Shown piece by piece: positions 1 to 64,000 of a stretch of 64,000 nt of DNA (its first letter is position 1; every line of letters begins with the position of its first letter). The stretch is from the human T2T-CHM13v2.0 reference genome, Homo sapiens. Location of the stretch: assembly GCF_009914755.1 (NCBI RefSeq), contig NC_060946.1. One strand, given 5' to 3'. Made by a program: the position numbers and the translations under genes. A model generated the notes under the pieces. The model saw nothing but the letters and a program-made list of their open reading frames with translations, was not told the origin of the DNA and ran no database searches.

Positions 1-3000
1 CACTCCTAATATCCATTTACAGATTTCACAAAAAGAGTGTTTCCAAACAGCTCAATCAAAAGAAAGTGTTTAACTCTGTGAGGTGAAAGCACACATCTCC
101 AAGAAGTTTCTCAGAAAGCTTCGGTCTACTTTTCATGTGAAGATATTTCCAGTTTCAACGTAGGCCTCAAAGGGCTAAGAAATATCCCTTTCCAGATTCT
201 AAAAGACGACCGTTTCCATACTTCTCAATCCAAAGAAAGGTTAAATTCTCTGAGGTTAATGCCCACGTCAGAATGAAGTTTCTCAGAATTCTCCTGTCTA
301 GTTTCTATGTGAAGATATTTACTATTTCACTATAGGCTTCAAAGGTCTCAAAAATATCCCTTTGCAGATTCTACAAAAATATGGTTTCCACAGTGCTGAA
401 TTAAAAGAAACCTTCAACTCTGTCAGATGAATGGAGACATCACAAAGAAGTTCCTCGGAATGCTTCTGTCTAGTTTAAATGTGAAGATATTTCTCTTTCA
501 CCACAGACCTCAAATGGCTCAGAAATATGCCTTTGCAGATTGCAGAAAAAGACTGTCTCTAAACTGCTCAAATAAAATAAAGTTTCAACACTGTGAGATG
601 AATGCACACATCACAAAGAAGTTTCTCAGAAAGCTTCTGTCTAGTTTTTATGTGAAGATATTTCCTTTTTCAGCATAGTCCTTACACCGCTCACAAATAT
701 CCTTCTGCAGATACTAGAAAAAGACTGTTTCCAAACTGCTCCATCAAAAGAAAATTTCACCTACCTGAGATGAATGCACCCATCATAAAGAAGTTTCTCA
801 GAATTCTTCTGTCTAGATTTTATGTGAAGATATTTCCATTTTCACCTTAGGCCACAAAGCGCTCCACACATCCCTTTGCAGATGATACGAAAAGACTGTT
901 TCCAAACTGCTCAATCAAAAGAAATTTTCAACTCTGTGAGATGAAAGCAACCATCACAAAAAAGTTTCTCAGAAATCTCCTGTCTAGTTTTTATGACAAG
1001 ATAATTCCTATTTTGCCATAGGAATCAAGGGGCTCACAAATATCCCTTTGCAGATTCTACAAAAGTTCTGTTTACAAACCTCTCAATCAAAAGAAACGTT
1101 CAACATTGTGAGATGAATGAACACATCACAAAGAAGTTTCTCAGAATGCTTCTGTCTGGTTACTCTGTGAAGATATTTCTTTTTTCACCACAGTCTTTAA
1201 GCCACTCAAAAATATCTGTCTGCAGACCCTACAAAAAGACTGTTTCCAAACTGGCCCATATAGCATGTTTCAACTATGTGAAATGAATGCACTCATCAAA
1301 GAGAAGTTTCTCAGAATTCTTCTGTCTAGTTTTTATGTGAAGATATTTCCTTCTTCACCGTAGGCCGCAAATTGCTCCAAATATCCATTTGCGGATTCTA
1401 CAGAAAGAATGTTTCCAAACTGGTCAATCAACAGAAAGGCTCAACTCTGTGAGACGAAAGCACACATCACAAAGAAGTTTCTCAGAAAGCTTCTGTCTAC
1501 ATTTTATGTGAAGGTATTTCCCTTGGCACCGTAGGCCTTAAACCACTCACAAACATAACTCCGCTTATACTACCAAGAGACTTTCTCCAAATCGCTAAAT
1601 CAAAAGAAACGTTCAACTCTGTGAGATGAATACACACATCAAAAAGAAGTTTCTCAAAATGCTTCTGTCTAGTTTTCATGTGAAGATGTTTATTTTTCAC
1701 CATTGACCCCAAACGGCTCAGATATATCCCTTTGCAGTTTGTAGGAAAAGAATGTTTCCAAACTGCTCAATGAAAAGAAATGGTCAACTATTAGAGATGA
1801 ATGGAAATGTCACAAAGAGTTTTCTCAAAAAGCTACTGTGTCGTTTTTATGTGAAGACGTTTCCTTTTTCACTCTAGGCCTTAAAATTCTCTAAATATAC
1901 ATTCACAGATTCTACAAAAAGACTGATTCCAAACTGCTCAATCAGAAGAAAGGTTCAATTCCGTGTGACAAACGTGCACATCACAAAGAAATTTGTCAGA
2001 AAGCTTCTGTCTACATTTTACCTGAAGATATTTCATATTTCAACAAAGGCCATAAAGGGCTCACAAATATCCCTTTGCAGATTCTAAGAAAAGACATTTT
2101 CCAAACTCCTCAATCAAAAGAAAGGTTTCACTCTGTGCGATGAATGGACACATCACAAAGAAGTTTCTCAGAAAGCTTCGGTCTACTTTTTATGTGAGGC
2201 TATTTCTTGTTCACCATAGGTCTCAAGCAGCTAAGAAATTTCCCTCTGCAGCTTCTACAAAAGACTGGTTCCAAACTGCTCAACTGAAAGGAAGGTTGAA
2301 TTCTGTGACATGAATTCACACATCACAAAGAGGTTTTTCAGAAATCTTCTGTCTAGTTTTTATGTGAAGATACTTCCTTTTTCACCAAGGGCCTCAAATA
2401 TCTCCAAATATCCATTTGCAGATTCTACAGAAAGACTTCCCAAACTGCTCAATCAAAAGAAAGGTTCAACACAGTGAGATGAAGGCACACATCACAAAGA
2501 AGTTTCTCAGAAATCTCCTGTCTAGCTTTTATGGGAAGATATTTCGTATTTCACCACAGGCCATAAGGGGCTCACAAATATCCCTTTGCAGGTTCTACAA
2601 AAAGACTGTTTCCAAACTGCTCAATCAAAAGAAAGGTTCAACTCTGTGACGTGAATGGACACATCGCAGAAAATTTCTTGGAATGTTTCCGTCTAGTTTT
2701 TATGGGAAGATGTTTCTCTTTCACCATAAGCCTCAAACGGATCAGAATTCTCCCTTTGCAGTTTGTACAATAAGCCTCTTTCCACTCTGCTCAATCAAAA
2801 GAAAGTTTCAACTTTGTGAGGTGAATGCACACATCAAAAGGGAGTTTCTCAGAAAGCTTCTGTTTAGTTTTTACGTGAAGATGTTTCGTTTTTCAACATG
2901 GGCCTCAGAAGCTCTCCAAATATCCATTTGCAGATTCTAGAAAAAGAGTGTTTCCAAACTCCTCAATCAAAAGAAAGTTTCAATTCCGTGAGATGAAAGC

Positions 3001-6000
3001 ACACATCACACCGAAGTTTCTTAGAAAGCTTCTGTCTAGTTTTTATGTGAAGATACTTCACAGTGCATCATAGTACTCAATGGGCTCAGAAATATCCCTT
3101 GGCAGATTCTACAAAGGACTGTTTCAAAACTGCTCAATTCAAAGAAAGTTTCAACTATGTGAGATGAATGCACACATCACAAAGAAGTTCCTCAGAATGC
3201 TTCTGTCTAGTTTATATGTGAAGAAGATTCCTATTTCACCATAGGCAATAAAGGGCTCGCAAATATTTTTTGCAGATTCTACAAAAAGACTGTATCCAAA
3301 CTGCTCAATAAAAAGAAAGTTTTAACTCTGTTTGATTAATGGACACATCGAAAAGTAGTTTTTCAGAAAACTTCTGTTTAGTTTTTACGTGAAGATATTT
3401 CCTTTGTCACAATTGGCCTCAAAGCCCTCCTAATATCCATTTACAGATTTCACAAAAAGAGTGTTTCCAAACAGCTCAATCAAAAGAAAGTGTTTAACTC
3501 TGTGAGGTGAAAGCACACATCTCAAAGAAGTTTCTCAGAAAGCTTCGGTCTACTTTTCATGTGAAGATATTTCCAGTTTTACCGTTGGCCTCAAAGGGCG
3601 AAGAAATATCCCTTTCCAGATTCTAAGACGACCGTTTCCATACTTCTCAATCAAAAGAAAGGTTAAATTCTCTGAGGTTAATGCCCACGTCAGAATGAAG
3701 TTTCTCAGAATTCTCCTGTCTAGTTTCTATGTGAAGATATTTACTATTTCACTATAGGCTTCAAAGGTCTCAAAAATATCCCTTTGCAGATTCTACAAAA
3801 ATATGGTTTCCACAGTGCTGAATTAAAAGAAACCTTCAACTCTGTCAGATGAATGGAGACATCACAAAGAAGTTCCTCGGAATGCTTCTGTCTAGTTTAA
3901 ATGTGAAGATATTTCTCTTTCACCACAGACCTCAAATGGCTCAGAAATATGCCTTTGCAGATTGCAGAAAAAGACTGTCTCTAAACTGCTCAAATAAAAT
4001 AAAGTTTCAACACTGTGAGATGAATGCACACATCACAAAGAAGTTTCTCAGAAAGCTTCTGTCTAGTTTTTATGTGAAGATATTTCCTTTTTCACCATAG
4101 TCCTTACACCGCTCACAAATATCCTTCTGCAGATACTAGAAAAAGACTGTTTCCAAACTGCTCCATCAAAAGAAAATTTCACCTACCTGAGATGAATGCA
4201 CACATCATAAAGAAGTTTCTCAGAATTCTTCTGTCTAGATTTTATGTGAAGATATTTCCATTTTCACCTTAGGCCACAGAGCGCTCCACACATCCCTTTG
4301 CAGATGATACGAAAAGACTGTTTCCAAACTGCTCAATCAAAAGAAATTTTCAACTCTGTGAGATGAAAGCACCCATCACAAAAAAGTTTCTCAGAAATCT
4401 CCTGTCTAGTTTTTATCTCAAGATAATTCCTATTTTGCCATAGGAATCAAGGGGCTCACAAATATCCCTTTGCAGATTCTACAAAAGTTCTGTTTACAAA
4501 CCTCTCAAACAAAAGAAACGTTCAACATTGTGAGATGAATGAACACATCACAAAGAAGTTTCTCAGAATGCTTCTGTCTGGTTACTCTGTGAAGATATTT
4601 CTTTTTTCACCACAGTCTTTAAGCCACTCAAAAATATCTGTCTGCAGACACTACAAAAAGACTGTTTCCAAACTGGCCCATATAGCATGTTTCAACTATG
4701 TGAAATGAATGCACTCATCAAAGAGAAGTTTCTCAGAATTCTTCTGTCTAGTTTTTATGTGAAGATATTTCCTTCTTCACCGTAGGCCGCAAATTGCTCC
4801 AAATATCCATTTGCGGATTCTACAGAAAGAATGTTTCCAAACTGGTCCATCAACAGAAAGGCTCAACTCTGTGAGACGAAAGCACACATCACAAAGAAGT
4901 TTCTCAGAAAGCTTCTGTCTACATTTTATGTGAAGGTATTTCCTTTGGCACGGTAGGCCTTAAACCACTCACAAACATAACTCCGCTTATACTACCAAGA
5001 GACTTTCTCCAAATTGCTAAATCAAAAGAAACGTTCAACTCTGTGAGATGAATACACACATCAAAAAGAAGTTTCTCAAAATGCTTCTGTCTAGTTTTCA
5101 TGTGAAGATGTTTATTTTTCACCATTGGCCCCAAACGGCTCAGAAATATCCCTTTGCAGTTTGTAGGAAAAGACTGTTTCCAAACTGCTCAATGAAAAGA
5201 AATGGTCAACTATTAGAGATGAATGGAAATGTCACAAAGAGTTTTCTCAAAATGCTACTGCGTCGTTTTTATGTGAAGACGTTTCCTTTTTCACTCTAGG
5301 CCTTAAAACTCTCTAAATATACATTCACAGATTCTACAAAAAGACTGATTCCAAACTGCTCAATCAGAAGAAAGGTTCAGTTCCGTGTGACAAACGTGCA
5401 CATCACAAAGAAATTTGTCAGAAAGCTTCTGTCTACTTTTTATGTGAAGATATTTCATATTTCAACAAAGGCCATAAAGGGCTCACAAATATGCCTTTGC
5501 AGATTCTAAGAAAAGACATTTTCCAAACTCCTCAATCAAAAGACAGGTTTCACTCTGTGCGATGAATGGACACATCACAAAGAAGTTTCTCAGAAAGCTT
5601 CTGTCTAGTTTTTATGTGAGGCTATTTCTTGTTCACCATAGGCCTCAAGCAGCTAAGAAATTTCCCTCTGCAGCTTCTACAAAAGACTGTTTCCTAACTG
5701 CTCAACTGAAAGGAAGGTTGAATTCTGTGACATGAATTCACACATCACAAAGAGGTTTTTCAGAAATCTTCTGTCTAGTTTTTATGTGAAGATACTTCCT
5801 TTTTCACCACGGGCCTCAAATATCTCCAAATATCCATTTGCAGATTCTACAGAAAGACTTCCCAAACTGCTCAATGAAAAGAAAGGTTCAACACAGTGAG
5901 ATGAAGGCACACATCACAAAGAAGTTTCTCAGAAATCTCCTGTCTAGTTTTTATGTGAAGATATTTCGTATTTCACCACAGGCCATAAGGGGCTCACAAA

Positions 6001-7765
6001 TATCCCTTTGCAGGTTCCACAGAAAGACTGTTGCCAAACTGCTCAATCAAAAGAAAGGTTCAACTCTGTGACGTGAATGTACACATCACAAACAATTTCT
6101 TGGAATGATTCCGTCTAGTTTTTATGGGAAGATATTTCTCTTTCACCATAAGCCTCAAACGGATCAGAATTCTCCCTTTGCAGTTTGTACAATAAGCCTC
6201 TTTCCACTCTGCTCAATCAAAAGAAAGTTTCAACTCTGTGAGGTGAATGCACACATTACAATGGAGTTTCTCAGAAAGCTTCTGTTTTTTTTTACGTGAA
6301 GATGTTTCATTTTTCAACATGGGCCTCAAAAGCTCTCCAAATATCCATTTGCAGATTCTAGAAAAGGAGTGTTTCCAAACTCCTCAATCAAAAGAAAGTT
6401 TCAATTCTGTGAGATGAAAGCACACATCACAACGAAGTTTCTTAGAAAGCTTCTGTCTAGTTTTTATGTGAAGATACTTCACATTGCAGCATAGTACTCA
6501 ATGGGCTCAGAAATATCCCTTGGCAGATTCTACAAAAGGACTGTTTCAAAACTGCTCAATCCAAAGAAAGTTTCAGCTATGTGAGATGAATGCACACATC
6601 ACAAAGAAGTTCCTCAGAATGCTTCTGTCTAGTTTATATGTGAAGAAGATTCCTATTTCACCATAGGCAATTAAGGGCTCACAAATATTTTTTTCAGATT
6701 CTACAAAAAGACTGTATCCAAACTGCTCAATAAAAAGAAAGTTTTAACTCTGTTAGATTAATGGACACATCGAAAAGTAGTTTCTCAGAAAACTTCTGTT
6801 TAGTTTTTATGTGAAGATATTTCCTTTGTCACCATTGGCCTCAAAGCACTCCTAATATCCATTTACAGATTTCACAAAAAGAGTGTTTCCAAACAGCTCA
6901 ATCAAAAGAAAGTGTTTATCTCTGTGAGGTGAAAGCACACATCTCAAAGAAGTTTTTCCGAAAGCTTCGGTCTACTTTTCATGTGAAGATATTTCCAGTT
7001 TCACCGTAGGCCTCAAAGGGCTAAGAAATATCCCTTTCCAGATTCTAAAAGACGACCGTTTCCATACTTCTCAATCCAAAGAAAGGTTAAATTCTCTGAG
7101 GTTAATGCCCACGTCAGAATGAAGTTTCTCAGAATTCTCCTGTCTAGTTTCTATGTGAAGATATTTACTATTTCACTATAGGCTTCAAAGGTCTCAAAAA
7201 TATCCCTTTGCAGATTCTACAAAAATATGGTTTCCACAGTGCTGAATTAAAAGAAACCTTCAACTCTGTCAGATGAATGGAGACATCACAAAGAAGTTCC
7301 TCGGAATGCTTCTGTCTAGTTTAAATGTGAAGATATTGCTTTTTCACCACAGACCTCAAATGGCTCAGAAATATGCCTTTGCAGATTGCAGAAAAAGACT
7401 GTCTCTAAACTGCTCAAATAAAATAAAGTTTCAACACTGTGGGATGAATGCACACATCACAAAGAAGTTTCTCAGAAAGCTTCTGTCTACTTTTTATGTG
7501 AAGATATTTCCTTTTTCAGCATAGTCCTTACACCGCTGACAAATATCCTTCTGCAGATACTAGAAAAAGACTGTTTCCAAACTGCTCCATCAAAAGAAAA
7601 TTTCACCTACCTGAGATGAATGCACACATCATAAAGTAATTTCTCAGAATTCTTCTGTCTAGATTTTATGTGAAGATATTTCCATTTTCACCTTAGGCCA
7701 CAAAGCGCTCCAAACATCCCTTTGCAGATGATACAAAAAGACTGTTTCCAAACTGCTCAATCAAA
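1..7765. repeat. Alpha-satellite HOR array end, ~3,423-bp period (20 x ~171 bp), about 2.3 copies
   Basis: 171-bp monomers (...AAAAGAAAGGTTCAACTCTGTGAGATGAATGCACACATCACAAAGAAGTTTCTCAGAA...). The opening sequence CACTCCTAATATCCATTTACAGA recurs at 3425 and 6847. Near-identical ORFs start at 427/3849/7273 (offsets 3422, 3424). Identity to copy 1 is lost at ~7765. No CENP-B box seen by eye. Confidence 0.95.
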
Positions 7766-10700
7766 AGGAAGGTTCAACTCTGTGACGTGAATGGACACAT
7801 CACAAAGAAGTTTCTCAGAATGCTTCTGTCTAGTTTTTATGTGCAGATATTTCGTTTTCACCATATGCCTAAAATGGCTCAGAAATATCCCTTTGCAGAT
7901 TGTACAAAAAGACTGTTTCCAAGCTGCTCAGCCAAAAGAATCATTCATCTCTGTGAAATGAAAGCACACATCACAAAGAGGTTTCTCAAAATGCTTCTGT
8001 CTAGTTTTTATGTGAATATATTTCCTTTTAAAACATAGGCCTCAATGCTCTCCAAATATCCTTTTGTAAATTCTTCCAAAGACTGTTTCCAAAGTGGTCA
8101 ATCAACAGAAGGTTTCAGTTCTGTAGGATGAAAGCACACATCACAAACAAGTTTCTCAGAAAGCTTCTGTCTAGTATTTATATGAAGATATTTCCTATTT
8201 CACCTTAGGCCTCAATGGGATCACAAATATCCATTTGCCGATTCTACAAAAAGACTCTTTCTGAACTGCTCAATGAAAAGAAAGTTTCAACCCTCTGAGG
8301 TGAATGCACAGATATGAAAGAAGTTTCTCAGAATGCTTGTGTCTAGTTTTTATGTGAAATTATTTCTTTTTCACCATAGGCCTCAAACCACTCAGAAATA
8401 TTCCTTTGCAGTTTGCACAAAAATAACGTTTCCGAACTCCTCAATGAAGAGAAAGGTTCAACTCTTTGAGATGAATGCAAATATCACAAAGTGTTATCTA
8501 AAAAAGCTTCTGTCTTGTTTTTATGTGAAGATATTTAGTTTTTCACAGTAGGCCTCAAACAGCTCACAAATATACCTTTGCGGATTCTACAAAATGACTT
8601 GTTCCCAAACTGCTCAATGGAAAGAGAGGTTTGAATCTGTGAGATGAAAGCACGCATCATGAAGAAGTTTCTCAGAAAGTTTCTATCTAGTTATTGTGTG
8701 CAGATACTTCCTTTTTCACCTTATGCCTAAAAATGCTCCAAATATCTGTTTACACGTTCTACAAAAAGAGTGTTTCCAAACTGCTCAATCAAAGGAAAGT
8801 TTCAACTCTGTGACATGAAAGCACACATCACAAGGAAGTTTCTCAGAATGCTTCTCTCTAGTTATTATTTGAAGATATTCCCTATTTTACTATAGGACTC
8901 AAAGGACTCAGAAATATCCCTTTGCAGACTCTACAAAAAGACTGTATCCAAACTGCTCCATCAAAAAAAAGTTCAACTCTGTGAGATGAAAGCACGCATC
9001 ACAAAGAAGTTTCTCAGAAAGCTTTTGTCTAGTTTTTATGTGAAGATATTTCCTATTTCACCATAGTCCTCAAAGGACTCAGAAATATCCCTTTGCAGAT
9101 TCTATGAAAATATGGTTTCTGAACTTCTCAATGAAATGAAAGCTTCAACTCTGTGGGTTGAATGCACACATCACAAAGAAGTTTCCAAGAATGCTTCTGT
9201 CTAATTTTTATATGAAGATATTTCATTTTCACCACAGGCCTCAAATCACTCAGAAATATCCTTTTACAGATTGTGCAAAAAGACTGTTTCCAAACTGCTC
9301 AATGAAAAGGAAGATTCGACTCTGTGAAATGAATGCAAACATCACAAAGAGGTTTCTCAAAAATCTTCTGTATGGTTTTTATGTGAAGGTATTTCCTTTT
9401 TCACCATAGGCCACAAACCGCTAACAATATCCCTTTGCAGATACTCCAAAAAGACTGCTTGCAAACTGCTCAATGAAAAGAAAGGTTAAACATTGTCACA
9501 CATCACAAAGACATTTCTCAGAATTCTTTTGTCTTGTTTTATGTGAAGAAGTTTCGTTTTTCACCATAGGCCTCAAAGTGCTCCAAATATCCATTTGCAG
9601 ATTCTACGAAAAGACTTTTTCCAAATTGCTCAATCAAAAGAATGGTTCAACTCTGTGTGATGAATGCACACATCACAAAGAAGTTTCTCAGAAAACTTCT
9701 GTTTAGTTTTTATGTGAAGATATTTCCTTTTTCATCATGGGCCTCAAAGTGCTCCAAATATCCACTTGCAGAATCTACAAAAAGATTGTTTTCAAACTGC
9801 TTAATCACAAGAAAGTTTCAACTCTGTGAGACGAAAGCACACTTCACAAAGGAGTTTCTTAGAAACCTTCTATCTAGTTTTTATGTGAAGATATTTCATA
9901 TTTCAAAATAGGTCTCAATGGGCTCTGAAGTATACTCTTGCAGATGCTACAAAAAGAGTGTTTCCAAAAAGCTCAATCAAAAGAAAGGTTTAGCACTGTC
10001 AGATGAATGCGCACATTACAAGAAGTCTCTCAGAATGCTTCTGTATACTTTTTTTGAGAAGCCATTTCCTTTTTCACCATAGGCCTCAGTCCACTCACTA
10101 ATAGCCCACTGCAGATATTAAAAAAGACTCTTTCCAAACTGCTCAATCAAAATAAAGCTTCAAATCTGTGAGATTAAAGCCCACGTCACAAAGAAGTTTC
10201 TCAGAATGTTTCTGTCTACTTTTTATGTGAAGATATTTCCTATTTCACCTTAGGCCTCAAAGAGATTAAAAATATCCCTTTTCAGATTCTACAAAAAACT
10301 GTTTCCGAACTGCCTCATCAAAAGAAAGGTTCAACTCTGTGAGATCAATGCACACATAAAAAAATTAGTTTCTCAGAATGCTTCTGTCTAGTTTTTATGC
10401 GAATATATTACTTTTTCACCATAGGTCTCAAACTGCAAACAAATATTTCTTTGCAGATTGCACAAAAAGTATGATTCCACACTGCTCAATGAATAAAAAG
10501 GTTCAACTCAGTGAGATGAATGCAAACATCACAAAGAGTTATCTCAAAATGCTTCTCTCTAGGTTTTAGGTGAAGATATTTACTTTTTCACCATAGGCCT
10601 CAAACCACTCACAAATATCCCTTTGCAGATTCTACAAAATGACTTGTTGCCAAACTGCTCAATGAAAACAAGGTCCAACTCTGTGAGATGAAAGGACACA

Positions 10701-10907
10701 TCACAAAGATGTTTCTCAGAAAGTTTCCATCAAGTTTTAATATGCAGATATTTTCTTTTTCACCATAGGCCTCAAAGCACTCCAAATATCCATTTGCAAG
10801 TTCTACAAAAAGAGTGTTTCCAAACTGCTCAATCAAAAGAGAGGTTCAACTCTGTGAGGTGAAAGCACACAGCACAAAGAAGATTTACCGAAAGCTTCTG
10901 TCTAGTT
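7766..10907. repeat. Divergent/monomeric alpha satellite
   Basis: The 171-bp monomers continue in the same orientation but without the near-identical 3.4-kb periodicity. Confidence 0.93.
10895..10907 (+). repeat. Target-site duplication of the full-length L1, left copy (CTTCTGTCTAGTT)
   Basis: Identical 13-mer at 16958-16970. It is alpha-satellite sequence, and the monomer resumes in phase after the L1. Confidence 0.9.
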
Positions 10908-10950
10908 ATTTATTTATTTATTTATTTATTTATTATTTATTTATTTATTA
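10908..10950 (-). repeat. L1 poly(A) tail converted to a (TAAA)n microsatellite
   Basis: (ATTT)n run on the plus strand between the TSD and the L1 3'UTR. Confidence 0.9.
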
Positions 10951-11151
10951 TACTTTAAGTTTTAGGGTACATGTGCACATTGTGCAGGTTAGTTACATAC
11001 GTATACATGTGGCATGCTGGTGTGCTGCACCCAGTAACTCGTCATCTAGCATTAGGTATATCTCCCAATGCTATCCCTCCCCCCTCCCCCCACCCCTCCA
11101 CCGTCCCCAGAGTGTGATGTTCCCTTTCCTGTGTCCATGTGTTCTCATTGT

Positions 11152-14973
<3,822 letters not shown>

Positions 14974-15036
14974 TATGATGTTAGCTGGTTATTTTGTTCG
15001 TTAGTTGATGCAGGTTCTTCCTAGTCACGATGGTCT

Positions 15037-16053
15037 TTACATTTTAGCATGATTTTGCAGTGGCTGGTACCGGTTGTTCCTTTCCATGTTTAGCGCTTCC
15101 TTCAGGAGCTCTTTTAGGGCAGGCCTGGTGGTGACAAAATCTCTCAGCATTTGCTTGTCTGTAAAGTATTTTATTTCTCCTTCACTTATGAAGCTTAGTT
15201 TGGCTGGATATGAAATTCTGGGTTGAAAATTATTTTCTTTAAGAATGTTGAATATTGGCCCCCACTCTCTTCTGGCTTGTAGGGTTTCTGCCGAGAGATC
15301 CGCTGTTAGTCTGATGGGCTTCCCTTTGAGGGTAACCCGACCTTTCTCTCTGGCTGCCCTTAACATTTTTTCCTTCATTTCAACTTTGGTGAATCTGACA
15401 ATTATGTGTCTTGGAGTTGCTCTTCTCGAGGAGTATCTTTGTGGCGTTCTCTGTATTTCCTGAATCTGAACATTGGCCTGCCTTGCTACATTGGGGAAAT
15501 TCTCCTGGATAATATCCTGCAGAGTGTTTTCGAACTTGGTTCCATTCTCCCCATCACTTTCAGGTACACCAATCAGACTTAGATTTGGTCTTTTCACATA
15601 GTCCCATATTTCTTGGAGGCTTTGCTCATTTCTTTTTATTCTTTTTTCTCTAAACTTTCCTTCTCACTTCATTTCACTCATTTCATCTTCCATCGCTGAT
15701 ACCCTTTCTTCCCGTTGATCGCATCGGCTCCTGAGGCTTCTGCATTCTTCATGTGGTTCTTGAGCCTTGGTTTTCAGCTCCATCAGCTCCTTTAAGCACT
15801 TCTCTGTATTGGTTATTCTAGTTATACATTCTTCTAATTTTTTTTCAAAGTTTTCATCTTCTTTGCCTTTGGTTTGAATGTCCTCCCGTAGCTCAGAGTA
15901 ATTTGATCGTCTGAAACCTTCTTCTCTCAACTTGTCAAAGTCATTCTCCGTCCAGCTTTGTTCCGTTGCTGGTGAGGAGCTGCCTTCCTTTGGAGGAGGA
16001 GAGGCACTCTGATTTTTAGAGTTTCCAGTTTTTCTGTTCTGCTTTTTCCCCAT
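15037..16053 (-). pseudogene. L1 ORF1p (RNA-binding chaperone) with one premature stop
   Basis: MGKKQNRKTGNSKNQSASPPPKE...RYQPLQNHAKM. The span is 1017 nt (338 codons plus stop) and both ORF-track pieces are in the same frame. TGA at 15664-15666 replaces Arg CGA (CpG decay, codon 130). Confidence 0.95.
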
Positions 16054-16952
16054 CTTTGTGGTTTTATCTACTTTTGGTCTTTGATGATGGTGATGTACAG
16101 ATGGGTTTTTGGTGTGGATGTCCTTTCTGTTTGTTAGTTTTCCTTCTAACAGACAGGACCCTCAGCTGCAGGTCTGTTGGAGTACCCTGCAGTGTGAGGT
16201 GTCAGTGTGCCCCTGCTGGAGGGTGCCTCCCAGTTAGGCTGCTCAGGGGTCAGGGTTCAGGGAACCACTTGAGGAGGCAGTCTGCCAGTTCTCAGATCTC
16301 CAGCTGCATACTGGGAGAACCACTGCTCTCTTCAAAGCTGTCAGACAGGGACATTTAAGTCTGCAGAGGTTACTGCTGTCTTTTTGTTTGTATGTGTCCT
16401 GCGCCCAGAGGTGGAGCCTGCAGAGGCACGCAGGCCTCCTTGAGCTGTGGTGGGCTCCACCCAATTCGAGCTTCCTGGCTGCTTTGTTTACCTAAGCAAG
16501 CCTGGGCAATGGTGCTCGCCCCTCCACCAACCTCGCTGCCGCCTTGCAGTTTGATCTCAGACTGCTATGCTAGCAATCAGCGAGGCTCCATGGGGTAGGA
16601 CTCTCCGAGCCAAGTGTGGGATATAATCTCGTGGTGTGCCGTTTTTTAAGCCGGTCGGAAAAGCGCAGTATTCGGGTGGGAGTGACCCGATTTTCCAGGT
16701 GCCGTCCGTCACCCCTTTCTTTGATTAGGAAAGAAAACTCCCTGACCCCTTGCACTTCCCGAGTGAGGCAATACCTCGTCTTGCTTCAGCTCGTGCACAT
16801 TGCATGCACCCACTGACCTGCACCCACTGTCTGGCACTCCCTAGTGAGATGAACCCGGTACCTCAGATGGAAATGCAGAAATCTCCCGTCTTCTGTGTCA
16901 CTCAGGCTGGGAGCTGTAGACCGGAGTTGTTCCTATTCGGCCATCTTGACTC
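16054..16952 (-). promoter_or_regulatory. L1 5'UTR internal Pol II promoter with YY1 site; also carries the antisense promoter
   Basis: Canonical L1PA 5'UTR. The YY1 motif CAAGATGGCC (plus strand GGCCATCTTG, ~16939-16948) is intact. Activity is not demonstrable from sequence. Confidence 0.8.
16509..16725 (+). pseudogene. L1 ORF0 remnant (antisense ORF of the 5'UTR), frameshifted
   Basis: ATG at 16509 gives MVLAPPPTSLPPCSLISDCYASNQRGSMG*, homologous to ORF0 MAGAPPPASLPPCSLISDCCASNQRDSVG. The remainder (GYNLVVCRFLSRSEKRSIRVGVTRFSRC) continues in another frame. Confidence 0.75.
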
Positions 16953-16957
16953 TGGTT

Positions 16958-16970
16958 CTTCTGTCTAGTT
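16958..16970 (+). repeat. Target-site duplication of the full-length L1, right copy (CTTCTGTCTAGTT)
   Basis: Matches 10895-10907. The minus-strand context ...CATAT/AAAAACTAG is a degenerate L1 endonuclease TT/AAAA site. Confidence 0.9.
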
Positions 16971-19900
16971 TTTATATGAAGACATTTCCTATTTCACCAT
17001 AGGCTCCAAAGTGCTCACAAACTTCCCTTTGCAGATTCTACAAAAGGACTCTTTCCAAACTGCTCAATCCAAGGAAAGTTTCAACTCTGTGACATGAATG
17101 CATACATCACAAAGAAGTTTCTCAGAATGCTTCTGTCTAGTTTTTATGTGAAGAAATTTCCTGTTCACCATAGGCCTGAAACACTGCAAATATCTATCTT
17201 CAGATTCTACAAAAGACTGTTTCCAAACTGCTCAATCAAAAGAAAAGTTCAACTCTGTGAGATGAATGCACACATTACAAAGAAGTTTCTCAGAAAGCTT
17301 CTGTCTAGTTTTTTTTGTGAAGATATTCCCTATTTCACCATAGGCCTGAAAGGGTTCACAAATATCCTTTTGCATATTATACAAAAAGTCTGTCTCCAAA
17401 CTGCTCAATCAAAAGAAAGTTTCAACTCTGTGTGATGAATGCACACATTACAAAGAAGTTTCTTAGAATGCTTTTGTCTAGTTTTTATATGAAGATACTT
17501 CTCTCACAATAAGCCTTAAATGGCTCAGAAGTATCCCTTTGCAGATTGTACAAAAAGACTGTTTCCAAACTGCTCAATCAAAATAAAGTTTCAACACTGT
17601 GAGATGAATGCACACATCACAAAGAAGTTTCTCAGAAATCTGTTAAGATTTCATGTGAATATATTTCCTTTTTCACCATAGGCCTCAACGGGCTCAGAAG
17701 TATCCCTTTGTAGATTCTACAAAAGGTCTGTTTAGAAAACTGCTCAATCCAAAGAAAAATTCAACTCTGTGAGATGAATGTACACATCTCAAATAAGTAA
17801 GTTTCTCACAATGGATCTGTCGAGGTTTTCTGTGAAGATATATACTTTTTAACCATAGTCCTTAAACTGTTCATGAATATCCCTCTGCAGATATTACAAA
17901 AAGACTGTTTGCAAACTGCTGCAACCAAAGAAATGTTCAACTCTGTGAGATGAATACACGCATCACAAAGAAGTTTTTCAGAATGCTTCTGTCTGGTTTT
18001 TATGTGAAGATATTTCGTATTTCACCATAGGCTGTAAAGGGCTCACAAATATCCATTTGCATATTCAAAAAAAAGACTGTTTCCAAACTTTTCAAACTAA
18101 AGAAAGGTTCAACTCTGTGAGATGAATGCACACATCAGAAAGAGGTTTCTCAGAATGCTTCTGTCTGGTTTTTAGGTTTTTATGTGAAGAAATTTCCTTT
18201 TTCATCTTAGGACTCAGTGGGCTCAGAAATATCCCTTTGCAGATTCTACAAAAGGACAGTTTAGCAAACTGCTGAATCCAAAGAAAGATTCAACTCTGTG
18301 AGATGAATGCACACACCACAAAGAAGTTTTGCAGAATACATCTGTCTAGTTTTTCTGTGAAGATATTTCTTTTTTCACCATAGGCCTCAAAGCACTCCAA
18401 ATACCCATTTGTAGATTCTACAAAAAGAGTGTTTCCACACTACTCAATCAAAACAAAGGTTCAACCCTGTGACACGGAAGCAAACATCACAAAGAAGTTT
18501 CTCAGAAAGCTTCTGTCTAGTTTTTATGTGAAGGTATTTCCTATTTCACCATGGGCCATATAGCGCTCACAAATATTTTTTTGCAAATTCTACAAAAAGA
18601 CTGTTTCCAAACTGCTCAATCCACAGAAAGTTTCAACTCTGTGAGATGAACGGACACACCACAAAAAAAGTTGGTCAGAATGCTTCTATCTAGGTTTTAT
18701 GTGAAGACATTTCTTTTTCACCCTAGGCTTCGATAGGCTCAGAAATATCCCTTTGCAGATTCTACAAAAGGACTGTTTCCAAACTGCTCAATCGAAGAAA
18801 GGTTCAACTTTATGAGATGAATGCACACATCACATAGATGTTTCTCACAATCGTTCTATTTTTTATGTGAAAGTATTTCCTTTTTCACCACAGGCCTCAA
18901 AGTGCTCCAAACATCCATTTGCTGATTCCATAAAAAGACTGTTTCCAAACTCCTCAATCAAAGAAGGATTCAACTGTATGAAATGAATGCACACATCACA
19001 GAGATGTTTTTCACAATGCTTCTGTCTATTTTTTATGTGAAGGTATTTCCTTTTTCACCATAGGCCTCAAAGCGCTCCAAACATCCACTTGCTGATTCCA
19101 CAAAAAGACTCTTTCCAAACTGCTCAATCAAAAGAAAGGTACAACTCCGTGTGTTGAAAGAACACATCACAAAGAAGTTTCTCAGAAAGCTTCTGTCTAG
19201 TTTTTCTTTGAGTATATTTCCTGCATAAAGGGCTCAAAAATATTTTTTGCAGATTCTACAAAAAGACTGTTTCCAAACTGCTCATTCCAAAGAAAGGTTC
19301 AACTCTGTGAGATGAATGGACACAAGACAAAGAAGTTTGTCAGAATACTTCTGTCTAGGCTTCATGTGAGATATTTTCTTTTTCACCATAGTCCTCAAAG
19401 TGCTCCAAATATACATTTGCAGATTCTACAAAAAGTGTGTTTCCAAACTGCACAATCAAAAGAAACGTTCAACTCTGTGAGATGAAAGCACACATCGCAA
19501 ATAAGTTTCTCAGAAATCTTCTGACTAGTTTTTATGTGAAGATATTTCCTATTTCACCATAGGCCTCAATGGGCTCACAAATATCCCTTTGCAGAATCCA
19601 CAAAAGGACTGTTTTGAAACTGCTCAATCAGAAGAAAGTTTCAACTCTGTGAGATGAATGCATACATCACAAAGAAGTTTCTCAGAATGCTTCTGTCTAG
19701 TTTTTAGGTGAAGATATTTCCTTTTTCACCATAGGCGTCAAAGTGCTCCAAATATCCATTTGCATATTCTACAAAAAGGCTGTTTCCAAACTCCTCAATC
19801 AAAAGAGAGGTTCAACTCCGTGAAATGAAAGCACATTTCATGAAGAAGTTTCTCAGAATGCTTCTGTCTAGTTTTTATGTGAAGATATTTCCTACTTCAC

Positions 19901-20834
19901 CTTAGGCCATAAAGGGCTCACAAATATCCCTCTGCAGATTCTAGAAAAGGACTCTTTTCAAACTGCTCAATCAAAAGAAAGGTTCAAATCTGTGAGATGA
20001 ATGCACACATCACAAAGAAGATTCTCCGAAAGCTTCTGTCCACTTTTTATGTGAAGATATTTCCCTTTTCACCATACCTATCAAAGCGCTCAAAATATCC
20101 CTTTTCAGATTCTCAGAAAAGACTGTTTCCAAACTTCTCAATCAAAAGAATGGTTCAAATCTGTGAGATGAATGCATATATCACAAAGAAGTTTCTCTGA
20201 AATCTTCTGTGTAGTTTTTATGTGAAGACATTTCCTTTTTTTACCATAGGTCTCAAGCCACTCACAAATATCCCTTTGCAGATTTTACAAGAACAGTTTC
20301 CAGACTCATCAAACAATAGAAACTTTTCTCTCTGAGACAAGTGCACACCTTGCAAAACAGCTTCTCAGAAACATTCTTTATAGTTTTTATTGAAGATATT
20401 TCCTTTTTCACCATAGGCCTCATAGAGCTGACAAATATCCCTTTGCAGTTTCTACAAAAAGTCTGTTTACAAACTGCTCAATCAAGAGAATGGTTCAACT
20501 CTGTGAGATGAATGCACACATCACAAAGAGGTTTCTCTGAAAACTTCTGTCTAGTTTTTATGTGAAGATATTTCCTTTCTCACCATAGGCCTCAAAGGGC
20601 TCACAAATATACCATTGCAGATTCTACAAATTGACAGTTTTCAAACTGTTCAGTCAAAAGACTGTTTCAACTATGTGAGATGAATGCACACATGACAGGG
20701 AGGTTTCTCAGAGAACTTCTGTCTATTTATTATGTGCAGGTATTTCCTTTTTCACCAAAGACCTCAAAGTGCTCACAAATATCTCCTTGCAGATTCTACA
20801 AGAACAGAGTATCCAAACTGATTAATCAAAAGAA
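16958..20834. repeat. Divergent/monomeric alpha satellite
   Basis: 171-bp monomers in the same orientation as the HOR, with several small indels. Confidence 0.93.
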
Positions 20835-20841
20835 TGCATCA

Positions 20842-21998
20842 CATAAAATCTCTAGAAGAAAACCCAGGCAATAACATTCAGGACATAGGTATGGGCAAGG
20901 TCTTCATGTCTAAAACACCTAAAGCAATGGCAACAAAATCCACAATTGACAAATGGGCTCTCATTAAACTAAGGAGCTTCTGCACAGCAAAAGAAACCAC
21001 CATCAGAGTGAACAGGAATCCTATAGAATGGGAGAAAAAATTTGCAACCTACTCATCTGACAAAGGGCTAATATCCTGAATCTACAATGAACTCAGACAA
21101 ACTTACAGGAAAAAAAACAAACAACCCCATCAAAAAGTGGGCGAATGATATGAACAGACATTTCTCAAAAGAAGACATTTATGCAGCCAATGAACAAATG
21201 AAAAAATGCTCATCTTCACTGGCCATCAGAGAAATGCAAGTTAAAACCACAATGAGATACCATCTCACACCAGTTAGAATGGTGATCATTAAAAAGTCAG
21301 GAAACAACAGGTGCTGGAGAGGATGTGAGAAATAGGAACACTTTTGCACTGTTGGTGGGAATGTAAACTAGTTCAACCATTGTGGAAGTCGGTATGGCGA
21401 TTCCTCACGGATCTAGAACTAGAAATACCACTTGACCCAGCCATCCCATTACTGGGTATATACCCAAAGGATTATAAATCATGCTGCTATAAAAGCATAT
21501 GCACATGTATATTTGTAGTGGCACTATTCACAATAGCAAATACTTGGAACCAACCTAAATGTCCAACAACGATAGACTGGATGAAGAAAATGTGGCACAT
21601 ATACAACATGGAACACTATGCAGCCATAAAAAATGATGAGTTCATGTCCTTTGTAGGGACATGGATGAAGCTGGAAACCATCATTCTCAGCGAACTATCG
21701 CAAGGACAAAAAATAAAACACCACACTTCCTCACTCATAGTTGGGAATTGATCAAAGAGAACACATGGACACAGGAAGGGAAACATCACACACAATACAT
21801 CAGGGATTGTAGTCGGGTTGGGGGAGGGGGAGGGGGAGGGATAGCATTAGGAGATATACCTAATGCTAAATGATGAGTTCTTGGGAGCAACACACAAACA
21901 TAGCACAAGTATACATATGTAACAAACCTGCACATTGTGCACATGTTCCCTAAAACTTAAATTATAATAATAATAAAAGTAAATAATTAAAAAATAAA
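20842..21998 (+). mobile_element. 5'-truncated LINE-1, L1PA4-like (ORF2 C-terminus, 3'UTR and A-rich tail)
   Basis: Fragments [16 protein letters not shown]..., [10 protein letters not shown]..., [14 protein letters not shown]...SLIVGN* (ends 21751), broken by a stop and frameshifts. The 3'UTR has older-type bases (CATTAGGAG, GCTAAATGA, AACAAACCTGCACATTG). Subfamily call is from remembered diagnostics and is approximate. Confidence 0.92.
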
Positions 21999-22011
21999 CC
22001 CAGAGCTCCAC

Positions 22012-22790
22012 AAAAAAAGAAAAAGGTTCAACTCTATGAGATGAATACATAAATCACAAATAAGTTCCTCAGAAAACTTCTGTCTACATTTTATATGAAG
22101 ATATTTCCTTTTTCACCATAGGCCTCAAAGCGCTCACAAATATCCCTTTGCAGATTCTACAAGAAAAGAGTTTCCCATCTACTCAATGAAAAGAAACATT
22201 TACCTCTGTGAGATGAATGCACACATTACAAAGTAGTTTCTCAGAAACCTTCTGTATAGTTTTTATGTGAAAATATTTCCTTTTTCCCCATAGGACGCAA
22301 AGCGCTCATAAATATCCCTTTGCTGATTCTACAAAAAGACTGTTTCCAAACTGCTCAATCAAAAGAATGGTTCAACTGTTTGAGAGGAATGCACACATAA
22401 AACAGAAGTGTCTCAGAAAGCTTCTGTCTAGTATTCATGTGAAGATATTTCCTTTCTCACCATTGGCCTCCAATTGTACACAAATATCCCTTTGCAGATT
22501 CTACAGAAAGACTGTTTCCAATATGCTAAATCAATAGAAAGGTTCAAGTCTGTGAGATGAATTCAAACATCACAGAGCAGTTTCTCAGAAACCATCTTTC
22601 TAGTTTTTCTGTGAAGATATTTCCTTTTTCACCTCAGGATTCAAAGCGCTCACAAATATCCTTTTGTAGATTCTACAAAAAGACGGTTACCAAACTGCTC
22701 AATCAAAAGAATGGTTAAACTCTGAGAGATGAATGCACATACCACAAAAAAGTTTCTAATAAATCTTCTGTCTAGTTTTTATGTGAAGAT
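22012..22790. repeat. Monomeric alpha satellite (~4.5 monomers), terminal block
   Basis: Resumes at AAAAGGTTCAACTC after the L1 and ends at ...TTTTTATGTGAAGAT. Confidence 0.93.
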
Positions 22791-25700
22791 CGGTGTGCAG
22801 TGGAATGAAATGGAATGGAACAGAATGGAAGGGAAGGGAATGGACTGGAGTGGAATGGAACAGAGTGGAGTGGAGTGGTGACCATAGGAGTGGAGTGGAG
22901 AGGAGTGGAACGGAATGTAGTGGATTTGAAAGGAATGGAATGGAATGGAGTGGAGTGGAGAGGAGTGGAGTCGAATGGAATGGAGTGGAGTGGAATGGGA
23001 TGGAGTGGAGTGGAGAGGAGTGGATTAAAGTGGAGTGGAGTGGATTGGAGTGGAGTGGAGTTGAATGGAGTGCAATGAAATGGAACAGAATGGAATGGAG
23101 TGGAAAGGAACAGAATAGAGTGGAATGGAAAGGAGTGGAGTGAAGTGGAAAGGAATGGAATAGAGTGGAATGGGATGGAGTTGAGTGGAAAGGAGTGGAA
23201 TGGAGTGAAATGGAGTGTAGTGGAATGGAGTGTAGTGGAATGGAGTGCAGTGGAATGGAATGGAATAGAATGGAATGGAATGGAATGAAAAAGAACGGAA
23301 CAAAGTGGAGTGGAGTGCAGTTGAGTGGAGTGGATCGGAGTGGACTAGAATGGAATGGAACGAAAAGGAATGGAATGGAATGGAATGGAATGGCATGGTA
23401 TGGAATGGAATGGAATGCAATGGAATGGAATAAAATGGTGAAATGTAACATGAGCTAAGATTGTGCCACTGCACTACAGTCTGGGTGACAGAGTTGCATC
23501 CAATCGAAATGAAGGAATGGAATGCAATGGAGTAGAGGGGAATGGAAGGGATTGGAGTGGAATGGAATGGAATGGAATAGAGTGGAATGGAGTGGAGTGT
23601 ATAGGAATGGAATGGAGTGGAAGGGAATGAAATGGAATGGAGTAGAATGGAATGGAAGGAAGTGGAATGGAGTATAATGGAGTGGAGTGGAATGGAGTAG
23701 AATGCAATAGAAAGGAATGGAGTGGAATTGAATGGAATGCAATTGAGTGGAATGGAGTGGAGTGGAGTGCAGTGGAATGGAGTGGAATGGAGTGGAGTGG
23801 AATGGAATCGACTGGAATGGAATGGAATGGTACAGAATGGAACGGGACAGAGTAGAATGGAGTGGAGCTGAGTGGAGTGTAGTGGAGTTGAATGGAGTTT
23901 AATGGAGTGCAGTGGAATGGAATGGAATGGAGGGGAGTGGAGTGGAGTGGGGTGGAGTGGAGTGGAGTGGAGCGGAGTGGAGTGGACTGGAATGGAGTAG
24001 AATGGAGTGGAATGGAATGGAGTGGAGTGGAATGGAATGGAAAGGAATTGAATGGAACGGAATGGAATGGAACAGAAGGGAATGGAGTGGAGTGGAGTAG
24101 TGTGGAGTTGAGTGTAGTGGATTGCAGTGCAGCTGAAAGGAATGGAAGGGAAAGGAATTGAATGGAGTGGTGTGGAATGGAATGGAATGGAATGGAATGG
24201 AATGGAAAAGATTGGAGTGGATTGGAGTGGAGTGGAATGGAGAGAACTGGAAACTGATGGAATGGAATGGAGTGGAGTAAGGTGGAGTGGAGTGGAATGG
24301 AATAAAATGGAAAGAAATGGAATGGAATGGAATGGAATGGAATGGAATGGAATGGTGAAATGTAATGTTAGCTAAGATTGTGTCACTGCACACCAGTCTT
24401 GGTGTCAGAGTGAGATCCAATCGAAATAAAGGAATGGAATGGAATGGAGTAGAAAGATATGGAAAGGAGTGGATGCGAATGGAAAGGAGTGGAATTGATT
24501 GGAGTGGAGTGGAGTGGAGTGGATTGGAATGGAATAGAGGGGAGTGGAGTGGAGTGGAATGGAGTGGAAAGGAGTGAAATGGAGTGGAATGGAATGGAGT
24601 GGAGCGGAATGGAATGGAGTGGAATGGAAAGGAATGGTACGGAATGAAATGGAACAGAATGGAACGTATTGGAAAAGAGTGAAGTGGAGTGGATTGGATC
24701 ACAGTTGAAAGAATGGAATGAAATGGAATTAGATGGAGTGGAGTGGAATGGAATGGAATGGAATGGAGTGGAGTGGAGTGGAGTGGAATGGAGAGAACTG
24801 GAAACAGATGGAATGGAAAGGAGTGGAGTGAAGTAGAGTGGAGTGGAATGGAGTAGAATGGAATGGAATGGAATGGAATGGAATGGAATGGAATGGAATG
24901 GTGAAATGTAATGTTAGCTAAAATTGTGTCACTTTACTCCAGTCTGGGTGTCACAGTGAGATCCAATCGAAATAAAGGAATGGAATGGAATGGAGTAGAA
25001 TGGAATGGAATGGAATGGAGTGGATAGGAATTGAACAGATTGGAATGGAGTGGAGTGGAGTGGATTGGAATGGAATGGAGGGGAGTTGAGTGGAGTGGAT
25101 TGGATTGGAATGGAATGGAGGGGAGTGGAGTGGAGTAGATTGGATTGGAATGGAATGGAGGGGAGTGGAGTGGAGTGAAGTGGAATGGAGTGGAAACGAG
25201 TGAAATGGAGTGGAATAGAATGGAGCAGAATGGAACGGAATGGTAAGGAATAAAATTGAATGGAATGGAACGTATTCAAGTGGAGTGCAGTGGAGTTGAG
25301 TGGAATGGAATGGAGTGCAATTGAATAGAATGGAATGGAACGAAATTGAAAGGAGTGAAGTGGAATGGAATGGAATGGAATGGAGTGGATTGGAGTGGAG
25401 TGGAGTGGAGTGGAATGGAGAGAACTGGAAACTGATGGAATGGAATGGAGTGGAGTGAAGTGGAGTGGAGTGGAATGGAACATAATGGAAAGGAATGGAA
25501 TGGAATGGAATGGAATGCAATGGAATGGAATGGAATGTTGAAATGTAATGTTAGCTAAGATTGTGTCACTGCACTCCAGTTTGGGTGTCAGAGTGAGATC
25601 TAATCCAAATAAAGGAATGGAATGGAATGGAGTAGAATGGAATGCAATGGAGTGGATTGGAATGGAACGGAGTGGAATGGAGTGGAGTCGAGTGGATTGG

Positions 25701-28700
25701 AATGGAACAGAGGGGAGTAAAGTGGAATGGAGTGGAAAGAAGTGAAATAGAGAGGGATGGAATGGAATGGAGGGGAATGGGACTGAACAGTATGGAACGA
25801 AATGGAATGGAATGGAAGGTATTGGAGTGGAGTGCCGTGGAGTTGAGTGGAGTGGATCAGAGTGTAGTGGAATGGAGTAGAATGGAATGGAATTGAGTGG
25901 AGTGGAGTGGAGTGAGTGTAATGGAATGGAATGGAGTTGAAAGGAATGGAATCGTGAAATGAAATGAGAGCTAAGACTTCGCCACTGCACTCCAGTCTGG
26001 GTGACAGAGTGAGATTCAGTTGAAATAAAGGAATCGAATGGAATGGAATAGAATAGAATGGAACGGAGGGGAGTGGAGTGAAGAGCGGTGGATTGGAGTG
26101 GAATGGAGGCGAATGGAATGGAGTGGAGTGGAATGGAATGGAATGGAACAGAGTGGAATGGAATGGAATGGAACAAAGTTGAGTGGGGTGGAGTGTAGTT
26201 GAGTGGAGTGGATCGCAGTGGACTGGAATGGAATGGAATGGAATGGCATGGTATGGAGTGGAGTGGAGTGGAGTGGAGTGGAATGGAATGGAATGGAATG
26301 CAACGGAATGGAATGGAATGTTGAAATGTAATGTGAGCTAAGATTGTCCAACTGCACTACAGTCTGGGTGACAGAGTTACATCCAATCGAAATAAATGAA
26401 TGGAATGGAAAGGAGTAGAGTGGAATTGAATGGGGTGGAGTGGAATGGAACGGAATGGAAAGGAGTGGAATGGAGTGGAGTGGACAGTAATGGAAAGGAG
26501 TGGAATGGAGTGGAGAGGAATGGAGTGGAAGGGAATGAAATGGAATGGAGTAGAAGGGAATGGAATGGAATGGAATGAATTGGATTCGAGTATAATGAAA
26601 TGGAGTGGAGTGGAATGGACTGTATTGGAATGGAGGGGAATGCAGCGGAATGTAATGGAGTGGAATGGAATGGAGTGCAATTGAGTGGAAAGGAATGGAG
26701 TGCAGTGGAGTGGAGTGCAGTGGAATTGAGTGTAATGGCGTGGAATGGAGTGGAAAGGAATGTAGTGGAGTGGAATGGAGTGGAGTGGAATGGAATGGAA
26801 TGGTACAGAATGGAACGGAACAGAATAGAATGGAGTGGAGTTGAGTGGAGTGTAGTGGAGTTGAGTGGAGTGGACCAGAGTGCAGTGGAATGGAATGGAG
26901 TGGAGTGGAGTGGAATGGAGTAGAATGGAGTGGAATGGAATGGAGTGTAGTGGAATGGAATGGAATAGAACGGAATGGAATTGAAAGGAATGGAACGGAA
27001 GGGAAAGGAGTTGAGTGAACTAGTGTGGAGTTGAGTGGAGTGGATTGGATTGCAATTCAATGGATTGGAATGGAATGGAGTGGAGTGGAATGGAATGGAA
27101 TGGAATGGAATGGAATGGAATGGAATGGAATGGAATGGATTTGAGTGGAGTGCAGTGGAGTGGAATGGAGAGAACTGGAAACTGACGGAATGGAACAGCG
27201 TGGATTAAAGAGGAGTGGAGTGGAATGGAATGGAATGGAATGGATTGGTGAAATGTAATGTTAGCTAAGATTGTGTCACTGCACTCCAGTCTGGGTGTCA
27301 GAGTGAGATCGAATCAATATAAAGGAATGGAATGGAACAGAGTAGAATGGAATAGAATGGAATGGATGGAAATGGAAAGGAAGTGGAATGGAGTGGGGTG
27401 GAGTGGATTGGAATGGAATGGAGGGGAGGGGAGTGGAGTGGAGTGGTAAGGAGTGGAAAGGAGTGAAATGGAATGGAATGGAATGTAGTGGAGTGGAAAG
27501 GAATGGAGTGGAAAGGAACACAACGAAACGAAATGAAATTGAATGGAATGTATTGGAGTGGAGTGCAGTGGAGTTGAGTGGAATGGATTGGAGTGCAAGT
27601 GAATGGAATGGAATGGCATGGAGTGGAATGGAATGGAATGGAATGGAATGGAATGGAATGGAATGGATTCGAGTGGAGTGGAGTGGAGAAGTGGAATGGA
27701 GAGAACTGGAAACTGAGGGAATAGAATGGAGTGGAGTGAAATGGAGTGAAGTGGAATGGAATAGAAGGGAAAGGAAAGGAATGGAATGGAATGGAATGCA
27801 ATGGAATGGAAGGGAATGGAATGGTGAAATGTAATGTTAGATAAGATAGTGTCACTGCACTCCACTCTCGGTGTCAGAGTGAGATACAATCCAAATAAAG
27901 GAATGGAATGGAATGGAATACAATGGAATGGAATGGTGTGGATGGGAATGGAACGGAGTGAAATGGAGTGGAATGGAGGAGAGTGGATTGGAATGGAACG
28001 GAGGGGAGTGGAGTGGAGTGGAGTAGAATGGAGTGGAAAGGAGTCGAAAGGAGTGAAACGGTGTGGAATGGAATGGAGTGGTGTGGAATGGAATGGAGGG
28101 AAAAGGAACAGAACGTTACAGAATGAAATGGAAAGGAATGGAAAGTATTGGAGTGGAATGCAGTGGAGTTGAGTGGAGTGGAGTGGAGTGATAAGGAGTG
28201 GAAAGGAGTGAAATGGAATGGAAAGAAATGTAGTGGAGTGGAAAGGAATGGAGCGGAAAGGAACACAACGAAACGAAATGAAATGGAATGGAATGTATTG
28301 GAGTGGAGTGCAGTGGAGTTGAGTGGAGTGGATTGGAGTGCAAGTGAATAGAAAGGAGTGGAGTGGAATGGAATAAAATGGAATGGAATGGAATGGAATG
28401 GAATGGAATAGAATGGAATGGAATGGAATCGATAGGAGTGCAGAGGAGTGGAGTGGAGTGGAATGGAGAGAACTGGAAACTGATGGAATGGAATGGAGTG
28501 GAGTGAACTCTGGAGTGGAGTGGAATGGAATATAATGGAAAGGAATGGAATGGAATGGAATGGAATGGAATGGAATGGAATGGAATGGAGTGGTGAAATG
28601 TAATGTTAGCTAAGATTGTGTCACTGAACTCCATTCTGGGTGTCAGAGTGAGATCCAAACCAAATAAAGGAATGGAATGGAATGGAGTAGAATGGAATGG

Positions 28701-31700
28701 AATGGAGTGGATGGGAATGGAACAGAGTGGAATGGAGTGCAGTGGAGTGGAGTGGATTGGAATGGAATGGAGGGGAGTGGAGTGGAGTGGAATGCAGTGG
28801 AAACAAGAGAAATGGAGTGCAATGGAATCGAGTGGAATGGAACGGAAAGGTATGGAACAAAATGGAATAGAATGGAACGTATTGGAGTGGTGTGCAGTGG
28901 AGTTGAGAGGGGTGGATCAGAGTGCAGTGGAATGGAATAGAATGGAATGGAATGGAGTGGAGTGGAGTCGAGTGCAATGCAGTAGAATGGAGTGGAATGG
29001 AATGGAATGGAGTGGAGTGGAATGGAAAGGAATGGAATGGAATGGAATGGAAGGGAACAGAGTGGAGAGGAGTGGAGTGGATTTGAGTGGAGTGGATCGG
29101 AGTGCAGTGGAATGGAATGGAGTGGAGTGGAGTTGAATACAATGGAATGGTGTGGTATGGAATGGAATAGAGTGGAATAGAATATAATGGAGGGAAGTGG
29201 AATGTAATGTAATGTAACATAACGGAAAGAATGGAATGGAATGGAATGGAATGAAATGGAATGGAATGGATTGGAATGGAGTTGAATGGAATCAGTGGAT
29301 TGGAATGGAGTGGAGTGCAGTGGAACAGAGTGGAGTGAAGTCGAATGGAATGGAGTGGATAGAAATGGAGTGGAGTGGAGTGTAATCGAATGGAGTGGAA
29401 TGGAATGGAGTGGAGTGGAGTTGTGTGGAGTGGATCTGATTGCAGTGGAATGCAATGGAATGGAATGGAATGGAGGGTAGTGGAGCGGAGTGGAATGGAG
29501 TGGAATGCAATGTAATGGAACGTAATGGAATGGAACGAAACGGAATGGAATGAAACGGAATGGAAAGGAGTGGAGTGGAGTGCAGTAGAGTGTAGTTGAG
29601 TGGAATGGATCGGAGTGCAGTGGCCTGGATTGGAATGGAATGGAGTGGAGTGGAATGGAATTTAATGGAATGGAGTGGATTGTAGTGGAGGGGAGTTTAG
29701 TGGAGTGGAGTGGAATGGAATGGAGTGAAGTAGAATGGAATGGAGTGGAGAGGAGTGAAGCAGAGGGGAGATGAGTGGAGTGGAGTGGAATGGAATGAAA
29801 TGGATTGGAGTCGTGTGGAGTGGAAAGGAATGGAATGGAATGGAATGCAATGGAATGGAAAGGAATGGAATGGAATGGAACTGAATGGTGAAATGAAATG
29901 TGAGCTAAGATTGTGCCACTACACTCCAGTCTGTGTGACAGAGTGAGATACAGTAGAAATAAAGGAATGGAATGGAAGGGAGTAAAATGGAATGGAATGG
30001 AGTGGAGTGGAATGGAAAGGAATGGAACGCAGTGGAGTGGAGTGTAACGGAGTGGAGTGGAATGGAGTGGAGTGGAATGGTCTGGAGTGGAATGGAATGA
30101 TATGGAATGGAATGAAGTGGAATTGAGTGGAGAGGAGTGTAATGGAGTTTAGTGGAATGGACTGCAGTTCAATGGAGTGGAATGGAGTGGAATGGAATGG
30201 AGTGGAATGGAATGCAGTGGAATGGATTGGAGTGGAATGGAGTGGAGTGGAATGGATTGGAGTGGAGTGGAATGGAACGGGATGGGAGGGAACAGAACAG
30301 AATGGAATGGAGTCGAGTGGAGTGCAGTTGAAAGGAGTGGAGTTCAGTGGAGTGGATTGGAGTGCAGTGGAATGGAATGGAATGAACTGGAGAAGAGTGG
30401 AGTGGAATGGAGTGGAGTGGATTTGACTAGAGTGGATCACAGTACAGTGGAATGGAACGGAGTGGAATGGAAAGTAATGGAATGGAGTGGAGTGGATTGG
30501 AGGGGAATGCAGTGGGATGTAGTGGAATGGAATGGATTGTAGTGGAATTGAATGGATTGGAATGGAATGGAACGGAAGGGAAGATAATGGAAGAGAATGG
30601 ACTGGAGTGGAGTGGAATGGAGTGGAGTGGAGTGGATTGGAATGCAGTGGAATGTAATGTAATGTAATGGAATGGAATGGAATGGAATGGAATGGAGTGG
30701 AGTGGAATGGAATGCAATGGAGAGGAGTGGAATGGAGGGGAGTGGAGTTGAGTGGAGTGGAATGGAGTGTAATGGAGTGGAATGGAGCGACATGGAGTGG
30801 AGTGGAGTGCAATAGAATGGAGTGGAGTTGAATGGAATGGAATGGAACAGAATGGAATGGAATGCAACGGAATGGAAAGGAATGGAACAGAACGGATTGG
30901 AGTTGAGTGGAGTTGATGGGGTTGATCGTAGTGCATTGGAATGGAATGGAATAGAATGGTGTGGAGTGCAGTGCAGTAGAGGGGAGTGGACTGAAGTGGA
31001 ATGGAGAAGAATGCAGTGGAATGGAATGGAGGGCAATGGAATGGAATGGAATGAAATGGAACAGAATGGAATGGAAAGGAACAGAATGGAATGGAAAGGG
31101 ACAGAATGGAATGGAACAGAAGGGAACAGAGTGGAATGGAGTGGAGTTGAATGGAAATGAGTGGAGTGGATCAAAGTGCAGTGGAATGGAATGGAATGGT
31201 ATGGAAAGGAATGGGATAGGATGGGATGGGATGGAATACAATGGAATTGGATGGGGATGGAATGGAGTGCAGTGGAATGGAGTGGTGTTGAGAGGAATGG
31301 AATGGAATGGAGTGGAATGGAGTTTAGTGGAATGGAATGGAGTGGAGTGTGTGGAGTGGAGTGGATCTGAGTGCAGTGGACTGGAATGGAATGGAATGGA
31401 AAGGAATGGAATGGAGTGGAGTGGAATGGAATTTAACGGAAAGGAGTGGAGTGGAGTGGATTGAAGTGAAGTCGAATGGAATGGAGTGGAGTGGAATGGA
31501 ATGGAATGCAATGGAATGAAATAGAATGGCGTTGAGTGGAATGAAATAGAGTCGACTGGAGTGGAGTATAATGGAGTGGAGTTCAGGGGATTGGAGTGCA
31601 GTGGAGTGGAGTGGAGTAGAAGAGAGTGTGATGGAATGGAATGGAATGGAAAGGAATGCAATGTAATGGTGAAATGAAATGAGAGCTAAGATTGTGCCAG

Positions 31701-34700
31701 TGCACTCCAGTCTGGGTGACAGAATGAGATCCAGTCGAAATAAAGGAATGCAATGGAAATGATTAAAATGCAAAGGCATTGAGTTGTGTGGAATGGAATG
31801 CAGCAGAAAGGCGTGGAGTTGAGTGGATTGGAGCGGAGTGGAATGGAGTGGAGAGGAATGGAGTGGAACAGAGTGGAATGGAATGGAATGGAGTGGATTG
31901 GAGTGGATTGGAATGGAGTGGAGAGGAATGGAGAGGAATGGAGTGGAACAGAGTGGAATAGAACGGAATGGAGTGGAGTGGAATGGAATGGAATGGACTG
32001 GAGTGGGATGGAATGGAATGGAGTGGCGTGGAATGGAATGGAATGGAGTCTAGTGGAGTGGAGTGGTATGGAGTGGAGTGCAGGAGTTTGGAATGGAATA
32101 GCGTGGAGTGGAATGGAATGGAGTTTAGTGGAGTGGTGTGGAATGGAGTGGAGCACAGTGGGTTGGAATGCAGTGCAGTGGAATGGAGTGGAACGGCGTG
32201 GAATGGAATGGAATGGATGGGAATGGAATGGAAAGGAATGTTATGGAATGGTGAAATGAAATGTGAGCTAAGATTGTGCCACTGCACTCCACTCTGGGAG
32301 ACAGAGTGAGATCCAGTCGAAATAAAGGCATGGAATGGAATGAAGTAAAATGCAAGGGAATAAATTGGTGTGGAATGGAATGGAATGGAACAGAGTGGAG
32401 TGGAGAGGAAGGGAGTGGAGAGGAATGGAGTGGAGTGGAATGGTGTGGAGTGGAATGGTGTGGAGTGCAATGGAATGGTATGGAATGGAGTGAAGTGCAA
32501 TGGAGTGGAGAGGAGTGGAATGGAGTTTAGTGGAATTGAGTGCAGTGCAATGTAGTGGAATGGAGTGGAATGCAATGGAGTGCAATGGATTGGAGTGGAA
32601 TGGAATGGAGTGGAAAGGAATGGAATGGGATGGAATGGAATGGAACGGAATGGAATGGAGTGCAGCGGAGTGGAGTGGAAAGGAGTGGAGTGTACTGTAT
32701 CAGAGTTCAGTGGAAGGGAATGGAATGGAATGGAATGAAGTGGAGAGGAGTGGAGTGGCATGGAGTTTAGTGGAGTGGATCACAGTGCAGTGGAATTGAA
32801 TGGAATGGAATAGAGTGGAGTGGAGTGGAGAGGAGGGGAATGGAATGGAATGTAGTGGAATAGAAAGGATTGTAGTGGAATTGAAGGGAATGGAATGAAA
32901 TGGAATGGAAAGGAAGGGAATGGAATGGAACGGATTGGAGTTGAGTGGAATGGAGTGGAGTGGAGTTGAGAGGAGTGAATCCGAGTGCAGTGGAATGGAA
33001 TCTAATGTAATGGAAGGGGATGCAATGGAATGAATTGGAGTGGAACGGAATGCAATGGAGTGGAGTGGTGTGGAGGGCAGTGGAGAAGAGTGGAGGGGAA
33101 TGGAGTGGAATGGAGCGAAATGGAGTGACGTGGAGTGGAGTGGTGTGCATTAGGATGGAGTGTAATGGAATGGAATAGAATGGAATGGAATGGAACGGAT
33201 TAAAGAGGAGGGGAGTGGAGTTGATGGAGTTGATCGGAATGCATAGGAATGGAATGGAATGGATGGGAATGGAGTGCAGTGGGATGGAATGGAGTGGAGT
33301 GGAGTGGAGTGCAGTGGAAAGGAATGGAATGGAATGGAATGGTGAAATGAAATGTTAGCTAAGATACTGCCACTTCAGTCCGGTCTGGGTGACAGAGTGA
33401 GATCCAGTCAAAACAAAGGAATGGAATGCAACGGAATAGAATGGAATAGAATGGAGTGGATTGGAATGGAATGGAGTGGAATAAAGAGGAACGGAGTGTA
33501 AACGAGTGGAATGGAAAGGAGTGGAGTGGAAAGGAATGGAATGCAGTGGAATGGAATGGTATGGAATGGAGTGGAATGGAAAGGAGTGGAGTGGAAAGGA
33601 ATGGAATGCAGTGGAATGGAATGGTATGGAATGGAGTGGAATGGAATGGAATGCAATAGAATGCAGTGAAGTGGAATGGACAGCATTGGAAGGATTGGAG
33701 TGGAATAGAGTGGAATGGAGTGGCATGGAATGGAATGCAATGGAGTAAAATGGACTGGATTGGAGTGGAATGAAACGAAGTGCAGTGGAGTGGAGTGGAT
33801 TGAAGGGGAATGGAGTCGAATGGAGTGAAATGGAGAGGGGTGGACTGGAGTGGAGTGGAATGGAATGGAGTGGAATGGAACGGAATGGAACGGAAAGGAA
33901 AGAAATGGATCTCAGTGGAGTGGAGTGGAGTGTAGCTCAGTGGAGTGGATGGGAGTGCAGTGAAATGGAATGGAGTGTAATGCAATAGAGTGGAGTGGAG
34001 TGCAGTGCAGTGGAGTGGAAAGGAATGCAGTGGAATGTCGTTGAATAGAGTGCAGTGTAGTGGAATGGAATGGAATGGAACGGAATGGAAAGGAATGGAA
34101 TGGAATGGAATAGAATGGAATGGAATGGAACGGAATAGAATGGAATGGAAAGGAATGGAGTGGAGTGGAGTGGATTGGAATGGAATGGAGTTGAGTGGAG
34201 TGGAGTGGATTGGAGTGCAGTAGACTGGAAAGGAATGGAAAGGAACACAGTGGAGAAGAATGGAATTTAATGGAATGGAGTGGATTGGAGTGGAGTGGAG
34301 TTTATTGGAATGGAGTGGAGTGGAATGGAATGGAATGGAATGGAGTGGAGTGGAGTCGAATGGAATGGAGTGGAATGGAATGGAATGGAGTGGAGTGGAA
34401 TGAAATGGAATGCAATGGAATGGAAGGGAATGGCGTGGACAGGAATGGAATGGATTGGCGTGGACTAGAATGAAATGGAGTGGAGAGGAGTGGAGTGGAG
34501 TAGAATGGAATGGAGTCTAGTGGAGTGAAGTGGAGTGGAGTGTAATGGAGTGGAGTGCAGTGGATTGGAATGCAATGCACTGGATTGGAGCGGAACGCAA
34601 TGCAATGGAATGGAATGGAACGGAATGCAATGAAATGGTGAAATGAAATGTGACCTAAGATTGTGCCACTGCACTCCAGTCTGGGAGACAGAGTGAGATG

Positions 34701-37700
34701 CAATCGAAATAAAGGAATGGATGGAATGGAGTAAAATGCAATGGAATAGATTGGTGTGGAATGGAATGGAGTGGAAAGGAGTGGAATGGAGTGGAATGGA
34801 AAGGAATGCAATGTAGTGGAATGGAATGGAATGGAGTGGAATGCAGTTTAGTGGAGTGGAATGGAGTGGAGTGGAACGCAGTGCAATGAAGTGGAATGAA
34901 ATGGAATAGAATGGTGTGAAATGTAATGGAATTGGGAGGAATGAAGTGGAGTGGAGAGGAAAGGTGTTGACTGGTGAGGAGTGGAGAGGAGTGGAACGGA
35001 GTGAATGGGTACGGAGCAGAGTGGAATGGAGTGGAATGGAGAGGAATGAAATTGAATGGAATGGAGTTCATTGGAATGGAATACAGAGGAATGGATTGGA
35101 GTGGAGTGGAATGGAGTGGATTGAAATGGAATTGATTGAAATGGAGTGGAATGGAGTGGAATGGAAATGAGTGCCATGGAATGGAATGGAGTGATGTGGA
35201 ATGGAATTGAATGGAATGGAATTCAAAGGATTGCAGTGGAGTGGAATGGAACGGAGTGGAGTGGAATGGAATAGAGTGGAATTGAGTGGAGTGGAGTGGA
35301 GTGGAAGGGAGAGGTGTGGAGTGGATTGGAATGGAGTGCAGTGGAATGGAATGGAATGGAATGGAATGAAACGGAACGGTATGGAATGGAACAGAATGGA
35401 ATGGAATGTAGTGGAGTGGAGTGGAATTGAGTGGAGTATATAGGAGTGCAGTGGAATGGAATGGAATGGAATGCAATGCAATGGAACGGAATGGCGTGGA
35501 GCTGAATGGATTGGAGTGCAGTGGAGTGGAATACAATGGAATGGAATGGAATGGAATAGAATGGTGAAATGTAATGTGAGCTAAGATTGGGCCACTGCAC
35601 TCCAGTCTGGGTGAAAAAATGAGATCTAATTGAAATAAAGGAAGGGAGTGGAATGGGGAAGAATGGAATGGAGTGGAGTGGAATGGAATGGAGTGGAATG
35701 TAGTAGATTGGAGTGGAAAGTAGTGTAGTGGAATGGAGTGGAGTGGAATGGAGAGGAAAGGAGTGAAATGGAATGGAGTGGAATGAAATGGCATGGAGTA
35801 GAATGGAGTGGAGTGGAGTGGAGTGGATTGTCGTGTAATGGAGGGGATTGGAAAGGACTGGAATGGAGTGGAATGGAATGGAATGGAATGGAATGGAATA
35901 GAGTGGAATGGAATGGAATGGAGTGGAATGGAATATAATTGAGTGGAATGGAATGGAGTGGAGTGGAGTGGAGTGGAATGGAGTGGAATGGAGGGAAATG
36001 GAGTGGAGCGGAAGGGAGTGGAGTGGAATGGAATGGAGTGGAATGTAACGGAATGGAATGGAATGGAACAGAATGCAACGGAATGGAATGGAGTGGAGTG
36101 GAGTTATGTGGAGTGAATTGTAGTGCAGTGGAATGGAATGGAATGGAATGGAATGGAATGGAATGGAATGGGATGGAATGGAATAGAAGAGAATGGAGTG
36201 GAGTGGAGTGGAAAAGAGTAGAGTGGAGTGGAGTGGAATGGAATGCAATGGAGTGGAATGGAATGGAATGGAGTGGAATGGAATGGAATGGAGTGGAATT
36301 GAATGGAGTGGAGTGAAGTGTAGTGGATTGGACTGGAGTGGAATGGAGGGAAATGGAGTGGAGTTGAATGGAGTGGAGTGGAGTGGAATGGAATGGAACA
36401 GATTGGAACGGAATGCAATAGAGTGGAGTGGAGTTGGGTGGAGTGCAACAGACTGCAGTGGATCGAATGGAATGGAAAGGAATAGAATGGAGGGGAGTGG
36501 AGTGGAGTAGAATAGAGTGGAGTGGAGTGGAGTGCAATGGGGTGGAATGGAATGTAATGGATTGGAATGGAATGGAATGGAATGGAATGGAATGGAATGG
36601 AATGTAAGGGAATGGAATGGAATGGAACACAACTAATTGGACTGGAGGGGAGGGGAGAGGAGTGGAGTGGAGTGGAGTGGATTGGAGTGGAATGGAATGA
36701 AATGGAATGGAATGGAATGGAATGGAATGGAATGGAATGGAATGGAATGGATTAGAAAGGAGTGCAGTGGAATGTAAAAGAGTGGAATGGAATGGAGTGG
36801 AATGGAGTTCAGGGAAAACGAATGGAATGAAATGGAATGGTGAAATGAAATGTGAGGTAAGATTGTGCAACTGAATTCCAGTCTGGGTGATAGAGTGAGA
36901 TCTAGTTGAAATAAAGGATTGGAACACAATGGAGTAGAATGGAATGGAATGGAGTGGAGTGGAATGGAATGGAGTGGAATAGAGTGGAATGCAGTGTAAA
37001 GTAGTGGAACGGAATGGAGTGTAGTGGAATAGAATGGAGTGCAGTGAAATGGAATGGATTGTAGTGGAATGGAGTGCAGTCGAGTGCAGTGGAGTGGAGT
37101 GGATTGGAGTGGAAAGTCGTTGAATAGAATGCAGTGGAGTGGAATGTAAAGGAATGGAATGGAATGGAACAGAAAGGAACGGAGTGGAGTGGAGTTGATT
37201 GAATTGGAATCGAGTGCACTGGAGTGGAAAGGAATGGAATTGATTGGAATGGAGTAAAGTGCATCAGAGTGCAGTGGAATGGAATGGAATGGAATGGAAT
37301 GGAATGGAATGGAATGGTGTGGAGTGGAGTGCAGTAGAGTGGAGTGGATTGGATTGGAATGGAGAAGAATGCAGTGGAATGGAATGGAGTGCATTGGAAT
37401 GGAATGGTATGGAACAGAATGGAATTGAATGGGACAGAATGGAATGTAACAGAAAGGAACAGAGTGGAATGGAGTGGAGTTGAGTGGAATTGAGTGGAGT
37501 GGATCAAAGTGCAGTGGAATGGAATGGTATAGAATGGAATGGGATGGGATGGGTTGGGATGGAATACAATGGAATGGGAAGGGATGGAATGGAGTGGAGT
37601 GGAATGGAGTGGAGTGGAGAGGAATGGAATGGAGTGGAGTGGAGGGGATTGGATCGGAGTGCAGTGGACTGGAATGGAATGGAATTGAGTGGAGTGGAGT

Positions 37701-40700
37701 GGAATGGAATTTAATGGAATGGAGTGGAGTGGAGTGGATTGAAGTGGAATCGAATGGAATGGAGTGGAGTGGAATGGAATGGAATGCAATGGAATGGTGT
37801 GGAGTGGAATGAAATGGAGTCGAGTGGAGTGGAGTAGAATGGAGTGGAGTGCAAGGGACTGGAGTACACTGGAGTGGAGTGGAGTAGAAGGCAGTGTCAT
37901 GGAATGGAATGGAATGGAATGGGAATGAATGCAATGTAATGGTGAAATGAAATGAGAGCTAACATTGTATCAGTGCACTCCAGTCTGGGTGACAGAGTGA
38001 GATCCAGTTGAAATAAAGGAATGGAATGGAATGGAGTAAAATGCAATGGCATTGAGTTGTGTGGAAAGGAATGCAGTGGAAAGGCGTGGAGTGAAGTGGA
38101 TAGGAGTGGAGTGGAATGGAGTGGAGAGGAATGGAGTGGAACAGAGTGGAATGGATTGAAATGGAGTGTATTGGAGTGAACTGGAATGAAATGGAGTGGA
38201 ATGGCGTGGAAAAGAGTGGAATGGAATGGAGTGGAGTGGAATGGAATGGAGAGGACTGGAGTGGAATGGAATGGAATGGAGTGGCGTGGAGTGGAATGGA
38301 ATGGAGTCTAGTTGAGTGGAGTGGAATGGAGTGGATTGCAGTGGATTGGAATGCAGTGCAGTGGAGTGGAGTGGAACGGAATGGAATGGAATGGAATAGA
38401 TGGGAATGGAATGGAACGGAATGCTATGGAATGGTGAAACGAAATGTGAGCTAAGATTGTGCCACTGCACTCCACTCTTGGAGACAGAGTGAGATCCAGT
38501 CGAAATAAAGGAATGGAATGGAATGGAGTAAAATGCAATGGAATAGATTGGTGTGGAATGGAATGGAATGGAACGGAGTGGAGTGGAGTGGAATGGAGTG
38601 GAGAGGAATGGAGTGGAGTGGAATGGTGTGGAGTGGATTGGTGTGGAGTGCAATGGAATTGTATGGAATGGAATGAAGTGGAATGGAGTGGAGAGGAGTG
38701 TAATGGAGTTTATTGGAATGGAGTGCAGTGCAATGGAGAGGAATGGAATGGAATGCAATGCAGTGGAATGGATTGGAGTGGAATGGAGTGGAGTGGAATG
38801 GCATGGAGAGGAATGGAATGGAATGGGACTGAAGGGAACGGAACGGGAGGGAATGGAGTGGAGCAGAGTGGAGTGGAAAGGAGTGGAGTTGAGTGGAGTG
38901 GATCAGAGTGCAGTGGAATGGAATGGAAAGGAAGGGAATGGAATGAAGAGGAGAGGAGTGGAGTGGCATGGAGTTTAGTGGAGTGGATTTGAGTGAAATG
39001 GATAGCAGTGCAGTGGAATGGAATGGAACGGAATGGAATGGAACGGAATGGAATGGAAGAGTGCAGTGGAGTGGAGTGGAGGGGAATGGAATGGAATGTA
39101 TTGGAATGGAATGGATTGTAGTGGAATTGAATGGAATGGATTGAAATGGAATGGAAGGGAATGGAATGGAATGGATTGGAGTGGAGTGGAATGGAGTGCA
39201 GTGGAGTTGAGTGGAGTGGATGAGAGCAGTGGAATGGAATCTAATGCAATAGAATGGAATGGAATGCAATGGAATGAAGTGGAGTGGAATGGAATTCAAT
39301 GGAGTGAAGTGGATCAGATTTCAGTGGAATGGAATGAAATGAAATGAAGTGGAGAGGAGTGTAGTGGCATGGAGTTTAGTGGAGTGGATTTTAGTGGAGT
39401 AGATCACAGTGCAGTGGAATGGAATGGAATGGAATGGAATGGAATGGAATGGAGTGGAGTGGAGGGCAATGGAATGGAATGTAGTGGAATAGAATGGATT
39501 GTGGTGGAATTGAATGGAATAGAATGAAATGGAATTGAAGGGAACAGAATGGAATGGAACTGATTGTAGTGGAGTGGAATGGAGTGGAGTGGAGTTGAGT
39601 GGAGTGGATCTGAGTGCAGTTGAAGGGAATCTAATGGAATGGAATGGAATGGAATGGAATGCAATGGAATGAAGTGGAGTGGAATGTAATGCAATGGAGT
39701 GGAGTGGAGTGGAGAGCAGTGGAGTGGAGTGGAGGGCAGTGGAGTGGTGTGGAGGGGAATGGAGTGGAATGGAGTGAAATGGAGCGGCGTGGAGTGGAGT
39801 GGTGTGCAATAGAATGGAGTGGAATGGAATGGAATGCAACGGATTACAGTAGAGAGGAGTTGATGGAGTTGATCGGAGTGCATTGGAATGGAATGGAATG
39901 GAATGGATTGGAATGGAGTGCAGTGGAATGGAATGGAATGGAGTGGAGTGCAGTGGAAAGGAGTTGAATGGAATGGTGAAATAAAATGTGAGCTAAGATT
40001 GTGCCACTGCAGTCCAGTCTGGGTGACAGAGCGAGATCCGGTCGAAATAAAGGAATGGAATGCAATGGAGCAGAAGGGAATAGAATGGAGTGGAGTGGAA
40101 TGCAATGCATTGGAATAAAGTGGAATGGAGAGTAAAGGAGTGGAATGGAAAGGAGTGGACTGGAATGGAATGGAATGCAGTAGAATGGAATGGTATGGAA
40201 TGGAGTGGAGTGGAATGGCATGCAGTAGAGTGCAGTGGAGTGGAATGGAGAGCAGTGGAAGGAGTGGAGTGGAATGGAATGGAATGGAGTGGCATGGAAT
40301 GGAATGCAATGGAGTGGAATGGAATGGATTGGAGTGGAATGGAATGGAGTGCAGTGTAGTGGAGTGGAGTGGAGTGGAATGAAGGGGAATGGAGTCGAAT
40401 GCAGTGAAATGGAGAAGGGTGGACTGGAGTGGAGTGGAATGTATTGGAGTGGAATGGAACAGAATGGTGCGGAAATGAAAGAAATAGATCTCAATGGAGT
40501 GGAGTGGAGTGCAGTTCTGTGGAGTGGATGGGAGTGCAGTGAAATGGAATGGAGTGTAATGGAATAGAGTGGAGTGGACTGCAGTGCAGTGGAGTGGAGT
40601 GGAATGGAGTGGAATGTCGCTGAATAGAATACAGTGTAATGGAATGCAATGAAATAGAACGAAATGGAAAGGAATGGAATGGAATGGAATGGAACGGAAT

Positions 40701-43700
40701 GGAATGGAACGGAAAGAAACGGAGTGGAGTGGAGTGGAGTTGATTGAAGTGGAACGGAGTGAACTGGAATGGATGGAATGGAATTGATTGGAATGGAGTG
40801 GAGTGGAGTGGATCAGATCGGAGTGCAGTGGAATGGAATGGAATGGAATGGAATGGATTGGAGTGGGGTGTAGTGGTGTGGAATGGCGTAGAATGCAGTG
40901 GAATGGAACAGAGTGCATTGGAATGGAATGGAATGGAACGGAATGGAATGGAATGGGAAGGAATGGAATGGAATAGAAGGGAACAGAGTGGAATGGAGTG
41001 GGGTTGAGTAGAGTTGAGTAAAGTGGATCAAAATGTAGTAGAATGGAATGGAATGGAAGGGAAGGGAATTGAATGGAATGGAGTGGAGTGGAGTGGAATA
41101 GAGTGGAGTTGAGTTTAGACGAATGGAGTGGAATGCAGTGGAATGGAATGGAGTGGAGTCAAACGAAAGGAATGGAATGGAATAGAGTGGAACGGAGTGG
41201 AGTGGAGTGGTGTGCAATGGAGTTGAGTAGCATGGAGTAGAGTGGAAAAGAGAGGAGTGTAGTGCAGTGGAGTTGAGTGGATTGGATCGGAGTGCAGTGG
41301 AATGGAATGGAATGGAATAGAGTGGAGTGGAGTGGAATCGAGTGGAGTGGAGTGTAGTCGAATGGAGTGGAATAGGTTGGAATGGAATGGAGTACATTCG
41401 AATGGAATCGAATTGAACGCAATGGAATGGAATGCAAAGGAATGTAGTGGAATGGAACAGAATCGAGTGGAGTGGATTGGATTGGAGTTGAGTGGAGTGG
41501 ATCAGAGAGCTGTGGAATGGAATGGTTTGAATGGAATGGAATGGAAGGGAAAGGAATGGAATGGAATGGTGAAATGAAATGTGAGCTAAGATATTGTTAC
41601 TGAACTCCAGTCTGGGGGTCTGAGTGAGATCCTTTCGAAATAAAGGAATGGAATGGAGTAGAATGGAAAGGAATGCAGTGGAATGTAATGGAATGGAGTG
41701 GAACAGAGTGAAGTGGGGTCGAATGGAGTGGAGTGGAATGGAGTGCAGTGGAATGGATTGGAAAGGAGTGGAATGGAATGGAATATCATGGAGTGGAATG
41801 GAATGGTATGGAGTGGAGTGGAATGGAATGGAGTGGAATGGAATGGAACGGAACAGAATGGAATGGAACGGAATGGAACGGAATGGAGTGGAGTGGAATG
41901 GAATGGAGTGGAATGGAATGGAACGGAACAGAAAGGAATGGAATGGAATAGAATGGACTGGAGTGTTGTGAAGTTGAGTGGAGTGGACCGGACTTCAGTG
42001 GAATGGAATGGAATGAAATGGAATGGTATGGAGTGGAGTGGACTGGAGTGGAATGGAGTGGAATTGAGTGGAGTGGAGTGGAGTGGAATGGAATGGAGTG
42101 CAGAGGAATGGAATGAAATTGAATGGAATGCAATGGAAAGAAACGGAGTGGAATGGAATGGAACAGAAAGGAGTGGAGTGGAGTGCAGTTGAGTGGATTG
42201 TATCAGAGTGCAGTGGATATGGAAGGGAATGGAATGCAATTGAATGGAATTGAATGGAATGGAATGGAATGGAATGGAATGGAATGGAATGGAATGGAAT
42301 GGAATGGAATGGTGAAATGAAATGTGAGCTAAGATTTTGCCACTGCTCTCCAGTCTGGGTGACATAGTGAGATCCAGTCAACATAAAAGAATGGAATGGA
42401 GTGGAGTAGAAAGGAATGGAATGGAGTGGAGTGGAATGGAGTGGAATGGAGTGGAGTGGAGTGGAGTGGAGTGGAATGGAGTGGAATGGGATGGAGTGGA
42501 GAGGAATGGAATGAAATTGAATGGAATGCAATGGAAAGGAACAGAGTGGAATGGAATGGAACAGAAAAGAGTGGAGTAGAGTGCAGTTGAGTGGATTGTA
42601 TCAGAGTGCAGTGGATATGAAAGGGAATGGAATGCAATTGAATTGAATGGAATGGAATGGAATGGAATGGAATGGAATGGTGAAATGAAATGTGAGCTAA
42701 GATTTTGCCACTGCACTCCAGTCTGGGTGACAGAGTGAGATCCAGTCAACATAAAGGAATGGAATGGTGTGGGGTAAAAAGGAATGGAATGGAGTGGAGT
42801 GGAATGGAATGGAGTGGAAAGGAGTGAAGTGCAGTGGAATGGAGTGGGGTGGAATGGAGTGGAATAGAGTGGAATGGAAGGGAGTGGAAAGGAATTGAAG
42901 GGAGTGGAAAGGAGTTCTGTGGATTGGAGTAGAGTGGAGTGGAATGGAGTAAGAGGAATGGAGCAGAATGGAGTGAAATGCAATGGAATGGAAAGGAATG
43001 GAATGGAATGGAATGGAATGCAATGAATTGGAGTGGAGTGGACTGGAGTGGAATGCAGTGAAATGGAGTGGAGTGGAAAGGAGTTGAGTGGAATTAAAAG
43101 GAGTGGAATGGAACGAAATGGAAAGGATTGGAACGGAATGGAAAGGACTGCAGTTGTGTGGAGAGGAGTGGAGTGGAGTCGATCAGAATGCAGTGGAATG
43201 GAATGGAGTGGAATGGAGTGGATTGGAATGGAATGGTGTGGAGTGGAATGGAGTTGAGTGGAATGGAATGGAATTGAGTGGAATGGAATGGAGTGGAATG
43301 GAGTGGATTGGAATGGTATGGTGTGGAGTGGAATGGAGTGGAGTGGAATGGAATGGAACGGAATGGAATGGAAAGGAACAGAATGGAATGGAACGCCACG
43401 GAACGGAGTGGATTGGAGTGGATTTGAGTGGAATCGATCAGAGTGCAGTGGAATGGAATGGAATGGAGTGGAATGGAATGGAGTGGAGTGGAGTGGAATG
43501 TAGTGGAATGGTGTGAAGTGTAATGGAATGGAGTGGAATAGAATGGAATGGAATGGAATGGAATACAAAGGAGCAGAATGGAAAGGAATGCAACATAATT
43601 GAGTGGAGTGGAGCCGAGTTGAGTGGTGTTGAGTGGCATGGTTGGGATTGCCGTGTAATGGAATGGATTGGAATGGAATGGAAAGGTGTGTACTGGAATA

Positions 43701-46700
43701 GAGTGGAGTGGATTGGAGTGGAATGGAAAGGACTGGAAAGGAATGGAATGCAATGGAATGCAACGGATTGGAATGGAAGGGAATTAAATGGTGAAATGAA
43801 ATTGGAGCTAAGATTGTGCCACTGCACTCCAGTCTGGGTGACAGAGTGAGATCCAGTTGAAATAAAGGAACGGAAAGAAACGGAGTAGAATGGAATGGAA
43901 TGGAGAGGATTGGAAAGGAAAAAAGTGGAATGGAGTGGAGTGAGATGGAATGGAGTGGAGTGGAATGGATTGGAGTGGAAAGGATGGGAATGGAATGGAA
44001 TGCAATGGAATGGAATGGAGTGGAATGGGGTGGAATGGAGTGTAATGGATTGGTACGGAGTGGAATGGAATGGAATGGAGTAGAAAGGAGTGGAGTGTTA
44101 TGCAATGGAGTGGAGTAGCATGGAGTGGAGTGGAATGGAGTGGAGTGGATTGGAGTGGAGTTGAGTGGATTGGATTGAAGTGCAGTGGAATGCAATGGAT
44201 TGGAATGGAATGGAATGCAATGGAATAGAAGGGAGTGGAGTGGAGTGGAGTGTATTGGAATAGAGTTGAGTGGAGTGGAGACGAATGGAGTGGAATGGGG
44301 TGGAATGGAATGGAGAGGAGTCAAATGGAAAGGAATGGAATGGAATGGAGTGCAATGGAGTGGAATGGAGTGGAGTCAAATGGAAAGAAATGGAACGGAA
44401 TGGAGTGCAATGGAGTGCAAAGGAGTGGAATGCAGTGGAATGGAGAGGAGTGGTGTGCAATGGAGTGGAGTGGAAAGGAGTGGAGTGGAGCAGAGTTGAG
44501 TGGATTGGATGGCAGTGCAGTGGAATGGAATGGAATGGAATGGAATAGATTGGAGTGGATTGGAGAGGAATAGAGTGGAGTAGAGTGGAGTGGAATGGAG
44601 TGGAATGGGGTGGAAAGGAATGGAATGCATTTGAATGGAATCGAATGGAACGGAATGGAATGGAATGCAAAGGAATGTAGTGGAACGGAACAGAATGGCG
44701 TGGAGTGGATTGGAGTGGAGTTGAGTGGAGTGGATCGCAGAGCTGTGGAATGGAATGAAATTGGATGGAATGGAATGGAAGGGAAAGGAAAGGAATAGAA
44801 TGGTGAAATGAAATGTGAGCTAAGATTGTGTTACTGAACTCCAGACTGGTTGGCAGAGTGGGATCCTTTAGAAATAAAGGAGTGGAATGGAATGGAGTAG
44901 AATGGAAAGGAATGAAGTGGAGTGTAACGGATTGGAGTGGAGTGGAGTCGAATGGAGTGGAGGGAAATGGAGTGGATTGGAATGGATTGGAAAGGAGTGG
45001 AATGGAATGGAATATCAAGGAGTAGAATGGAATCGAATGGAGTGGAGTGGAATGGAGTGTAGTGGAATGGAGTGGAGTGGCTTGTAGTGCAATGGAGTGG
45101 AATGCCATGGAATGCAATGTAATGTAATAGAGTGGAATGGAATGGACTAGAGAGGAATGGAGTGGTGTGGATTGGAATGCAGTGGAGTGGAATGGATTGT
45201 AGTGTAATGGAGTGGAATTGAGTGGAAGTAAATGGAGTGGAATGGAGAGGAAAGGAAAGAATGGAGTGGAATGAAATGGAGTGGAGTGGAGTGGAATGCA
45301 GTGGCATACAGTGCAGTGTAATTGAGTGGAATGGAATGGAACGGAATGGAATGTAAAGGAAGGGAATGGAAAGGAATGTAGTGGAGTGGAGTGGAAAGGA
45401 GTGGAGTGAAATGGAATAGAGTGGAAGGGAACAGAATGGAACGGAGTGTAGTAGAGTGGATTGGAATAGAGTTCAGTGGAGTGGATTGGACTGCAGTGGA
45501 ATGGAATGGAATGGAATGGTATGGAGTTGAGTGGAGTGGAGTTTAGTGCAATGGAGTGGAATGGAGTGGAGTGGAGTGGAGTGAAATGGGGTGGAATGGA
45601 ATGGAGTAGAGTGGAATGCAATGGAATGGAATGGCATGGAATGGAAAGGAGTGGAAGGGAATGGAGTGGAGTGGAGGGGAGTGTAATAGAGTGGAGTGGA
45701 GTGGAATTGAGTGGAATGGAATGGAGTGGAATAGAGTGGAATGGAATGGAACGGATTGTAATGGAAAGGAACAGAAAACAACGGAGTGGAGTGGAGTGGA
45801 AAGGAATGGAGTGGAATAGAATGGAATGGAATGGATCTGATTGGAATGAAAAGGAACGGAGCAGAACGGACTGGAGTGGAGTGGAATGGAAAGGAGTGGA
45901 GTGTAATGGAATGGAGTATGATGGTATGGAAGGGAACAGAAGGGAATGGAATGGAATAGAACGGAGTGTAGTAGAGTGGATTGGATTGGACTTGAGTGCA
46001 GTGGATCGGACTGCAGTGGAATGCAATGGAATGGAATGGTATGGAGTCGAGTGGAGTGATTTTTATTGGAGTGGAGTGGAATGGAGTGGATTGGCACGGA
46101 GTGGAGTTGAATGGAGTGCAATTGAGTGAAATGGAATGGAATGGAGAGGAATTGAATGAAGTGGAACCGAAAGAAATGGAATGTAACAGATTGGAATGGA
46201 ACAGAACAGAATGGAGTGGAGTGGAGTGGAGTTGATTGCATCGGAGTGCAGTGGAATAGAATGGAATGCAATGGAATGGAATGGGATGGAATGGAATGGC
46301 ATGGAATGGCTAAACGAAATGTGAGTTAAGATTGTACCACTGGACTCCAGTCTGGGTGACATTGTGAGATCCAGTCGAAATAAAGGAATGGAAAAGAGTA
46401 GAAAGGAATAGAATAGAGTGGAGTGGAATGGAATGGAGTAGAGTGCAGTGGAATGGAGTTTAGTGGAAGGGAGTCAATTAGAATGGAGTGGAATGGAGGG
46501 GAATGGAAAGGAGTGGAATGGAATGGATTGGAATGGAGTGGAGTGGAGGGGATTGGAGAGGAATGGAGTGGAATGGAGTGGAATGTAGTGAAATAGAGTG
46601 GAGTGGATAGCAGTGCAATGGAACATAATGGAGTGGAATGGAACAGAATGGAATGGAATGGAAAGGATTGCAGTGGAGTGGAGTGGAGTTGAGTGGAGTG

Positions 46701-48570
46701 GAGTGGAGTTGAGTGGAGTGGATCGGAATGCAGTGGAATGGAATGGAATGGAAGGTAGTGGAGTGAAGTGGAGTGGAGTGGAATGTAGTAGAATGGAATG
46801 GAATGGAATGGAACGGAATGGAATGGAGTGGAGTGGAGTGGAATGTAGTGGAATGGAATGGAGTGGAATGGAAGGGAAAGGAACGGAATGGAATGGAACA
46901 GAATGGAATGGAATGGAATGGAATGGAACCCAATAGAACAAAGTGGAGTGGAATGGAGTGGTGTTGAGTGGAGTGGATTAGATTGCCATGGAGTGGAATG
47001 GAATGAAATGCAATGGAATGGAAAGGAGTGTAGGGAAAAGGAGTGGAGTGGAGGACATTCGAAAGGAATGGAATGGAATGGAATGGAATGGAATGGAATG
47101 GAATGGAATGGAATGGAAACGTGAACTGAAATGTGAGCTAAGATTGTGCCACTGCACTCCAGTCTGGGTGACAGAGAGGGATCCAGTCGAAATAAATGAA
47201 TGGAATGGAATGGAGTAGAATGGAAGGGCATGGAGTGGAGTGGAATGGAATGGAGGGGAATGGAGTGGAGTGGAGTCCAATGCAGTGTAGTAGAAAGCAG
47301 TGGAATGGAATGGAATAGAGTGGAGTTGAATTGCATGGAGTGGAATGAGTGGAGGGGAGTGGAATGGAGTGGAGTGGAGGGGAAATGAATGGACTGGAGT
47401 GGAATGGAGTGGGTTGGAATGGAGTGGAATAGAGTGGAATGGAATGGATTGGAGGAGGATGGACTGGAATGGAGTGGAGGAGGATGGACTGGAATGGACT
47501 GGAGGAGGATGGACTGGAATGGAGTGAAATGGAATGGAATGGAATGGAATGGAATAAGGTTGAATGGAATGGAACGAAATAGACCGGAACGGAATGGAAT
47601 GGAAAGGAGTGGAGAGGAGTTGAATGAAGTTGAGTTTAATGGATCAGAGTGCAGTGCAATGGAATGGAATGGAAGGGACTGGAATGGAGTGAAGTGGAGT
47701 GGATTGGAGTGGTGTGTACTGGAGAGGAGTGGAGTGGATGGGAGTGCAGTGGAGTGGAGTGGAATGGAGTGAAGTGGAATGCAATGGAATGGAATGAAAT
47801 GCAACGGAATCGAATGGAATGGAATGGAACAGATGAAACTGATTAGAGAAGAGTGTAGTGGGGTGGAGTGGAGAGGAGTCAAGTGGAACGGAATGCGATG
47901 GAATGAACTGGAATGGAATGGAATGGAGTGGAATAAAATGGAATGGAATGGTGAAATGAAATGTGAGCTAAGAATGTGCTACTACACTACTGTGCGGGTG
48001 ACAGATTGAGATCCAGTTGAAATAAAGGAATGTAATGGAATGGAGTAGAATGGAATGGAATGGAGTGGACTGGAATGGAATGGAGGGGAATGGATTGGAG
48101 TGGAGTGGAATGGAGTGGATTGGAATGGAGTGGAGTGGAACGGAGTGGAATGGAGTGGAATGGAATGGAATGGAGTGGAATGGAATGGAATGGAGTGGAA
48201 TGGAGTGGAGTGGAATGGAGTGGAGTGGAATGGAGTGAACTTGAGTGGAACAGAATGGAGTTTAGTGGAGTGCAGTGGAGTGGAATGGAATGGAATTCAG
48301 TGGCATGCAATGGAACAGAATGGAACAGAATGGAACGGAGTGGAGTGGAGTGGAGTGCAGTGTATCGGAGTGCAGTGGAATGGAATGAAGTGGAATTGAA
48401 TGGATTTTAGCAGAGTTGAGTGGAGTTTAATGTAGTGGAGTGGAATGGAGTGTAGTGGAGTGGAGTGGAATGGAGTGGAACAGAAAGGGGTGGAATGGTA
48501 CTGAATGGAGTGGGGTCGAGTGGAGTGGAATGGAGTGGACTGCAATGCAGTGGAATGGAATGGAATGGAA
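22791..48570 (+). repeat. Human satellite 3-like (GGAAT/GGAGT)n array, domain A (cassette-containing)
   Basis: Degenerate pentamers GGAAT, GGAGT, GCAGT, GGATT, TGAGT. The plus strand is G/A-rich and C-poor throughout. Confidence 0.92.
23438..48027 (+). repeat. 27 dispersed copies of a ~77-bp Alu-3'-end-derived cassette within the satellite
   Basis: Consensus GTGAAATG(T/A)AATGTGAGCTAAGATTGTGCCACTGCACTCCAGTCTGGGTGACAGAGTGAGATCCAGTCGAAATAAAG. Starts at about 23438, 24355, 24901, 25538, 25954, 26321, 27248, 27824, 28593, 29888, 31669, 32251, 33342, 34638, 35564, 36840, 37942, 38434, 39976, 41569, 42312, 42680, 43791, 44803, 46309, 47121, 47951. Confidence 0.92.
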
Positions 48571-51500
48571 TGGAATCACATGGAATCGCAAGTGAACGAA
48601 TCAAAAGGAATGGAAAAGAATGGAATGGAAAGAATGGAATAAAATAGAATCGAATGGAATTGAACGGAAAAAACGGAATCAAACGGAATCAAATGGAATT
48701 GAATCTAATGGAATCAAATGATATCAAATGCAATAGAATGGAATGCAATGAAGTGGAGTGGAGTAGAATGGATTGGAGTGGAATGGGTTAGAATGAAATT
48801 GAATGGTGTGGAGAGGAATGGAGTGGAATGGAGTGGAATTGAATGAAAAGGGAAGGAATGGAATTGAACGGTGTGTAGTTGGGTGGAGTCGAGTTGCATG
48901 CAATGAAGTGGAGTGGAATGCAGTGGAATGGAACGGATTCTAATGGAGTGGATTGCAATGGAATGAAGTGGAGAGGAATGAAGTGGAATGGAAGAGTGGA
49001 GTGGAGTGGAGTGGAGTGGACTGGAGTGGATTGGAGTAGAATGGAATGGAATGGAGCTGAGTGGAATGGAGTGGCGTGGAATGTAGTGCAGTGGAGTGGA
49101 GTGGAGTGGAATCAAATAGAATGGAGTGGAATGGAATGGAATCACATAGTATCGCATGGAATCGCAGGGAAACGAACCAAATCGAATCGAATCGAATCTA
49201 ATCAAATTGAATCGAATTAAATCAAAAGAAATTGAATGTAATCGAATGAAATCGAATGGACAAAATGGAATCAAATGGCATAGAATTGAAAGGAATCAAA
49301 CGGCATCAAATGAAATCGAATGGAATGTGGAGAGGTGGAGTGGAGTCTAGTGGAATGGAGTGGAATGGAATGGCGTGTAATGGATTTGTATAGAGTGGAG
49401 TGGAGAGGAATGAACTGGAATGGAATGGAATGGGAAGGAATGGAATTGAACATAGTGTAGTGGAGTGGAGTTGATTGGAAAGGAATGGAATGAAATGAAA
49501 TGGAATGGAATAGAATCAAATGGAATCAAACGGAATCAAATGGAATGGAATCGAATGGAATGGAGTCGAATAGAATCGAAAGGAATCCAATAGAATCAAA
49601 AGGAAAAAATGGAATCAAAAGGAATCGAACGGAATCAAACTGAATGTAATCAAATGGCATCAAATAGAGTCAAATAGATTGCGGTGAAGTGAAGTCGAGT
49701 GGAGTGGAATGGAATGGAATGGAAGGGAATGGAATCACATGGAATTGCATGCAATCGGATGGAAATGAACCGAATCAATTCGAATAGAATCAAATTGAAT
49801 TAAAATCAGTCGAATGGAATTGAATGGAATCGAATGGAAAAAATGGGATTGAATGGGACTGAATGGAATCGAATCGAATGGAATCCAGTGGCATCGAATT
49901 GAATGGAATGGAGTGTGGTGAAGTGGAGCAGATTGGAGTGTAATGGAGTGGAATGGAATAAAGTGGAATGGAATAGACTGGATTGGAGTGAAGTGCAGTG
50001 GAATGGAGTGGAGTGGAATGGATTGGAGTGGAATGGATTGGAAGGGAATTGAATGGAATGGAATGAAATGGAATGGAATGGAATGGAATGTAACCGCATG
50101 GAATTGCATGGAAAAACATCTAATCGAATCAAATTGAATCAAATGCTATCAAATGGAATTGAATTTAATCGAATGGAATTGAATGGACAAAAGGTAATCA
50201 AATGGTATTGAATGGAATCGAATTGAAAGGAATCAAATGGCATCGAATGGCACCGAATGGAATGCGGAGAAATGAAGTGGAGTGGAATGGAGTGGATTGG
50301 ACTGGAGTGGGATGGAATTGAATGGAGTGGGGTGAATTGGAGTGGAGTAGAATGGAATGGAATGGAGTGGAGTGTATTGGAGTGGAATGGAATGGAATGA
50401 AACGGAAAGGAATGCAATGGAATGGAGTTGAGTTGAATACACTGGAGTGGAATGGATTGGAGTGGAGTGGAATGGAGTAGAGTAGAATGGAGTGGAATGT
50501 AATGGATTGGAGTGGCGTGGAATGGACTGGAGTGGAAGGCAGTGGAGTGGAATGGAATGGAATAGAATGGAATCCCATGGAATCGCATGGAATCGCATGG
50601 AAACGTATCCAATCGAATCGAATCGAATTGAATGAATCTAATGTAACTGAATTTAATCTAATGGAAGAGAATGGACAAAATTTAATCGAATGGAATCGAA
50701 TGGAATCGAATTGAAAGGAATCGAATGGCATGTAATGAAACCGAACGGAATGTGGAGAAGTGAAGTGGAATGGAGTGGAATGTAATGGAATTGAATGGAA
50801 TGAAATGGAATGGAAAGGAATAGAATGCGGCAAAGTGGAGTGGAGAGGAGTGCAATGGAATGGAGTGGAGTGGATTGGAGTGGAATGGAATGGAATAGAG
50901 TGGGGTGAATTGGAGTGGAGTGGAATGCAATGGAATGGAGTGGAGTGTATTAGAGTGGAATGGAATGGAATGAAATGGAATGGAATGGAATGGAATGGAA
51001 TGGAATGGAATGGAATGAAATGGAATGGAATGGAATGGAATGGAATGGAATGGAATGAAATGGAATGGAATGGGATGGAATGGAATGGAGTGGAATGAAT
51101 TTGGGTTGAATGCAGTTCAGTGGAATGGATTTGAGTGGAGTGGAGTGGAATGGAGTAGAATTGAGTGGAGAGGAATGGATTGGAGTTGAGTGGAATGAAG
51201 TGGAATGGACTGGAGTTGAATGGAGTGGAGTGAGGTGGACTCGACTGTAATTGAATTGAACAGAGTGCAGTGGAGTGGAGTGGAATGGATTGGATTGTAA
51301 TGGAATGTAATCAAATACAGTGGAGTGGAGTGGAATGGAATGGAATAGACTGGAATGGAAAGTGGGGGAATGGAATTAAAACTAGTGGAGTGCACTGGAG
51401 TGGAGTGGATTGGTGTGGAGTGGAATGGAGTGGAGAACAGTGGAGTGGAATGGAGTGGAGTGGAATGGAGTGGAGTGGAATGGAGTGGCTTGGAGTGGGG

Positions 51501-54500
51501 TGTAGTAGAGTGGAATGGAATGGAATGGAATGGTATCACATGGAATCACACGCAATCACATGTAATCAAATAGAATCGAATGGAATCGAATGCAGAAAAT
51601 CGAATCAAATGTAATGCGGTGGAGTGGAGTGGAGTGGAAAGGAGTGGATTGGAATGTGGAGAAATAGAATTGAATGGAGTGGAGTGAATGGAATGGAACG
51701 GAATGGAATGGCATCGGATTGGATCGCATGGAATCGCATGAAAACGAATCAAATCGAATCATATCAAATGTATTGGAATTGAATGGAAACGAATGGAAAA
51801 AATGGAATTGAATTGAATCAAATGGAATCAAATCGAATGGTATCGAATGTCATGGAATGGAATGGAATGAAATGAGCGTAGTGGAGTGGAATGGAATCGA
51901 GTGGAATAGAATAGGGTGGAATGGAATTGGTTGAAGAGGAGTGGAGTGGAAAGGTATGGAGCGGTTTGGATTGGAATGGAATGGAATGGAATGGAATCGC
52001 ATGGAATCACATTGAATCGCATGGAAATGAATCGAATCGAATAGAATCGAATCGAATGGAATCGAATGGACAAAATGGAATTGAATGGAATCAAATAGAA
52101 TTGAAACAAATTGAATCGAATGGCATAGAATGGAATTGAGTGGAATGCCGTGAAATGGTGTGAATTGGAGTGGAATGGAGTGGAGTGGGATAAAATGGAA
52201 GGAAATGGAACGTAATGTAAGGGAAAGGAGTGTGGTGAAATGGAGTGGAGTGGAGTGGAAAGAAATGGGGTGCAATGGAATTGAATTCATTGGAGTGGAG
52301 TACAGTGGAATGGAGAGGAGTGGAATGAAGTGTAATGGAATCGCAAGGAATCGAAGCGAAGCGAATCGAATCAAATTGAATTGATTGGAATCTAATGGAA
52401 TCGAATGAAATCAAATGGAAAAATGGAATCAAATTGAATCGAATGGAATCGAGTCAAAAGAAATAGAATGGCATCGAATGGAATGGAAAGGAATGCGGTG
52501 AAGTGGAGTGGACTGGAGTGGAATGGAGTGGAATGGAATGGGGTGGAATGGAATTGAATGGAGGGGAGTGGTGTGGAGTCCAATAGAGTGGAGTGGAATG
52601 GAGTGGAATAAATGGAATGGAATAGAATGGAATTGCATGGATTCGCATGGAAACGAATTGAATCGAATGGAATCAAATAGAATTTAATGGAAAAAATGGA
52701 ATTGAATGGAATCAAATGGAAAAAATGGAATCAAAAGAAATCGAATATAATCGAAACGAATAGATTCGAATTGAATGGAAAGGAATGGAAAACGAAGAAG
52801 TAGAGTGCAGTGAAGTGCAATGGAGTGGAATGGAATGGCAAAGAATAGAATTGAATGGATTGGAGTGGAGTGAAGTGCAATGGAGTGGAGTGGAATGGAA
52901 TTGAGTAGAATGGAGAGGAGTGGAATGCAATGGAAGGGAATGGAATGGAATGGAATGGAATCACATGGAATCGCATGGAAGTGCATGGAAACGAATCCAA
53001 TTGAATCAAATTGAATCAAATGGAATCGAATGGAATCGAATTTAATCAAATGGAAATGAAGGGATAAAATTGAATCAAACGGAATCGAATGGAATTGTAT
53101 CAAAAGGAATCCAATGGCATCGATTGGAACCAAAAGGAATGTGGTGGAGTGAAGTGCAGTGGAGTGTAATAGAGTGGAATGGAAAGTGGTGGAATGGAAT
53201 TGAGTGCAGAGGAGTGGAATGGAGTGGAATGGAGTAGAATGGAATGCAATTGGAAGGAATGGAATTGAACTGAGTGGAGTAGAATGGAGTGGAGTGGAGT
53301 GGAGTGGAATGCAGTGGAGAGGAATGGAGTGGAATAAAATGGAGGGGAAAGCAGTGAATTTGAATGAAATGGAGTGGAGAAGAATGGGGTGGAATGGAGT
53401 GGAGTGGAGTGGAGTGCAGTGGAATAGAATGGAATGGAAAGGAATGGAATCACATGGAAATGAATCGAATCGAACAGAATCAAATGGAATAGACTTTAAT
53501 CGAATGGAATCAAATGGACAAAATGGAATCGAATGGAATCGAATCGAATGTAATCAAATGGCATTGAGTGGAATCGAATTGAATGTGGTGAAGTGAAGTA
53601 GAGTGGAGTTGATTGGAGGGTAATGGAATGGGGTATAATGGAATTGAATGCAGTGGAAGGGAATTGAGTGGAATGGAGTGGAATGGAATGGAAAGAAAAG
53701 GAATGGAACAGAATGGAGTGGAGTGGAGTGGTGTGGAATGGAGTGTAGTGGAATGGATTGGAATAAAATGGAGTGGATTGGAGTGGATTTGAATGGAATG
53801 CAGTGGAGAGTAAAGGGGTGGAATGGAGTGGAGTGGAGTGGAATGGAATGGAATGGAATGGAATCAAATGGAATCGATTGGAATCAAATGGAAAATAAGG
53901 AAGCGAATGGAATCAAATGGAATAGAATGGAATTGAATGGAAACAAAAGGAACTGAAGGAAATCGAATTGAATGGAATCGAATGGCATCGTTTTGAATGG
54001 AAAGGAATGGTATGTGGTGTACTGGAGTGGACTGGAGTGGAATGGAATGAGGTGGAATGGAATTGAATGGAGTGGAGTGGATTGGAATGTTGTGGAATGG
54101 AATGGAATGGAATAGAAAGGAATGGAATTCAACGAAATGGAGTGGAGTGGATTGGAATGGAATGGAGAGGAGTGGAATGCAGTGGAATGGAATGGAATGG
54201 AAAGGCGTGGACTGGAGTGGAGTGGATTGGAATGGAATAGAATGGAATGAATTGGAATGGATTGGAATCACATGGAATTGCATGGAATTGCATGGAATCG
54301 AATCGAATGGAATGGAATGAAATCGAATGGAATCGAATGTAAATGAATGGAATTGACTCCAATGGCATTGAATGGAATCGGGTGGAATGTGGTGACGTGG
54401 AGTAGAGTGGATTAGAATGGAGTGGAATGGAATGGGGTGGAATGGAATTCAGTGGAGTGCAGTGGAGGGGAGTGGAATGGAATGGAATGGTATGGAATGG

Positions 54501-57500
54501 GAGGACATGGAATCTCATGGAATCACATGGAAACAAATCGAATCATGCTGAATCGAATCAAATGGAATTGAATGGAATCAAATGGAAAAAAGGAATCGAA
54601 CGAAATTGAATGGAATGGAATCCAATGTAATCGAATGACATCGAATGGAATGGAATGGAGTGTGGTGGAATGGAATGGAATGGATTGGATTGGAATGGGG
54701 TGCAATGGAATTGAATGGAGCAGAGGGGAGTGGAGTGGAATATAGTGGAGTGGAATGGAGTGCAATGGAATGGAATGGAGTGGAGTGGATTGGAATGGAA
54801 TGGAGTGGAGAGGAATGGAGTGGAATGGAATGGAGTGGAGTGGATTGGAGTGGAGTGGAATGGAATGGAATGGAATGAAATCGAATGGAATTCAATGGAA
54901 TGAAATCAAATGGAAAGGAATGGAATGGAACAGAATCGAAAGGAATAGAATGGAATTGAAGGGAAGAAATGGAATCGAATGGAATTGAATGGAACATGAT
55001 ATAATGGAATGAAATGGCATCTAATAGAATCGAGTGGAATGCAGTGAAGTGGAGTGGACTGGAATGGAGAGAAATGGAATGGTGTGCAATGTAATTGAAT
55101 GGAGTGGAGTGGTTTGGAATGCAATGGGAAGAAATGAAATTGAGCAGAGTGGAGTGGAGTGGATTGGATTGGAGAGGAGTGAAATGGATTGGTGTGGAGT
55201 GGAGTGGAGTGGAATGGAATAGAAAAGAATGGAATGAAATGGAATGGATTTGCATGGAAACGCATGGAACTGGATGGAATTGAATCGAATTGAATGGAAT
55301 CAATTGGAATGGAAAGGAATCGAATGGAATTGAATGGAAAAAAATGGTAACGAATGGAATCGAATGGAAATGAATCAAATTAAATTGAATGGCATCGAAT
55401 GGAATGTGGTACAGTGGAGTGGAGTGGAATGGAGTGGAAAGGAATGGAGTGGAATGGCATTGAATGGAGTAGGGTGGAGTGGAGTGGAATGTAATGGAGT
55501 AAAATGGAGTGGAGTGGAATGGCATGGATTGGATTGGATTGGAATGGAATGTAAGGGAATGGAATGGAATGCAATCACATGGAATCGCATGGAAACAAAT
55601 CAAATGGAATCGAATCAAATCAAATTGATTCGACTGGAATCGAATGGAATGGAATTGAAAAAATGAAATCCAATGGAATCGAATGAAATCGAATCGAATT
55701 GAATTGAATCAAATGGCATCACATGGAATCGAATTGAATGCGGTGAAGTGGAATGAAGAGGAATGGAGTGAAATGGATTGGGGTGGAATGGAATTGAATG
55801 GAGTGGAGTGGAATTGGGAGGAATGGAGAAGAATGATAAGGAATGGAAGGGAAAGGTGTGGAGTGGAGTGGACAGGAGTGGAGTTGAATGGAGTGGACTG
55901 GAAAGGACTGGAATGGAATGGAGTGGAATGGAGAGGATTGGAATGGAATTGAGTGGAATGGAATGGAGTGGAGTGTAGTGGAGTGGAGTGGAGTGGAATA
56001 AAATGGAATAGAATGGAATGGAATGGAATTTAATGGAATGGAATCAAAAGACATCGAATGGAATGGAATAGAGAAGAATGGAATGGAATGGAGTCGAATA
56101 GAATTGAAAGAAATCAAATGGTATCGAATGGAAAAAATGGAATTGAATTCAATGGAATGGAATCAAATCGAATGGAATCGAATGGAATGTGATGTAGTGG
56201 AGTGGAATGGAAAGGAGTGGAATCGATGCAGGTGGAATGGAATAGAATGGAGTGGATTGGAGTGGAGTGCACTGGAATGGAGTGTGGTGGATTCAACTGG
56301 AATGGAATGGAAAGGAATGGAAGGGAGATGAATCGAATGGAATGAAATGGAATGGGAAGGAATGGAATTGAACGGATTGAAGTGGAGTGGTGTGGAGAGG
56401 AGTGGATTGGAGTGGAGTGGAATGCAGTGGATTGGAGTGGAATGTAAAGGAGAGCAGTGGAATGGAATGGAGTGGAGTGGAATGGAGTGGCGTGCAGTGG
56501 ACTGGAGTGGATTGAAAGAGAATGGAATGGAATTGAATGGAATGGAATGGAATCACGTGGAATCGCAAGAAAATGAATCGGAAGGAATCCAATGGAATGG
56601 AATGGAATCGAATGGAATTTAATGGAAAAAATGGAAACGAATGGAATCGAATGGAAATGAATTGAATGGAATCAAATGACAACGAATGGAATCGAATGAT
56701 ATGCGGTGAAGTGAAGTGCAATGGAATGCAGTGGAATGGAATGGAGTGGAGTGGAATGCAGTGGAATGAAATGGAATGAAATGGAGTGGAATGGAATCAC
56801 ATGGAATCTTATGGAATGGCATGGAAACAAACCAAATATTATAGAATTGAATTGAACGGAAACGAATGGCATTGAATGGAATTGAATGGAATACGGTGAA
56901 GTGGAGTGGAGTGGAATGGAGTGGAATGGAATGGAGTGGAATGGAATAGAATGGAGTGCAGTGGAGATGAGAGGAATGGATTGGAATGGAATGGAATGGG
57001 AAGAAATGGAATTCAACAAAGTGGAGTGGAATGTAGTGGAGTGGAATGGAAGGAGTGAAGTGGAATTGAGTGGAGTAGAATGGAATGGAATGGAGTGGAT
57101 TGGAATGGAAAGGAGTGGAGACAAATGGAGTGGAAGGGAATGGATTGGAGTGGAGTCAAGAGATGTGGAATGGAACAGAATGGAATGGAAAGGAATGGAA
57201 TCGAATAGAATGGAATCGATTTGAATGCAGTCAAATGGAATCAAAAGGAATTGAAAGGAATCAAATGAAATCGAATGGAAAAATTGGAATCAAATAGAAT
57301 CGAGGCGAATGGAATCAAATGGCATCGAATGGAATTGAATAGAATGTGGTGAATTGGAGTGGAGTGGAGTGGAATGGAATGGAATGGATTGGGGTGGAAT
57401 GGAATAGAATGGAGTGGAGTGAAGTGGAATGGAGTGGAAGGGATTGGGGTGGAATGGAATAGAATGGAGTGGAGTGGATTGGAATGGAATGGAAAGGAGT

Positions 57501-60500
57501 GGAGTGCAGTGGAGTGGAACTGAATGGACTGAAATGGAATGGAGTGGAGTGGAGTGGAATGGAATGGAGCGAAGGACAGTTGATAGGAGTGGAATGGAGT
57601 GAAGTTCAGTGGAGTAGAATGGAGTGGAGTGGAGTGGAGACGAATGGAATGGAATGGGAGGGAATGGAATTGAACGGAGTGGAGTGGAAGGGAGTGGAGT
57701 GGAGTACAGTGGAATTGAGTAGAGTGGAGTGGAGTAGAACGGAGTGGAGTGGAATGGAATGGTGTGGAGTGGAATAGAGTGGCGTGGAGTGGAGTGGAGT
57801 GACGTGGAGTGGAGTGGAATTGAATAAAATGCAATGGAAATGAATATAATCGAATCGCATGGAATCACATGGAATCACATGAAATTGAATCAAATGGATT
57901 CGAATTTAAACGAATGGAATGGAGGGGAGTTGAATGGAATCTAATGGAAAAAATGGAATTCAATGGAATCAAAACAAATGGAATCGAATGGCATTGAATG
58001 AAATCAAATGGAATGCAGTGAAGTGGAGTGGAGTTGAATGGAATGAAGTGGAATGGAGGGGATTGGAATGGAGTGGATTTGAATGGAATGGAATGGAATG
58101 AAGTGGATTAGAGTGAAGTGGAATGGAATGGATTGAAGTGGATTAGAGTGAAGTGGAATAGAATGGAGTGTAACGGAATGGACTGTAATGGAATGAAATA
58201 GAATGTGGTGAAATGGAGTTGAGTGGATTGGAATGAAGTGGAGTGGAATGTAGTGGAGTGGAGTGGATTGGAGGACAGTGGACTGGAATGGAATGGGATG
58301 GAATATAGTGGAAAAGAGTGGCATGGAGTGGAGTGGAATGGAGTGGAGTGGAGGGGGTTGGAGAGGATGGAGTGGAATGGAATGGAGTGCAATGGAGTCT
58401 AGTGGAGTAGACTTGAGTAGAGTGGAGATGAGTGTAATGGAATGGAGTGGAGTGGAGTGGATTGGATTGTAGTGGAATGGAATGGAATGGAACGGAATGG
58501 AGTGGAATGGAATAGAACGGAATGCAGTGAAGTGGAGTGGAATGGAGTGGAAAGGAGTGGAGTGGAATGAGTTGATTGGAATGGAGTTGAGTGGAATGGA
58601 TTGGGGTTGAGTGGAATGAAGTGGAGTGGAGGGGAGTGGCATGGAATGGAAAGTAGTGGAGTGGTGTGTAGTGGAGAGGAATGGAATGGAATGGAATGGA
58701 ATAGAATGGAGTGGAGTTCAGTGGAGTATCGTGGAATGAAGAGGACTGGAGTGGAACGGAATAGAGTTGAATGGAATGGAATGGAGTGGAGTGGAGTGCA
58801 GTGGATTGGAGTGAAATGGTATGGAAAGGAGTGCAGTGGAATTTAGTGGAGTGGTATGGAATAGAGTGGAGTGGAATGGAGTGGAGTGGATTGGAGTGGC
58901 GTGGAGTTGAATGGAATAGAATGGAATGGAATGGAATCACATGGAATCACATATAATAGAATGGAATCGAATTCAATTGAATTGAATGGAGTAGAATAGA
59001 ATGGAACAGAATCGAATTGAATTGCATGGAAAAAATGGAATCGAATGGAATCGAAACAAATGGAATCGAATTGCATCTAATGGAATAAAATGGAATGTGG
59101 TGAAGTGGAGTGGAGTGGAATGGAGTAGAACGCAAAGGGGTGGAATGGAATGGAATGGAGTGGAGTGGATTGGAGTGGAATGGAGTGGAATGTAATGGGA
59201 AGGATTCTAACAGAACGGAGTAGAGTGAAGTAAAATGGAGTTGGGTGAAATGAAATGGAGTGTAGTGAGGTGGAATGGAGTGGAGTGGAATGTTATGGAG
59301 TGGAGAGGAACGGAGTGGCATGGAATGGATTGAAGAACAGTGGATTGGAATGCCATAGAATGGAATGCAATGGAATGGAATGGAATCGCATGGAATCCCA
59401 TGGAATCACATGCAATCAAATCGAATGGAATCAAATGGAATGGAATGGAATCCAATGGAATCAAAAGGAAAAAATGGAATGAAATGTAATTGAATGGAAT
59501 CTAATAGAATGGAATTGATTGATACTGAATTGAATCGAATGGAATGTGGTGAAATGGAGTGGAGTGGATTTAAATGGACTGAAATGGAATGGGGTGGTAT
59601 GGAATTTAACGGAGTGGAGTGTAGTGGCGTGGAACTGAATGGAATGGAATAGCATGGAATCGCATGGAATCACATGGAAATTAACCGAATTGAATCGAAT
59701 TGAATTGAATGGAATCGAATGGAAAAAATTCAATTGAATGCAATCGAATGGAATTGTATCATATGGAATAGAATGGCATCGAATTGAATAGAGTGCAATG
59801 TGGGGAATTGTACTGGAGTGGAGTGGAGTGGAAAGGAAAGGGGTGGAATGGAATTGAATGGAGTGGAGTGGAGTGGAATGGAGTGGAGTGCAATGGAGTG
59901 GAATGGAATGGAATGGAATCACATGGAATTGCATGTAAGCGAATGGAAATGAATCGAATCAAATCGAAAGGAATCGAAAGCAATCGAAAAGAATCGAAAA
60001 CAATCAAAAGGAATCAAATGGAATTGAGTTGACAAAATGGAATTGAATGGAAATGAATGGAATCCAATAGAAAGGAATCCAATGGCATCGAATGGAATCG
60101 AATGGAATGCAGTGAGGTGGAGTGGAGTGGAATGGCATAAAATAGAATGAGGTGGAATGGAATTGAATGGAGTGGAGTGGAATGGAGGGGAATGCAGTGG
60201 AATGGAATGGACGGGAAGGAATGCAATTGAACGGAGTGGAGAGGAATGGAGTGAAGTAGATTGGAGTGGAGTGGACTGGACTGGAGTGGAGAGGAATGGA
60301 GTGGAATGGAAGGTGTGGAACGGAGTGGATTGTAATGGAATGGAGTGAAGAGGAATGGAGTGGAACACAGTGGAGTGGAGTCGAGTGGAGTGGAGTGCAA
60401 TGGAATAGAATGGAATGGAATTTAATGGAATCGAATGGAATGGAATCGAATAGAATGGAATCGAATGGAATCAAATGGAATTGAATGGAATCGAATGGAA

Positions 60501-63500
60501 TCGAATGTACAAAATGAAATCAAATGGAATTGAATTGAAAGGAATCCAATGGCATTGAATGGAATCGAATAGAATGTGATGAAGTGGAGTGGAGTGGGAT
60601 GGAGTAGAAAGGAATGAGGTGGAATGGAATTGAATGGAGTGGAGTGGAATAGAGTGAAATGCAGAGGAATGGAATGGGAAGGAATGGAATTCAACGGAGT
60701 GGAGTGGAGTGGAGTGGATTGGAGTGGACTGGAGTGGAGTGGAAAGGAGTGAAGTGGAATGGACTGGAATTGAATGATGTGGAATAGAGTGTTATGGAAT
60801 GGAATGGAGTGAAGAGGAATGGAGTGAAATGGAATGGAGTGGAGTGGAGTGGTGTGGAGTGGAATGGAATTGAATGGAATTGAATGGAGTGGAATGGAAT
60901 GGAATCGAATGAAATCGAATGAAATGGAATCTAATCTAATTGAGTGGAATGGAATCAAATGGAATAAAAAGGAATCAAATAGAATCGAATGGAAAAAATG
61001 GAATTGAATGGAATTGAATGGAATTAAATCAAATGGAATAGAATGGCATTGAATGGAATCAAATGGAATGAGGTGAAGTTGAGTGGGGATGAGTAGAATG
61101 GAGTCGAATTGAATGACGTGGAAAGAAATTGAATGGAGTTGAGTGGACAGTAGTGAAATGAAACAGAATGGAATCGAATTGGATGGAATGGAATTGAACG
61201 GAGTGGAGTGGTGTGGAGTGCAGGTCAATGGAGTGGAATGGAGTGGATTGGAGAGGAATGGAGTCGAGTGGAATGGAATGGAATGGAGTGGAATGGAGTG
61301 ACGTGGAGTGGAGTGGAGTGGAGTGGAATGGAACAGAATGGAATGGAATGGAATGGAATCACATGGAATCACATGTAATCATTTCAAATCGATTTGACTG
61401 AATCGAATGGAATGGAATGTAATCGAATGGAATCCAATGGAAAAAATGGAATCGAATGGAATTGAATCTAATGGAAACGAATGGCATCAAATGGAATTGA
61501 ATGGAATGTGTTGAAGTGTATTGGAGTGAAGTGGAATGCAGTGGAAAGAACTGGTTTGGAATGGAAGAGAATGAAGTGGATTGCATTGGAAAGGATTGGA
61601 ATGGAGTGGAATGGAGTGGAGTGGAGAGGAGTGGAGTGGAATGGAATGGAATTTGGTGAAGTGGAGAGGAGTGGAATGGAGTGGATTGGAATGAAATGGA
61701 ATCACATGGAAACCCATGGAATTGGATGGAAACGAATCGAATCGAGTCCAATAGAATCAAATGTAATCAAATGCAATCAAATGGAATGGAATGGAAAAAA
61801 GGGAATCAAATGGAATCAAATGGAATCGAATCAAATGAAATCTAATCTCATCGAATGAAATTAAATGGAATACGGTGAATTGGATTGGAGTGGGGTGGAA
61901 TGGAGAGGAATGGAATAGGTTGGAATGGAATTGAATGGAGTGGAAAGGAAAGGAGTGGAGTGGAATGGAATGAAATGAAATGGAACGGAAACAAATGCAA
62001 TTGAATGGAATCGAATGGAATGAAATATATCTAATGGAACGGAATGGAATCGAATGGAATCAAAAGGAATCGAATGGATTCGAATGGGAAAAATGGAATA
62101 GTGTGGTATCAAATGGAATCGCATCGAATGGAATCGAATGGCATCGAAAGGAATCAATTGGAATGTGGTGAAGTGGAGACGAGTGGATTTGAATGGAGTT
62201 AAATGGAATGATGTGAAATGGAATTCAATGGAGTGGAGTGGAGTGGAGTGGAATGGAAACTAATGACATGGAATGGAAGGGAATTGAATGGAATTGAATG
62301 GAATGGAATCGAATTGAATGGAATGGAATGGAATCAAATGGAATCAAAAGGAATCGAATGGAATCCATTGGACAAAATGGAATCGAAGAGAAACGAGTGG
62401 AATTAAATTGAATGGAATCGAATGGCATCGAATTGAATTGAATGGAATGCAGTGAAGTGGAGTGGAGGGAAATGGAGAGGAATGGAATGGAGTGGAATGG
62501 AATTGAATATAATGGAGTAGAGTGGAGTGGAGTGGAGTGGATCAGAGTGGAATGGAAATGAATGGGAAGGAATGGAATTAAACAGAACAGAGCAGACTGG
62601 AGTGGAGTGAAATGGAGTCGATTGGAGTGGAATAGAGTGGAGTGGAATTGAATGGACTGAAGTGGAATGGAGTGGCTTGGAATGGAGTGGAGTGAAGTGG
62701 AGTGGAATGGAATAGAATGGAATGGAATGGAATGGAATCTTACTGAATTGCATGGAATCACTTGGAATCAAATCGAATGGAATCGAATGGAATCTATAGA
62801 ATGGAATGTAATCGAATATAATCGAACGGCAACAAATTGAATCGAATGGAATGCGGAGCAGTGGAGTGGATTTGGGTGGAATGCAGTGGAATGGAATGGG
62901 GTGCAATGGAATTGAATGGAGTGGAGTGGAGTGGAGTGGAATGGAATGGAATGGAATGGAATAGAATGGAGTGAAGTGGAATGGAATGGAATGGAATTGC
63001 ATGGAATCGTATGGAATTGCAAGGAAACGAATCGAATTGACTGGAATCCAATGGATTCGAATGGAATTTAATGGAATGGAATGAAATGTGGTGAGGTGGA
63101 GTCGATTGGAGTGGAATGGAGTGGATAGGAATTGAATTGAGAGGAGAGTAGTGGAATGGATTAAAGAGGAATGGAGTGGAACGGAATGGAATGGAATGGA
63201 ATAGAATTGCATGGAATCGCATGGAATCACAGGGAAACGAATCGAATTGAATCAAATCAATCAAATCAAATGGAATTGAAAGGACTGGAATGGAATCGAA
63301 TGAAAAAATTCAACCAAAAGGAATCAAATGGAATTGAACACAATGGAATCGAATGGCAACGAATGGAATGGAAAGAAATGAGGTGAAGTGGAGTGGAGGG
63401 AACTGGAAAGGAGTGGAATGTAAAGGGGTGGAATGGAATTGAATGAAGTGGAGTGGAGTGGAAAGGAGTGGAGTGGAATGGAGTGGAATGGAATGGAATG

Positions 63501-64000
63501 GAATGGAGTGGAATGAAATGGAATGGAATGGAATGGAATCACATGGAATTGCATGGAGACAAATTCAATCGAATCGAATCAAATAGAGTCCACTGGAATC
63601 GAATGGAATCCAAAGAACAAAATGGAATCGAATAGAATAAAATCGAATGCAATCGAGTGGCATTGAATGGAAATGAACGGAAGACAATGAAGTGAAGTGG
63701 AGTGGATTGGAATGGAGGGAAAGGAATGGTGTGGAATGGAATTGAATGGATTGGAGTAGAGTGGAGTGGAATGGAGTGGAACGTAATGGCAAGAGAAAGA
63801 ATGGAATTGAATGGAATGGAGTGGGGTGGAATCTAGAGGAGTGGAGGGGAATGGAGTGGAGTGGAGCAGAGTGGAGTCGAATGGAATGGATTGAAGCAGA
63901 GTGGAGTAGAGTGGAGTAGAGTGGAATAGAATGGAGTGGAGTGGAGTGGAGTGAAATGGAATGGAGTGGAATGGAGGGGAGTAGAGTGGCATGGAGTGGA
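48571..64000 (+). repeat. Pentamer satellite domain B (HSat3-like with CGAAT/CAAAT blocks), no Alu cassette
   Basis: Recurrent GGAATCACATGGAATCGCATGGAAACGAATCGAATC...AAAAAATGGAATCG...AATGGCATCGAATGG...G(C/T)GGTGAAGTGG blocks alternate with GGAGT/GGAAT blocks. Confidence 0.88.

What the first reader, a model, noticed from the sequence alone, without database searches (positions are those of the whole stretch)
23438..48027. Satellite built from a fixed 77-bp Alu-tail cassette separated by variable-length pentamer spacers
Seen: 27 co-oriented copies of a length-invariant ~77-bp non-pentamer cassette, with starts 367-1781 bp apart, separated by GGAAT/GGAGT tracts. Its 49-nt core GTGAGCTAAGATTGTGCCACTGCACTCCAGTCTGGGTGACAGAGTGAGA aligns to the Alu right-arm end GTGAGCCGAGATCGCGCCACTGCACTCCAGCCTGGGCGACAGAGCGAGA with 7 differences, 6 of them at CpG sites. 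All copies share the same two breakpoints and largely the same substitutions, and none has a TSD. Inference: one old, CpG-decayed Alu fragment was amplified as part of a composite satellite unit, rather than 27 independent insertions. Alu-containing units are established for HSat1B, but HSat3 is usually described as simple (CATTC)n. I cannot say whether this subfamily is already annotated.
Basis: partly seen in the sequence, partly recalled or inferred. Interest (0 to 1): 0.8.

Follow-up and report, generated by a model that had tools for sequence, protein, structure and literature searches.

The report
Alu-tail fragment amplified inside HSat3 satellite
A 77-base piece made of the last 64 bases of one old Alu element was copied along with the surrounding GGAAT satellite on human chromosome 22p and many other chromosomes; it is real, but this kind of satellite structure is already noted in print.

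Summary
The window holds 27 co-oriented, length-invariant 77-nt cassettes, 367-1781 bp apart. They are the only non-pentamer islands of 40 nt or more in the GGAAT/GGAGT satellite.

Each cassette is 13 nt of variant pentamers plus the last 64 nt of an Alu right arm. Genomic Alus fetched here align to it only from the first Alu base onward.

- The same junctions recur in 326 satellite copies sampled on 11 chromosomes.
- The CpG sites all carry the same TG decay product.
- Satellite copies separate from dispersed Alus on one branch.

The cassette is not special to this window. A 39-mer across the 5' junction hits 1,423 places genome-wide. The window carries a derived variant, here called type II. 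A 96%-identical paralog 1.36 Mb away shows no indels in cassettes and 132 in spacers, so pentamer slippage explains the fixed cassette and variable spacers.

The cassette evolves at the same rate as the non-satellite flank, so nothing suggests function.

Two T2T preprints already state that HSat3 units include old TE fragments and that HSat3 on Y and the acrocentrics is intermingled with Alu fragments. Novelty is therefore low.

The parts
22801..48100 (+). HSat3-type pentamer array (GGAAT/GGAGT on the + strand) that carries the 27 cassettes; GC 0.46
   Evidence: TRF reports period 5 from 22801. GGAAT is 57.9 and GGAGT 42.4 per kb. GC and skew shift at about 22-23 kb and about 48 kb.
23437..23513 (+). 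cassette 1 (13 nt variant pentamers + 64 nt Alu tail)
24354..24430 (+). cassette 2
24900..24976 (+). cassette 3
25537..25613 (+). cassette 4
25953..26029 (+). cassette 5
26320..26396 (+). cassette 6
27247..27323 (+). cassette 7
27823..27899 (+). cassette 8
28592..28668 (+). cassette 9
29887..29963 (+). cassette 10
31668..31744 (+). cassette 11
32250..32326 (+). cassette 12 (used as the query for genome and locus searches)
33341..33417 (+). cassette 13
34637..34713 (+). cassette 14
35563..35639 (+). cassette 15
36839..36915 (+). cassette 16
37941..38017 (+). cassette 17
38433..38509 (+). cassette 18
39975..40051 (+). cassette 19
41568..41644 (+). cassette 20
42311..42387 (+). cassette 21
42679..42755 (+). 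cassette 22
43790..43866 (+). cassette 23
44802..44878 (+). cassette 24
46308..46384 (+). cassette 25
47120..47196 (+). cassette 26
47950..48026 (+). cassette 27 (last copy; the array changes character just after it)
48101..64000 (+). second pentamer domain without any cassette; GC 0.42; more TGAAT. Context, not part of the composite.
18001..44255 (.). stretch shown to be duplicated at chr22:10,186,144-10,217,136 (95.9-96.6% identity). It takes in the alpha-satellite flank and 22 of the 27 cassettes.

Best explanation
This is a passenger Alu fragment inside a pentamer satellite, with no sign of a function of its own.

How it arose:
1. One Alu of the type whose right arm ends like the S/Y forms came to lie in a (GGAAT)n tract, sense strand on the GGAAT strand. 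Only its last 64 nt, including a 7-nt A-rich remnant, were kept. (Inferred.)
2. Its CpGs had already decayed to TpG before copying began. (Inferred from the uniform TG in copies.)
3. The fragment, two variant pentamers on its 5' side, and an adjoining pentamer tract were amplified together by unequal exchange. This produced arrays of 'cassette + n pentamers'. (Shown by shared junctions and by flanks kept in register.)
4. Spacers then drifted in length by slippage in 5-nt steps. The cassette has no internal periodicity, so it cannot slip and stays 77 nt. (Shown in a paralog comparison.)
5. Blocks of the array were spread within chr22p and between acrocentric short arms, chr3, 4, 9, 20 and Y by large duplications or ectopic exchange. 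(Shown for several pairs at 94-97% identity.)
6. The window belongs to a derived lineage, here called type II, with four fixed substitutions and roughly twice the spacing of the older dense lineage, type I.
For: Alu identity. The cassette aligns at 77-88% with the 3' ends of repeated elements in four euchromatic 10-kb loci. Elements in locus L009 hit Rfam Metazoa_SRP at E down to 7e-16, in left-arm and right-arm pairs, so the comparators are Alus.

Shared 5' junction. Alignment starts at query positions 1-5 in 315 of 326 satellite copies. It starts at 13-15 in 26 of 27 dispersed Alus, at 26 in the other, and never upstream of 13.

Shared 3' junction. Alignments reach query position 70 or beyond in 324 of 326 satellite copies.

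Genome-wide spread. The 39-mer across the 5' junction, at up to 3 mismatches, hits 663 forward and 760 reverse places; the reversed control hits 0. Places listed lie on contigs 3, 4, 9, 13, 14, 15, 20, 21, 22 and 24.

Inherited CpG decay. At five CpG-derived sites the 22 dispersed Alus mix CG, TG and CA. Cassettes carry TG in 146-176 of 193 type I copies and, at four of the sites, in 98-105 of 122 type II copies. The fifth site is TA in 110 of 122 type II copies.

Tree. The 98 sampled satellite copies sit on one side of a branch against 22 dispersed Alus, SH-aLRT 92.7.

Polarity. Type I reads G, C, T, G at columns 8, 31, 53 and 61; type II reads A, T, A, T. Alus have C at column 31 in 21 of 22. 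The window is A-T-A-T in 23 of 27 copies.

The unit is longer than the cassette. Column conservation stays at 0.8 or more from about -60 to about +130 nt around it.

Slippage. Against the chr22:10.19 Mb paralog, cassettes show 8 mismatches in 1,782 nt (0.45%) and 0 indels. Spacers show 328 in 19,137 nt (1.71%) and 132 indels; 33 of these are 5 nt long, and 13 of the 15 indels of 10 nt or more are multiples of 5. The alpha-satellite/L1 flank shows 25 in 4,893 nt (0.51%) and 3 indels. In type I arrays, 110 of 186 spacings equal 77 + 5n.

Spread by duplication. chr14 9.07 Mb matches chr22 11.87 Mb at 96.2% over 9.6 kb. Loci on chr3, chr13, chr14 and chr15 match at 95.5-96.7%. chr13 13.2 Mb matches chr14 6.22 Mb at 94.2% and chr21 10.2 Mb at 93.7%.
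Against: - The tree rests on 64 columns and its key branch is not starred.
- The comparison loci were picked from the best pattern matches, so they are not a random sample of HSat3.
- No modal unit length exists, either in type I arrays (150-500 bp) or in the window. The window also shows no single higher-order period: best partners at 90% or more lie at offsets of 368, 769, 3055, 4238 and 6183 bp. The 'unit' is therefore loosely defined.
- Copies differ from their group consensus by 9.0% (window), 9.9% (type II) and 12.1% (type I). That looks old for the AluY label used in print and is not explained here.
- Whether the fragment began as a 5'-truncated insertion or as a full Alu later cut down cannot be told. 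A TSD cannot be assessed in pentamer flanks.
- Part of the excess mismatch in spacers may be an alignment artefact around 5-nt shifts.
- No ape genome was available, so timing is inferred only.
Confidence: 0.9

Rival explanations
1. The cassette spread on its own into pre-existing pentamer arrays, by gene conversion or templated patch insertion, rather than being amplified together with its spacer.
For: Spacings are very irregular: 367-1781 bp in the window and 150-500 bp in dense arrays. Neighbouring cassettes are often not each other's closest relatives.
Against: Flanks stay in register well beyond the cassette, from about -60 to +130 nt. Spacing follows 77 + 5n in 110 of 186 type I intervals. 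Whole multi-cassette blocks with matching spacing patterns are duplicated. Irregular spacing is explained directly by the observed 5-nt indels in spacers.
Confidence: 0.05
2. The cassette is kept at fixed length because it is functional, for example as a protein-binding or transcript-punctuating element in HSat3 chromatin or RNA.
For: It is strictly length-invariant in 27 of 27 window copies. It has no indels between paralogs where spacers have 132.
Against: Its substitution rate between paralogs (0.45%) equals that of the alpha-satellite/L1 flank (0.51%). Copies differ from consensus by 9-12%. Five RNA folds of three copies, three on the + strand and two on the - strand, give z-scores from +0.2 to -2.0 with inconsistent structures. 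A sampled 10 kb of the chr9 HSat3 array holds 1,115 GGAAT words and no cassette. A non-repetitive insert is expected to resist slippage without any selection.
Confidence: 0.04
3. These are 27 independent Alu insertions attracted to HSat3 (insertion preference).
For: A 2026 preprint reads the high Alu count in HSat3, about 81 per Mb, as an insertion pattern (passages seen).
Against: All copies have identical truncation points, orientation and shared substitutions. TG appears at every CpG-derived site, where independent Alus show a CG/TG/CA mix. There is no left arm and no Alu sequence upstream of the junction in any of the 27 copies.
Confidence: 0.01

Closest known systems
HSat3 arrays 'intermingled with Alu fragments' on chrY and the acrocentric short arms (T2T-Y preprint 10.1101/2022.12.01.518724; passages seen)
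   Same: The chromosomes agree: cassettes found here lie on contigs 13, 14, 15, 21, 22 and on contig 24 at 11.0-11.2 Mb. The Y copies share the type II states with the acrocentric ones. The lack of local homogenisation also agrees.
   Different: The passages I saw give no breakpoints, cassette length or copy number, and they report no clustering by subgroup. Here the copies fall into two clear haplotypes tied to array type, dense versus sparse. Further sites turn up on contigs 3, 4, 9 and 20. That paper's figure and supplements were not visible to me.
[quoted passage not shown]
   Same: It cites Bandyopadhyay et al. 2001 on acrocentric satellite III subfamilies.
   Different: No anatomy is given in the passages seen. 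The cited 2001 paper and the supplement are not held, so I cannot say whether this cassette is drawn there.
HSat1B (DYZ2), a ~2.5 kb unit with one old Alu-derived subunit per repeat (described)
   Same: A single old Alu piece is fixed in a satellite unit and amplified with it.
   Different: HSat1B has a regular, highly homogenised unit (most copies over 98% identical) and a much larger Alu part. Here only 64 nt of Alu remain, the spacing is irregular, and copies are 9-12% from consensus.
Nested tandem repeats of HSat3, such as the ~3.6 kb DYZ1 unit
   Same: Pentamer satellite organised into longer units. Dense type I arrays on chr3, 13 and 15 show best-partner offsets of 4.4-5.1 kb.
   Different: The window's own array shows no single period.

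Membership tests
Alu SINE (fragment of) | Sequence homology to the 3' end of the right arm of 7SL-derived ~300-bp dimeric elements | tested here: met
   The cassette aligns at 77-88% with 27 dispersed elements in four euchromatic loci, always from the first Alu base of the cassette onward. Elements in L009 hit Rfam Metazoa_SRP at E down to 7e-16. The cassette alone gives no Rfam hit.
Alu SINE (fragment of) | A-rich tail at the 3' end | tested here: met
   Columns 58-64 are A-rich (6 of 7 A in the consensus) and align with the poly-A of dispersed Alus. The pentamers resume directly after them.
Alu SINE (fragment of) | Complete dimer with left arm (internal promoter) | tested here: not met
   Only 64 nt are present. 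Upstream sequence is pentameric in 27 of 27 copies. This is a dead fragment, not an element.
Alu SINE (fragment of) | Target-site duplication flanking an insertion | tested here: inconclusive
   Both flanks are pentamer variants that resemble each other regardless.
Human satellite 3 (HSat3) | Array built on the GGAAT/CATTC pentamer | tested here: met
   TRF reports period 5. GGAAT is 57.9 and GGAGT 42.4 per kb. Outside the cassettes only 10 short non-pentamer islands exist.
Human satellite 3 (HSat3) | Pericentromeric or acrocentric short-arm setting next to alpha satellite | tested here: met
   171-bp alpha-satellite monomers run up to 22,790 and the pentamers start at 22,801. The hub places the window at chr22:8.80-8.87 Mb.
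Human satellite 3 (HSat3) | Interspersed 10-mer said to mark classical satellite 3 (motif recalled from memory, not from a tool) | tested here: not met
   There are 0 hits on either strand in 22.8-64 kb; the recalled satellite 2 motif also gave 0. This test is weak, because the motif is recalled and may not apply to every subfamily.
Human satellite 3 (HSat3) | Assignment to one of the 11 named HSat3 subfamilies (A1-A6, B1-B5) by the published k-mer classifier | not testable with these tools
   Neither the classifier nor the CenSat track is available here.
Composite, TE-containing satellite unit (as in HSat1B) | The same TE fragment with the same breakpoints and orientation in every unit | tested here: met
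   27 of 27 window copies. Among 326 sampled copies, 315 share the 5' junction and 324 reach past the Alu part. Orientation is uniform within every locus.
Composite, TE-containing satellite unit (as in HSat1B) | Regular unit length or homogenised higher-order repeat | tested here: not met
   Spacing is 367-1781 bp. No single period appears, and median nearest-neighbour identity is 0.88.

The most novel reading that the evidence does not exclude
The 77-nt cassette is a single-origin marker. It unites a subset of HSat3 arrays on at least ten chromosomes (3, 4, 9, 13, 14, 15, 20, 21, 22, Y) and excludes others, such as the sampled core of the chr9 array. With Alu as the outgroup it orders them: an older dense lineage (type I, median spacing 346 bp) and a derived sparse lineage (type II, which includes this window and chrY).

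Its copy number is roughly 3,600 by extrapolation: 1,423 hits, with 130 of 326 sampled copies passing the same filter. That is close to the number of Alu annotations implied for HSat3 in print, about 81 per Mb over 47.6 Mb. If so, the reported 'Alu enrichment' or 'insertion preference' in HSat3 would be mostly one fragment counted thousands of times.
Probability: 0.45. Interest if true: 0.35.

Novelty: already known. Interest (0 to 1): 0.2.

Why it matters
The cassette matters mainly as bookkeeping and as a tool. Counts of Alu 'insertions' in HSat3 should not be read as insertion events if most are copies of one amplified fragment.

A fixed, non-slipping 77-nt landmark with two diagnostic haplotypes gives a simple handle for three tasks:
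- aligning otherwise unalignable pentamer arrays;
- tracing exchanges among acrocentric short arms, chrY and several pericentromeres;
- measuring pentamer slippage against an internal neutral control.

It does not reveal a new kind of element or a function.

Tried and rejected
Searches and tests that gave nothing:
- Rfam on the array (23-48.5 kb) and on a single cassette gave no SRP or Alu-related hit, only chance matches with E of 0.3 or more. The fragment is too short for the model, so Alu identity was established through genomic Alus instead.
- RNA structure: five folds of three cassettes gave z from +0.2 to -2.0 with no shared structure. Rejected.
- I tested whether the cassette supplies the array's TCGA sites. 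Only 13 of 50 lie in cassettes. Dropped.
- Recalled diagnostic 10-mers for satellites 2 and 3: 0 hits.
- A single modal unit length in dense arrays: none.
- A megablast self-comparison of the array at 84% identity or more and 400 nt or more found no internal duplicates.

Runs that failed:
A smaller request of 4 was granted. As a result Yq12/DYZ1, chr15 D15Z1 and most of chr9 were not sampled.

Literature:
- Searches for a printed description of the cassette found only the general statements cited above.
- Altemose 2014 (PMC4022460) and the 2021 review PMC8125562 have 0 occurrences of 'Alu'. The T2T repeat preprint has 0 of 'HSat3'.
- The older satellite III papers of Choo 1990, Choo 1992 and Fowler 1987 are not held, nor is the journal version of the centromere paper.
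- Bandyopadhyay 2001 was seen only as a reference entry.
- bioRxiv supplements are closed, so a fuller description may exist there.
- The store of earlier findings was not open.


Full report
**Observation**

A BLAST with one 130-nt copy returned 28 rows that span the core. I dropped one row (27099-27219, 69% identity), a pentamer-only alignment beside the copy at 27260. That leaves 27 copies.

True core starts are 23450 to 47963. The starts printed are one base too high. Spacings are 367-1781 bp. The copies align without gaps across the cassette.

A scan of 22.8-64 kb for sequence unlike (GGAAT)n found 37 islands of 18 nt or more. All 27 islands of 40 nt or more are the cassettes.

**Anatomy**

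Each cassette is 77 nt: 13 nt of variant pentamers, two of them of the GAAAT type, followed by 64 nt of non-pentamer sequence. Ordinary GGAAT pentamers resume directly after it.

The array starts at 22,801, directly after 171-bp alpha-satellite monomers. It changes character after the last cassette at about 48.03-48.1 kb: GC drops from 0.46 to 0.42, TGAAT rises from 2.2 to 9.8 per kb, and no cassettes follow.

**Is it Alu?**

Rfam does not recognise the cassette itself. I therefore fetched four euchromatic 10-kb stretches of the same assembly.

- They hold 27 elements that align to the cassette at 77-88% identity.
- The alignment starts at the first base of the 64-nt part in 23 of 27, within 2 nt in 3 more, and never upstream of it.
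- In locus L009 these elements are paired hits to Rfam Metazoa_SRP, E down to 7e-16. The best hit ends exactly where the cassette alignment lies. They are Alus, and the cassette matches the end of the right arm plus the start of the A tail.

Against a panel of 22 of these Alus (5 of the 27 were dropped for aligned spans under 46 nt), the window consensus differs in the 49-nt core at seven positions. Six lie in five CpG dinucleotides where the panel mixes CG, TG and CA. The subfamily cannot be resolved from 64 nt; the AluY label in print was not tested here.

**One origin**

A 39-mer across the 5' junction hits 663 forward and 760 reverse places in the assembly at up to 3 mismatches. The reversed control hits none. 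The places listed lie on contigs 3, 4, 9, 13, 14, 15, 20, 21, 22 and 24.

In the window plus 20 satellite loci of 10 kb I collected 326 copies.

- 315 of them align from query positions 1-5, so they include the same 5' leader.
- 324 extend past the Alu part into the same 3' pentamers.
- Orientation is uniform within every locus, and always Alu-sense on the GGAAT strand.
- At the five CpG-derived sites the copies carry TG almost uniformly, where independent Alus show both decay products. The decay was therefore inherited, not parallel.

A tree was built from 22 dispersed Alus, all 27 window copies, all 11 chr20 copies, and random samples of 30 of 193 type I and 30 of 95 other type II copies, on 64 columns. 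It puts all 98 satellite copies on one side of a branch, SH-aLRT 92.7, not starred. This is modest support on a short alignment; the junctions are the stronger argument.

**Two lineages**

Four columns (8, 31, 53, 61) split the copies into two haplotypes.

- Type I reads G-C-T-G. It is the commonest haplotype (13-19 of the 25-29 copies per locus) in dense arrays on chr3 95.5 Mb, chr4 49.5 Mb, chr9 76.7 Mb, chr13 5.1 Mb, chr14 1.44 Mb, chr15 1.64 Mb and chr22 12.46 Mb. Median spacing is 346 bp.
- Type II reads A-T-A-T. It is found in the window (23 of 27), chr22 10.2 and 11.87 Mb, chr13 13.2 Mb, chr14 6.2 and 9.07 Mb, chr15 14.25 Mb, chr21 10.2 Mb and chrY 11.0-11.15 Mb. Median spacing is 776 bp.

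One chr20 locus holds a type II run followed by a type I run. Alus share C at column 31 with type I, so type II, and with it the window, is derived.

A 10-kb sample of the chr9 array at 60 Mb has 1,115 GGAAT words and no cassette.

**Why the cassette is fixed and the spacers vary**

The window from 18,001 to 44,255 has a paralog at chr22:10.186-10.217 Mb, in two aligned blocks of 96.6% and 95.9% identity. Over the 22 cassettes covered:

| Region | Mismatches | Aligned nt | Rate | Indels |
|---|---|---|---|---|
| Cassettes | 8 | 1,782 | 0.45% | 0 |
| Pentamer spacers | 328 | 19,137 | 1.71% | 132 |
| Alpha-satellite/L1 flank | 25 | 4,893 | 0.51% | 3 |

Of the 132 spacer indels, 33 are 5 nt long, and 13 of the 15 that are 10 nt or longer are multiples of 5. 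Some of the short gaps and extra mismatches in spacers are probably alignment debris around 5-nt shifts.

In type I arrays, 110 of 186 spacings equal 77 + 5n. Conservation in register extends from about -60 to +130 nt around the cassette, so what was amplified was longer than the cassette.

The simplest reading is unit amplification followed by pentamer slippage. A non-periodic insert cannot slip. The cassette's substitution rate matches the neutral flank, and RNA folds are unremarkable, so nothing suggests constraint or function.

**Spread**

Multi-cassette blocks are shared between chromosomes at 94-97% identity:

- chr14 9.07 Mb with chr22 11.87 Mb, 96.2% over 9.6 kb;
- loci on chr3, chr13, chr14 and chr15, 95.5-96.7%;
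- chr13 13.2 Mb with chr14 6.22 Mb (94.2%) and with chr21 10.2 Mb (93.7%).

Within the window no single period exists and close relatives are often not neighbours.

**What is known**

[quoted passage not shown] 2001 (passages).
[quoted passage not shown] It adds that Y and acrocentric copies cluster together, without local homogenisation (passages).

In the text I could see I did not find the fixed junctions, the 77-nt length, the two haplotypes or the copy number. The supplements and the older satellite III papers were not available, so they may be there.

A 2026 preprint counts about 81 Alus per Mb in HSat3 and speaks of insertion patterns. With 47.6 Mb of HSat3 that is about 3,900 Alu annotations. 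My rough extrapolation for the cassette is about 3,600: 1,423 hits, with 130 of 326 sampled copies passing a nearly identical 39-mer filter, shifted by two bases. The sample is biased, so this is a lead, not a result.

**Verdict**

The finding is a real, correctly interpreted and well-defined structure. It is an instance of something already stated in print and shows no sign of function. Interest is low. The residual value lies in the cassette as a phylogenetic and alignment landmark, and in the caution it implies for TE counts in satellites.

Noticed in passing
window 8-10913, 16958-20834, 22022-22790: Divergent alpha satellite: 171-bp monomers with 76-79% matches, and a 343-bp dimer period scoring equally. 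It abuts the pentamer array at 22,801. The stretch 20,835-22,021 between two of the blocks was not identified.
   Followed up: partly
window ~10,900-16,960, minus strand: An L1 element about 6 kb long interrupts the alpha satellite. Pfam hits are to the L1 ORF1 domains (E 3e-63) and to the endonuclease and reverse transcriptase of ORF2. The reading frames are broken into several pieces.
   Followed up: partly
window 48101-64000: A second pentamer domain with no cassettes, lower GC (0.42 against 0.46) and more TGAAT (9.8 against 2.2 per kb). It is probably a different HSat3 subfamily joined to the cassette-bearing one.
   Followed up: partly
window 18001-44255 and G000:C22:10186144-10217136: A large intrachromosomal duplication, 1.36 Mb apart and 95.9-96.6% identical, covers the alpha-satellite flank and most of the array. 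The paralog has about 4.75 kb extra between the two aligned blocks. Its full extent was not mapped.
   Followed up: partly
L021 (G000:C20:31685001-31695000): A junction of the two cassette lineages within one 10-kb stretch. Five sparse type II copies (positions 1724-7035) are followed by six dense type I copies (7816-9436).
   Followed up: no
L012, L016, L020 (chr3 95.5 Mb, chr13 5.1 Mb, chr15 1.64 Mb): Dense type I arrays show best-partner offsets of 4.4-5.1 kb between cassettes. This suggests a nested higher-order unit of about a dozen cassettes.
   Followed up: no
L022 (G000:C21:10217001-10227000), about 7318-7710: Three partial or rearranged cassette matches lie close together, covering query 22-81, 13-76 and 1-35. 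This is unlike the intact copies elsewhere.
   Followed up: no
L009 (G000:C22:30000001-30010000): Dispersed Alus also give sub-threshold Rfam hits to the miRNA families mir-1268, mir-3135 and MIR841. All are below gathering score and presumably reflect Alu-derived models.
   Followed up: no
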